From positions 162,008,001-162,072,000 of the forward strand of contig NC_086097.1 in assembly GCF_963921235.1 (NCBI RefSeq): a stretch of DNA of 64,000 nt, read 5' to 3'. A program made the position numbers and the translations under genes. The stretch comes from Mobula hypostoma (lineage: Eukaryota). The first letter of the stretch is position 1, and each line of letters opens with the position of its first letter. The notes below the pieces were generated by a model. The model saw only the letters and a list, made by a program, of their open reading frames with translations, was not told the origin of the DNA and ran no database searches. This document shows, in pieces, positions 1-64,000 of this stretch.

Positions 1-1200
1 ATAAATGATGCCCACAAAGCAGGAGAAGGCTATAAGAAGATAGCAATGCGTTTTCAGGTAGCCGTTTCCTCAGGTCATAATGTAATTAAGAAATGGCATT
101 TAACAGGAACAGTGGAGGTCAATTTGAGGTTTGGAAAACCAAAAAAAAACCTTCCAAGAGAACTGCTCGTAAGATTGCTAGAAAGGCAAATCAAGACCCC
201 CGTTTGACTGCAAAAGACCTTCAGGAAGATTTAGCAGACTCTGGAGTGGTGGTGCACTGTTCTACTGTGCAGTGACACCTGCACAAATATGACCTTCATC
301 GAAGAGTCATCAGAAGAAAACCTTCCCTGCGTCCTCACCACAAAATTCAGTGTCAGAAGTTTTCAAAGGAACATCTAAGCAAACCTGAGATGCATTTTGG
401 AAGCAAGTCCTGTGGACTTATGAAGTTAAAATATAACTTTTTGGCTGCAATGAGCAAAGGTATGTTGGGAGCAAAAAGGGTGCAGAATTTCATGAAAAGA
501 ACATCTCTCCAACTGTTAAGCATGGGGCTGGATCGATCATGCTTTGAGCTTGTGTTGCAGCCCGTGGCACAGGGAACATTTCACTGGTAGAGGTAAGAAT
601 GAATTCAATTAAATACCAGCAAATTCTGGAAGCAAACATCACACCATCTGTAAAAAAGCTGAAAATGAAAAGAGGATGGCTTCTACAACAGGATAATGAA
701 CCTAAACACACCTCAAAATCCAGAATGGACTACCTCAAGAGGCGCAAGCTGAAGGTTTTGCCATGGCCCCCACAGTCCCCCGACCTAAACATCATTGAAA
801 ATCTTTGGATAGACCTCAAAAGAGCAGTGCATGCAAGACAGCCCAAGAATCTCACAGAACTAGAAGCCTTTTGCAAGGAAGAATGGGTGAAAATCCCCTA
901 AACAAGAATTGAAAGACTCTTAGCTGGCTACGGAAAGAGTTTACAAAACTGTGATATTTGCCAAAGGGGGTGTTACTAAGTACTGACCATGCAGGGTGCC
1001 CAAACTTTTGCTTGGGGCCCTTTTCCTTTTTTGTTCTTTTGAAACTGTAAAAGATTGAAATAAAAAGTAATCTTGCTTAAAATATTAACTTGTCATCTGT
1101 AACTTTATGCCTTTTGGAAATCAGTTCATCTTTTATTCACTTAGCTGTTCACAGTAACAGAAATTTTGACCAGGCGTGCCCAAACTTTTGCATGCCACTG
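1..1200 (+). mobile_element. Tc1-family (DD34E) DNA transposon, degenerate, 5' part outside window
   Basis: ORF 599-901 has QQDNEPKH...WPPQSPDLNIIE (34 residues between D and E); ORF 93-275 has the second HTH region. The right end carries repeated GTGCCCAAACTTTTGC motifs (~996 and ~1176) and ends ...GCCACTG at 1200. Same family as 45399-46995. Confidence 0.93.
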
Positions 1201-3250
1201 TGTGCTGGAGTAGCCATTGGGAAGTGACACTCAAAATTCTAATTTAATTATATAAAACCAAATGTAAAGCTTTCAGTGTTTCAGTAGATTTTAGAAAATC
1301 TACAGAAGTAATTAGTTATTAACAAACATTTAGTCCATAGAGCCTTGGAGACATAGACGGATCTAACCAGAGTATGCATTCATAAAGTTGCTTTAGAAAA
1401 CAGAAGAGCCTGAGCAATGGTTTCAGTTCATTACTGGTCAATGGTTTTGTGTATTTGGGTCATATCACTTGCCATAATTTGAACTCATTTAAACTGAATT
1501 TGATCTAGTGTAGCTACAGTAACTGGAAACCAATGTGAGTTAGTGGTTTGTCAGACACAACTACAGTCCATCAATGATAAATTAATCAATAATCTGTGTG
1601 TATGTGTACGTCTTTGAACCTGTTTGTGAATCATGTGAAAAATGCCCCATTAAGGGTTTAATTAATTAAAGTTTCTGTGATCAGTATTGAAATTTTTATA
1701 ACTTTTTTTATTCTTGTGTACACAATTCTGAAAGAACGCCAGGGTGTTTCCTTTTGGTGAACGATAATGATTACCAGAGTGTTATATGCTTTATTTTTTC
1801 TCTCAAGCTTTTTCAACTGAACTGATTATTTGGTTCATATATTGTTGCTCTTTGAGAGAGCTACCTATGGGAAAATAGCAGGCAAAGTGCTTCAGAGTAT
1901 TCCAAAGCAATGAAAGATGGAGAATGCCTTTCTTTAAAACATTGATACTTTGCTTGGAGCGCCATCTCTTGGAATGTTTTATTTATGGTGATCAAAGAAG
2001 TTAGCTCACTAGAGGTACTTATAGTGACAGCACACAGATTCTTTGAAGATCAGGAAATGAAGTGTTATGAGGATCTGGGGTATAGAAAGATTTGTGGTCT
2101 TATCAGTTACGATCATATTTACTAACGGGCAGATTTGAGGAGCCAGGTGGCCTACCCTAGAATTTTCCTATGTTCTTTTGGGTACATTATGGCTGAGTAA
2201 TTGCCATTTTACTTCCTGTTTTGCCATTGGTGAGTCTGTTCTGGCATAGGGAAATGATACTCCAAGGATTACAAAGTAGTGTTTTGGCACATTATCTGTG
2301 ATGCATCAATCTCAGTTTAGTCACAAATCCCCTAAAGTTTCAGGGGGGTTTTGCAAGGTTACCTGAGTTGGGAGGAATTCATTTCTGAACGTGGTGTTTT
2401 GATCAATAGTTTGTCCAGTTTTATTTCATCTTTGTTTGATCTTAGATCAGTTTTCAAGACAGTCCAGTGAGTTTTTTTTCCATTGTTATTAAACCTTATG
2501 CGTACTATTTTTTGTTCCAAGTTACAAGATTATTAATTGAACAGTTGCCATGGTGAGACTTGAAATCTAGTCTCTAGATTGTTTGTCAAGGTCTATTTTC
2601 TTAACTGCTGCAATAACACCATGCACTGGATCACTGCAGCTTTATTAGATTTTCTCAAGATGACAATAATCCTCATTTATTTCTTTTATTTAGAACTACT
2701 TTTGGTAATTGGCTTATTAATAATGCATGTACTGAGGAAGTGGAAAAACTTAGTTTTGCAAGCTATCCGTACTCACTTCAAAACATAAGTACGTTGTGGT
2801 AGTACAACAATGAAGTATTAACAACATATAGAATATAGTGTTACGGTTACGGAGAAAGTCCAAGCAGGCACCATGGTGGGGTTGATTACGAGGTCAAGAG
2901 TTTAGTTTGGTTATGTTTTTGTGCGCGATCATGGATCAAGTGGGCATCAGGACAGTTAATTTTGAATATATTACAGCAATCAATTTTTATTTTTGTATTT
3001 AATATCGCTAGAGAATTATTTACATTCAGAACAGCATGACATCTTTCAATCTTTAATTATCCTGCCAACGTCTTGTAATTACTTTTGAATCTGGTCTCTA
3101 TTTTCTATTCTGAGCTTCTTTTGATATGTGGAGATTTTGTTCCCTGGGGCCCGTTATTTTTTGCTGGTGGGATGTTGTCGGGAGGACATACACAACTTAG
3201 TCTTTTATTAATTGTTGTAGTAATTTAAAGAAAACTTTTCTTGTTCACAG

Positions 3251-3358
3251 CCAACTCACCTGGCTAATTTCAACCAAGTGCAGACGATTCAGTATTCGAA
3301 CAGTGATGACAAAGACAGAAAGGGAACTTTGCAATTAAAGATAGCTGGAGCTTCAGAG
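3251..3358 (+). CDS. PTK2: Focal adhesion kinase exon (FERM domain), PTHLANFNQVQTIQYSNSDDKDRKGTLQLKIAGASE
   Basis: ttgttcacag acceptor, GAG|gtaagg donor, 108 nt, phase 0/0; peptide closely matches vertebrate FAK PTHLADFTQVQTIQYSNSEDKDRKGMLQLKIAGAPE as recalled. Confidence 0.96.
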
Positions 3359-6300
3359 GTAAGGGCAAGAATTAATCTAAGTAGAATACCAAATGTGCTG
3401 ACTTTTGATGAGGTATAATTGGGGAGTTGGAATGCTTGATTTTTTTTCATCTAAAACTGATAACCTTTGCTGAGAATTTTTAAACCAGTGCTAAGCCCCT
3501 CACCAGCACAAACAAATTACTAATAACCTGATCTCTCAGATGTTTGAAAATTATTTAAAGATTTAAAGATATTGGACATATTCCAGTTGTTCTTTGGCTA
3601 TGTCTATGAAAGTGATTAACCCAGTAATATGCAGGACAGTTTATTTGAGAAGATAATTTTCTTTGTTGACAAAAAACAGTTAGTTTGGCATTGTAATGTG
3701 TTGCTTTTCTGCTAGTAACTATATTGGTATATTAAAATATGCAGTGTTTGTGGAATTAATTTTAAATTGATATACAGTGGTGCTAGAAAGTTTGTGAACC
3801 CTGTAGAATTTTCTCTATTTCTGCAAAAATGTGACCTAAAATGTGATCAGATCTTCATGTAAATCTTAAAACTAGATAATGAGAACCTAATTAAATAAAT
3901 AACACAAAAAAATTATACTTGATCATTTATTGATTGAAAATATGATCCAATATTATATGTATTTGTGGGAAAAAGTTTGTGAACCTCTAGGCTAATGCCT
4001 TTCACAAAAACTATTTGGATTCAGCTGTTCTAATCATTGAAATGAGATTGGAGGTGTGGGTTGTACAGGTGCCCTGCCCTATAAAAAAGACATACAAAGT
4101 CAGATTACTGACAGAGCCTGCTCTTCTCAAGAAAGATCCATTTATGTCTAATATGTCTCGATCAGAACAACTTTCAGAAGACCTTAGAAGAAGAATTGTA
4201 GAGATGCATGAAGCTGGAAAAGGCTACAAAAGTTTTTTCTAAAGACATGAGTGTTCATCAGTCCACAGTAAGAGAAATTGTCTACAAACGGAGCAAATTC
4301 AGTACTGTTGCTACTCTTCCAAGGAGTGGGCATCCTGCAGAGATCACACCAAGAACACAATGTGCAATGCTGAAGAAGATCAAAAAGAACCCAATGATCA
4401 CAGCAAAAGACCTGCAGAAATCTCTAGAACTTGCTAAAATATCTGTTCATGTGTCCACTATTAAAATAAAACACTGAACAAGAATGGTGTTTATGGAAGG
4501 ACACCATGGAAGAAACTACTGCCTCCAAAAAAAAGCATTGCTGCATGTCTCAAGTTTGCAGAAGACCACCCGGAGGTTCTACAATGCTTTTGAGATAATG
4601 TTCTTTGGACAGATGAGAAAGAACTTGAATGTTTTGTCAGAAATGCATATTGCTATGTTTGGAGGAAAAAGAACAGTGCACACCAACTTCAAAACCTCAT
4701 TCCAACTGTGAAGCATGGTGGAAAGAGCATCATGGTTTGGGGCTGCTTTGCTGCCTCGGGGTCTGGACAGCTTGCAATTGTTGAGGGAACAATAAATTCA
4801 AAATTCTATCAAGATATTTTACAGGAAAATATCAGGGTAGTGGTCCATCACCTGAAGCATAACAGAAGTTGGATACTGCAACAAGACAATGATCCACTTC
4901 TGGTAAGGTGGCAATAGGTTAATCGCTTCAAACTGTCGCTGCGTTTCATTTCTTACCGCCGCACTTCTTATCTTTTTTCTACCCCAGACTGCTAATTTTT
5001 TTTTTGTTCTACCTGCCTGCCTGCGAATACGTCTGTCCTACAATGGCTTACAAGCCCTCTAAAGCTGGGAAAAAAGAAGTCTCTGCGACTCTCTCCGGCT
5101 CCTCTGCTGACGTTATCGACATTTTGGATCAGCACCAACAAGAGATTATATCTGAACTTAAGTCCAAATATGTCTTCTTTCAGTTCATTGGAGTCAAAAT
5201 TGGATCAAATTAATTCCAAAGTGGAAGATTGTGCATTCGTCTCGCTCATCTTGACTCAGAAACCGAAGATTTAAAATGTCATGTTCAGCAGCTGGAAGCC
5301 GTTTGCTCTAATTTGAGTGAGTATAACACCAAGTTATCATGTAAAAAAGCTGATCTCGAAGGTCAGAGCAGAAAGCATAGTCTACGTATCCTCGGTCTGC
5401 AAGAGGCTATCGAAAGCGGACCTCCTGTTGAATTTTTTTCTTCTTTACTTTTTGAGATTTTTGGGAAAGATGCTGTTCTGAATTTACCCGAGTTAGATAG
5501 AGCTCACCGTACATTTCAGGCAAACTCAGAGTTAGGCTTTTGGCCACGCCCAGTTATATTCTGTTTTCATCGATATCAGGTGAAAAACCTTTTGATTATG
5601 GAAGCACGTTGGAGAGGAAAATTGCATTATAAGGGTCATTCCATTCGTATTGTTGAAGATTATGATCCTCAAGTTTTGAGGTTGCATGCCGAATAAGTCT
5701 AATACTTTTTGATAGTACTGTTTCTTTTTTGCTTTATGTACAATTTTAATTCGACGTGCATAAGCTCTCTGTTTTTTTCAATGAACTTAATTAAACGGAG
5801 CTTATGAAGATTTTCAGAAACTGGAAGTTGGGTTTCGGGGTGGTTTTTTTCTGAAGAGCTTGCTGCTGTTCTTTGGTAGCTTTCTTGCTTTGGGATTGGG
5901 GGCGGGGGAGGGTTCCCTAGTGCTAGGGAATACTAAGGAATAATAATACTATTTATACAACCCTTAGTTATTCTTTGTTACTCAGGACATTTTTTTAATC
6001 CTGATTTTCTTGTCTTATACTTTTGCCCCACTGCTGTTATTAGAATGTTTTTCCTATTTATGCCTACTACCCAATATGCTTTCTTATATGACAATGGTTA
6101 GCCCGTTAAATCTTATAAGCTGGGATGTTGAGGGATTGAACCATCCTGTTAAAAGAAGGAAAGTAGTTTCACATCTTAACCAGCTCAAAGTTGACATTGT
6201 TTTTTTTTTGCAAGAAACACATATTCTTAGTTTTGATAACTCTCGCCTTATGTTGAGGTGGGTGTCTCTGGGAAATTGTATAATAGTACTCTATGCTCCC

Positions 6301-6968
6301 AACTCAGATGACGCGGACTTCGTTGATCGTTTTTTCTCTTTATTGCCTGACTTGAGTTTATATTCCCTCATATTGGGTGGTGATTGTAATTGTTGGTTAG
6401 ATCCAGTATTGGATCGATCCTCCTCTGTTCCTAGACTCCCTAGTAAATCTGCTTTATCTATTCACTCTTTCCTTTCTGATTATGGTATCTCTGACGTGTA
6501 CCATTTTTTCTATCCTACTGTGAGTGATTATTCCTTTTTTTTCACATGTCCATCATACTTTTACTAGAATTGTTTATTTTTTAATGGATAATCAGCTGAT
6601 TCCATCTGTTCGCTCTTGCGATTATCAGAGTATATTGACTTCGGATCATGCCCCAGTTATCCTGTCCATAAATTTCCTTGGTTTCCCTCAAATGAATAAA
6701 CATTGGAGTTTTAACCTGACCTTGTTGTTGGATAATGATTTTGTAAAATTTATGAAGGACCAGATAACCTTTTTTTTAAGTACTAACATGTCATCTGAAA
6801 TCTCATCCCAGGTCGTCTGGGATGCTATGAAGGCATATTTGAGGGGTCAAATAATTTCATATACTGCAAATCTGAAAAGAAAGACCTATTTAGAGCGATT
6901 AGACTCGATTGGTCAAATTAAAGCAACTGACCAATTTCTGCCCAGACCAAAAATCCCAAACTGTATAA

Positions 6969-7880
6969 TGTTACGTACCCCGTAACTGGGTTGCCAAACC
7001 AGCAGAAATGGATCACTCAGTTGGAGTCTGGACTACTGGAACTAAGAACGTTTTATTAAAGAAATAAGCAACACAGTACTCTAATCAAAAGGATAATAAA
7101 TGCAACAGTTCAGCAATGATAAACACACATGTACACAGAATTAGGATAACAGGATCAATCAAGCTCTATCGTCATCTAGGGGTAAATGACCATTTTCAAA
7201 GTGACGCAAAGTTCAATTCAATGGAGTTCAGTTCAGTTCACAGTAATCACTGCCATGGCGGTGGACGGGGGGGGGAGGAGAGAGAGAGCAAAAGCGAATG
7301 AATATTCAAAACGGCTTCCACACAGACCTTCGATATTCCTCGCAGTCAGCTTTCGGGCGAGCCCTTTGTAATGTCTTCTGAGGTCACCGACTGTGACCCC
7401 TCCGTTTCAGATACGATCGTTCCTCAGCGGTGAACCCGGCACCCAGGCAAGGGCGGACACACACCCGTTCCTGCCGATCGTACCTTTCCACCCTGTGCGT
7501 CTCTGGCTTGGTCCCGCGACCAGCCCTCCAAAGACTCCCACCGACTTGTGGGAGGCGCACTGCTTCCAGGGTCTCGTTACCTCGTGGTGTCGTGTGTGTC
7601 CTGCCTTAGCGAACCTGTCCCTTTTTATCCCCCTGCTGGGGTATCGCCTGTCCATCACACTTCAAACAGTTCCAGGTTCAAAAAGGAACCGATCTTGACA
7701 GCTCTCAGACCGTGTCTCCTTCCGTTAAACTCTCCCGTCTCTTCATTAACATTTCCAAATGCTGCTCCATTGTCTTACTTATCTCTCTCCCTCCTGAAGA
7801 CAGGTGGCAGATCAACTGTTGATCCCACTGGTGATAGCACAGGACAGTCAATATCTTAGTCTATGTGTACTTTCGTCTCA
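6969..7880 (-). mobile_element. Solo LTR (Gypsy-like) inserted in L1 ORF2
   Basis: TG...CA termini (TGTTACG...CGTCTCA), 4-bp TSD ATAA (6965-6968 / 7881-7884); L1 ORF2 resumes after it. AATAAA (~7051-7057) and a TATA-like GATAAAA (~7622) read on the minus strand. Confidence 0.85.
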
Positions 7881-10291
7881 ATAAGAAGCGAGTAGAACTT
7901 CAAACTAAGTTTGACCTCATCTCCACTCAGCCAGTTGAACGCCAAGAATAAGAGTCAATTTTATATTCATGGTGATAAGTCAGGTAAGATTTTAGTTAAC
8001 CAACTAAGACACTCTAAAGCTAAACAACAAATTACAAAAATTTGTATGGGAAATAGGAACATTCTCGACTTTATACCTCTGAATCTTCAAATGATATTAT
8101 CACTGTTGAGCATTTTCTAAATAATTTAAATATTCCTTCACTTTCCTCCGACTTTAAAGCAAAACTCAATGAACCATTATCATTAGAGGAAATATCATCT
8201 GCCATCTCTGCATTACAGTCAGGTAAATCTCCTGGACCTGATGGCTTTTCTGCAGAATTTTATAAATCATTTTCTTCACTGCTTTCGTCTCAATTATTTG
8301 TGGTTGTATCTGATTGTTTAAGCATGGTAAATTGCCTGCATCATTTAACGAGGCATGTAACATTCTTTTAGCCAAAAAAGGTAAAGATCCAACAGTGTTC
8401 TTCGTATAGGCCGACTGCTTTGTTAAATGTCAATGTTAAAATTTCGGCTAAAGTTTTGGCTCGTAGATTAAAGAACATTATACCTTCTATTAATTCTGAA
8501 GATCAAACTGGTTGTATTAAAAATCACCTTCCCTTTTTTAATATACGACGCTTATTTAATATCTTATATTCACCCTCAATTGGGACTCCTGAATGTGTTA
8601 TTTCTCTTGATACAGAGAAAGCGTTTGATCGCGTTGAGTGGAATTACCTTTTTGCGGTTTTAGAAAAATTTGATTTTGGACGAAGTTTTAGTACATGGAT
8701 TAAATTGCTATATTCATATCCCACCGCTTCTGTTTTGACCAACTCTCAGCAATCTCAGTCTTTCAGCCTTAAGCGCGGCACTCGTCAAGGTTGCCCTTTA
8801 AGTCCCTTACTCTTCGATTTGGCTATAGAGCCACTTGCCATTGCGTTTCGTAGCTGTGCTGAATTGATGGGGATTTGGAAGGGAGGTGATGAGCATAAAT
8901 TTTCCCTTTATGCTGACGATCTTTTACTTTTTATATCAAACCCGACTACTTCCTTACCCCCCCCCGATGTTTTCTCTTCCTAATAAATTTAGTCAGCTTT
9001 CCAGTTATAAACGTAATTTACATAAGAGCGACTCTTTCCAATTAATAGAGAAGCACAAGCTTTAGTATTCCATGACCTTCCTTTTACGGTAGTTAACAAT
9101 CAATTCACTTACCTTGGTATTACAGTAACAAGGAACTTCCAGAATCTTTCGAGAAAATTTTACCAATCTTCTAAACTCTACAATACAGGATTTGACACAA
9201 TTGTCACCCTTGTCTATGTCTCTTGTAGGTTGAATTAATGTTATTAAAATGTATATCCTTCCTAAATTTTTGTATCTATTTCAGTCTTAACAAATTTTTA
9301 TTTCTAAAACTTTTTTTGATGCGTTAGATTCTATTATTTCGTCCTACCTATGGAAAGGTAGACTTAATAAAGCTCACCTTCAAAAATCTAAAAAAGTAAG
9401 GTGGTATGGCCTTGCCTAATTTTTGTTTATATTTTTGGGCAGCCAATATTCGTTGTCTTACTTTTTGGTCTTTCTTCCATAATCAGTCTGACTGCCCTAA
9501 GTGGGTGGCAGTGGAGTTCAATCTTTCCATTTCTGCACTTCTCAGATCCGCACTTCCTTGTCATTTGCCTAGATTAATTGTCAATCCTCTAATTCAACTT
9601 ACTCTGAGAATATGGGCTCAGTTCAGAAAATTTAATGGTCTTCATGGTTTTTCTCTCTCTAGCCCTATTTTACACAATCATTTTTTCCCACCTATACGGG
9701 ATTCAACCTTTATGATTGGTATAGAAAAGGTATTAGGCACTTTGAAGGATCTTTTTATAGATAATCGTTTTGCAACTTTTCAACACCTGTCTGTAAAATT
9801 TAATCTACCAAATAATGATTTCTTTAGATATCTTCAAATTAGACATTTCATTAACCCTTTAATATCAAACTTCCCTGAGATGCCTGAGAAAAATGTTCTG
9901 GACCTGTTTCTTTGTATAAGTCCATTGGGTAAAGGTTTAATATCTGTTACTTAGGATAAGTTAGTGATTTTTGAGGCGTGCCCCCTTCGATAAAATTAGA
10001 ACTGCCTGGGAACATAACCTAAATATTTCCTTATCTGATGCGGTTTGCGATTCAATTCTTAAGTCAGTCAACTCAACCTCTCTATGTGCTCGCCACTGCC
10101 TCTTGCAGTTTAAGGTTGTACACAGTGCTTATATGTCTAAAACTAAATTATCGCAGTTTTACCCTGACATTAGTCCTGTTTGTGACAAGTGTAAAGGGGG
10201 TGAGGCTTCTCTTATCCACATGTACTGGGCCTGTCCTAATCTAGAGAAATTCTGGAGAGAAGTTTTTTCAACCTTATCTCATATTCTTAAT

Positions 10292-11869
10292 CCATCACGT
10301 CCTTCTCCTGCATTGCCTGCAGGACAATACGTGCCGACCACTGCCTGATGGCCCTGTGGTCAAAGGCGTTCTCCTGGAAGAACTTTGCTACGTAGGACAG
10401 GTATGCCGGCAACGATCAGCTGACTGGGGCGTTGCGCGGGAGTGGGGCCAGACCCATCCTTTGTAGCCAGGGTGACAAGTAGAACCTGGGCACATAGTGG
10501 TACTTGGTGCCCACATACCTGGGTTCTACACACAACCTGATGCAGCCACATACAAAGCTGGCCATCAGGGTGAGGGCGACATTGGGTACATTCTTGCCCC
10601 CGTTGTCCAGGGACTTGTGCACGACGGTCCGTCTCACCTGCTCCATCTTGGATCCCCAGACGAATCTGAAGCCAGCTCGGGTGATTTCCGAGCTGTAGGA
10701 GTGGGGGACGGACCAGACCTGTGCCAAGTACAGCAGCCCTGAGAGCACCTCACACCTGATGACCAGGTTCTTGGCCATTATCGACAGGGAGCGCCCTCCC
10801 CACAGTCCCAGTTTCTGTTTCACCTTGGCAGTCCGCTCCTGCCAGTTCTTGTTGCGTGCCTCAGCCCCTCCGAATCAGGTCCCCAACACCCTCACGTGGT
10901 CAGACCTGACGGTGAAGGGGACGCTGGATCGGTCGGGCCAGTTGCCGAAGAGCATGGCTTTGCTCTTCGCGCGGTTGACCCTGGCCCCCGACGCTAGCTC
11001 GAACTGTTCGCAGATGCCAATCAACCTGCGAACTGACCTCGGATCAGAGCAGAAGAGATGGTGACGTCGTCCATGTACAGGGAGGTTTTCACTTGGGTCC
11101 CTCCACACACAGTGGGGTGGTTCCCTGAGCAGACCGTCCAGTTCATCTGGCAAAATGCCTCATCGCCAGATCTCACCAACAGGCACCAAGACCTCACCTG
11201 GCTGGCGGTGAGAGGGGCCCTCCCAGTCAGAGCCCTCGTGTACACCCGGAATGTCGTCTCCGCACCCCACTGCCCACAGGAGGACTGCAGTGAGGAGGAG
11301 TCTGTGACCCACCTCTTCGCACACTGTCAGTTCGCAAAGAGGGTGTGGAGGAGGATGGACGGGCTAGTGTCACATTTCATCCCCAGCAGCTGCGTAACAG
11401 AGGACTCTCTGATCTACGGGCTGTTCCCGGGGACGCACACGGAGACCAACATCGGTGCTGCTGGCAGATCATCAACTCGGTGAAAGACGCTCTTTGGTTG
11501 GCCCGAAACTTGATGATCTACCAGCACATGGAGATGTCCGTGGGAGAATGCTGCCGACTGGCCCATTCTCGGCTGCAGGAGTACGTGCTGAGGGACGCAC
11601 TGAAACTCAGTGCACCCACCGCAAGGGCCCGGTGGGGAAGGACCACAGTATAGGTTTCTCCACCCGTGGGAGTGGGAGGGGTCGGGGGGGCGGGGAGTAT
11701 ACCCCTCAACAATGATATGCTAAGCTGAACTACTGGAGTGCCACGTGGGTGGCAATAAATACGGATGTGTACTGACTATAATGGAAACGTATGTAAAGGA
11801 TGGAAAGTTATTGAGTGGTTTATTGTATATATTTATTTTTGAATAAAGTATATTTTGAAATTTAAAAAA
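10292..11869 (+). mobile_element. Tx1-like (L1 group) LINE 3' portion with inverted 5' segment
   Basis: Perfect 16-bp TSD ATCTCATATTCTTAAT (10276-10291 / 11870-11885). RT C-terminus (KTSLYMDDVT) lies on the minus strand at 10292-~11104; the Cys/His motif CPQEDC...HLFAHC, AATAAA and A tail lie on the plus strand at ~11107-11869. GC-rich relative to the host L1. Confidence 0.9.
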
Positions 11870-13129
11870 ATCTCATATTCTTAATTGCCATTTTGAACCT
11901 CACCCTCTGGTTGCTCTTTCTGGCACCCTGGGGAAGTAGATGTGCACTTGAGTCCAACTAAACGTCGAACATTATCTTTTGCCTCTCTCTTGGCTAGACG
12001 GTTAGTTCTTCTTAGGTGGAAAGATGCTGCCCCACCCACTCACGCTCAATGGCTTAGTGATATTATGTCCTGTTTAGACCTTGAAAAGATTCATTATTCA
12101 CTTTTTAATTCGGACATAAGGTGTGGGGACCTTTTCTTGAATATTTTCATAAGTCTGCTTTACGTTAAGTTTATCCTTTTTTTTGTATGCTACAATCCCT
12201 TACTTTCAGCTTTTTTTTTCCTGTAAGTTTTACAGTTTTTTGTGAATTACATTATAGTTTTAGTAGTTGGCATTATATTTTCTTTTTTCTTATATATATA
12301 TATTTACAGCTCTGTGGGGTTGAATGCTCAGATTAATTTTTTTTCTTTTATACACAGAAATGGTTGGCCTGGGTTTTTTTTTCAGTGGGAGGTTGGGGTG
12401 GATACTGATCTGACATGATTTTATTTTGGGTGATTTTTTTTTATTGTTATGAATTATATATTGGACATGTTTGTTTTGCACTGTATAAATCTCCATTTTG
12501 TTGATTTTTTTCTGTAGCTCTATTGTAGAAACACATAAAAAATTAATTTAAAAAAGACAATGATTCGAACGACAAGAGTAAATCAACAATGGAGTGGTTT
12601 AAAAAGATGAAAATTTGTGTTTTGGAATGGCCAAGTCAAAGTCCTGACTTAATCCTGTAGAAATGTTGTGGAATTCATGCAAGGAAGCCAACCAACATCC
12701 CAGAGTTGAAAGCAGGTTTGTAAGGAGGAATAGCTTAAAATTCCTCAAAGCCGATGTGCAAGACTGATCAACAGTTACCGGAAACGTTTTGTTGGAAGTT
12801 CTTGCTGTTTAAGTGGGTCACACCATTTACTGAAAGCAAAGATTCACATACTTTTTCCAACAAATACATGTAATATTGGATCATTTTTTCTCAATAGGTA
12901 AATGAAACGTATAATGTTTTTTGTTTTATTTATTTAATTGAGTTCTGTTTATCTAGCTTTAGGACTTCCATGAAGATCTGATCACATTTTATGACATACT
13001 TATGCAGAAATAGAGAAAATTCTACAGGGTTCACAAACTTTCTACCACCACTGTACATTGAATTGCGCTCTTTGACATTGCATAATGGAAGATAAAATTC
13101 GTGTCTGCTTATTTGTGAAACCATTCATA

Positions 13130-13555
13130 CTTACTGCCTGTTACGCTGCTGCCATTTATAGCAACAATGAAGGTACTCCATTTCTGGTGGTGTTCAAGGC
13201 TTCCTTCATCGTGTCAGTAGCTTCCTGTCAGTTTTCACTACTGCCAGTCATGCAAGTCCCGGGTGGAGACTCAGGAATGCCGTCACACTGAACTGTAGAA
13301 GGATTCTTCTTTGCTGTTTCCATAACAATTTTGTTCCACTAGTCAGGGTTGCTAGCCCTGAGCTGAACCCCTAAACCTGGAGGACAGATGGGCCGCCTTT
13401 AATATGGCCTCTACCCTTTAACCTATCTGGCATGGGTGACACCACCAAGAGCCAAAGCATAAAGCCCTGTCTCCAGCCAACATACTGTAGCTCTCTAGAT
13501 TATTGAGACATTCAAGCCTCCAAAGCACGACAAGGTTGTGGTTCTTGTGGAGGAA
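13130..13555. repeat. Probable interspersed repeat fragment (possibly the 5' region of an RTE-like element)
   Basis: GC-richer block resembling repeat sequence I recall from fish genomes; no ORF support; family uncertain. Confidence 0.3.
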
Positions 13556-13746
13556 ATCACTCATAAAGTTGTTGGCAATTGTGCACATACAGAGACAGAA
13601 GTTGGTAAAAATCTCATTCCTTTTTTATGGCTGTAATGATACATTGATATTTTCGGATTTGACATCTTGATCAGAATTTGATTCATTTGAGGACAACAAA
13701 CTGTTGGCATAAACTATGCATTTACATAACTTTGTGTTATTTTCAG

Positions 13747-13864
13747 CCTTTGACCATAACAACTCCATCGTTGAACATTGCAGAAAACATGGCAGACTTG
13801 ATAGATGGTTATTGCCGCCTTGTGAATGGAGTTGTGCAGTCATTCATTATCAGGTCCCAGAAAG
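13747..13864 (+). CDS. PTK2: Focal adhesion kinase exon (end of FERM domain), PLTITTPSLNIAENMADLIDGYCRLVNGVVQSFIIRSQK
   Basis: ttattttcag acceptor, AAAG|gtagat donor, 118 nt; contains the FAK/PYK2 hallmark AENMADLIDGYCRL; in frame with the preceding exon. Confidence 0.97.
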
Positions 13865-15152
13865 GTAGATCCAAATGTTTTCTCTGTTTTATTAATCTAC
13901 AGGTGATAATTAGGAGTTATACTTAAGATGATTTTCAAAAGAAAGATAACTAATCTTCAGCAACTGGATGATATTATTAAAATGTGAAATTATAGCAAGT
14001 TCAACAGAACTTTGTTTTGTAGGTTCATGATACTTCAGATACCTTCCAAATATTCTGCTTTGCCAACTTGTGTTAAAATTGCTTTCCAAGATATATTGCA
14101 TATCGTCAACAGAAACTGAATATCAGTAATATTCTCAGAAACAATAATCAGACCTGCGCTGCATCAATAGTGGATTCTAGAAATGCACACTTATATTTTT
14201 ACACATTTCTAAAGATTTAATTCCTATAATTTTGTAAGTATGAGAATTAAATAGTGTACATTTAATCACTGTTGAATTTAAATTCATGTTATGTGCTCTA
14301 TGATTCTCTATTGTTTTGGCACTTTCATGAAACTCCTGCTTCATGACAGTGCCTCATTCTAAAGCCTTTTACTTCACAGCTGTTGATTAGCACAGAACAG
14401 TAAATGTGCATGTTTACTGTTAGGGAATGTGAAGGATTTCTTTTTTGTTACACATCATTGGCTTCAGCTTAATAATTCATTTCCTATTGGTTGCATAAAG
14501 TTTATACAATTTGTATTAGCTGTTCATACTTGGGTGAATATTGGTGGCTAGGTTAGTTGCAAGGTACATGTTACATAATTTTTCTTTAATCTATTTGGTA
14601 CTGCTGATCAGCATTGATGGTGACATTTCATACTTTTTTTAAGAGTTGGTGATCAAAATGAGTAAAAGTGTTCCGAGCTAAGTGTGACAAACCCTCATGG
14701 TGTCATTCCAACTGAATTTGCCACAAGACCAAGTTTATTAAGTCATAATTGCCATTATCTGTATTTATGCACATGCTGTACAGTAAATCCTTGTGTTCCT
14801 CAGTTTTTTTTAAAACCTTTTTTAAGGTCAACCTTACCATCATTCTCCAGTATTTCTTTTCTAGTATCAATGTGCATGTTGTTCAGCACCTAAGAATTCA
14901 AGCGTGTGCTTCCAGATTTTCTTCCTGTTTACACAACCTAGCGTAAGAAACAGTTCCTTGTTTTCATATCTCCCCATCTTCATAGTGGCTCTTAATGATA
15001 TCACACCCAGATATATGATCAGTTTCCGTGCTTATGCTAACAAAATATGCCTCAGTGTTCTGTCAGGAATTCCATTATTTCCAGTCTTTTGCATTGCTCA
15101 TTTGCTTGTACAGAGCAACTTTTTTGTATGATTTGCACATTTCTCAATCCAT

Positions 15153-15350
15153 TAGAACATTAGAATATTTTTGACAAGAACAGACCATTCGGCCTAACAA
15201 AACTTGCCAAATTCCTTTTCACATAGTGTGTTGAAATAACTATCACGTTTAGATTTGAAAGTCTCTAAGGTACTATTCCCAGCTACCCAAATAGTTAGTT
15301 TGTTCCATTGTCCACAACTCACTGTATAAAGAAATGCTACCTGTTGTGAG
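15153..15350 (-). mobile_element. CR1 LINE 3' fragment
   Basis: TAGAACATTAGAA-type tail and 'ccattcggcc' 3' UTR motif similar to the other CR1 3' ends in the window. Confidence 0.5.
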
Positions 15351-15367
15351 ACCTCTATCTTCTACAG

Positions 15368-15446
15368 CAGGAGTTCCCAACCTCCTTTATGCCAGGCACC
15401 CTTTCTGTTAACCGACGGTCTGTGGACCTCAGGCTGGGAACCCCTG
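15368..15446. mobile_element. 79-bp hAT (Charlie-like) MITE
   Basis: TIRs CAGGAGTTCCCAACCT / AGGCTGGGAACCCCTG; 8-bp flanks TTCTACAG / TTATAGAG (6/8 match). Confidence 0.7.
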
Positions 15447-15704
15447 TTATAGAGGGAGAAAAAACATTTTCAGTACTTCATTAAAATGTCAACAGACATG
15501 TGCCTGTCATTTGATGGAGGATGATTTGAGATCAAGGATGTTGTAATGATGAATGTGCAGTGGATAACTAAGAAAATAGATTTTGTATGAGACCTTGTGA
15601 AATGAGTGCACAATATATATCTTAGTTGAATTTTGCTTGAGCTTTACATTCTGGTTTTTACAGAAAGATATTCCAGAGGTGTTGCAACAAATTTAGTCTT
15701 GAGA

Positions 15705-15802
15705 GGGGAGAACGTACAAACTCCTTACAGGTTGCAGCGGGAATTGAGCCTGGGTTGTTGGTACTGTAAAGCATTGTGCTAACAGCTATGCTACAGTGCT
15801 GC
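15705..15802 (-). mobile_element. tRNA-derived SINE head (V-SINE/HE1-like)
   Basis: Minus strand reads A-box-like TAGCATAGCTG, B-box-like GGCTCAATTCC, then TGTAAGGAGTTTGTACGTTCTCCCC (V-domain-like start). A CR1-type SINE tail follows on the plus strand at ~15868-15925. Confidence 0.65.
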
Positions 15803-16247
15803 TGCTATAGACATCATGTGGACAAAAAGGATTATTTCGGTTAGCCATTTAATTACTAATTTGTTTTGGCACAACATTGTGGGCTGAAGGCCCTGTTCCT
15901 GTGCTATACTGTTCTAAGTTCTAAGTACTGTGGATAGATTTCACATTCTTATTTGATGAAATCTGTAGTTAATTCAATGAAAAGGCTTTATTAAGCATTC
16001 TATAATACGTACTGCTGTATTGTAGAAGTATCTACTATAATGCTGTATTTTCCACTAGCCAGACAATCTCCATCCACTTGTTCCCCACTTAAACCAGAAT
16101 GTAATGATTATTGATTTCTTCAAATCTAACCTTGAAAAACTGTTTTGAAATGATATGAGAAGATAGTGCTGAAGAAAAATCTGGGAGATAGCTGCAAGAT
16201 GCTTCATGGTTGGATGTCTTCCCATGCAGGTTTAATTCTGATTCTTA

Positions 16248-18245
16248 CTCAGCATTTAATACCATCATTCCCACAATCCTGATTGAGAAGTTGCAGAACC
16301 TGGGCCTCTGAACCTCCTTCTGCAATTGGATCCTCAACTTCTTAACTGGAAGACAGCCATCTTTGCGGATTGGTGATAATATATCCTCCTTGCTGATGAT
16401 CAACACTGGTGCACCTCAGGGGTGTGTGCTTAGCCCATTGCTCTACTCCCTACATATACATGACTGTGTGGCTAGGCATAGCTAAAAATACCGTCTATAA
16501 ATTTGCTGATGATACAACCATTGTTGGTGGAAACTCAAGTGGTGACAAGAGGGTGTACAGGAGTGAGATATGCCAACTAGTGGAGTGATGCCGCAGCAAT
16601 AACCTGGCACTCAACACCAGTAAGACAAAAGAGCTGGTTGTGGATTTCTGGAAGGGTAAGACGAAGGAACACAAACCAACCCTCATAGAGGGATCAGGAG
16701 TGGAGAGAATGAGCAGCTTCAAGTTCCTAGGTGTCAAGATCTCTGAGGATCTAACCTGATCCCAACATATCGATTGTTACATACCCCGTAACGGGTTAAA
16801 GAACCAGCAGAAATGGAACACACGTTGGAGTCTGGTATTGCTGTTAACTAGTGCTCGTTTATTAGTAACTACGCAGTACAGTAATATAAATTCAGATAAA
16901 TCAAACAGGTTAGCAAAGTTCATGCATATGTAAGTGTGGAAATATATAAACACCAAGCTTCTTCAAGCCTAGGGGTAAATGGATACAGTCTTCCCGTGAT
17001 GGGTAAATGAAATCAGTTCAGTTCGTGGTATTGAGTTGAGTAGTGATAGAGAGAGAGAGAGAAGTGTCTAATTCTTCAGGTGAGCTGGTGCAGTCGATCT
17101 TCCCGTTGTCCTCCAAAACTTCCAAGTTAGCCAAACTTGACCAACTTAAGAGCACCGTCTTCAAATGATAGTCTACCAACCGAGGCAAAGGTTAGACACA
17201 CTGGTAGACTCCACAGGGTTGCTGTTTCACGCACCAATAATCACACATCGATCCCTCACGATCGATCCTCAGTCCTACACTTATGGGCACCTGAACAGGA
17301 TAGTGGTAGCTTCACCACACCTTAGTGCGTCTGCATGTCCTGTGAAACAAGCAATTATGCTAGTTTAAATACTGTTGTGCTGAACACCAGCCATCCATCA
17401 AGTAGCTCCTCCCTTCTCTCTCTGTAGGAACTCAGAAGCTAGCAGTGTCCTTGCAGAAATCCCAAACAAACTGTGGGCAGTCTTTGCCCCTCTCTCTCTC
17501 TCTCTCTCTCACAGTAACAAATTGTTTGTGCTGTACAACTGCACGCTCTCCCTCTCTTTTTAAAAGCACAGTCCATAATGAATAACTCAGAATATTGTTA
17601 CACGATGCAGTTATAAAGAAGGCAAGACAGTGGCTATACTTCATTAGGAGTTTGAAGAGATTTGGCGTGTCAACAAATACACTCAAAAACTTCTGTAGTT
17701 GTACTGTGGAGAGCGTTCTGACAGGCTGCATCACTGTCTGGTATGGAGGGCTACTGCACAGGACTGAAAGAAGCTGCAGAAGGTTGTAAATCTAGTCAGC
17801 TCCATCTTGGATACTAGTCTACAAAGTACCCAGGACACCTTTAGGGAGCGGTATCTCAGAAAGGCAGCGTCCTTTATTATGGACCTCCAGCACACAGGGC
17901 ATTCCCTTTTCTCACTATTACCATCAGTTAGGAGGTACAGAAGCCTGAAGGCACACTCTCAGCAATTCAGGAACAACTTCTTCCCCTCTGCCATCCGATT
18001 CCTGAACGGACATTGAATCTTTGGACACAACCTCACTTTTTTTTTTAATATACAGTATTTCTGTTTTTGCACATTTTTTTAATCTATTCAGTATATGTAA
18101 TTGATTTACTTGTTCATTTATTATTATTTTTATTTTACTATTTTTTTCTCTCTGCTAGTTTATGTATTACATTAAACTGCTGCTGCTAAGTTAACAAATT
18201 TCACGTCACATGAGGGTGATAATAAACCTGATTCTGATTCTGATT
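16248..18245 (+). mobile_element. Rex1/Babar-type LINE, 5'-truncated, split by a solo LTR
   Basis: [31 protein letters not shown] and KKARQWLYFIRSLKRFG...ESVLTGCITVWYG motifs; AATAAA plus (GATTCT)n tail at ~18221-18245. Confidence 0.85.
16775..17602 (-). mobile_element. Solo LTR (same lineage as 6969-7880)
   Basis: TGTTACA...GTTACA termini, 4-bp TSD CGAT (16771-16774 / 17603-17606). The first ~80 bp (TGTTACnTACCCCGTAAC..GGGTT..AACCAGCAGAAATGGA..GTTGGAGTCTGG) and CTAGGGGTAAATG are shared with the other LTR. Confidence 0.87.
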
Positions 18246-19674
18246 GTTTTCTAGGACATAATACTTATTTCTTATAGTTCCTCTGAGTCTAAATACAGTT
18301 TCTAATATCTATAATAAGCAGACTGCATTATAAGTTCACAGTAGATATTTGGAGAAGAGTTTCTAGAAATGAACAATTTGCACAGATGAGCTTTAATTAG
18401 ATTTTTGAACCCGATATTAGTTTAAATAGCTGATTTGGTATTCATCTAAGTAGTTTCCATATGATTTTTAAACCTTTAAGAAACGGATTTGGTATTCATC
18501 TGGGTAGTGGTTTAGCTATCCTGAAGCAGCTATTTTTCCAATGTTTTCGATCACTGTAACTTCCTCAATGCCTCCCTCTTGCTTTCATGCACTCACAACA
18601 AATATTGTTCAGGCACAATTAATGTTTTAAGTCTTCTGTCTTCAAAAACTTCCCTTTCATAATTAATTTAGATGTACATGTAAAAAATTCCTATCTTTTC
18701 AAAGTGAGTTTTTTAAAAAGTTACTACGGGGAAAGTTGTTTTCTCTGTATTCTACCTTAGCTTATGATTTGTATATAGTTGGATTCATGCACAATGTACC
18801 TGTTTTTCAGTTTCCTCCCAGAAAGAAATATGCAAAATGTGATGAAGCAAGTCTAAAAAATAAGACCAGTAATAATCGGTATTGGAACAAAAAGAAATCT
18901 TAAAGTACAGAATAATCTGACTGATGGTAGTTCCAATAATACATTTATAATTAGAATGACCAAGCTTTCTGACAAGATGCCTTTTACAATTTCAGATTAA
19001 GAAAAAATAAAATCACAGTTTATTTCTGTCGTAAAGCCAGGAAGTCCCCAATTCAAAAGCTGTAATGCACGTGGAACAGCAAAGAGGTTAAGTGTAGATG
19101 GTTGGATTTGCTGCTCATGGTTTATGAGGTCCATCAATGTTAAGAAACCAATTGCAATATCAGCTCCTGCAGTGTTCTGAATTTATAACTGGAATCTTTT
19201 CTTCTAATCAGTGAAAGTTGTTTGATGCAACATGGTTAATCTATAACCTATCATGCCTGCTTAACTAGAAATTGTTTAACATGTCCAAATTTCATCAAGA
19301 ATCAAATTTTAGCAGCAACACAATCAAAAATGAAATGAAGAGTTTTTGAGCATGAATTCCAGTGCATTGGGTCAAAATGGCTGAAAATAAAGTTTAATTT
19401 GAAAGTATGATTTTCACCTCAGTTACTTTGTCAACTACTGTATCATGTTCATAGATTCAGCTTAAATAGGTGAATATCGTTTGGTGTGCTGCTTCAGGCT
19501 TTTCTTGGCCAGAAATGAACCAGCAGTTATTACCAGGTATCTTAAAGTTCTCAGTTTTATACCCTGATGCTTTAATATAATGTTCACTGCCTTAATTAAA
19601 AATCCATTAAAGTTGGACTAAAGATGGCGGATGCAGTTGTTATTATGGTTAAACTTATTTCTTTGTTTCCACAG

Positions 19675-19705
19675 AAGGAGAGCGTGCCTTGCCTTCCTTA
19701 CCGAA
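19675..19705 (+). CDS. PTK2: Focal adhesion kinase 31-nt exon, (E)GERALPSLP(K), linker proline motif
   Basis: tttgtttccacag acceptor, CGAA|gtaagt donor; phases fit both neighbours; matches FAK EGERALPSIPK. Confidence 0.95.
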
Positions 19706-21089
19706 GTAAGTAAGCATTAGAGCTTCAAATAATTTGCAGTGTTATCTGAATTAATAATTTGTTGGCTTGATCCATTTTACTGAAAGAATATTTCTCTGCA
19801 TGATAGTGTTTAAAGTAACTTGAAGTACAATTACTGAAATTCTGGTAGAAATGAATCTGGTTGTAAAGGTATGGAAGTATATCAGGTTCCCAGGTTTCCC
19901 AGTGGTTCTCATACCTAGTGGTAAGTAAGGGCAGTAAAGAAAAAAAATAGAATATGCATTAGCATAGTGGTTTTTCATACCCTTCGTACACTCTAAAGCA
20001 ATTCACAGCCAATTAATTGCAATTAAAGTGGTCATAATTAGCCTGTAAAAAGTTAAGAGTGGGAGAAAGATGGAAGATCCTTTTTTAATTCCTCAACAAA
20101 AGTTGCCAATTTTTCATTCAGCTCCGAAAAGCAACAGCTAGAGTGATTGACTCATACTAACTGAGTTAGGCTGCGACGAATGGAACCACAACCATTCACT
20201 CATGAAATGCCCCTTACAGAAGGCAAAGCTGAGGGTAGAATTTTGTCCCTTGTTAAATTAGACATTGATTTTATCATTAAGTTGATACCTCATACATTCA
20301 GGTGCTATTAAGATTGAAGTATTTTAAATATGTTTGAACAAACACCAATTGAAAATATTAAAAGTAAACCGAATCATTACTAAACAAAGAATCTTTGCAT
20401 TGTTTCCAAAACCTCTGCTTTACAACATCATTGAAATCAAAACTTTTCTCTGAAATTGAACTATATCTGACCTGGTTCCTAAACTGAGAGGTGATTAACC
20501 AGTATAATGCTGGGAAATATTGCAGATGTATTTAGCTCCCCACAGAAAATCATAACTTTCAATCTTTTGGGCAGAAATTTACAAGATTCACTAGCCTCTG
20601 AGTGAAAGAACTCGTATCAAAATTATCATGATTATTTTTATCATATACAGCAATTAGCTTTTTGCAGAGGAAGCACAGTATATTACAAGATTACAACAAA
20701 CAAAATAAATTACAAAAATTATACATGTGCAAAATAAATGAAATAAACGTAACGACACTGGTACAAGATTGAGGGAGAGGAAGAGAGAAAAAAATAGTCT
20801 TGGGGAGTGCTAGGTTTTATGGGTTGATGGTATTACAGTTCCACAGTTATTACAGTTATAGTGGGCTGTGAACCATTGGGGTAATTTCGCCAGTGTACAA
20901 TATTGGCTCAACATTGGTTGGTAACTGTATCTACTTTCTGGAGTTTAGAAGCATGGAGGATATGTCATTGAAATACCAAAGGCGTCTGATTGAACAAATG
21001 TTTACAAGCTTGCTTGAAGAATATAAAATGAGGAAGGACAACCTGAGGAGAAGTTTCCCATTGCAACAACCCATAAAATTAATGTTTGT

Positions 21090-21183
21090 AACACACATAA
21101 AAGTTGCTGGTGAACTCAGCAGGCCAGGCAGCATCTCTAGGAAGAGGTGCAGTCGACGTTTCAGGCCGAGACCCTTTGTCAGG
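21090..21183 (-). mobile_element. 94-bp Penelope-like terminal fragment containing the hammerhead motif
   Basis: 13-bp TSD AATTAATGTTTGT (21077-21089 / 21184-21196); sequence matches the element terminus seen at 29360-29456. Confidence 0.85.
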
Positions 21184-21279
21184 AATTAATGTTTGTCCTC
21201 ATCTTGTATTGTACTTTGCTCCTGCTGCAAAAAGCTAATTTCTATGGCAGCTATACCCTGTGAATATATGCCTATGATA

Positions 21280-22625
21280 ACCGTAAGATACTGGAACAGA
21301 ATTAGGCCATTCCACCCATCAAATCTGTTATCCCTCTCAACCCCATTCTTTCTGCCCCTTCTGTTATGTTTGACACCCTGACTACTCAGGAAATTATCAA
21401 ACTCTACTTTAAATATAGTATACTCAAGAATTTGGCCTCCACATCTTTCTGTCGCAGTGAATTCCACAAATTCACTACACTCTGGCTAAATCAATTCCTC
21501 CTCAGCTCTGTTCTAAATGATAGTCCTTCTATTCTGAGGCTGTACCCTCTAGTCCTAAACTTGCCTGTTATAGGAAACATCCACCCAACAACCACTCATT
21601 CCAGACTTTTCAATGTTTGATAGCTTTCAATGAGAAGTCTTATTCTTCTAAACTCCCATGAGTACAAGTCCAGAGCTATCAAACAATACTCGTATGTTTA
21701 TCTATTCATTCCTGGAATCATTATCGTGAACCTTCTCTGCATTCTTTCAATGCCAGCACATCTTTTCTTAGATAAGGGGCCTAAAACTGCTTACAATACT
21801 CCAAGTGTGATCTGACCAATGCCTTATAAAGCCTCCTCATTACATACTTGCCCTTATATTCCAGTCCTCTAGATTGAATGCTAACGTTGCATTTGCCTTT
21901 CTTACCACCAACTAAACCTACAAATTAACCTTTCGCGAATCCTGCACAAGACTCCCTTCATACCTCTGATTCATGAATTTTCTCCCTGTTTAGAACATAG
22001 TTCTCATCTTTATTCCTTCCACCGAAGTGCATGACCATACACTTCCCTACACTATATTCTATCTGACATTTCTTTGCCCATTCTCTCAATCTGTCCCTTT
22101 GCGGACTCACTGTTTCCTCAGCACTACTTGCCCCTCCACCTATCTTTGTACCATCCAAAAACCTGGCTAGAAAGCCATCAATTCCTTCATCCAAGTCATT
22201 TATGTATAACTTGAAAAGAAGTGGTCCCAACACTGATCCCTGCAGAACACCACTAGTCACCGGCAGCCAACCAGAATAGGCCTCCTTTATTCCCACTATT
22301 TGCCCCCTGCCAGTCTGCCAATCTTTGATCCATGCAAGCATCCTTCCTATATTACATGGGCTCTTATCTTTTGTGCATCTTGTCGAAAGCCTGTTATTTC
22401 CTCAAAGAATTCCAATAGTTTTGACAGCAAGATTTCCCTTTAAGGAAACCAAGATGACTTTGGCCTATTTTATTATATACCACCAGGTATCCCACAAGAC
22501 TTCATCCTTAATAATTGACTCCATCTACACAACCACTAAAGTCAGGCTAACTGACCTACAATTTCCTTTCTTCTGCCTACCTCCCTTCTTAAATAGTGGA
22601 GTGATACTTGCAATTTTCCAGTCAT
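21280..22625 (-). mobile_element. CR1 LINE RT 3' portion, degenerate
   Basis: ORF 21958-22341: [19 protein letters not shown]...YINDLD; CR1-type 3' UTR near 21290. Confidence 0.85.
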
Positions 22626-23174
22626 TATTTAAACAATAAACAACAATATTATTGTAAATCAATAAACTTGATAATTTGATAAAGGAGTTCTTTCTCTAAG
22701 AGGTTAGTGAATTTTGGAATTCCTTTTTCTTCTACTCAGTCATTGTACTGCCTGGCTTCCTGTTTGCACTGTTTCATGTAGGGGAGCATACATATAATAA
22801 TTAAATTGTTTTCTGTTATTCCTGCAGAATTATTACACTTTTACCCGCACTTTATTTAATGACCACTCTCATAACATGTTTGTTCCTCCTTATTACATTT
22901 TTGCAACCAGCTCTTTGATTTTTTTCTAACTTCACGTTGAATCATTGAAAGTCTTGGATATGTTAAAGTAGGTACAGTCACCTTAAATCGTGAAGAAAAT
23001 TGTAATCAACTGAGATGCAAGCAATGATTCATGTTTCTTCCGATTAACTTTATCCTTATTGCATGAAAATGACCTGCTTATTCTTTTATTCTGTTTTTTT
23101 TTAAGTTCATCAATTCTTGATTCATGCTGATATATTCCTTTCAACCCATAAATGTAAGAAAAAATCTGTTCTTA

Positions 23175-23640
23175 TAAAGGGTCAATGACTGATGGGTTGT
23201 AACATTTCCTCCTCACTGACAATTAAAACGGGCACATCTCAAGGATGCATGCTTAGTTCACTGCTCTACTCTCTCTACAGACATTACTATGGGGCTATGC
23301 ACAGCTCAAATGCTATCTATAAGTTCACCAATGATACCACTGTTAGTAAAATCTCAGATGGCAGTGTATGAGTGAGATAGCTGGTTCAGTGGTATCACAA
23401 CAGCAATCGCTGACTTAATGTCAACAAGATTAAGGATTTGATTGTTGACTTCAAGAAGTGGAAGTCGGGAGAATACACTCCTGTCCTCGTTAGAGGGTGA
23501 GCAGCTACAAGTTCCTGCATGTCAGCATCTTGGAGGGTCTATCCGAGGCCCTTTGACACAATTGTGAGTTAGGCACATCAGTGGCTCTACATCATTCAGA
23601 GTTTAAGCAGGTTTGGTATATCACCGAAAGTTCTGTAGAT
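23175..23640 (+). mobile_element. Rex1/Babar LINE fragment, old
   Basis: Recognisable nucleotide similarity to 16400-16740 and 17610-17700. Confidence 0.65.
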
Positions 23641-23644
23641 TTAG

Positions 23645-24905
23645 ACCATAAGACTTAGGAGCAAAAATAGGCCATTCAGCCTATCATATCTGCTTCACCA
23701 TTCTATCATGGGTGATCCCGGATCCCACTCAACCCCATACACCTGCCCTCTTGCCATATCCTTTGGTGCCCTGACCGATCAGGAAACCATCTACTTCTGT
23801 CTTAAATGTACCCACGGACTAGGCCTCCACCACAGTCTGTGGTGGACCATTCCACAGCTTCACAACTGTCTGGCTAAAAATGTTCTAGAAGGTTACCCCT
23901 CAATTTTGAGGCTGTGCATTCTAGTTCTGGATACCCCCACCAGAGGAAACATCCTCTCTACGTCCACCCTATCTAGACCTTTCATCATTTGGTAGGTTTC
24001 AATGAGATCCGCCCCCGCCCCCCCGCACTCTTCTAAATTCCAATCAGTACTCTATACTTTATTGTCGCCAAACAATTGATACTAGAACGTACAATCATCA
24101 AAGCGATATTTGATTCTGTGCTTCCCACTCCCTGGATTACAAATCAATAGTAAATATTAAAAATTTAAATTATAAATCATAAATAGAAAAATGGAAAGTA
24201 GGGTAGTGCAAAAAAACCGAGATGGAGGTCCGGATATTTGGAGGGTACGGCCCAGATCCAGGTCCAAGGCTGCAAAACGCTCCTCATATGTTAACCCCTT
24301 CATTCCCAGAATCATCCTTGTGAACCTCCTCTGGACTCTCTCCAATGACAACACATGCTTTCTGAGCCCAAAGCTATTGATGATACTCTTAAGTATGGCC
24401 TGACTAGTGTCTTATAAAGGTTCAGCATTATCTCCTTGCTTTTATATTCTATTCCCCTTGACATAAATCCCAAACATTGCATTTGCCTACTTTACCACAG
24501 ATTCAACCTGTAAGTGAATCTTTTAGGAGTCTTGCATGAGGACTCCTAAGTCACTCTGCACCTCTGATGTTTGAAGCTACTCCCCATTTAGATAATAATC
24601 TGCACTATTGTTCCTTTTACCGAAATGTATTATCATACATTTCCCAGCACTGTATTCCTGCTGCAATTGTATTACTTCTAAAGTACTACCTATCCCTCCA
24701 CATATCTTTGTATCCTCTGCAAACTTTGCCACAAAGCCATCAATTCCATTATCGAAATCATTAACAAACAATGTGTAAAGTAGCAGTCCCGATGCTGAAG
24801 AACACCACTAGTCACCGGCAGCCAACCAGAAAAGGCCCTTTTATTCCCAGTCGCTGCCTCCTACCTGTCAGCCATTCCACTATTCATGACAGTATCTTTC
24901 CTGTA
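23645..24905 (-). mobile_element. CR1 LINE RT 3' portion
   Basis: ORFs GIDGFVAKFAEDTK (24577-24771) and LERVQRRFTRMI (24157-24354); CR1 3' UTR at ~23645-23720. Confidence 0.85.
24051..24259 (-). mobile_element. Short LINE 3'-end fragment inserted in CR1
   Basis: CR1 sequence ...CAATCAGTAC | AGGTCCAAGGC is interrupted by 209 bp with a minus-strand AATAAA and AGTAT-like tail; family unknown. Confidence 0.55.
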
Positions 24906-25296
24906 AGCATAGTTCAGGAGGGTTTAAACTAATTTGCAAGGGGGATGGGACCCGGAGCGATAGAGCAGTGAAAGAAGTGCATGGAGTAGAGAGTCTTTGA
25001 GGAAAGAGAAGCAGAATAAATGGTGTAAAGGTAGTAAGGTAGGAGGGCTGAATTGTGTGTACTCAATGCAAGAAGCATCAGAAACAAAGGTGATGAACTG
25101 AAAGCTTGGATACATACGTGGAATTATGATGTAGTGGCCATTACACAGACTTGGCTGGCACCAGGGCAGGAATGGATTCTCAATATTCCTGGATTTCAGT
25201 GCTTTAAAAGGAATGGGGGGGGGGAGGGGAGGAGGGGTGGCAATACTGGTCAGGGATACTACTACAGCTACAGAAAAGGTGGGTAATGTAGCAGGA

Positions 25297-25575
25297 AACA
25301 ACAGGAATTCTGCAGATGCTGGAAATTCAAGCAACACACATAATAGTTGCTGGTGAACGCAGCAGGCCAGGCAGCATCTCTAGGAAGAGGTGCAGTTGAC
25401 GTTTCAGGCCGAGACCCTTCGTCAGGACTAACTGAAGGAAGAGTGAGTAAGGGATTTGAAAGTTGGAGGGGGAGGGGGAGATCCAAATTGATAGGAGAAG
25501 ACAGGAGGGGGAGGGATGGAGCCAAGAGCTGGACAGGTGATAGGCAAAAGGGATACGAGAGGATCATGGGACAGG
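25297..25575 (-). mobile_element. Penelope-like element terminal repeat (single arm) with hammerhead motif at 25394-25429
   Basis: Near-identical to 27667-27945; interrupts the CR1 endonuclease region; only CAGGA microhomology at the junctions. Confidence 0.85.
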
Positions 25576-28094
25576 AGGATCCTCTTTTGAGTCAGTATGG
25601 GTGGAAGTCAGGAACAGGAAGGGAGCAGTTGCTCTATTGGAGGTATTCTATAGGCCCCCTGGGAGCAGCAGAGATACAGAGGAGCAGATTGGGAGGCAGA
25701 TTTTGGAAAGGTGCAAAAATAACAGGGTTGTTATTATGGGTGACTTTAACTTCCCCAATATTGATTGGCACCTGATTAGTTCCAAGGGTTTAGATAAGGC
25801 AGAGTTTGTTAAGTGTGTCCAGGATGGATTCCTGTCACAGTGTGTGGACAGGCTGACAGGGGGAATGCCATACTAGATCTAGTACTAGGTAATGAACTGG
25901 GTCAGGTCACAGATCTCTCAGTGGGTGAGCATCTGGGGGACAGTGACCACCGCTCCCTGGCCTAGCATTATCATGGAAAAGGATAGAATCAGAGAGGACA
26001 GGAAAATTTTTAATTGGGGAAGGGCAAATTATGAGGCTATAAGGCTACAACTTGCGGGTGTGAATTGGGATGGTATTTTTGCAGGGAAATGTACTATGGA
26101 CATGTGGTTGATGTTTAGAGATCTCTTGCAGGATGTTAGGGATAAATTTGTCCCGGTGAGGAAGATAAAGATGGTAGGGTGAAGGAACCATGGGTGACAA
26201 GTCAGGTGGAAAATCTAGTCAGGTTGGAAGAAGGCAGCGTACATGAGGTTTAGGAAGCAAGGATCAGATGGGTCTATTGAGGAATATAGGGAGCAAGAAA
26301 GGAGCTTAAGAAGGGGCTGAGAAGAGTAAGAAGGGGGCATGAGAAGGCCCTGGCGAGTAGGGTAAAGGAAAACCCCAAGGCATTCTTCAATTATGTGAAG
26401 AAAAAAAGGATGACAGGAGTGAAGGTAGGACTGATTAGAGATAAAGGTGGGAAGATGTGCCTGGAGGCTGTGGAAGTGAGCGAGGTCCTTGATGAATACT
26501 TCTCTTCGGTATTCACCAATGAGAGGGAACTTGATGATGGTGAGGACAATATGAGTGAGGTTGATGTTCTGGAGCCTGTAGATGTTAAGGGAGAGGAGGT
26601 GTTGGAGTTGCTAAAATACATTAGGACGGATAAGTCCCCAGGGCCTGACGGAATATTCCCCAGGCTGCTCCACGAGGCGAGGGAAGAGATTGCTGAGCCT
26701 CTGGCTAGGATCTTTATGTCCTTGTTGTCCACGGGAATGGTACCGGAGGATTGGAGGGAGGCGAATGTTGTTCCCTTGTTCAAAAAAGGTAGTAGGGATA
26801 GTCCGGGTAATTATAGACCAGTGAGCCTTACGTCTGTGGTGGGAAAGCTGTTGGAAAAGATTCTTAGAGATAGGATCTATGGGCATTTATAGAATCATAG
26901 TCTGATCAGGAACAGTCAGCAAGGCTTTGTGAAAGGCAGATCGTGTCTAACAAGCCTGATAGAGTTCTTTGCGGAGGTGACTTGGCATATAGATGAGGGT
27001 AATGCGGTGGATGTGATCTATATGGATTTTAGTAAGGCATTTGACAAGATTCCACAAGGTAGGCTTATTCAGAAAGTCAGAAGGCATGGGATCCAGGGAA
27101 ATTTGGCCAGGTGGATTCAGACTTGGCGTGCCTGCAGAAGGCAGAGGGTGGTGGTGGAGGGAGTACATTCAGATTGGAGGATTGTGACTAGTGGTGTCCC
27201 ACAAGGATCTGTTCTGGGACCTCTACTTTTCGTGATTTTTATTAACGACCTGGATATGGGGGTAGAAGGGTGGGTTGGCAAGTTTGCAGACGACACAAAG
27301 GTTGGTGGTGTAGTAGATAGTGTAGAGGATTGTCGAAGATTGCAGAGAGACATTGATAGGATGCAGAAGTGGGCTGAGAAGTGGCAGGTGGAGTTCAACC
27401 CAGAGAAGTGTGAAGTGGTACACTTTGGAAGGACAAACTCCAAGGCAGAGTACAAAGTAAATGGCAGGATACTTGGTATTGTGGAGGAGCAGAGGGATCT
27501 GGGAGTACATGTCCACAAATCCATGAAAGTTGCCTCACAGGTGGATAGGGTAGTTAAGAAAGCTTATGGGGTGATAGCTTTCATAAGTCGAGGGTTAGAG
27601 TATAAGAGTCGTGATGTAATGATGCAGCTCTATAAAACTCTGGTTAGGCCACACTTGAAGTACTGTAAACAACAGGAATTCTGCAGATGCTGGAAATTCA
27701 AGCAACACACATCAAAGTTGCTGGTGAACACAGCAGGCCAAGCAGCATCTGTAGGAAGAGGTGCAGTCGACGTTTCAGGCCGAGACCCTTGTCAGGACTA
27801 ACTGAAGGAAGAGTGAGTAAGGGATTTGAAAGTTGGAGGGGGAGGGGGAGATCCAAAATGATAGGAGAAGACAGGAGGGGGAGGGATAGAGCCAAGAGCT
27901 GGACAGGTGATAGGCAAAAGGGGATACGAGAGGATCATGGGACAGGAGGTCCGGGAAGAAAGACAGTGGGGGGCGGGGGGGACCCAGAGGATGGGCAAGA
28001 GGTATATTCAGAGGGACAGAGGGAGAAAAAGGAGAGTGAGAGAAAGTGTGCATAAAAATAAGTAACAGATGGAGTATGAGGGGGAGGTGGGGCC

Positions 28095-28917
28095 TTAGCG
28101 GAAGTTAGAGAAGTCGATGTTCATGCCATCAGGTTGGAGGCTACCCAGACGGAATATAGGGTGTTGTTCCTCCAACGTGAGTGTGGCTTCATCTTTACAG
28201 TAGAGGAGGCCGTGGATAGACATGTCAGAATGGGAATGGGATGTGGAATTAAAATGTGTGGCCACTGGGAGATCCTGCTTTCTCTGGCGGACAGAGCGTA
28301 GATGTTCAGCAAAGCGGTCTCCCAGTCTGCGTCGGGTCTCGCCAATATATAAAAGGCCACATCGGGAGCACCAGACGCAGTATATCACCCCAGTCGACTC
28401 ACAGGTGAAGTGTTGCCTCACCTGGAAGGACTGTTTGGGGCCCTGAATGGTGGTAAGGGAGGAAGTGTAAGGGCATGTGTAGCACTTGTTCCGCTTACAC
28501 GGATAAGTGCCAGGAGGGAGATCAGTGGGGAGGGATGGGGGGGACGAATGGACAAGGGAGTTGTGTAGGGAGCGATCCCTGCGGAATGCAGAGAGAGGTG
28601 GAGAGGGAAAGATGTGCTTAGTGGTGGGATCCCGTAAGAGGTGGCGGAAGTTACGGAGAATAATATGTTGGACCCGGAGGCTGATGGGGTGGTAGGTGAG
28701 GACCAGGGGAACCCTATTCCTAGTGGGGTGGTGGGAGGATGGAGTGAGAGCAGATGTACGTGAAATGGGGGAGATGCGTTTAAGAGCAGAGTTGATAGTG
28801 GAGGAAGGGAAGCCCCTTTCTTTAAAAAAGGAAGACATCTCCCTCGTCCTAGAATGAAAAGCCTCATCCTGAGAGCAGATGCGGCGGAGACGGAGGAATT
28901 GCGAGAAGGGGATGGCG
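28095..28917 (-). pseudogene. C-terminal part of Penelope-like ORF: Cys-rich linker + GIY-YIG endonuclease (5'-truncated)
   Basis: ORF 28095-28838: PCKRNKCYTC linker, GVIYCVWCSRCGLLYIGETRRRLGDRFAEH, HFN...H, GMN; no RT core retained. Confidence 0.9.
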
Positions 28918-29359
28918 TTTTAATTCCACATCCCAGTTCCATTCTGACATGTCTATCCACGGCCTCCTCTACTGTAAAGATGAAGCCACACTCAGGTTGG
29001 AGGAACAACACCTTATATTCCGTCTGGGTAGCCTCCAACCTGATGGCATGAACATCGACTTCTCTAACTTCCGCTAAGGCCCCACCTCCCCCTCATACCC
29101 CATCTGTTACTTATTTTTATGCACACATTCTTTCACTCACTCTCCTTTTTCTCCCTCTGTCCCTCTGAATATACCTCTTGCCCATCCTCTGGGTCCCCCC
29201 CCCTTTGTGTTTCTTCCCGGACCTCCTGTCCCATGATCCTCTTGTATCCCCTTTTGCCTATCACCTGTCCATCTCTTGGCTCTATCCCTCCCCCTCCTGT
29301 CTTCTCCTATCATTTTGGATCTCCAACTTTCAAATCCCTTACTCACTCTTCCTTCAGTT

Positions 29360-29395
29360 AGTCCTGACGAAGGGTCTCGGCCTGAAACGTCGACT
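29360..29395 (+). ncRNA. Minimal type-I hammerhead ribozyme (intact copy)
   Basis: AGTC-CTGACGA-AGGGTCTCGGCCT-GAAA-C-GTC-GACT: stem I AGTC/GACT, core CUGANGA, stem-loop II, GAAA, palindromic ACGU in place of stem III, predicted cleavage after GUC (C29391). Confidence 0.85.
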
Positions 29396-29830
29396 GCACC
29401 TCTTCCTACAGATGCTGCTTGGCCTGCTGCGTTCACCAGCAACTTTGATGTGTGTTACTTGAAGTACTGTGTCCAGTTCAGGTCGCCTCACTATAGGAAG
29501 GATGTGGAAGCATTGGAAAGGGTACAGAGAATATTAACCAGGATGCTGCCTGGTTTAGAGAGTATAGATTATGATCAGAAATTAAGGGAGCTAGGGCTTT
29601 ACTCTTTGGAGAGAAGGAGGATGAGAGGAGACATGATAGAGGTGTACAAGATATTAAGAGGAATAGATAGAGTGGACAGCCAGCGCCTCTTCCCCAGGGC
29701 ACCGCTGCTCAATACAAGAGGACATGGCTTTAAGGTAAGTGGTGGTAAATTCAAGGGGGATATTAGAGGAAGGTTTTTTACTCAGAGAGTGGTTGGTGCA
29801 TGGAATGCACTGCCTGAGTCATTGGTGACT

Positions 29831-31185
29831 TATCTAACTTGATGCTTTGCAAAAGCTCCAGCACATCCTCTTTCTTAATATCTACATGTTCAAGCTTTTT
29901 AGTCTGCTGTAAGTCATCCCTACAGTCGCCAAGATCCTTTCCTGTAGTGAATACTGAAGCAAAGTACTTATTAAGTACCTCTGCTGTCTCCTCTGGTTCC
30001 ATACACACTCTTCCACTGTCACACTTGATTGGTCCTATTCTTTCACATCCTATTCTCTTGTTCTTCACATATTTGTAGAATGCCTTAGGGTTTCCTTAAT
30101 CCTGTCCACCAAAGCCTTCTCATGGCCCCTTCTGGCTCTCCTAATTTCTTTCTGAAAGCTCCTTCCTGCTAGCCTCATAATCTTCTAGATTCCTATCATT
30201 ACCTAGTTCTTTGAACCTTTCATAAGCTTTTCTTCTTGACTAGATTTGTACACCACGGTTCCTGTACCCTACCATCCTTTCCCTGTCTCATTGGAACGTA
30301 CCTATGCAGAACTCCACACAAATATCCCCTGAGCATTTGCCACATTTCTTCCGTACATTTCCCTGAGAACATCTGTTCCCAATTTATGCTTCCAAGTTCC
30401 TGTCCAATGGCCTCATATTTCCCCTTACTCCAATTAAATGCTTTCCTAACTTGTCTGTTCCTATCCCTCTCTAATGCTGTGGTAAAGGAAATAGAATTGT
30501 GATCATTTTCTCCAAAATGCTCTCCCATTGAGAGATCTGACACCTAACCCGGTTCATTTCCCAAATCCAGATCAAGTACAGCCTCTCCTCTTGTAGGCTT
30601 ATCTACATAGTGTCAAGAAACCTTCCTGAACACACCTAACAAACTCCACCCCATCTAAACCCCTTGCTGTAGGGACATGCCAATCCATATTCGGGAAATT
30701 AAAATCTCCCACCACGAAACCCTGTTATTATTACACCTTTCCTGAATCTGTCTCCCTATCTGCTCCTCGATGTCCCTGTTACTATTAGGTGATCTATAAA
30801 AAACACCGATTGAAGTTATCGACCCCTTCCTGTTCCTAACTTCCGCCCACAGAGACTCAGTAGACAATCCCTCCATGTCTTCCTCCTTTTCTGCAGCCGT
30901 GACACTACCTCTGATCAACAGTGTCAAGCCATCGCCTCTTTTGCCTCCCTTCCTGTCCTGGCTGAGACATCTGAAGCCTGGAACTCAAAGTAACCATTCC
31001 TACCCCTAAGCCATCCAAGTCTCTATAATGGCCACGACATCATAGCTCTAATTATTGATCCACGCTCTAAGCTAATCGGCTTTGATCATAATACTCCTGC
31101 ATTAAAATAGACACATTTCAAACCATCGGTCTGAGCGCATCCCTTCTCTATCACCTGCCTATCCTCCCTCTCACACTGTCTCGCA
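29831..31185 (-). mobile_element. CR1 LINE endonuclease/linker portion
   Basis: ORFs EVRNRKG...FYRSPN, GEHFGENDHNSI and LNKYFASVFT...KLDKSP on the minus strand. Confidence 0.88.
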
Positions 31186-31620
31186 TTAACTCTGTATCGA
31201 CAGCAGGAAATCATATTGTAAAAAACTCCTGGAGTATAACTGGAGTGTATATTCCAAGTCTGCTTAACTGTCTTCGTGCAACGAACCCACCATCCCAGAA
31301 ATCAATCAGGTGGACCTTTGCGGCATTCATTTTATGTACATCCTTCTTTGGGCTGGGAAATTAAAATAAGCATACTCCTTCTGACTTGGTCTTATCAGTT
31401 TTCATTTATTCCGTACAGTCCAAGCTGGAAATCACAGTCTTGGCAATGTTTCTCAGTGACCTCTGTGGCTTTTCTAGTGCTTTCACATCCTTCTGTTATG
31501 TGATAACCCTTTACTTTGCTCTTCACTTTTTTTATCAGATCTTTGTCCATCTTTCATAAAGAAAATTTGACTGTGTCAGTGCTTCTGCTGCTTCAAAACA
31601 TCCACCATTGTTCCTGTAGC

Positions 31621-32445
31621 TGTATAACAACTGACGTCCTGTCACACTCACCTCAATAATAAGCAAATGCTTTGAGAGGCTGGTCAAGGACTACATCTGC
31701 AGCATGCTACCACCCACATTGGACCCCCTACAACAGGGGTCCCCAACCTTCTCTGCACCGCGGACCGGTTTAATATTGTCAATATTCTTGTGGACTGGCC
31801 GACAGAGGGGGTGGTGGGGGTGCAGGTGGTGTTAGTCAACAGTGGGCATGACAGGGAATGAGCAAAGGTGCAGCTGACTCATATCATTTCATATCGCCAA
31901 ATCATATCATTTCCCCGTGGCCTGGTAGCACATGCTTTGTGACCCGGTGGTTGGGGACCACTGTCCTACAATTTGCCTACCGACACAATCGAGTGAAGGA
32001 TAATGCAATAACCACAGCTCTACACACTGTCCTTACACACCTGGAGAAGAAGAATTCTTATGTGTGAATGCTGTTCTTTGACTACTGTTCAGCGTTCAAC
32101 ACCATAATTCCATCCAGGCTTAACAAGAAGCTCAGAAACCTCAGCCTTCACCCTGTCTTGTGCAGCTGGATCCTGGACTTCCTGTTAGATCGCCGAGAGA
32201 ATGGGCTCCCTCACCTCTGCCCCTCTGACCCTCAACACAGGAACTCCTCAAAGCTGTGTCCTAAGCTCCTTCCTTTCCTCTCTGTACACCCCTGACTGCA
32301 TTGCCATCCACAGCTCCAATCTGCTAATTAAAGTTGCTGACGATACTATATTGATTGGCCTTATCTCAAATAATAATGAGGCACCCTACAGAGAAGTCAT
32401 TACCCTGACACCGTGGTGTCAAGTAAACAACCTCTCCTTCAATGT
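31621..32445 (+). mobile_element. Rex1/Babar LINE RT fragment, split by a MITE
   Basis: LDPLQFAYR, FDYCSAFNTIIP, TGTPQSCVLS and KVADDT motifs. Confidence 0.8.
31734..31963. mobile_element. 230-bp hAT (Charlie-like) MITE
   Basis: TIRs CAGGGGTCCCCAACC / GGTTGGGGACCACTG; 8-bp TSD CCCTACAA / TCCTACAA. Confidence 0.85.
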
Positions 32446-32489
32446 TGCTTTGGCTCTCATTTTTTTGCTTTCAATTGCTTTTTCTCTTT

Positions 32490-33534
32490 AGAACCACAGA
32501 ACATCACAACACAGAAACAGGCCTTTTGGCCTTTCTTGGCTGTGCCAAACCATTTTACTGCCTAGTCCATACACCTCTTATCCATGTACCTGTCCAAGCT
32601 TTTCTTAAATGTTAAAAGTAAGCCTGCATTTACCACTTCATTTGGCAGCTCATTCCACACTCCCACTATCCTCTCCATGAAGAAGTCGCCCCCCCAATGT
32701 TCCCTTTAAACTTTCCCCCCTTCACCCCAACCCATGTCCTCTGGTTTTTCTTCTCCCCTAGCCTCAGTGGAAAAAGCCTGCTTGCATTCACTCTATCTAT
32801 ATCCATCGTAATTTTATATACCTCTGTCAAATCTCCCCTCATTCTTCTATGTTCCAGGGAATAAAGTCCTAACCTATTCATCCTTTCTCTGTAACTCAGT
32901 TTCTCATGTCCCGGCAACATCCTTGTAAACCTTCTCTGCACTCTTTCAACCTTATTAATATCCTTCCTGTAATTTGGTGACCAAAACTGTACACAATACT
33001 CCAAATTCAGCCTCACCAATGCCTTATACAACCTCACCATAACATTCCAACACTTATACTCAATACTTTGCATCTGTATTCCCAGAGCCCTCTGTTCTAC
33101 TGCACTCCTCAGTGCCCTACCATTTAACTTCTCTGTTCTACCTTGGTTTGTTCTTCCAAAGTGCAATAGCTCATACTTATCTGTATTAAACTCCATCTGC
33201 CATTTTTCAGTCCATTTTTCCAGCTGGTCCAAATCCCTCTGCAAGCTTTGAAAACCTTCCTCATTGTCTGCTACACCTCCAATCTTTGTATCATCAGCAA
33301 ATTTGCTGATTCAATTTGCCACATTATCATCCAGATCATTGATATAGATCATGAATAACAATGGACCCAGCACTGATCCCTGTGGCACACCACTAGTCAC
33401 AGGCCTCCACTCAGAGAAGCAATCCTCCGCTACCACTCTCTGGCTTCTCCCATTGAGCCAATGTCTAATCCAATTTACTACCTCTCCATGTATACCGAGC
33501 GAATGAATTTTCCTAACTAACCTCCCATGCGGGA
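32490..33534 (-). mobile_element. CR1 LINE RT 3' portion
   Basis: ORFs 33311-33598 ([11 protein letters not shown]) and 32666-33244 (LEYCVQFWSP...ERVQRRFTRM); TAGAAC-type tail at ~32490. Confidence 0.88.
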
Positions 33535-34280
33535 GTTTAAATAGTTTGACATGACCTCCCATGTCAACCATTTCTACATGATTTGACACTGAATTCAAGT
33601 ATAGCTTTTATCTTGCGATTCTTCAATCTGATTTTTTAATGAAAAGAAACTTTTTTGCCTATTAATTATTCTGGATGTCCAGTTTTCTTTGCTGATATTT
33701 TTATTCAGCTTATATTTACTTCATTAGATACCACTGATGCCAGCTATCTTGATATAGTGTATACTCCTGCAGAAAGTAAGATTTTCTCTCACTGCTGTAC
33801 CCATTTCACTTATTGCTGTAAAGCAAACGTGTAAGCCCGACTGTGTTACCATGAAAATATTTAAATGCTTGTCTTCCCCTGTTTTTTGCTTGCTTTAGAA
33901 ATTTAAATTCTATAAGCAAATGGCTTTCAGAAAACAGAATACAGTGTATTGGCCTGAGTTAATATGGTTGGGTGTTTGTCGTAAATGTATGTATTATGTT
34001 TTAAAACCAGACTTAAGAGCACAACCAACAACTCCATGTTCAGTTACAACAACTATATTGAATTCCTGTGTATACAGTGATGGAAATCATGTGTTTGCCA
34101 TGGTACACCCTTCTGACTTTAAAGTGGTAGCTCCCATTTATAGCAAGTTCCCTCCCCCTGAAAGGGAATGGTCGAATCCTGTGCAATTATTGTAAATAAC
34201 CCCTAGGTATGCGGAATGAACTCATTGCAGAGATTGCTGAAAATGCATAATATTGATCATTTTACACATTCATTTTTCAG

Positions 34281-34333
34281 GTTGTCAAATAGTGAAAAGC
34301 AGGGATTGAGGACTCGAGCTGTCTCAGTCTCAG
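34281..34333 (+). CDS. PTK2: Focal adhesion kinase 53-nt exon, LSNSEKQGLRTRAVSVS
   Basis: catttttcag acceptor, CAG|gtaaga donor; phase 2 to phase 1; matches FAK LANSEKQGMRTHAVSVS. Confidence 0.95.
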
Positions 34334-35841
34334 GTAAGATGAAGGTTTGAAACTTGTCACTTTTAGTGGGATGTAGAAGCTCATGCAGAGAGTGAAATTA
34401 TACATTTCCTTTATGTTTTCAAGTTGTTAAAGGTGTATCTTTGCATTTTCTACTTGCGAATTTGTGGACAAGGGGAAAATAAATTCCAAAGCTTAATCGT
34501 TTTTGCTGCTTTAAATTAAACAGATTTGTTTTTATGCTTCGTTGAAGCATGTGGCTGAGTATTTTGCACATCAATGTACATTTGAAACGAAATATAACTT
34601 GACTCATAAACAATTCCATATTATGCTAATTATTTCACACCTAAAAGGCCCATTGTTATTGTCTTTTACAAGGAGGGAGTTGTCAATGCATCACCAATAA
34701 TGTGTTGTGCCTGAAAAGTTGGTGTAATGTCAGCTCCTGTGTGATAATTACAAATTTCTTGATGTTATTATATTTAACAACTGCAAATCTTGGGTACAGA
34801 TTGGAGTTAGAATTTTAAAATTAGGCCCTTTGTCTTCCAGGTGGTAAAATAATGAGTTGAACCTGATGACATTAAGAGGTTCTTGCTGCATAATACTGAA
34901 ATTTATATTTGAAGATATCTTTGCTGGTTAATACAGTACTCATTTCACCAGCTGTTTTACCCCAACAGAGGAACTTATTCTCATCTAATCTTTTGAAATT
35001 GTTGCAACATTAAATTCTGCTCCATAAAGTTGTGGCTTAACAGAATTACGAAATGAGTACCTATGTTATTTATGATGTAGCAGAAAGCATTGATTACAAT
35101 TAAACGTTTGGTTGCTAAGTTGGCACAAAAGCTAGACTCAGTAAGCCACAGGCCTTTTTAACTCTGTTAAGTTGAAATCAACATAAAAAATGTATTCTTT
35201 CTGAATGTCACAGGGGCTCCATCCTATTTTCAGGTCGATCACAGATGAATGTTAAATGCCAGTCGACTGAGAACAAATAGAAGCTCATTGAAATTTCAGT
35301 CAAAGCATAGAGTGAGCTGTGTGTTGTGACCTCAGTGTTAAAATGACGATGAGGCCTAATATTGGATGTGAAAGAACTTCTTGTGTAAGAATTATTTTCA
35401 GTTTTCTGTTATAGGATGTCCAAGGAGTTGATAGTGGACTGCATTGACTCTTGCGCCCTTAAGCCCTTATGAAGTTTGGAAAAAAATATAATATCTAAGT
35501 GGTAGTACCTTTTAATCAGATTAAGGTTGTACCTCTTACAAAATGTGGGCAAAACTGAGAGCATTAATTGCACCAAACATCATTCTAAATTTTGTTTTCC
35601 CTTGGTGGAATAGAGAAGAATAAAAGGAAAGATTTCATTTGTTTAGCACTTTTCATGATCCAAAGGCATTCCAAGTAACTTGACTATTATTAAAGTGTCG
35701 TCTCCATTTCATTGAAGGAGGTGCAACAGCACCCTGTTTGTGCGCACCATGATCTACAGTAAGGCATATATTATCATTTATGTTTAAAATTATAGTTTTT
35801 GAAGTTAAATATGGGCCAAAATTATAGAAATAACCTATATA

Positions 35842-38800
35842 CAGTTGCTGGAAAAAGTTTGTGAACCCTTTATAATTATCTGGTTTTCTGTATAATTACT
35901 CATAAAATGTAGTCTGATCTTCATCTGTCACAATTACTGACAAACAGAATCTTCCTAAGCTAATAACACATAAGCAATTGTGCTACTTCTCATCAAAACT
36001 GAACACACCATCACAGTTTGGGTACAGAAAGAAGTATATGAACTGCTAGGGTAATGCCTTCTGCAAAAGCTATTTGGAGTAAGGTGTTCCTATCAGTGGG
36101 ATGAGATTGGAGGTGTGAGTTATCTTGATGCTCTGTCCTATAAAAAAGACACACAAAGTCAGGTTACTGACGGAGCCTGTTCTTCTCAAGAAAGATCCGT
36201 TTATGTGCACTATGTCTTGATCAAAACAACTTTCAGAGGACCTTGGAAGAAAAATGATTGAAATGCATGAAGCTGGAAAAGGCTACAAAAGCTTTTTTTT
36301 TTGTAATTTATTTTTTATTGAGTTTCATCTTAAAACAAACATTTCCATAGGATGTATTTCAGATACTGTACATATATATCATATAATCATATTTGTCACA
36401 AATCTCCACATAATATTTATCTGAAGTATGCTCTTATAGAAGGAAGCGGAAAGAAAGAACAATCGAAAGAAGAAAACTATGTACAGAGTAGGGAGTGGGT
36501 TTTTTTAACAACGTATTTATTGATTGTGAGAATAAAATCAGGCTTATGAGATGTGATGTAGTTAAACCATTTTTTCCAGTATGAATAAAATTGTTCCAAC
36601 TTATGATTAACAGATGTTGTTATCTTTTCCATTTTGTAAATGTTCCTTGTAATTTCCATCCATACATTTAAACATTAAGTATTTATATTTATCTCTTTTC
36701 AACCATTCTTGAGGTACATACCCAAAATATATGGTCTTACTCTCTAAGTGTATTTATCTGTTAGTATATCATTGAAATTTGCAGAATATAACTTAATCGA
36801 TCTACTCCCTGAACAAATAAGAACCAAGAAAAGTGAATAATAAAAAGAAGGGTAAGGAATGTGCGGTTCCAAGGCTGGGGTCTCTAGATGACCCTGGGTT
36901 GGGCTAGAAGAAAAGTCTAGCCGTGGGGGATAGCCTCTCCTACCTGTGGGTTGAGGGCTCCCGCTGCAGTACCTATAAAAGTAAGTTAAAAAAAACTTTG
37001 TCCATTACACAGAAATGATTTCCCTGTGTATTCCTCCCATGTGTATATTCTCATTTAGGTGGGAAAAAAGGAATGAATAAATGATTTTTTTTTAAAAAAT
37101 TGAGTGATATAAAATCCACATTATAACACGTATTTCTCGAGTTAGGTATATCACCGTCAATTTTTGCTTCTGTTTAGTTTATCAGCACTTTTAAAGTTAG
37201 CCAAACCTTATGGCTCTTCTGGAGGACGTGAGGGCTGCCCTCGGAGAACTGACAGTCTCTTCCTAAAAATCCTTCTCTCGTCCTGTTCCCGTCCCCGTTT
37301 TCTGGGTTCTCTTACTATTTCCCAAGCAGTTCGGGATAACTGCTCAACCAGAGTTTCCCTTGGTTTGACCACACTAATGGGCAGTCCTCTATTCTTCATG
37401 TCTGTAGTCGCCTCTTCCTCCGTCTGACATAGTCATATCCCTTCTTGGTAAAATACCCTCAGTTTAGCAGGGTACGGGGTTTGGAATTTAATCTTTTCTT
37501 GCTTTAATATTCGTTTCGCTTCGAAATATTCCTTCTGTTTCTGTAGGACCGCCAGGGGGTAATCATGATCGAAGTATATTAACTTCCCTTTCCAAAACAC
37601 CCTCTTCTTACCCCAGGCCCTTCGTAGAATCTCCGCCTTGCTCTTGAATCAGAGGAATCGAAGTACAATGGAGCATGGTTTACCTTCTCTGTCTCCGGGA
37701 GGCCGCTGGACAAGCGAACGGTGCGCCCTTTCAATTTCAATCTCCGTAGTCTGAGGAATCTCCAGTGCTTCCCGCAGCAGCTTGTCTACAAAGTCCATCA
37801 TCGACAATCCCTCCGCTCCTTCGGGAACGTTATAAATTCTGATATTTTTCCATTGCGATCTTCCCTCCTGGTCAAGCAATTTACTTTCCTGTTGATTTAA
37901 TATTTTTATTGTCTTACTTAGTATCTGTTCCACGTTTTGCACGCGATCTTCCATCTTCTCAATTCAAGTCTCTGCCACCGCTGTTTTCTCATTGACGTTG
38001 GCGAGCTCTGACTTTATATCATTGAGTTGCTGCTTTATGTCTTTTTGAATTTCCCTTATCTCTTCCAGAATCTTTATCATATTTGCCGCTTCGCCTGCAC
38101 GAGGTCCCGCATCAGCTTCGCCTCCATGCGCATGTGTAGGAGAGCCGTGCACTGTACCTCTCTCTTCCATAGGCTCCGCAGCGGTGCTTTTTTTAATCTC
38201 TATTCTTTCTCCCCATTCTTGCCCCCCCTTATCAATTCAGATATTTTCGAAAGATCTTATATTTGATGAATTAATGGGGCAAAATATGTGTTTTTCCGGA
38301 GGAGCTGTTGATTTAAGCTGCCATTCTGAACGATGACGTCACTGGAACCTACAAAAGCATTTCTAAAGACCTGAGTGTTTATTAGTTCACAGTAAGAGAA
38401 CTTGTCTACAAATGGAGGAAATTCAGTACTGTTGCTACTCTTCCTTGGAGTAGGCATCTTGCAAAGATCACACAAAGAGCACAATGTACAGTGCTGAAGG
38501 AGGTTGAAAAAGGACCCAAGAGTAATAGCAAAAATCATGCAGAAATCTCTAGAACTTGCTAAAGTTTCTGTTCATGTGTCTGCAATAAAAACCAAACACT
38601 GAACAAGAATGGTATTCACAGAGGGACACCATGGAGAAAACCAATAAAATTGCTCTATGTCTCAAGTTTGCAAAAGACCACCTGGATTTCTACAACACTT
38701 CTGGGACAGTGTTCTGAGACAAAGATGGAACTTTTAGGCAGAAATGCACACTGTTAAGTTTGGAGGAAAAAAGGCAGTGCACACCAACACCAAAAACTCA

Positions 38801-39500
38801 TCCCAACTGTGAAGCTTGGTGAAAAGAGTATCATGGTTTGGGGCTGCTTTGTTGCCTCAGGACCTGGACAGCTTGCATTGTTGGGAGCAATGAATTCAAA
38901 ATTGTATCAAGACATTTTATAGGAGAATGTCAGGATAGCGGTCCATCACCAGAAGCTTAATAGAACTTGGATGATATAATAAGATAGTGATCCAAAACAG
39001 AAGAGTAAATCAACAACAGAATGGTACAAAAAGAAGAAAATTTGAGTCTTGAAATGGCCAAATCATAGCCCAGAGCTTATCCTAGTTGAAATGCTGTGGT
39101 ATGACCTGAAGAGTGCTGTTCATGTAAGGTATCCCAGAAATATTGATTAACTTAAACAGTTCTGCATGGAGGAATGGTCTAAACTGCTGTTTACCATTGA
39201 GCAAGTCTGATCAGCAGCTACAGAAAACGTTTGGTGGAGGTTATTGGTGCTAAGGGAGGTTCTACCAGTTATTAAATACAAGGGTTTACATACTTTTTCC
39301 AGCCTGGACTGAATGATTAAACAATGTGTTCAAAAAAGACATGAAAATTACAATTGTTTGTGTGTTATTAGTTTAGGTAGATTGTGTTTGCCTATTATTG
39401 TAACTTAGATTTTATGTGTAATTATTCAGACCACATTTTGAGTAATTAATGCAGAAAGCCAGGTAATTGCAAAGGGTTCACAAACTTTTTCTTGCAACTG
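35842..39500 (+). mobile_element. Tc1-family transposon (related to 3775-13053), split by an L1 derivative
   Basis: TA|CAGTTGCTGGAAAAAGTTTGTGAACCC ... GGGTTCACAAACTTTTTCTTGCAACTG|TA; degenerate transposase at ~36212-36292 and ~38349-39275. Confidence 0.92.
36293..38348 (-). mobile_element. Internally deleted L1: 5' UTR + ORF1 + inter-ORF + only the end of ORF2 + poly(A)
   Basis: TSD CTACAAAAGC (36283-36292 / 38349-38358); poly-T at 36293. ORF1 fragments (DQEGRSQWKNIRIYNVPEG, EIERAHR) span ~38216-37208; ORF2 C-terminal remnant (YKMEKIT...WKKW) spans ~36755-36477. Confidence 0.88.
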
Positions 39501-40681
39501 TACTTCAAAATAACCTCCATGGATCTATAATGTCCACCTCAGTGGGCAGAGGAGCCTTGGTTCAACATTTGATCAGGAATTCTGACAGCAACAAATCCTC
39601 AATACTGCACTGGAGAGGCAGTCAAGATTTTTGTGTTCTAAGTCTCTAGTGTGTGGAATCTGAATCTATAAATGCCTTAATGAGTTATGTACTAGGATAC
39701 AAGCTGAAAACAATTGCAACATTGATGTATCCAATTTAAGTCAAGAGCAGATATGATTAATATAGGGGACAAGTATGGTGATCATTTTTCCCTATTTTGG
39801 TTCTAGTTGTGAAATATTCAGTAGGTAATGAAAATCTAATGAACATGAGCATCAAGAAACTCAACAGCATTTGATATTTTAAAATTCAGACAACTCATAA
39901 TGTATTTAATAGTTTTTAGCAAAATGCATATCTAGCATATTATAGGCATCACTTGACAAAATATTTGGTCATGTTTTAAAATATGGACATCAATCTGATC
40001 CTATTTAAGGGCTTTGTCAGGTTGGCATCTGATTCTTAGGTACGCCTGGTGCTACTGTCACCATTTCCTTTTGTGTGCTTTCAACCAGGAGTAAATCTCT
40101 GGCTTGGTGGTAATTGTAGAGTGAAGGAAATGCCAAACCATTTTATGGTGATGCACCTTTCTGCAACTAATGCTGATGGTCAATGCTGCTTCGTGTATGC
40201 TCAATTTTGAGTTTCCAAGTCTGTTCTGTGCTATTATAGTGCTCAGCAACACAATTCAGGATGTTTTCTGTAGAACCATCTCCACAGGACTGTGTGTTAG
40301 TTGCTTCTACCATTGCTATCAAGGACAGGTGCATTCTTTAAAAATACAAGCCCAAGTTAGTTTATCTGGCAGGTGCTCTTCCAGATGCAGCCCCCTACTG
40401 CCATCTTGATAATAGATATCTAATCTGCCAACCAGCAAATATTTTCTTTCTCTGTTAATTTAATATTGTCAATGCTTCTCCGTACTGGATAACTCTTGGA
40501 AGGACTGCCAGTTCAACAACTGGAGGAATAGGCATATTATCTCTAAGATACGAATCTTGATGACTATGGCATAATTTCCCAGAATCATCAAATAGGACAA
40601 TTCTTCCTCTTGGATACCTAACCCCAGATGTTTGTGAGAAGATTTTGTAAGGTCATCAGGGATCAGAGTGACTTTGCCATA

Positions 40682-42293
40682 CAGGTTTCCCCCGCCATCC
40701 GAAGGTAGAGCGTTCGGATGAAACGGTTCGTAAGCCGGAATGTTGTAAAGCGAAGAAGCAATTACTATTTATTTACATGGGAAAAATTTGTGAGCGTTTG
40801 CAGACCCAAAAATAACCTACCAAATCATGCCAAATAACACACAAAACCTAAAATAACAGTAACATATAGTAAAAGCAGGAATGATATGATAAATACTCAG
40901 CCTACATAAAGTAGAAATACTTTTCCACAATCATTGCCATACTGTTCTCCGTCGCGAAAATCTCACGCAATCGCTTTCGGCAGAAAGACTCTCTCCAGTA
41001 ACCTTTAAGCTATGAAGCTGCCAAATCACACCAAATAACACATAAAAATACACAGCCTATATAAAGTAGAAATAATGTATCTACAGTGTAGTATCACTTA
41101 CCGGAATCAGGAAGACAGCACCGAGCACACTGATGATGGTGTGTTAGGCTGAGTCATCGGAGGTTGGGGTGGTGCAGTGGCCCCCACCTTCCAGGCCGCC
41201 GACTGATACCAATCCGCGAAGCATGCAGGGGTACAGCAGTAGCCAGGATGCACCCAGCACATCTTTAAGAAAAAAGCCGAAAAAAAACAAGCTAATTAAT
41301 TAGGAGCCACCCGGCACGTAAATGTCGGCCCAGATCAGAGGCGACGCAATCAGCAGTTGCCTCTGATCTGGGCCGACATTTACATGCCGGGCAGCACCTA
41401 ATTAATTAGCTTGTTTATTTCGGCTTTTTTTTCTTAAAGATGTGCTGGGTGCGTCCCGGCTACCGCTGCATTCTCCGCGAATCGGTATATGTCCGCGGCC
41501 CGGGGTTTGAGGTGGTTGGACACTGAGGTGTCGCCTATTTCCATCAGGGCAGGCAGGTCATCTTCTTCTATGTCTGCCTGCCTCGATGTCAAAGGTCGAG
41601 GTTCATCGTCTGCTGTGGCTGATGTGGAAGACTTGAAAAATGACAGTATGCTTGACTGCTATCATACAGTTCTTCGTAAGCACTCAGACCATCTTGCAAA
41701 TATGCCCTAAACCGACGTACCCTTTGAAAATTAAAGTCGTACTTTATCATTGCAGCGAAAATCTCATGCAGTTGCTTCACGTTCAGTTCCTGGACGATTT
41801 CACTTTCGGTCCGTTTGCTACTGCATTCGGTTCGATTGTTATCCTTTCCTCTTCCAATTGCATCAGCTTTTCTTCTATCAGTTCTTAGTCATGGGATGCC
41901 AAAACCTCTTCAACATCATCTTCGTCAGCTTCCACAAACCAAACTCACTTTGTCCTTACTTCATTCACCATGATCGAAACGCTTAATTATGTCTAGTTTT
42001 ACGCTAAGTGTAACACCCTTACGAGCTCTTTTAGACTTTTCCGATACAGTACCTTAGAACTCATCTTGCTAATGGATGCTCATGGGCACGTGTTTTTGCA
42101 ATGCTGGCTAGAATGCCGTTCCGAATCCGGGGGAGGAGCTTGGCTGCTCGGGGCACATGCTGCCTTTTTTTCGTGTGCTGCTTTTTTCATAACGGTGAAA
42201 ACACCTTCTGTTAGCGAAAACAGGTAACTAATGTAGGTCTTTCATAACAGTGAGGTTTCATAAAGCGAATGTTGGAAAAGCGGGGTACACCTG
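40682..42293 (-). mobile_element. pogo/Tigger-like non-autonomous DNA transposon
   Basis: TA|CAGGTTTCCCCCGCCATCCGAA ... TTGGAAAAGCGGGGTACACCTG|TA. A minus-strand acidic transposase-like C-terminal remnant (EDDVEEVLASH...LMQLEEER) lies at ~41590-41970; internal direct repeats at ~40820 and ~41021. Confidence 0.8.
41175..41525. repeat. Long imperfect palindrome (core 41234-41468, ~10-nt loop at 41346-41355)
   Basis: GCACCCAGCACATCTTTAAG...GTCGGCCCAGATCAGAGGC is mirrored by GCCTCTGATCTGGGCCGAC...CTTAAAGATGTGCTGGGTGC. Confidence 0.93.
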
Positions 42294-42659
42294 TATTTGA
42301 ATTTGGGATCCCAGTTTGGTGCGGGGGAGTCCATCCGGTGTTCAAAGAGTAAAATTTGAATGGTGGACTAGTACAGCAGATTTATATTCCTGTAAAGAAT
42401 AAGTGAACCAGATAGAGTTTTTACTTTACTTCTAGAAGTTTCTGTCATCATAATTGCTAATGACCTTTTATTTCCCCTTTTAAAAGTTCGGTTCTTATCA
42501 ACAGAATTTAAGTTCCAAGCTACAGTGGTTTTGATTTGAATTCTGAGATCTCTGTTGTTTGTCCAGGCCTGAAATTAACCTGTGAACCACCAATATGCTA
42601 TTTAACACAGAAGAGGGCAGTCTTGCTCTTTGGTCCTGTTGTTTCCTCAGAGCTGTATT

Positions 42660-43845
42660 ACATTTTTTACATGCCCTTACCTACTGCACCACAAGCTTCC
42701 ACATCCAGCATGTCATTCTCTGTAACCTCCACCATTTTCAACTGGATCCTACCACGAAAACTTTCCCCACCCCACACTTTCCATTTTCCATGGGGATCAC
42801 TTTTTCCCTTGTCCATTCATCGCTCCCCAAAGATCTTCCTCCTGGCACTTATCCCTACATCTTCTGCCTGCCCATTCATCTCCTCCGTAACCACCATTTA
42901 GGGTCCAAACAGTCCTTCCAGGTGAGACACACTTCACTGCAAGTCTGTTGGGGTCATCTAGTGTATTTGGTATTCACGGTACGGCCTTCTCTGCATCAGT
43001 GAGACCTGACATAAGTTGGGGGAGCGCTTTGTCAAGCACCTTTGCTCAGTCTGTAACAGGAACAACCATTTTAATTCCATTCCTCAGTCATTCTAACATG
43101 TCTGTCCATGGCATAATGAAGCCACTCTCAGCTTGGAGAAGCAACACCTCATATTCTGTCTGGGTAGTCTCCAACCTTACAGAATGAACATTAATTTCTC
43201 TAACTTCTAGTCATTTTTTCACCTCCCCCCATCTTTCTTTTTCCATTTCCCATTCTGGCACCCCTGTTACTGCTTCTCTTCTCTTCTCACCTGCCTATCA
43301 TCTCCTTCTGATGGCTTCTCCTCTGTCCCTTTCTCACATGGTCCACTCTCCTTCTCCTGTCAGATTCCGCCTCCTTCAATCCTTTACTTTTTCCACCTTA
43401 CACGTCCCAGCCAAGTGGACAAGGGAGTCACACAGAGAGAAAACACTGTAGAAAGCAGATGCTGGGGGGGAGGTAGCGATGTGTTTAGTGATAGGATCCC
43501 ATTGAAGATGGGGAAAGTTGCAGAGAATGAGGTCACTCTCAGATCGGAGGAGCAATAAATCATATTCTCTCTAGCTGACCATCAAACTGGCAGCATGGAC
43601 ATGGATTTTACTGCCCTTTACCCTTTCCACTTCAGCCCTTTACCTTTCCCACTTACCTTCAGCTCTTTACCTTTCCCACTTATTCAGCTTCTCGCTTCAT
43701 CCTCCTTCCATCTATCAACTGCCAGATAAATGTCCTTGCCCAGAAACGTCAACTCTTCATAGATGAAGCCTGACCTGCTGAGTTCCTCCTACATCTTGTG
43801 TATGTTACTCTGGCTTTGCAGCATCTGCAGAATCTCTTGTGTTTA
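42660..43845 (+). mobile_element. Older, rearranged Penelope-like element
   Basis: Degenerate linker/GIY-YIG (GSKQSFQVR). Short inverted piece at ~43411-43530, about three copies of CCTTTACCTTTCCCACTT at ~43613-43682, terminus CATCTGCAGAATCTCTTGTGTTT. Confidence 0.75.
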
Positions 43846-44376
43846 CCTTTTTGCTTTTTCTCCGGCTCCCCTTTGAAAGTTGCTGTAGTGTCTGTTTCTA
43901 CCGTACTTTAAGAAGATCTGCTTGAGGTATTTAAAAATACCTCACTCCTGACTTCTTAAGTTTAAAAATATCTAACATCTGTGGTAGATTTCATAGAGCT
44001 GCCTGTAAATGGAGGGCACTTCTGCCAGTGTTCTATTTCAGAAATATGATTCTTTGCCGTACTTTGATTTGATCATCTCCATTAAATCTCTTTGTAATTA
44101 TGTTTACCTTAAGAGGAAACTACCTTGGCTAATATGTCTCCAAATTACTGAAATCTCCATCCCAGTATTTTTCCATCTTGTCCAAATCTCCCCAACCCTA
44201 ATGTATTCCTTAAAAAAAGATCTTATCTTTCTGCTTAATGCTGATTTTATATATGCAGATTTCCTACATTCAATCCCGTAGTATATTAAAATAATCCATC
44301 AATTTCTGCCTTAAATAAATCCAGCAACTCAGTCCTCATGACCTTTTTGCTGAATGTTTCCAAAGGTTCCTCACCC

Positions 44377-44975
44377 ATTTAGAAATCTGATGGCAGAGGG
44401 GAAGAAGCTGTTCCTGAATCACTGAGTGTGTGCTTCTGTGCCTCCTTCCTGACGGTAACGGTGAGAATAGAGCATGTCCTGGGTGGTGGACACTGCTTTC
44501 CTGAGGCACCGCTCCTTAAAGATATCTTGGATACTACAGTGGCTAATACCATGATGGAGCTGGCTAATCTTACAAGTTTCTGCAATTTATTTCAGTCTTG
44601 TGCAGTCAACTCCCCATACCAGACAATGATGCAGTCAGTATATTTGTGGAAGTTTTCAAGTGCTTTAGTTGACAAACCAAATCTTCTCAAATTCCCAGTG
44701 AAATATAGCCGCTGTCTTGCCTTCTTTATAACTGCATCAATATGTTATATCCTGGTTAGGTCCTCTGAGATCTTGCCACCCAGGAACTTGAAATTGCTAA
44801 CTCTCGACTTCTGATCCCTCCATGAGGATTGGTTTGTGTTCCCTCAACTTACCCTTTCTGAAGTCCACAACAACTCTTTGGTCTTGCTGATGTTGAGTGC
44901 AAGGTTGTTGCAGCGACAGCACTTAACTAACTTCCATATCTCGCTCCTGTACACCCTTTTGTTATGATCTGAAAT
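44377..44975 (-). mobile_element. Rex1/Babar LINE fragment
   Basis: Reverse-complement similarity to 16550-16770 and 17607-18010. Confidence 0.78.
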
Positions 44976-45398
44976 TCTGAAATCAACTCTACATCAATCC
45001 TTTGAAGACCAAAAAGAATGTTGTCTTGCAGTGAGATCACTGGTATATTTCTTACATATTCCAAATGATGAATAGTTTAACAGTATTAATTGCAATGCGC
45101 TTATGCTTTTGCTTTAAGTACTACTCAACATGTTGCATTAAATCTAAAGGCATTGACATGCCACAGGATGGCGCTATTGTTGTGCACTTCTGATTTAAAA
45201 ATGACTTGTTTATCAATGTAAGGCAAGCTTGTTGTGTTCAACCTACTTTTCAGTATTCTTTTTGGTTTTGTTCTAGGTTGCAGTGTTAAACCTTTGAACA
45301 TGTCAGTACCATTCCTTCTTCAGTTCCTGGTTTCACTTAGCTATTCTTAAATTCCTGTCACAGCTGCTGAGATGTTGGGCCTGATCATGCTACGACCT

Positions 45399-46995
45399 CT
45401 GGTCAAAATTTCTTTTACTGTGAATAGCTAAGCAAGTAAAAGATGACCTGATTTCCAAAAGGCATAAAGTTAAAGATGATGCATTTCTTTAATATTTTAA
45501 GCAAGATTACTTTTTTATTTCCATCTTTTACAGTTTCAAAAGAACAAAAAAGGAGAAGGGCCCAAAGCAAAAGTTTGGGCACCCTGCATGGTCAGTATTT
45601 AGTAACACCCCCTTTGGCAAGTATCACAGCTTGTAAATGCTTTCTGTAGCCAGCTAAGAGTCTTTTAATTCTTGTTTGGGGGATTTTCGCCTATTCTTCC
45701 TTGCAAAACACTTCTAGTTCTGTGAGATTCTTGAGCTGTCTTGCATGCACTGCTCTTTCGAGGTCTATTGACAGATTTTCGATGATGTTTAGGTCGGGGG
45801 ACTGTGAGGGCCATGGCAAAACCTTCAGCTTGAGCCTCTTGAGGTAGTCCACTGTGGATTTTGAGGTGTGTTTAGGATCATTATCCTGTTGTAGAAGCCA
45901 TCCTCTTTTCATCTTCGGCTTTTTTACAGATGGTGTGATGTTTGCTTCCAGAATTTGCTGGTATTTAATTGAATTCATTCTTACCTCTACCAGTGAAATG
46001 TTCCCCGTGCCACTGGCTGCAACACAAGCCCAAAGCATGATCGATCCAACCCTGTGCTTAACAGTTGGAGAGGGGTTCTTTTCTTGAAATTCTGCACCCT
46101 TTTTGCTCCAAACATACCTTTGTTCATTGTGGCCAAAAAGCTCTATTTTAACTTCATCAGTCCACAGGACTTGTTTCCAAAATGCATCAGGCTTGTTTAG
46201 ATGTTCCTTTACAAACTTCTGACGCTGAATTTTGTGGTGAGGACACAGGAAAGGTTTCCTTCTGATGACTCTTCCATGAAGGTCATATTTGTGCAGGTGT
46301 CATTGCACAGTAGAACAATGCACCACCACTCCAGAGTCTGCTAAATCTTCCTGATGGTCTTTTGCAGTCAAACGGGAGTTTTGATTTGCCTTTCTAGCAA
46401 TCCTATGAGCAGTTCTCTCGGAAGGCTTTCTTGGTCTTCCAGACCTCAACTTGACCATCACCATTCCTGTTATCTGCCATTTGTTAATTACATTAGGAAC
46501 TGAGGAAACGGCTACCTGAAAACGCTTTGTTATCTTCTTGTGCCTTCTCCTGCTTTGTGGGCATCATTTATTTCAATTTTCAGAGTGCTAGGCAGCTGCT
46601 TAGAGGAGCACATGGCTGCTGATTGTTGGGACAAGGTTTGAGGAGTCAGGGTATTTAGGAAGCTTTGAAATTTGCATCACCTGGCCTTTCCTAGCAATGA
46701 CTGTGAAGAAGCCATAGTCCTATCAAGTTAATTAAGGTCTGAGACCTTGGTAAAAGTTATCTGAGAACTCAAATCTCTTGGGGTGTCCAAACTTTTGCAT
46801 GGTGCTCCTTTCGTTTTTTTCACTCTAAAATTGTACAAAACAAAAATAATACACTATTTTTCTTGCTTAAAATCTTGAAACAAATGTTTCATCTTTAACT
46901 TTATGACTTTTGGAGATCAGTTCATCTTCTACTCACTTAACTATTCACAGTAACAGAAATTTTGACCGGGGTGCCCAAACTTTTGCATGCCACTG
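45399..46995 (-). mobile_element. Tc1-family transposon (same family as 1-1200), degenerate transposase ~46613-45591
   Basis: ORF 45691-46038 QQDNDPKH...[12 protein letters not shown]. End ...GCATGCCACTG|TA at 46995; the other end lacks the outermost ~28 bp. Confidence 0.93.
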
Positions 46996-49523
46996 TATCA
47001 TTAACAGTCACCCTGAACTCTTCTGGTCTGGAGGTGCAAAACCACCTAATAGATCTCCATCTCATAGGATTGTTGATGACCAAACTTCATTGCAGTACTC
47101 ACGATTCCTATTTCCTCCCTATTTGGACTTCTTTCCATCCTCCCATAGTCTCTGGCTTTCTTGCTTTTATTTTGGTGTTGACTGCTTCCACATGAGTACT
47201 TTCAAGATATCTTCCTTTTTCCTCAGCTGTTATTTATTTTCCACAATAATTGATAGGACTTTCAGCCATTCCTGTTTCATTAAATGTAATTCTGGTCTCA
47301 CTTTGCCTCTCATCCTACCAAGTTCAAGGTTATGATTTCCCTGGTCTTTCCCCATCGATCACTTTAAAGCTCCATCCTCCACCACCTTCATACTGTAATT
47401 GATTTCCAACATAGTCCGAATGATTAATACATTTGATTTTATCCATGGTAACTCATTCTTTAATTAATTATCATCTGAAGTTTCAGTCTGTCAATAAAAA
47501 TATTCCCGATGTGTCATTGATTTTATTTTAAATGATTAACCCACATCTTTGCCAAGTTAATGTAAGTTTATGTTGTTCATTTATTCTTCTGTTACCATTG
47601 TTGCCACTTTATTTATTTATTTATATATAAAAGCAGTAAAACACACTGGCCAAAAATTTGTATGTTTGATTCAAGTTTTGACATCTTTTTGATCTTTCTT
47701 GAGGAAATATGGCAATGTGGCACAGTCAGCCACTACACGCCAATTCAGCCCCCCTCCCACCCCACCGACATGCACTTTTTAAAAGAAAGAACAAAACACA
47801 TTGTTTAAACAAGTGATGGAAATCTAAATATACTTGATCTCCAAAAGCATATAGTAATTGATTATCATTTTGCGGTCACTTGAAGGTGGCTTGGAAAATC
47901 AGTGTTCCTTATTGACCAATATTAGTTTTCTGTAGATTCTTCTCCTCCAGGTTTGATAATAGATGCAGAATATAAGCTGACAGTCTCATTTTAGACTGGT
48001 AGGATGTCAAAGTTAGGATCCAAGAGGAAGGCCAAAGGCTTTCTTGGGAAACCAGAGAGCAAAGTGGAGGAGTGAATTCCCACTACTCTTTCTCTGCAAT
48101 TCTGTTAGTTCTACAGATAAGTCTTTATCATTGGGAAGGGTTTTTTTATTCTTGCAAAATGATAAATATTGTAGATCAAATTATTGTTGCAACTCTGCAT
48201 CTTCACTTGGTATGAGGGGAAATCATTTTCACAATTTCCATTTGATGTAATCAATTATGCCAAAGCTCTATTGCTCTTGTTACAGTACCTTGCATCATCA
48301 ATGTCTTTCCACTGTGAAAGGTAAGAAATTTTACACTGCCCTTATTATCCAAAAAGGATAGGATCTGGACTTAAAGCAGGTTAAGTCTAGATCTGCAGGT
48401 TACGTAAAAAAAAATCACAGATAACCACTGAGACCCTCTCCTTTGTACCCAGTGCACCTCCTAAAGAAGCATAAGTATGCTCTTAAATATTTTAAAATTG
48501 TTGATGCATTTTAATAATTGCACTAAAGACAGTCATATGAGCTAACTATGATCAATGATGAGATTAGATAGTGCAGCTGTAAGTCAGTGAAGACTGGTCG
48601 CCATTAGAAAAGGCACAGCTGACACGTGATCTGGGATCTCAAAACAGACCATGTTCCTCAGTGTGTATATGTATATTTGTATATTCTATTAGAAAAAAAT
48701 CAAGGCGGGTCTAGGAGCTGATCTGTCAAGTACAGGAATTTGCAGGTAACAAGTCAGTGGATAATGTAGACTTGAGTGTACATGGTGGATATAAAAAAAT
48801 TATGTGCAATATTATAGAAGCTGCTAAATCTGTATTTTTGTTATATGACAGGCACAATTTATCTGGAGAAGATGAGTTTTAGGAAGTAGTATGAAATAGT
48901 TTGTATTTTTATCAAGATCTCCAATCTTTCCCACGTAAAGAAGAAAAATACTGTAGACATTTGATGGATGCTATTTTGACTTGGAGATGCTGTGAGAGGC
49001 TGCTTCTGCAGGAGTGACCTGTGAATAGATGGGTCACTTGGCACTAAAGAAAATCTTGGATGTGGCATTCAGATGTCACATCCAAGACTTGACTTGGGCA
49101 ATAGAAGCTTGAGAGAACTCAGAATGAAAATCAAACATTTAGCATCCTTGCTGTAAATGAGTGATTTTATTCACAATTTATTTTCTATGGATGATAGACT
49201 GCATATTACTTATGTCTGGCACCAAGTGATCTGATTTCTAAGAAATATAGAGATAATGAATATAAAGCCTATGCAATTAAAATAAGCAATGGACATTAAA
49301 CAGCAGAAATGTAGATAATAGGCAACGTACTACAATTTGGGAGAAAACTTTCATCTCACGATAAAGTCAGTGAAAGTAATATGCTTTTGTTGCTGTGGGT
49401 TTAGTATCTTTGAAGTACTTCGTGTTTTTTAAAAAAGATGTTTCTGTTTATTTTCCTTTTTAAGAATATTTTGCATTTCGTCTTGATCTTCAATCTTTCC
49501 TTTATTCTTTGTCATTACTAAAG

Positions 49524-49604
49524 GAATGAATCATTGCCAGCCCAGAGTAAAGAAAGCCAGGCGCTTTCTTCCTTTCATCCTCTGTTCTCAACACACAACC
49601 AAGG
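49524..49604 (+). CDS. PTK2: Alternative FAK exon, homologue of 'box 28': (G)MNHCQPRVKKARRFLPFILCSQHTTK
   Basis: Pyrimidine tract + taaag acceptor, AAGG|gtactg donor, 81 nt, phase 1/1; matches the rodent insert GVSHCQHKVKKARRFLPLVFCS... as recalled. Confidence 0.85.
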
Positions 49605-51315
49605 GTACTGGATTGTTGTTTTGCATTTTTTAAAACACTGTGCATTGCTTTGATGAGTTTAATTTCAGTCTGTAGTCTAACTCTTCAGTTTTGTGATTGA
49701 GGTTGCATATTAGTTTTTAAGCAGCGTTTCTGCTTATACCTCTGTGATCCTTCATTTGCATTTGTGCCTTATCTGTCTGATTACTCAGATATTCAATAAA
49801 TTCATGAGCTTTCTATTTAAAGGTGATTTGTATGAATGGATGCAGTATTTTATATGCATTAAATGACAAGGCCTAATACTCTTGTATAACCTAAAATGGA
49901 TTAAACATGAGTAAAATTAATTCTGTTTCCAAAAACTGAAATTTACTAATAAATATTAAGAAAAATCTTAAAGTACAAAAAATGGGTTTATTGACAAAGA
50001 GAAAGCAAAGCAAATTATATGATTCTTCATCAGAAAGATATAAAGGTCACCTTCAAGTAATTTGTATTTGCATGATTTAGTAGATTGGGTTTAGTTGATA
50101 GCTTGATCACTTGCTCTGCTTATTAACTAATTCTGTCCTTTAGTTATGCTCTTTGGACCAAAGACTGTTGTAACTCTTGGATTTTTAATTTGTGCTTCTC
50201 AAAAAGAATATGGAAGTTTTTTTGTTAAGCACTGTAATATTTACTTTAATCATTGCATTAACCATTCATTATTTTGGTGTCTTCCTTCAAGTTGAAAATA
50301 GAGCATAATGACAGAAAATTATGATTTGGTATCTTGTGTTTTCTAACGTATTAACAAATTTGCTAAGTTTACGTCATTTCATATTGCATTCCTTTCAAAC
50401 CAAGGCATGCATAAAGGAACATTTGAGTAAGAAAACTATCTCAATATGCTTTTTTTAATAAAAATACACTTCTTGCCACATTCACTAATGTGATAATTGG
50501 TATGCATATTTGCTTTGTTTGAAGAAATCTACTGAAAGCATTTAACACTGTGTCCAAATAATTTTTCATTATCGCTAATATAAAGAGCATATGGTAGAAC
50601 GTTAGAACACATGTTGAGAATTTGTTTTATGATTACTACCGATTAATTGTTTCGTTTTCCTCCTGATGCAGCTGAGGCCTTCACAAAGCTTCTATTATTG
50701 TTGGTTTGAGAAAACGCAGTGTACAGATTAGAAGCCCACAGCAAAATATTTTCTCCTGTCAGTTTTCATTCTCATGTTATCATCTTGTTGCCTTATAATG
50801 AGATGCATTCGTTTGTTAAAAATCTGGTTTGCATACACAGTGGGCTGCTAACATTTAAACCTGCATCTGAACCAGCTCATATTGATTGGATAGAAGTTTT
50901 ATCCATCTATTGTCTTCTGGATCCCAAGAAAATACGGTTTTCAATTTTGTTTGCCTTGTAGCCATGAATTAACAGCTAATTTGGTTAGCAACAGTAAAAC
51001 AATATTAAAGTTCTTTCTCTTAAACATACTAATGGACAAAAGTAGTGAAATCTTCATTGCAAGCTGTACAAAGCAGTCTGTTTGATGATTTCATGTGCTG
51101 CTGGAAATAAATTTCATTTACAGAGGATTATCCTTAGCAAATTTAAGGATGAAGCAATGAGACATTAATGGTTGTAATAACTTTATTGATGCCTATATTT
51201 TAACTAAACCTCAACTTAATTTTCATTTTCTGGCAATCTTGTTTACTTGCATTTTCTGACATCTTTGAAAATTGCACATTGCCTTTTATTCTTGCCTCTG
51301 GTAATAACTTAATTT

Positions 51316-51388
51316 TCCACTTTTCTTCCCTTCCTTGTTTCTCTTCCCTTCCTTGTTTCTCCTCCTTTCTTGCTGCCTGGATTCACAG
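51316..51388 (+). promoter_or_regulatory. Polypyrimidine tract with tandem duplication and TGC motifs upstream of box 6
   Basis: TCTTCCCTTCCTTGTTTC occurs twice in tandem, followed by TGCTGC 13-18 nt before the exon. Confidence 0.6.
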
Positions 51389-51406
51389 ATGAAATTAGTG
51401 GGGACG
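51389..51406 (+). CDS. PTK2: Alternative 18-nt FAK micro-exon 'box 6', DEISGD
   Basis: Long CU-rich tract + cacag acceptor, GACG|gtatga donor, phase 1/1; peptide identical to the known neuronal FAK box 6. Confidence 0.92.
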
Positions 51407-53078
51407 GTATGATTTTGTTTAAATTTAAAATCATGATGAATCCAAATTTTCTAACAATATTAATGTGTGTTTTAGAAATTGTTCTTGATTTTAATTTCTG
51501 GTGTAATGGAAATATACAGACCCACCGTGCTATACTCTGACAGTGTGTACTTAAACCTTTAACATTTTCAAGAACTTTAAGTTAAAATTTTACAATTTTT
51601 ATGTTATCTCAATCCTGCTTGTAAATCAATGTCTTTCAAGTGCTCTAATTTCCATGATAATTTACCAAAAATGTAAAGTGTTATTTCTTCTTCTTTTTCC
51701 TTGCCTGATATTTGAGGGGCTGGGCAAGGCAATACTTTTTGTGTCAACTCCTGATGGTTGTGGTTTGTCTCAAGCTTTTGTGGATGTGTCACAGATCAAT
51801 GTAGCACAGACTTGAGCCATTTTGTCTTATCAAATCCATGCTGCTCCTTGTAGAATATTTCCCTGTCACTCTGTCTATCCAACTATTTCCTTTTTGTTGA
51901 CCCCTTACTCTTGCATAAGTATTCATAGACCATAATAAAAAATGCTGTCTTTAACCCGTAGCCTTCTGACATGTTCGGCATAGCTTTGTGGGCCAAAGGG
52001 CCTGTATTGTGCTGTATGTTTTCTACGTTTCTATAAATTTGGAAAAATGCTGGGGCAATCATTCATTGTCCACTGAGCAAGAAGTCCAATGTGTAGTCAG
52101 TGTTATTCTGTAACATGTCAGGAGCTTTCTCAGAAACACAATTTTTGTGGTTCTAGCATGCTGTGCCATCTGAAGTTAGGCTTTTATCATACCATTGAGT
52201 TCAATAAATGGGGTTTTGTTTTAAAATGTAATCATGACTATCATGGATTGCAGATTTGATGCATGTTGCTAGGATCTTGAATTGTTGATGATGGAGAAAG
52301 TGATTAATCCTTTAGATTAATTTGGGTATGGTAGCAATACAGGGGTAAAAGGGAGAGGATTTGAGCCTGTGCCTTTAGTTGCAGATGATGGACGCAGGAT
52401 TGGACCCCTTATTGGCCAAGAAACTGTGATGATACAGTAGGTTTCAAGAAGTGGCATAAATTGTCAAAGATCAAGGTCTTTGAGATCATTAAGAGAATGG
52501 CAGATGATAGCCTGAACCTTGGGACTCATCAGTGACAGTTGCAAGTTCTAGGTCAAAGAATGCAAATTGATTTGGAGGTAGAAACTGGTCCATCATTAAA
52601 TTGGAAGATCTGATTGTCCCAGGAGTTAACTAATGATGATCTCCAGGATAATCAGACCTTATTGAATGCAGAATAATATTATGCCTTTTGTACTTTAAAT
52701 CAAAATCACTCTGGAGTGCAAGAGTGATGCATGCTGGGAAATGGTCATTTAATATTTTGGAGTAACATGTAATAATTTGGAAATGTCATTTCTACATTTT
52801 AATACGTGGGTAAAAGTGTTTTTCAGTTGCAAAACACTGAAATACAAAACATCTTTTGATGAATTTCTGGATGTGATTCTTTCACAGCCAATAATCATTT
52901 GGCACAAAGCCCAAATGTAAAACTGGTACTGCAAATACATTATGAGGAATTTGAGGAAATATCAGCAAAAAAGATTATGACATAAACACATTGTGCTGCA
53001 CAGATAGAAAATTTGCTCTGCCTCTGTTTTTTGAATGTGGAAGGCAAGATTTCATTCATTTGTTCAGCATTTTATGGG

Positions 53079-54325
53079 TGATCTTGAACAGGATTCGCAC
53101 CGCCACTGACCCTAAGCTAAGATTCAATCAGAATGGTCTTCGGCAGAAGCGCAGACAGTAATGCAAATATTTGCTCTCCATAGAATCATCGAGGAAGTCA
53201 AGAAGAACAACCTACCAGCCATGCTTACTTTCATCGATTTTTGCAAAGCTTTTGACTCCCTTCATCAAGGTAAAATGCTGAAGATCCTGAAAGCTTATGG
53301 AGTACCAGACCGTCTACTGAGAGCAATAGAGTCCAGCTATACCAAAACCATGGCAAAAGTTGTATCACCAGATGGAGAAACAGCAGAGTTCAAGCTCCTA
53401 GCTGGTGTGCTGCAAGGGGACACTCTGGCGCCCTACGTCTTTATAATCGTCCTTGATTATGCTCTACATCAAGCTGCCAAAGATCATGACAAGCTTGGTT
53501 TTACCATAAAACCAGGACGAACCAAAAGGGTCAGACCAGTTACGTTCACAGATATTGATTTTGCAGGTGACATAGTCCTGTTCTCTGACCAGATGGAGGA
53601 AGCACAGCAGCTACTGACAAAAGTGGAAATTGAGTGCAATAAAGTTGGACTTCACCTAAACGCTAAAAAGACAGAGTACATGGCACTTAACTGCGATGAA
53701 GGTACTCTCAAGACCATAAAGAATGATACCGTTAAGAAAGTCTTTGACTTCAAGTACCTTGGGTCAAGGATGATGAGTTCGGAGAAGGACATAAAGATAC
53801 AGAAGGCGCTGGCGTGGAGGGCTATGAACGACATGAAGGAAATCTGGAAGTTGAACCTGACCAGAGGGCTTAAAAAGAGGATCTTCATAGCAGTCATAGA
53901 GTCCATTCTTATGTACGGATGCGAGATGTGGACACTCACCAAGACTATATGAAAGTCTCTGGATGGTTGCTATACATGAATGCTCCGGATAGCTCTTGAC
54001 ATGAGTTGGCAACAGCACATGACAAACATCGAGCTCTATGATGACCTACCGATGCTCACCACTAAGATCGAGGCGAGAAGACTGCAACTAGCGGGGCACT
54101 GTAAACGCCACCCCAAGCTACCTGCCAGCCTAGTCATCATATGGGATTCCAAGCATGAGAGGATGAACCTTGGGCACCCTCCCAAGACTATGATCAACAT
54201 GCTCCTAGAAGACAGCGGCGCAGTTAATGTAGATGAACTGAACACTCTGAGGGAGAGGGAGAAGTGGAGGGTCTGTCATCATGCCCAACGCCGGCCCCCT
54301 AGGCTTGAGTTGATGTAGTAGTAGT
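53079..54325 (+). mobile_element. RTE-clade LINE, 5'-truncated
   Basis: ORF 53161-53952: FIDFCKAFDS, GVLQGDTLAPYVF, DIDFAGD (decayed FADD), FKYLGS, LMYGCEMW; (TAG)n tail at ~54315-54326. Confidence 0.88.
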
Positions 54326-54417
54326 ACTTGGGGTGGGTTGTTGCATTCTTAGAAAATGTAATGCAAGAACCCACCCCCAGAATGCCTGCAGAAATAAATT
54401 AAATATTGCCTGCCACA

Positions 54418-54641
54418 AACAAGAGAAAATCTGCAGATGCTGGAAATCCAAGCAACACACACAAAATGCTGGAAGAACTCAACAGCCCAGGCAGCATCTA
54501 TGGAAAGATTACAGTCAACGTTTCGGGCCAAGACCCTTCACCAGGATTTGATGAAGGGTCTTGGTCCAAAGCATTGACTGTACTGTTTTCCATAGATCAT
54601 GGCTGGCCCGAGTTCCTCGGCATTTTTGTGCGTGTTGCTTG
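54418..54641. mobile_element. Mini-palindromic Penelope-like insertion (two termini fused at their hammerheads)
   Basis: Duplication AAATATTGCCT (54401-54411 / 54642-54652); arms invert around ~54545. Confidence 0.85.
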
Positions 54642-54829
54642 AAATATTGCCTTCCTCATTTAAAACTGCAGTTCTATTATGAAAAGTTGCATCATTTCTG
54701 CATGCATCAAGAACTCTGAATTGAAAAGAATACATTTTATTTACAGTTTCAGTTTTCTTCATATTTTTGTGAGAGTGGTTTTAGTTCCGTATCTTGAGTC
54801 TTTGTCCAGTGATTTGTGAATTCTGAATC

Positions 54830-55226
54830 CTTCCCTCTTCCTCAATTCCCCATTCTGGCTCTCACCTCTTCTCCATACCTGCTTACAACCTTCTCCTGGT
54901 ACCCCGCCTCCTTCCCTTTCTCCTATGGTCCTCTCTCCTCTCTGATGAAAGTTGTTCTCCAGTTCTTTGCTTTTTTACCTATCACCTCCCAGCTTCTTAC
55001 TTTATCCCCCTCTCCCATCTGCCTGGCTTTACCTATCACCTTCTAGCTTGTCCTCCTGCCTGTCCATCCATCTTCTTACTCTTCCTTTCCAGTCCTGATG
55101 AAGGGTCTCTGCCTGAAATGTTGAGTGATTATTAATTTCCATAGATGCTGCTTGACCTGCTGAGTTCCTTTAGCACTTTGTGTTTGTTTCTCTGGATTTC
55201 CAGCATCTGCAGAATCTCTTATGTTT
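54830..55226 (+). mobile_element. Older Penelope-like terminal repeat with hammerhead motif (55091-55126)
   Basis: AGTC-CTGATGA-AGGGTCTCTGCCT-GAAA-TGTT-GAGT and terminus CAGCATCTGCAGAATCTCTTATGTTT. Confidence 0.78.
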
Positions 55227-55242
55227 AAAACTTGATATGTGT

Positions 55243-55920
55243 ATCAAAGTTTCAAAGTGCATTTATTATCAAAGAATGTATACATTATACAACCTTGAGA
55301 TTTGTTGCTTACAGGCATGAACAAAGCAAGGAACCCAAAAGAACCCAATTAAACAAATAAGACCAACCCTGCCCCCCCATCCCCCAGTTACCCAGGGAGA
55401 ATGAAAAAAAAGCACACCAAACAAATCACATAAGCAATAGAAGCGAGTAACAACAAGGGCATTCCGAACCAAATTGAGTCCTTAGATCCAAATCCCCAGA
55501 GCAGCCCAGAGTAGGCCCAAAGCCTCAGTATTCAGTTCATCATATTAGTGGAGCATATCGCCACAAAGTTCGCAGACACAAAGCACAGCAGCCGGGGGCA
55601 GTCTTACAGCCTTAGCGTAACAGAGAGAGAAGGCTGCAGTCTAAATGGGCTGGTGTGTAAATTGTGCGAGCCTCACGCTAGGACCCAGGACCTGCTGCCG
55701 ATGAATCGCTCTGGACCAAGATTTTGCTGCCGAAGGAGCCATTCTCGACATCTCCAAATCGGTTCGGCTCCCAGAGCGATCCAACTTCATCCGACTCTTG
55801 ACACATTGCCTTTCCAGTTAGATTGACCAAACAGCAGATTGTACCTCACATTAGGACCCAGGCCTGTCATGGCGAGTCATTCCAGGCCTTGAACAAGCTG
55901 CTTATCGATTCATTTCAGAC
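55243..55920 (-). repeat. Non-coding retroposon-like repeat with TTTGAA-type tail
   Basis: AAAGTTTCAAAGTGCATTTATT end, similar to the left end of 56761-57603; right boundary approximate. Confidence 0.45.
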
Positions 55921-56760
55921 CTGGATTTTAGCATTATTGCAGTTACTGTGTATTTTTAATATCGTGTTTAAAAATGCATAGCTCTGTTCTTCCTTTCAAT
56001 AAAAAGCAAAGTGCTACAAATACTCAACAGACTTGTAGAGAGAAAAACAATGAAAATTTCAAGTTCAAGTTTAATTACGAGTTCAACCCCATAGAAGCCG
56101 CTGCACCCAAGTGCGCAGCTATCTGGTTGATGACTACCTGATTTTATGTTTTTGTATTTTGTTCATCAAAAATTACTTTTTAAACAAAACAATTGCAGAA
56201 TCAGTCAATTTTCAGATTTCTTAATCGCCTTGATGCCTGTCATATCAATATCTTTCAGTTTCCCTGTTCAAAATAATAAATTATATAGAAGGCATTACAC
56301 AAAAAGTAGATCAAGAACATCTGAGACAAGTACCATAACAGTTTCTTCCTAGGATCTGATTGTATGACCATTACAGAGTTTCAGTTCACACTTCCTATCC
56401 TATTTCTGTAGCCTTTAATTTAACTAATATTCAAAATTTGTTGATTTCAATTTTGAATATATTCAGCAATTATGGATCATCATCCTTACTTATCATGACT
56501 ACACAAACTAAAGAAGTTCCTTGTTGTCTCAGTCTTAAATGTTCTGAGAAATATGTCCTGAGTTCTTGACTCTTCGTTATTATTATTTCACTTTTAATAA
56601 AACTTAATTCTCCATAACTTGTGTATTCACTTGTGAATGTAAATGTGCATTATTTCTCTACTATCTTATTGCTTTCTTATTCAGTGTTTTAGTTTATCCT
56701 GTTTTAGTCTCTAAATTTACATTTCTATTTATAGTTCCCAAACTGCCTCAGCTGACCCAC

Positions 56761-57603
56761 TTCAAAGTTCAAAGTACATTTAATATCAGAGAGAACGTAT
56801 CCAGTACACAACCTGAAATTTGTCCCCTTCAGACATCCATGAAACAAACTACATAAAACAATAGAACATCAAAGACCCCCTACCCCTTCCCTTCGTACAA
56901 GCACCAGCAAAAAGCATCGACCCACGCCCACAGAAGCACCCTCCCCTCAACCATACAAGCAACAGCAGAAGCATCAAAGAGTCCATTGATCAAGAGCACA
57001 TTATACTGCAGTCCACAAAGCCAACACCTCGATATCTCAGACAGGCTCTCTCTCTCTAGTGAGGGAAAGAAAGATCACTCCTGCAACAATGAGAATGGAA
57101 ACCAGCAACTTGATGTTCCGATGTTATAATCTTCCTTGTTGCTTCACCAAGCCCCTTCTTCCGCCCCCCCCCCCCCCCCCGGTGGACCAACAGGCTCTCA
57201 TTCTTCATCAAATTGGGGGGGGTCACTCGGGCACGGGGGCCTTACTCCGACAGCAACTAGTGATTAACAAACACGTCACCTATGGTCTCAGTGTTTAAGT
57301 CTCATATGATTTATCAGTCGGTGAAATCAGCAAGGAACCGGGTTGCCCACTGGGCTGCTCCCTGACTTCTGACCTCCCAACCTCAAGGGCATACGTCTTC
57401 CAGACTGCTTCTTGAGATAGCCCTGCTAGGCTGCACAGTCGGACCGAAAACCCAGTGCTTGTGAAGAACCGTAGTTTGAACTGCAGATCACAGACTCCTA
57501 CAGGACCACAACCTTCTAGAAAAGAAAGACAGAAGAGAAATAAGCTGTTTTGTAATGAACGGAAGAAGTCAGCTGGGTCTGCAGGACCTGCTGGCGCCAT
57601 CTT
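56761..57603 (-). repeat. ~840-bp non-autonomous retroposon-like element
   Basis: Minus strand starts AAGATGGCGCC and ends with an ATTAAA signal and (TTTGAAC)n-like tail; no convincing ORF. Confidence 0.5.
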
Positions 57604-59122
57604 TCCTACCTTTCATACCTTTGTTTAATTTTAAACTGGTTTTGGACTTCACTACGTTCTCAACCAACTTCGTATGAAAACTACCGTATTATGTTCTTCC
57701 TTTCCTTGAGGATCGATTTTATAGAACCATTATTTAACACAATAATGTTATACATGACAAGACTATCCTCTAGTTTGGTATGTGACCTATTGCTCTTGAA
57801 AACTGAAATGTATTTTATAAGTTTATCCTCCCAATTAATTTCACTATTTGTCATGATTTTTCCAATTGATTGAAGGTTAAAATTTCCTGTGACAATTGCA
57901 AGCCCTTCCTTTCATGTTAAAGTATAATTTGACATTATCATTTCTGTTAGAGAGCTTCTCCATTGTTATGTGCATTTCATCTATGGCTGTTCCTACTTCA
58001 TCCTCCAATTTATCATACAGTTCAGTTTCTTATATCTTCCTGTATTATATAAGATGAGCGTCATTCATCTTTGTTTTCTAATCTGCACACTGTTTGCAAT
58101 TCTGAGGAATATTCAGATATCAAATTAACTATCTTGCAAGTGCGTTTCATTCTCCATCGAATGAGGGGGATTATTTCGTTATTCTTCAGTGATGCCATTA
58201 ATTCATTTGCCTTTATAAATTCATTTGAGTATTGTTTGTCCAATGGAAGAGTTGCTATCTGTTGCATTAGCAAAATATTCATACTTTTCCTGAGCAACCA
58301 CATTTCATTTAATTGACTGTGATAAGAATTTATACCTCTTGTTAACTTGGATGGGAGTTGGGGAGGAATGAGAAATGGGGAGAGAAAAGCACAAGAGGTT
58401 GAACCTGAGGAACAAATTTCTAATTCTTCAAAGTGAAATTTTAAATCTTCCTACTGATGGTACAGGAATAGGCTGCTGTTTCGTGGGTCAAAATGAAAAT
58501 TGAAGTAAAACCAGAAAATCTTGGAAATATTCAGCAGATCTGGCAGCATTGTGGGTCAATGAGATAGAATGGCAGGCAATTGAGAATACATAGCCAAAAT
58601 GGTAATGATGCAAGGCAAAAGAGCATGGCATTGGGACACATGATTTATTGACATTCTTTTCTTAGTGCCTCTATATTTGAAATTCATACGCAATAGTGAC
58701 AGTCCCAAACTTGTTTGTCTCCTTTCGTTCATCATTTTCCAACTCAGAATATCTATGGTATGAATTGCAATTCTTATCATTCAGTTAGTGAGGAATGATT
58801 TTGAGAGTAGTGTGTTTATTTATTTATATTTTTTATTTAATTCTGTTTAACTCATTTATTCAATTGTACAAAGATATTCTGGCATGTTTTCAATTTTTAA
58901 AAATTTCTTAATATATTTTCTGAATGTATTTGAATGTTTGTACTTTTGTATAGGTTTAACAGCCTGAGTGTGCCTTAGCTGGCTGTCAAAATGTTTTTCT
59001 GTTTCAAGGGCAGGCCTTTTTCTTATGCAAGACCCTGTCTCTACACAATTTGAATATTAGACAGGTCTTTCAGTGCAAGTTGACAATAAAGATTCAGCAA
59101 AGCATACGTTTCTTCTTGCCAC

Positions 59123-60617
59123 ATGAATCAGAATCAAGTTTAATGTCACTGGCATATGTTGTGAAATTTTTTTTAACTTTACAACAGCAGTACAATAAAA
59201 TACATGATAAACATAGAGGAAAAAACTGAATTACAATAAGTATATATATGTCTGTTAAATAGTTAAGTTGAAATAAGTAGTGCAAAGACAAAAACCAATA
59301 TAAAAGCAACACACATCAAAGTCACTGGTGAACGCAGCAGGCCAGGCAGCATCTCTAGGAAGAGGTACAGTCAACGTTTCGAGCCAAGACCCTGCGTCAG
59401 GACTAACTGAAAGAAGAGATAATAAGAGATTTGAAAGTGGGAGGGGGAGGGGGAGATCCAAAATGATAGGAGAAGACAGGAGGGGGAGGGATGGAGCCAA
59501 GAGCTGGACAGGTGATTGACAAAAAGGATATGAGAGGATCATGGGACAGGATGACTAGGGAGAAAGAAAGGGGGAGGGGTGAAGCCCAGAGGATGAGCAA
59601 GGAGTATAGAGAGAGGGACAGAGGGAGTAAAAGGAGAGAGAGAAAAAGAATGTGTGTATATAAATAAATAACGGATGGGATACGAGGGGGAGGTGGGGCA
59701 TTAACGGAAGTTAGAGAAGTCAATGTTCATGCCATCAGGTTGGAGGCTACCCAGACGGAATATAAGCTGTTGTTCTTCCAACCTGAGTGTGGCTTCATCT
59801 TTACAGTAGAGGAGGCCGTGGATACTTCATCTCTACTGTCAAGATGAAGTTCCCTCTCTCTATACTCCTTGCCCATCATCTGGGCTTCACCCCCTCCCTC
59901 TTTCTTTCTCCCTAGGCCTCCCATCCCATGATCCTCTCATATCCCTTTTGCCAATCAACTGTCCAGCTCTTGGCTCCATTCCTCCCCCTCCTGTCTTCTC
60001 CTATCATTTCGGATCTCCCCCCTCCCCCTCCCACTTTCAAATTTCTTACTAGCTCTTCTTTCAGTTAGTACTGACGAAGGGTCTAGGCCCAAAACGTCGA
60101 CTGTACCTCTTCCTAGAGATGCTGCCTGGCCTGCTGCATTCACCAGCAACTTTGATGTGTGTTGCTTGAAATTCCAACATCTGCCGATTTCCTCATGTTT
60201 GCGTTTTTAAATATAAAAGTAGTGAGGTCGTGTTCATGGATACGATGTCCATTTAGAAATCTGATGGCAGAGAGAAGAGGCTGTTCCTGAATCGCTGAGT
60301 GTGTGCCTTCAGGCTTCTGTACCTCTTTCGGAGTGGTAACAATGAAAAGAGTGCATATCCTGGGTGGTGGGGGTCCTTAATGATGGACACCACCTTCCTA
60401 AGGCACTGCTCATTGAAGATGTCTTGGATACTATGGTGGCTAATACCCATGATGGAGCTGACTAATCTTACAAGTTTCTGCAACTCACTTCAGGCTTCTG
60501 TAGTAGCCCCTCCATACCAGATGGTGATGCAGCAGTCAGAATGCTCTCCATGGTACATTTGTAGAAGTTTTTGATTGCTTTAGTTGACAGACCAAATCTC
60601 CTCAAACTGGTAATGAA
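59123..60617 (-). mobile_element. Rex1/Babar LINE 3' end, split by a Penelope-like insertion
   Basis: GAATCAGAATCA tail at ~59125; ORF 60253-60483 similar to ORF 17807-18016. Confidence 0.82.
59307..60209. mobile_element. Penelope-like insertion with inverted arms
   Basis: 10-bp TSD AATATAAAAG (59297-59306 / 60210-60219); hammerhead motifs at 59369-59404 (-) and 60067-60102 (+). Confidence 0.9.
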
Positions 60618-61220
60618 ATCAGTGATGAATTCTTACCCAAGTAGTGGATTAGGAAGCGGTATGAATTTGAAGAGCAGAATGCTTGAATGGAATTGTTAAA
60701 TTCAAATGTTAAGTCTGTTGGACTGCAATGTGCCACTTTTTTTTAAAGGGGATTTATTAATCCTGAGCTTTATGGGGTTTATGGGAGGGGGGAAACGGAA
60801 CTGAAGTGAGAGATCAAAATCAGAAAGAGGCAAGAAATTAAATTGTCAGATTAATGTTTATTACATACTTAAGTATCTAAGTAATGGAAAGTTATCACTG
60901 AAATAAAAATTGTTCGGGCTGCTTAAACTGGAATAAACTGTTGAGAAAGTGATTTTCCATTTCTTTAAAAATATTTTTTTGGCTTAACACAGAATGCCTT
61001 TATATATTGCTCTTGCAGGCACGTTGAACCTCACGGATTATTGGAGCTTTTTCAGGACATTTTGTATGATTATGTGTGACTTTCTTAACCACACTTCTGA
61101 CTGACAGTTACAAATTTACAGACTTATAAATTGGAATTTTGAGCACAAAATTAGGTTATTTTTAAAGGAGACAAGGTTTCTAAATTTGTTGTTAATGCAA
61201 CAAAAGATAAGACAATGAAT

Positions 61221-62692
61221 AGAAACATACACAAAATGCTGGTGGAACGCAGCAGGCCAGGCAGCATCTATGGGAAGAAGTACAGTCAACGTTTCAGGCC
61301 GAGACCCTTTGTCAGGACTAACTGAAAGAAGAGATAGTAAGAGATTTGAAAGTGGGGGGGGGGGGGATATCCAAAATCACAAGAGAAGACAGGAGGGGGA
61401 GGGAAGAAGCTAAGAGCTGGAAAGTTGATTAGCAAAAGGGATGCAGAGTTGGAGAAGGGGGAGGATCATGGGACAGGAGGCTCAGGGAGAAAGATAGGGG
61501 GAGGGGAGCCCAGAGGAAGATGGAGAGCAGGCAAGGAGTGATTGTGAGAGGGACAGAGAGAGAAGAGAAAGAAGGGGGGGTAAATAAAAATAAATAAGGG
61601 ATGGGGTAAGAAGGGGAGGAGGAGCATTAATGGAAGTTAGAGAAATCAATGTTCATGCCATCACGTTGGAAGCTACCCAGATGGAATATAAGGTGTTGTT
61701 CCTCCAACCTGAGTGTGCCTTCATCTTGACAGTAGAGGAGGCCGTGGATAGACATATCAGAATAGGAATGGGACATGGAATTAAAATGTGTGGCCACAGG
61801 GTGATCCTGCTTTCTCTGGCGGACAGAGTGTAGGTGTTCAGCGAAATGGTCTCCCAGTCTGCGTCAGTTCTCACCAATATATAGAAGGCCACACCGGGAG
61901 CACCGAACATGGTATATCACCCCAGCCGACTCACAGGTGAAGTGTCGCCTCACCTGGAAGGACTGTCTGGGGTCCTGAATGGTGGTGAGGGAGGAATTGT
62001 AAGGGCAGGTGTAGCACTTGTTCCACTTACAAGGATAAGTGCCTGGAGGGAGATCGGTGGGAAGGGATGAGGGGGGGAACGAATGGACAAGGGAGTCGCG
62101 TAGGAAGTGATCCCTGCGGAAAGCAGAAAGAAGGCGGAGGGAAAGATGTATTTGGTGGTGGAATCCTGTTTTTTAAAGAAAGAGGCTTCCCTTCCTCCAC
62201 CATCAACTCTGCTCTCAAACGCATCTCTCCTATTTCACGCACATCTGCTCTCACACCATCCTCCCGCCACCCCAGTGGGGATAGGGTTTCCCTTGTCCTC
62301 ACCTACCAGCCCACCAGCCTCTGGGTCCAACATATAATTCTCCGTTACTTCCGCCACCTCCAACGGGATCCCACCACCAAGCACATCTTTCCCTTCCCCC
62401 GCTTTCTCCTTAGGCCTCCTGATCCATGATCCTCTCATATCCTTTTTGCCAGTCAACTTTTCAGCTCTTAGCTTCATCCCTCCCCCTCCTGTCTTCTCCT
62501 ACCATTTCAGATCTCCCCCTCCCACTTTCAAATCTCTTACTATCTCTTCTTTCAGTTAGTCCTGATGAAGGGTCTCGGCCCAAAACGTCGACTGTACTTC
62601 TTCCTATAGATGCTGCCTGGCCTGCCGTGTTCCACCAGCATTTTGTGTATGTTACTTGAATTTCCAGCATCTGCAGGTTTTCTCGTGTTTGC
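61221..62692. mobile_element. Penelope-like insertion with inverted arms and GIY-YIG remnant
   Basis: 14-bp TSD ATAAGACAATGAAT (61207-61220 / 62693-62706); inversion point ~62166; hammerhead motifs at 61284-61319 (-) and 62558-62593 (+). Confidence 0.9.
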
Positions 62693-64000
62693 ATAAGACA
62701 ATGAATGAAAGGCAGTGGAAAAATGTGTGCAGTGTCTTCACACTTGCCTTCCTTGGCTGAAAAGCAAAATATTGTGGATACCTCAAGTAAAACACACCAG
62801 GTCAGGCAGCGTCTATGGAAAGTGAGGGTTAATATTTCTTGTTAGTAATCCTTCATCAGTTATGTATTTCCAACATTTTCTGTTTTAGAATTCTTACTTG
62901 ATTCATTCCCTTTACTTCCTCTTTCCTTGCTGTTTTGTCGTATTCCATATCCTGAACCCAAAGTCATTTTAAAACTATTTTCTCTATTTTCCAGGCTGTT
63001 GAAATGCACCTCCATCAGTTAGTTCCTGCCTATGCTGTATGATCTCTGACTCACCATGCAATTCCTCTTTAGAACCCTGTGTCAGTACAGTCACATCTTT
63101 TAAAATGCTTGCCTTAAACCACGTTGTCTTTGCTTTCTGATTCTTCTTTCAAAAACTCCCACAGAATGTATCTCTGCAGTCTTTGGCTATTACTCCCAAG
63201 AATTTTTTTACTTTGAATTTGATATTCTTTTACTGAAATACTCTGGGACATCCTGTTACATTGAAAGGTTGTTGAATCACATCAAGTGACAGATACTCTT
63301 AGATTTGAGAGTATAAAATATACATACTTAGATGTATTTATATCAACTTTGAGATGTTGCAGAAGGTTTTTAAAGTGTTATGAAGACTTCCAAGCAACCT
63401 ATTTTTTAAAAGTTATGCTTTATTTTACTGCCATTTGTTCCAAGTGAAATACTTTCTTTTCCATAGTTAAAAGGCAGAGAGCCAGAAATTTTAATATGTA
63501 GGAAGTCAACAGAAATGAATTCAGGCCAAAGACCACCTTTGTTTTCCCTTGTGCTCTGTTGCTCAATAATAACCTTAGCCATATAGAGCCTTGACATTTT
63601 TATGTAAATCACAGGGGGAGTGGAGGAAAGGATTTTGTAATTTTTGAGGTTGTTTTGGTATACAGAGCTTATATGTTAAGCTTCTACCATTTAAACTTCA
63701 GTGTGTTTCAGACTTGGGTCAGTATTTTTTTAACTTTTTAAGCACTTATGCAACTTTTTTCTTATCACATCAGGGATCATCCCCCTACTTGCTGTCCTTC
63801 CCTTTTCTGAGAAGAAGGCTGTACTTGTGATTGGATGATGTCATCTTATTCTCCAGAAATGGGTTGGCATTCTGTCTGCAGTCGTCACTCTCTGTAATAG
63901 AGTTTAAGAGATGTTTTTTCAAAAGCGTGGGCTTCAGCTGTCTAAAAGGAAAAGGGTTGTTCATCTTTTAATCCCTTCCTTATGCTGTGTGTCTAAGTTG

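Follow-up and report, generated by a model that had tools for sequence, protein, structure and literature searches.

Penelope-like elements (PLEs) are the closest retroelement relatives of telomerase, and two papers (PMC8557442, PMC11167929) still regard the way in which their inverted insertions arise as unresolved. In Drosophila virilis, Penelope has a repeat of 34 bp (Schostak et al. 2008, PMC2377424), and a pattern of one long and one short end has been described, without counts in the passages that deal with it, and ascribed to self-priming or to resolution by the element's endonuclease (EN) (Arkhipova et al. 2013, PMC3846280; Craig et al. 2021, PMC8557442). For PAc, a Poseidon element of Anolis carolinensis, two adjacent internal start sites of the reverse transcriptase (RT) bound a "tail" that lies 3' of a minimal hammerhead; in vitro, both target strands are cut and extended, and a dimer is predicted (Frangieh et al. 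2024, PMC11167929). The PAc starts are not homologous to the cut DNA, and start sites did not differ between top and bottom strands, each strand having been measured separately; the text of PMC11167929 is silent on which start matches which end of one insertion. In the parts of these papers that bear on the matter we found no published count of long/short pairing, and the figures and supplement of PMC11167929 may contain end counts. The long-plus-short architecture is, then, already known in words, and the insertions described here are real and mostly known in kind.

The window, that is, the whole 64-kb stretch of DNA analyzed, contains four two-armed PLE insertions (A to D), each flanked by an exact target-site duplication (TSD) of 10–14 bp (the chance of a TSD of at least 10 bp is 0.05%, from 20,000 draws of random coordinate pairs). 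As the initial annotation had recorded, all four consist of opposite arms with their 3' ends facing outward, one long-ended and the other short-ended; the arms overlap in every case. With the TGTTT end at 27667 taken as the zero point, the long ends of A, B, C and D lie at 0, +5, +9 and +2 and the short ends at -37, -32, -36 and -34, a spacing of 36–45 nt (blurred by microhomology to 30–37 and 42–45 nt) instead of the ~30–35 nt first proposed.

Insertion A (27667-29456; 14-bp TSD at 27653..27666 and 29457-29470) has a long-ended arm on the minus strand, 27667..28921, with RT thumb, linker, GIY-YIG domain, 3' UTR, hammerhead and tail, the last being the 37 nt (27667..27703, minus strand) that separate the short and long initiation sites. 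Its short-ended arm, 28918..29456 on the plus strand, is nested within the other and has private variants in common with it; beyond one G/A difference, six more bases agree with the TSD. Insertion B (54412-54641; 11-bp TSD at 54401..54411 and 54642-54652), which had been taken to begin at 54418, starts at 54412 with five extra bases after the TSD; its long-ended (54412..54545, minus strand) and short-ended (54548..54641, plus strand) arms both extend no further than the hammerhead's upstream edge, the turn falling at a palindrome at 54545. In C and D the short arm holds sequence absent on the long side. Insertion C (59307-60209; 10-bp TSD at 59297..59306 and 60210-60219) comprises a short-ended arm with 3 nt of microhomology (59307..59824, minus strand), a small junction piece (59825..59850, plus strand) with the family-wide allele at reference place 28196, unlike the short arm, and a long-ended arm (59851..60209, plus strand). 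Insertion D (61221-62692; 14-bp TSD at 61207..61220 and 62693-62706) comprises a short-ended arm (61221..62169, minus strand) with a 14-nt segment missing from its partner, an inner piece that derives from a more upstream part of the ORF (62169..62407, plus strand) and is joined to the long arm over a ~630-nt gap, and the long-ended arm itself (62402..62692, plus strand). Insertions C and D hint at two RNA templates; in a tree of eight arms no branch was supported.

The ORF in insertion A (28095..28919, minus strand) encodes the C-terminal 274 aa of a PLE protein, with a CX4CxxC linker (CKRNKCYTC) followed, as in endonuclease-bearing PLEs, by a C-terminal GIY-YIG endonuclease that has Cys and His residues. 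PF01541 matches residues 177-250 with an E-value of 3e-4 and 21.4 bits, just below the curated cut-off of 22.6, and the C, H, R and E residues of the endonuclease are conserved (alignment A1). The window arms encode RT thumb, linker and EN only, the RT core of the family being absent from the window, and no full-length copy, in PLEs a partial tandem with pseudo-LTRs, was found within the 64 kb; longer relatives at 40–62% identity have both PF00078 and GIY-YIG. The database matches carried no element name or were labelled "uncharacterized". A CX2-5CxxC linker between RT and EN marks the Neptune or Nematis clades (PMC8557442). Judged by this linker, common to Neptune and Nematis, the family is of Neptune type; the Penelope/Poseidon clade, to which the initial name Penelope pointed, requires absence of the linker and is rejected. 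Other PLE hallmarks (5' truncation, inverted arms, TSDs and a tail) are present, the tail having 36–45 nt against an optional 30–40 bp. A putative hammerhead core of the minimal type (PMC4209133) lies 65–110 nt inside the ends, recognized by motif match (CTGANGA...GAAAC GTC): the copy at 27766..27795 (minus strand) has one base missing, and intact-looking copies start at 29364, 60071 and 62562 (plus strand) and at 25425 and 21182 (minus strand). An Rfam search at gathering score gave no hammerhead match. The hammerhead DNA pattern of the family had no matches in viral and metagenome contigs, and protein-based locus searches confirmed no member there.

Only the short end had been regarded as internal. 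The long or "full" end is, however, a second internal site, not a sharp terminus of the element: the element continues past 27667 as GCGTTTTTA at 60201-60209, and in run X1, where 535 contigs diverge from the reference at 27667, their consensus ends in the same letters. The family is matched by 263,936 contigs in X1 and 107,352 in X11, by two reads in X21 and by none in X22; among the X1 and X11 contig pieces listed, none spans an insertion, and the short end is not among the 12 loose-end rows listed of 3,493 from the contig runs. For young copies RNA folding predicts a small hairpin at the short site, with z-scores so weak and inconsistent (-2.1 to +0.4) that we make no structural claim for this site.

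Single arms use the long or the short end. The copy at 21090..21184 (minus strand), flanked by a 13-bp TSD (21077..21089 and 21184-21196), ends at the short site (-37) as previously stated, its 5' end coinciding with the hammerhead motif's upstream edge, but the short end is not the rule: a young copy overlooked in the initial annotation, at 25296..25578 (minus strand), without TSD, inside a CR1-like LINE and with ~7 nt of microhomology at its 5' junction, is long-ended, and among single arms with TSDs in the second animal considered below four or five are long and one (C69) is short. Two old arms, at 43844 and 55226, likewise overlooked, are also long-ended; a search for their TSDs found none.

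If ends were picked independently, four long-plus-short insertions out of four would have p = 1/16 (0.06). As this is weak by itself, we examined animal contigs, from one animal, contained within one bacterial bin (G001). All 75 + 35 motif matches were retrieved whatever their end class. Tabulating both ends of the family copies had been suggested at the outset; carried out in this independent genome, on the Neptune-like family F1, it gives a bimodal distribution, with ends mostly at reference positions 182-197 or 229-252 (93 of 95 arm matches scored; the two left out, C78 and C562, end before position 170 and neither is paired) and a tail mostly of 47–64 nt. Thirteen F1 copies with one common flank were counted as one amplified insertion, unpaired. 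There are 24 outward-facing F1 pairs; 18 of them have an exact TSD of at least 6 bp (13 of at least 10 bp), and every one of these is long+short. Among independent pairs, 20 of 22 are long+short and none is long+long (with equal odds, p is about 6e-5); the exceptions are C205, short+short without TSD, and C39, which has an intermediate end and is present twice, so that C243 was left out as its duplicate. The short+short C15 was likewise left out as a larger inverted duplication, because 686 nt of flank are identical on both sides and there is no TSD. In other hammerhead-bearing families of G001, which look Penelope/Poseidon-like because their proteins have no linker, all nine pairs with a TSD of at least 12 bp are asymmetric by 19–41 nt, and two more found by eye (C624, C283) bring the score to 11/11; pairs without a convincing TSD (C39, C243, C214, C268, C312, C472, C569) were not scored. 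The choices of start at the two target ends are, by these pair counts, coupled and not independent.

We consider it probable that these insertions are 5'-truncated, head-to-head copies of a Neptune-type PLE, each the product of two target-primed reverse transcription events at a single site. The GIY-YIG endonuclease would nick both strands ~10–15 nt apart, yielding two 3'-OH ends, with the TSDs corresponding to the stagger. RT would begin within the RNA at either of two sites that lie 3' of the hammerhead and bound the tail, as the end clusters suggest; the far (long) site would serve one target end and the near (short) site the other, with 0–6 nt of opportunistic pairing at either site. The two truncated cDNAs would presumably be joined in the middle by short matches or template jumps and then filled in, and the coupling could most simply be due to an enzyme dimer with its two active sites on the two RNA sites. 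Two of the original proposals, that each target strand has its own priming event and that initiation occurs at a fixed internal site, stand up well: 20/22 F1 pairs are long+short with arms often not nested, F1 ends are bimodal, and the anole PLE has internal starts in vitro (PMC11167929, text). The proposal that microhomology guides the short site specifically does not, as F1 junctions average about 1.7 nt, alike at both ends, and the PAc starts lack homology to the cut DNA. The eight scorable window junctions total 4 nt of exact microhomology against 5.6 expected (P = 0.76). Only if G-T wobble is counted, a post-hoc choice, does the window total rise to 20, where 8.7 would be expected (P about 0.008, or 0.09 if 29456 is omitted). 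In 12 F1 pairs exact microhomology amounts to 21 nt at short ends (9–10 expected, P 0.004–0.009) and to 19 nt at long ends (9–11 expected, P 0.011–0.035).

One alternative is that the arms are at first equally long, or pass through a DNA intermediate, and that the endonuclease then trims one of them at the short site. Such trimming predicts one short end in each two-armed insertion, PMC8557442 names EN-mediated resolution as "most likely" the origin of the tail, and, as cited in PMC11167929, recognition by the D. virilis EN depended on the tail. We nevertheless regard it as unlikely, since both sites are RT starts in vitro that agree with genomic ends (PMC11167929, text), single arms with clean TSDs end at the short site (21090; C69 in G001), and the short-end microhomology in F1 is above chance, as priming predicts, although end-joining could also yield it.

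Alternatively, the cDNA begun at the long site, or else an antisense template, might fold back and copy itself, stop ~35 nt short and join the second target end. Such fold-back, put forward for head-to-head PLE repeats in part of PMC3846280, would account for a second end that is never longer, for the nesting and common private variants of insertion A, for the 99–100% identity of young partner arms, and for several pairs whose arms have equal 5' ends and meet at a palindrome (54545; C85, C227, C491 and C539 in G001). It requires the short arm to lie inside the long arm, but the short arm extends at least 15 nt further 5' in 8 of 20 F1 pairs, and in two (C110, C591) the long arm is tail only and the arms have no overlap; two primings therefore fit and fold-back does not. 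Insertions C and D fit it only if later deletions are invoked, and one of the RT starts that the anole element uses in vitro corresponds to the short end (PMC11167929, text). As a general rule fold-back is already refuted by the tail-only long arms, and we hold it to be improbable overall. As to whether the two arms come from one RNA or from two, F1 partners differ in 15% of comparisons at polymorphic sites and non-partners in 33%. Collision of two polymerases on one RNA, which predicts shorter long arms, is rejected, arms of at most 75 nt being about equally frequent in the long and short classes of F1. Independent choice of the two starts, with the pairing due to chance or to symmetric pairs being lost through biased survival or assembly, is very improbable: the window's 4/4 has p = 0.06 and the start site shows no strand preference in vitro (PMC11167929, text), but 20/22 and 11/11 pairs in G001 are asymmetric, matches were retrieved whatever their class, and a strong bias is not obvious because long+short pairs are equally palindromic up to the short end.

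Returning to paired priming, we tentatively suggest a stricter form in which it is obligatory: one dimer would hold a single RNA at both initiation sites, with one site for each nicked strand; where the cDNAs overlap, the first would be displaced by the second polymerase, and the tail would reflect the spacing of the active sites, as a rule across the Neptune and Penelope/Poseidon clades.

Compared with the elements described in the relevant passages of PMC3846280, PMC8557442 and PMC2377424, the pairing is here counted and the arms are often not nested; the tail is 36–45 nt in the window and mostly 47–64 nt in F1, against the 34-bp repeat of D. virilis (PMC2377424). PAc, as presented in the text of PMC11167929, and the window family have in common a tail between two starts, a minimal hammerhead and AT-rich targets, whereas PAc belongs to the Poseidon clade with AC-rich start sites and the window family is Neptune-type with GU-rich sites. 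The near-strict long+short rule and the non-nested arms rule out independent starts and simple fold-back as the general route; the rule is directly testable in the existing anole in-vitro system and is a practical aid for curators locating the boundaries of PLE insertions. In L1 twin priming, associated with Ostertag and Kazazian, two target 3'-OH ends are said to prime on the RNA, giving an inverted 5' arm and one TSD. L1 arms barely overlap; the first start is at the poly(A) tail and the second at a variable position guided by homology. The tail-only long arms of C110 and C591 look just like this outcome. Unlike in L1, the two PLE starts are internal and fixed, and the overlap between arms is usually 100 to >1000 nt; with overlap in 4/4 window cases and most F1 pairs, and a fixed second start, L1-type twin priming in the strict sense is rejected. 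PLE insertion may still be similar in its working to L1 twin priming.

Exact TSDs flank all four two-armed Penelope-like element (PLE) insertions in the window, A (27667-29456; 14 bp), B (54412-54641; 11 bp), C (59307-60209; 10 bp) and D (61221-62692; 14 bp), as well as a single arm at 21090 (13 bp); 10 bp is reached by 0.05% of random coordinate-pair draws. The arms of each two-armed insertion are oppositely oriented with their 3' ends facing out, and these fall into two classes: measured from the TGTTT end at 27667, the long ends lie at 0, +5, +9 and +2 and the short ends at -37, -32, -36 and -34 (A to D). The initial annotation was thus right that every such insertion joins one long and one short end, although the gap is 36-45 nt rather than 30-35 nt. 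Nor is the long end a 'full' end marking the end of the RNA, since the arm at 60209 extends nine bases beyond the 27667-type end, and the consensus of 535 contigs that were matched to the window and depart from it at 27667 ends with those same letters, past which their flanks are mixed (agreement 0.42). Single arms, previously assigned to the short end, use either, the overlooked young copy at 25296-25578 being long-ended. Pairing of long with short in 4/4 insertions has p=0.06 if both ends are equally likely; the pairing rule is not established from the window alone.

The 25296 and 27667 insertions lie 2.1 kb apart in one LINE (25100-30300), presumably CR1-like, that retains long RT frames. 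Pieces of older or more distant PLEs occur at 42675-43844, 54973-55227, 58495-58552 and 62787-62859; they include a rearranged copy, inverted internally at 43416-43528. An inverted-orientation repeat pair of ~1 kb (34-1066 and 45512-46539, 87-95% alike) is probably another young transposon family.

The longest arm codes for 274 aa comprising an RT thumb region, a CX4CxxC linker and a GIY-YIG domain; at 56-62% identity, the nearest relatives with a name are shark proteins annotated as uncharacterized, which points to a cartilaginous fish as host, and relatives of greater length combine RT and GIY-YIG. A linker of the CX2-5CxxC type is described as a mark of Neptune or Nematis, Penelope/Poseidon being without it (PMC8557442), and the window family is accordingly classified, from its protein sequence, as a Neptune-type PLE. 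A minimal hammerhead motif of the type described in PMC4209133 is located 65-110 nt inward of the arm ends; an Rfam search at gathering score did not detect it.

Among the listed contigs matched to the window, no piece spans an insertion. A profile search of genome contigs returned seven relatives, six of them in G001, a bacterial genome bin that evidently contains animal DNA, with 83 minimal-hammerhead matches against 8 for a control pattern. Host contamination of the reference collection extends to two bacterial bins, G001 (L001-L006) and G002 (L007), with animal contigs and many PLE families. For F1, the largest family in G001 and Neptune-like, with the linker present in its protein too, the DNA around every match of two end motifs (75 and 35) was fetched and 93 of the 95 arm matches were scored. 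Their ends form two clusters, reference positions 182-197 and 229-252, that take in all but about six. Arms face outward in 24 pairs. An exact TSD of at least 6 bp (at least 10 bp in 13, just 6-8 bp in five) flanks 18 of these, every one of them long+short with ends 47-71 nt apart; two pairs outside this set, on contigs C645 and C660, are also long+short. C39 and C243 represent a single intermediate+short event seen twice. C15 is short+short, but its identical flank of 686 nt marks it as a larger duplication; C205, short+short without a TSD, is a candidate for a real exception. Altogether 20/22 independent pairs are long+short and none long+long (p about 6e-5), as the initial annotation had anticipated. 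In other hammerhead families of G001, whose protein-coding members look Penelope/Poseidon-like in sequence, 9/9 pairs with a TSD of at least 12 bp are asymmetric, by 19-41 nt, as are two further pairs read by eye; seven with no convincing TSD were left unscored. All G001 counts come from one bin and one animal.

One short F1 end is present in thirteen copies (contigs include C219, C252, C300, C327, C358, C378, C490, C567 and C663) with a common downstream flank, which therefore represent a PLE end captured and amplified inside another repeat. At C660:15569-15670, a ~100-nt element with short inverted ends sits in the tail, the stretch between the two initiation sites, of an F1 long arm.

The pair counts show that long ends are coupled to short ones. 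A staggered cut of 10-15 nt would yield two 3'-OH ends, and a target-primed start on each would supply the two arms; an enzyme dimer would be the simplest cause of the coupling. Endonuclease trimming at the short site could still account for the short ends, but single arms with a clean TSD also end there, and the corresponding site of an anole PLE is an RT start in vitro (PMC11167929). Fold-back copying, under which the short arm would have to lie within the long one, fits A and B as well as two starts do, but not the eight of 20 F1 pairs whose short arm extends at least 15 nt further 5' (two of them, C110 and C591, with a long arm that is tail only and has nothing in common with the short arm), nor insertions C and D, where the short arm spans sequence absent from the long side. 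Because such arms are not nested, each requires its own reading of a template, which two target-primed starts, as first proposed, supply. Near-strict pairing and non-nested arms favour coupled two-site priming, which is testable in the existing in-vitro system.

The initial annotation had initiation at a fixed internal short site guided by microhomology. Exact overlap at eight window junctions totals 4 nt against 5.6 expected; at five 3' junctions of the eight (27667, 29456, 21090, 54641 and 62692) a target A stands opposite a template G, as if the last primer T paired by G-T wobble. Allowing wobble gives 20 nt against 8.7 expected (P about 0.008), under a rule chosen post hoc and with P=0.09 once 29456 is dropped. 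Across 12 F1 pairs (TSD at least 10 bp, microsatellite case excluded, one junction doubtful), exact overlap totals 21 nt at the short ends and 19 nt at the long ends, with 9-11 expected; 6/24 junctions start with A, the wobble pattern being less evident than in the window. Pairing of a few bases assists both ends alike, without defining the short site.

F1 partners differ at 35/227 polymorphic-site comparisons (15%), non-partners at 33%, and the arms of young partners are nearly identical; partners therefore usually share a source. Window partners (identity 97.7, 76, 92.3 and 88.2%) match at most family-wide variable sites; against a single source, the junction piece of C holds a family-wide allele missing from its short arm, and the short arm of D a 14-nt segment missing from its partner. 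5' truncations gather at the hammerhead's upstream edge in three window arms (21184 and 54545-54548), and ~27/80 F1 arms begin between reference positions 82 and 92, about 25-35 nt past a TATA-like box. The cluster may mark where transcription begins, in which case the 5' pseudo-LTR of the RNA may have served as template for the shortest arms.

A 34-bp repeat is described for D. virilis Penelope (PMC2377424). For the anole PLE in vitro, PMC11167929 describes cutting and extension of both target strands, reverse transcription beginning at two internal sites bounding the tail without need of homology to the cut DNA, start sites that do not differ between strands, and a predicted dimer. Given that report and earlier PLE descriptions, the architecture and both start sites were already known. 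Our literature search, with most subscription journals outside it, found no published count of end pairing, and passages of PMC8969392, PMC9977147 and bioRxiv 10.64898/2026.07.22.740005 add nothing on it. The two initiation sites of the window family (27667-27712) are alike and GU-rich in RNA; for the anole element, an AC-rich start region is described. The window insertions are a Neptune-type case of the known PLE tail architecture, to which the present counts add near-strict pairing and arms that are often not nested.

Follow-up and report, generated by a model that had tools for sequence, protein, structure and literature searches.

An intact minimal hammerhead in a head-to-head copy of an abundant Penelope-like element within a PTK2 intron of Mobula hypostoma, where it is likely inert

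A 36-nt sequence in an intron of a kinase gene of Mobula hypostoma resembles a self-cleaving hammerhead ribozyme. Does it belong to a mobile element, and would it cut the pre-mRNA of the gene in which it resides? The window, i.e. the whole stretch of DNA that was analyzed, comprises 64,000 nucleotides (positions 162,008,001 to 162,072,000 of contig NC_086097.1, forward strand; RefSeq assembly GCF_963921235.1). The original prediction, made from the letters of the window, placed the motif in the terminal repeat of a Neptune-type Penelope element with about ten copies in PTK2 introns, and proposed that the intact copy could cleave intron RNA by pairing with a second one. The reading that we favor, with a probability of about 0.8, is that a young and abundant Penelope-like element (PLE) is the source of the motif, a minimal hammerhead in intact form, and that it sits in a truncated head-to-head copy which is likely inert in PTK2.

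The motif, its insertion and its host gene

The motif at 29360–29395 (+ strand) reads exactly as had been described, with all core bases, stems I and II, and ACGU in place of stem III. The core segment C3–A9 occupies 29364–29370 (C3 at 29364), A29371 is bulged directly after A9 and before stem II, and stem II joins 29372–29375 with 29380–29383 (G.U, G-C, G-C, U.G) below a 4-base loop. G12–A15.1 correspond to 29384–29387 and C17 to 29391; according to the hammerhead numbering, the predicted cut falls between C29391 and G29392. Stem I is open and consists of four Watson-Crick pairs and one G.U pair. Stem III is absent, as C15.2 and G16.2 abut without a loop, and the palindrome A15.1–U16.1 at 29387–29390 (+) would form this stem in a dimer. 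The motif thus shows the order CUGANGA, GAAA, UH, the stem I of 4–5 bp and the stem II with a bulged base that characterize PLE minimal hammerheads. The minimal hammerheads described for metazoan PLEs, including Xena, Poseidon and Neptune of fishes, have the same core, the short stem I, the bulge before stem II, the 15.1–16.1 palindrome and no stem III, and they, too, are present in both pLTRs as well as dispersed as single copies or as copies on opposite strands (PMC4209133). In contrast, stem II has 4 bp and is closed by G.U at 29360, while 7–8 bp closed by G-C are reported in that account. A descriptor for minimal hammerheads, a check that had been proposed together with the prediction, matched the window only once, at 29360, and found no match in any of 100 first-order Markov controls. 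Rfam models at gathering thresholds left the motif unmatched.

The G.U pair at 10.1–11.1, which closes stem II, results from U at position 11.1, where a G-C pair is usual. This form prevails in the young subfamily: the exact 34-mer of the motif occurs 36,060 times genome-wide (reversed control pattern, 0), as compared to 6,478 copies of the C11.1 variant. Decay of a CpG site in the 29360 copy alone was considered as the origin of U11.1 and rejected, because ORF-bearing copies have the same form.

Four short exons on the + strand of the window resemble focal adhesion kinase. The exon at 13747–13864 encodes 39 residues at the end of the FERM domain (FAK1, E 3e-16; PTK2B, E 1e-5), and the exons at 19675–19705 and 34281–34333 (both +) delimit the host intron of the motif (19706–34280). 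The coding exons of PTK2 extend from approximately 65 kb before the window to approximately 178 kb beyond its end, all on the + strand, which places the motif on the sense strand of a PTK2 intron as proposed. In run X1, the exon that ends at 34333 is connected to the following exon by one contig, indicating that PTK2 is spliced in this run.

The motif lies in the right arm of a single head-to-head insertion (27667–29456). The right arm (28918–29456, +) contains the end of an endonuclease frame, the 3' UTR and the hammerhead, and has no tail. The left arm (27667–28919, −) contains a 274-aa GIY-YIG frame (28919–28095; Pfam profile match, E 3e-4), the 3' UTR, a hammerhead without G8 (27799–27765, −) and a tail of about 33 nt (27667–27700). 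Both arms are 93.8% identical across 563 nt, and a 14-bp target-site duplication (27653–27666 and 29457–29470) borders the insertion. The insertion interrupts a LINE at 26290–29842 (+), with the RT frame to its left and the continuation to its right; this LINE matches Pfam RVT_1 only, and we take it to be of CR1 type from the look of its frame. Animal non-LTR retrozymes carry the same type-I hammerhead of PLE origin, but they are non-coding tandem units (10.64898/2026.07.22.740005), whereas the unit at 29360 is a fragment of a coding element, with its 274-aa endonuclease frame, and is inverted.

Homologues were found at all ten further positions for which related copies had been predicted (near 21151, 25394, 27765, 54513, 54548, 55091, 59369, 60067, 61284 and 62558), six of them antisense to PTK2. 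The count of about ten is nevertheless too high for independent events as well as for intact ribozymes, as the window contains 11 arms of eight insertions, among them five inverted pairs, and only one arm is intact. Every other copy has a lesion in the core or stem I or is decayed: G8 is missing at 27765 and replaced by A at 21151 and 61284, G12 is replaced by A at 60067 and 62558, A9 by C at 59369, G1.1 by A at 25394 and A6 by G at 54513, while the copies at 54548 and 55091 are decayed. The 21151 copy is a 99-nt solo insertion that begins at the 5' edge of the hammerhead (21088–21186, −; 11-bp duplication), and the 25394 copy is a solo insertion with a tail (25296–25578, −). An old inverted insertion (42675–43845) includes a further, older homologue that had not been listed, a decayed hammerhead arm at 43722–43844 (+). 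The 54513 and 54548 copies form a short inverted pair that turns at the 5' edge of the hammerhead (54417–54640; 14-bp duplication with one mismatch), and the 55091 copy is an old solo insertion with a tail and a broken stem I (54973–55227, +). The two remaining inverted pairs both have the tail on the right arm; they contain the 59369 and 60067 copies (59302–60202; 10-bp duplication) and the 61284 and 62558 copies (61218–62692; 14-bp duplication), respectively.

Other repeats in the window include two Tc1/mariner-type copies in opposite orientation (1–1173 and 45399–46571; 91.5% identical), the second with a DDE_3 frame at 45691–46299. RVT_1 matches were obtained in a fragmented LINE at 5214–10348 and in an RT frame at 53116–53952, which are presumably L1-like and RTE-like, respectively, judging from the look of their frames.

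The element family and the conservation of its ribozyme

Among 20 loci selected for a long frame, two (L011 and L012) are partial tandems that carry the motif on both sides, 3,513–3,514 nt apart, with a 1,043-aa frame between the two identical motifs; no direct upstream copy is present in the remaining 18. In both of their pLTRs, L011 and L012 have a motif identical to that at 29360, which bears out the predicted location of the latter in the pLTR of an abundant Penelope-like element. The 1,043-aa protein contains DKG and YIDD motifs and matches RVT_1 and GIY-YIG with E-values of 3e-5 and 5e-4, respectively, which fall short of the curated Pfam cut-offs. A single ORF with RT and, at its C-terminus, a GIY-YIG domain, direct or inverted pLTRs, a one-sided tail and a target duplication agree with the organization of EN+ PLEs. 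The best named homologue among the 120 listed is from a bamboo shark (71%).

A CX2-5CxxC linker between RT and endonuclease is reported for Neptune and Nematis and as absent from Penelope and Poseidon (PMC8557442). The protein of the element (P0001) has such a linker, CX4CxxC, at residue 910, and it is present in 99 of 102 proteins with a recognizable endonuclease motif. The predicted Neptune type therefore stands as far as a linker of the Neptune/Nematis type is concerned; as the linker is common to both clades, assignment to Neptune is likely but provisional. The 43 target duplications described below are mostly AT-rich and none is a (TA)n run; for Neptune, a (TA)n target bias is reported as a tendency and not as a strict rule.

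The family is very abundant. Sixty 10-kb stretches, sampled systematically, yielded 94 matches (reversed sequence, 0), which extrapolates to approximately 545,000 arms in the genome of 3.48 Gb. The endonuclease frame had 141 scored matches, of which 140 besides itself were 97–98% identical. The at least 36,060 identical motifs compare with about 4,000 hammerheads reported for the coelacanth and about 9,000 for Xenopus, although the counting methods differ (PMC4209133).

Among 53 young and 66 old copies alike, the core, the stems and the palindrome are kept as the majority bases, whereas the flanks at −12 to −5 and +33 to +45 (C3 = 0) differ between young and old copies. Changes in the ribozyme within the genome cluster at CpG sites in these copies. 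The segment at +46 to +61 (29409–29425 in the window, and homologues) is as well conserved between young and old copies as the core. Hence, conservation is not unique to the ribozyme, and this segment is a candidate protein-binding or priming signal.

Related families provided a second view. In 80 metagenome loci, the descriptor found 25 matches in 22 loci, 24 of them on the coding strand, while ten Markov control sets gave one match in all. All 25 matches, several of which are duplicates, are palindromic at 15.1–16.1, with five palindrome sequences among them, although the descriptor did not require a palindrome, and this result in related families is the best independent support for a ribozyme of the dimer type. 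Stem sequences differ across the families yet pair, although pairing was demanded by the descriptor. In a distant family of invertebrate type (L283), an inverted hammerhead pair (at 1087 and 3582) likewise flanks the ORF.

The ribozyme in PTK2 pre-mRNA

In the PTK2 sense direction, the left arm is transcribed ahead of the right arm. When the region 27600–29520 was folded with ViennaRNA, 527 of 540 right-arm nucleotides paired with the left arm, and the probabilities of the hammerhead stems were close to zero in the fold of the whole insertion. The isolated 38-mer favored an inactive hairpin (−11.0 versus −7.0 kcal/mol), in which G5–G8 pair with C15.2–C17 and thus the core with the cut site, and the active swapped dimer (−11.5 kcal/mol) scored far worse than an inactive duplex (−30.3 kcal/mol; ViennaRNA). 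The folding model therefore does not itself support the active dimer, and the active fold would need help from a protein because the inactive hairpin and duplex score better. Monomers of PLE minimal hammerheads are reported as inactive and dimers as weakly active (PMC4209133). These predictions describe an equilibrium and ignore proteins and ADAR editing, either of which could open the duplex.

Given its predicted pairing with the mirror arm, the 29360 ribozyme is likely inert in PTK2 pre-mRNA, and cleavage of this RNA is unlikely. The proposal that the ribozyme cuts the intron by means of a second copy was thus not upheld: the motif is sequestered by the left arm in the predicted fold, and the window contains no second intact sense copy. 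The PTK2 coding span contains five sense copies that are intact, and all of them have an antisense arm 0.06–1.7 kb upstream.

Could the sense copy instead cut PTK2 pre-mRNA in trans with RNAs of other elements, and in this way tune PTK2 like the CPEB3 ribozyme? The CPEB3 ribozyme, too, is a motif of the self-cleaving kind in sense orientation within a vertebrate intron, and it demonstrates that an intronic ribozyme can affect its gene (PMC10919898). The intact core on the sense strand, the tens of thousands of intact genomic copies as possible partners, and the good coverage of the family by contigs of runs presumed to be RNA would agree with such a role. However, the CPEB3 ribozyme is HDV-like, has a half-life of 2–3 min and a measured effect on its gene (PMC10919898), while the 29360 motif, a young copy of a repeat, depends on a partner, and its own upstream arm is predicted to sequester it. 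A role like that of CPEB3 would require folding and cutting in the pre-mRNA, but the prediction at 29360 is sequestration by the inverted arm, and no local partner is available; the closest intact sense copies are found in other introns, at distances of 80 and 92 kb. Family matches in the PTK2 span show no strand bias (29 sense and 29 antisense, n = 58), although one gene offers low power and about half of the arms lie in pairs that are balanced by construction. Moreover, the insertion is young and its sequence exists in 36,000 copies, and slow intronic hammerhead cuts are reported to spare splicing, unlike those of a faster ribozyme (as reported in PMC2995048). We thus regard regulation of PTK2 by cutting in trans as highly improbable. 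One published observation counts against an inert passenger: a preprint reports that retrozymes are under-represented in Xenopus introns (10.64898/2026.07.22.740005).

In two inverted pairs, one in the PTK2 region (133596–133881 in window numbering) and one at L038 (8427–9747), both arms share a substitution that is absent from most copies. This suggests a single source transcript or later homogenization.

The insertion might also act on PTK2 through other features, either as a substrate for ADAR editing in its 560-bp duplex or through a cryptic acceptor at 29357 that exonizes the ribozyme. The 93.8% identity of the inverted repeat would suit the former. As to the latter, an acceptor-like signal (branch-like heptamer, pyrimidine tract and AG; 29340–29357, +) lies directly upstream of stem I, and the intron of Penelope in D. 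virilis is reported to end at helix I (PMC4209133). In old subfamilies, the acceptor-like AG itself belongs to stem I, and splicing there would therefore alter the ribozyme, as has been reported for Penelope of D. virilis. The acceptor is, however, buried in the predicted duplex. Among six joints examined in contig sets presumed to be RNA, no GT..AG joint led into the acceptor-like site, and none lay within the element among 15 shown of 65 joints from four such sets, which weighs weakly against its use. The four sets gave no usable ends, and contigs, which do not reveal RNA ends, have no bearing on cleavage. Taken together, an effect on PTK2 by either route appears very unlikely. The sister copies L036 and L065 show the heptamer, in perfect form, the pyrimidine tract and AG immediately before stem I. 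A conserved acceptor before the ribozyme was not evident by eye upstream of the 25 matches in related families.

Copy ends and the role of the hammerhead

Young arms (at least 88% identity to L012 and covering the 3' segment) were used to assess how copies of the family integrate. In all 48 adjacent inverted pairs, exactly one arm has a tail (25 left, 23 right). A duplication of at least 8 bp was found in 43 of 47 pairs, and 29 of these 43 measure 13–14 bp. The 3' ends fall into two classes, one near +129 and the other spread across +74 to +103, and microhomology with the target is slightly longer at the tail-less end (1.8 versus 1.1 nt; 33 pairs, p = 0.009). Head-to-head arms with a target duplication and a one-sided tail of 30–40 bp are known from published inverted-pLTR insertions (PMC8557442, PMC3846280, PMC2377424); the count of 48 of 48 tails, the 13–14-bp duplications and the distribution of 5' ends described next go beyond these accounts.

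The 5' ends accumulate at −19 to 0, the front edge of the hammerhead, where 49 of 143 arms reaching C3 terminate (1.7% per base, versus 0.14% at −139 to −40). The proportion differed among the sets: 39/99 in loci picked by pattern, 8/22 in the systematic sample and 2/22 around PTK2 (p = 0.007). In contrast, only 3 of 190 arms end at the cut site (+26 to +30). Genome-wide junction patterns gave 3.7% at −3 (1,339 of approximately 36,060) and no more than 0.55% (498 of 90,373) at the cut site, with controls of 0.14% at +31 and 0.16% at +20; for these two controls the denominators were estimated, and a stricter pattern was applied at +20. Copies that begin at the cut site were considered as fossils of cleavage in vivo, but much of this signal is microhomology or mutation. 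Thirty-nine of the first 100 listed cut-site junctions have upstream triplets explained, by eye, by microhomology with the element. Among 20 others, three are intact copies in which a base was lost or changed, 11 are joined to an inverted arm, and six abut an unrelated flank, where the junction offers no credible target duplication. An approximately twofold excess at the cut site may remain, and the use of some cut RNA is possible given the difference from the controls. Most templates would be uncut, however, because 5' ends are rare at the cut site and many at the front edge; most of the copied RNA was thus likely uncut, judging from copy ends.

PAc, a Poseidon element of Anolis carolinensis, offers a parallel. 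Its cleavage is reported to occur only with protein, it transposes in vitro uncleaved, uncut RNA is its main substrate, and RNA-seq ends are absent at its cleavage site (PMC11167929). As in the family studied here, the hammerhead lies near the pLTR–ORF junction, targets are AT-rich and two classes of 3' ends define the tail (PMC11167929). The elements differ in the first ATG, which lies about 140 nt past the cut site here and inside the ribozyme in PAc (PMC11167929), and in the CX4CxxC linker, which is present here and absent from Poseidon (PMC8557442).

A tail-ORF junction was found in 30 of 378 copies, 20 of which reach C3. Sixteen of these 20 copies bearing an ORF start extend past the front edge of the ribozyme, mostly into an upstream ORF, which fits circles formed by cutting and ligation but fits tandem read-through as well. 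Only one of 14 copies running at least 880 nt into the ORF stops at −19 to 0, as compared to three of six primed just inside the ORF (Fisher p = 0.06; binomial versus pooled rate p = 0.02; the split was made post hoc). This leans towards the start of the RNA as the end point of short copies and, for long tandems, towards a template that is circular or arises by read-through; alternatively, enzymes that have copied 3 kb may be more processive. The pile-up itself could reflect either an RNA start at the front edge or a stop of the enzyme there. Ten of the 30 copies (L091, L092, L097–L099, L101, L112, L114, L119 and L120) reach beyond the tail by only 80–312 nt of the ORF start, as though priming had occurred at a more internal site in the 5' part of the RNA. 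The tail-ORF junction is repeated three times at 310-bp spacing at G000:C2:157816721-157817372 and twice at 262-bp spacing at G000:C2:122542760-122543053, which suggests short tandem or rolling-circle copies.

The scarcity of ends at the cut site also bears on whether the hammerhead of the family is a vestige that no longer cuts, with its G.U pair at 10.1–11.1 and a locked monomer, and is kept as a promoter or protein-binding part. U11.1 in the youngest subfamily, the pairing of G5–G8 with C15.2–C17 in the monomer fold and the transposition of PAc in vitro without cleavage (PMC11167929) would be compatible with this view. Yet core, stems and palindrome have been retained in young and old copies while the flanks diverged, the G.U pair also occurs in the related loci L298 and L311, and most copies with an ORF start read past the front edge. 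A vestige is therefore unlikely.

We infer the following cycle for the element. The endonuclease would make a 13–14-nt staggered cut at the target, and element RNA would be reverse-transcribed from both target ends, with priming at the tail end in one case and about 35 nt inside it in the other. Folding of the ribozyme would require a dimer formed via the ACGU palindrome, likely with help from the protein of the element, and cutting after C17 would be slow, as deduced from published homologues. We tentatively consider, as a rather doubtful extension, that the hammerhead serves mainly as a handle or boundary, with RNAs that start at its front edge, pair via ACGU in a dimeric protein complex and prime differently on each side. 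If true, this would yield the one-tail rule of all 48 pairs and the pile-up of ends at −19 to 0, and the circles serving as templates for long partial tandems (13 of 14 pass the front edge) would stem from rare events of cutting and ligation.

The ribozyme class and its location in the pLTR, the inverted arms and the one-sided tail are published (PMC4209133; PMC8557442; PMC3846280; PMC2377424; review PMC6765202). Our literature survey, which covered titles and abstract openings and included few subscription papers, yielded nothing on this family or on a pile-up of 5' ends at the front edge. The motif is thus a textbook feature of PLEs, and its intronic copy in PTK2 is probably harmless. The family, in turn, is a natural data set in which tens of thousands of near-identical copies record PLE integration, with a 13–14-nt staggered cut, two priming sites that are apparently unequal, and an end of copying that lies at the front edge and not at the cut site. 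This record bears on what the hammerheads of Penelope elements do.
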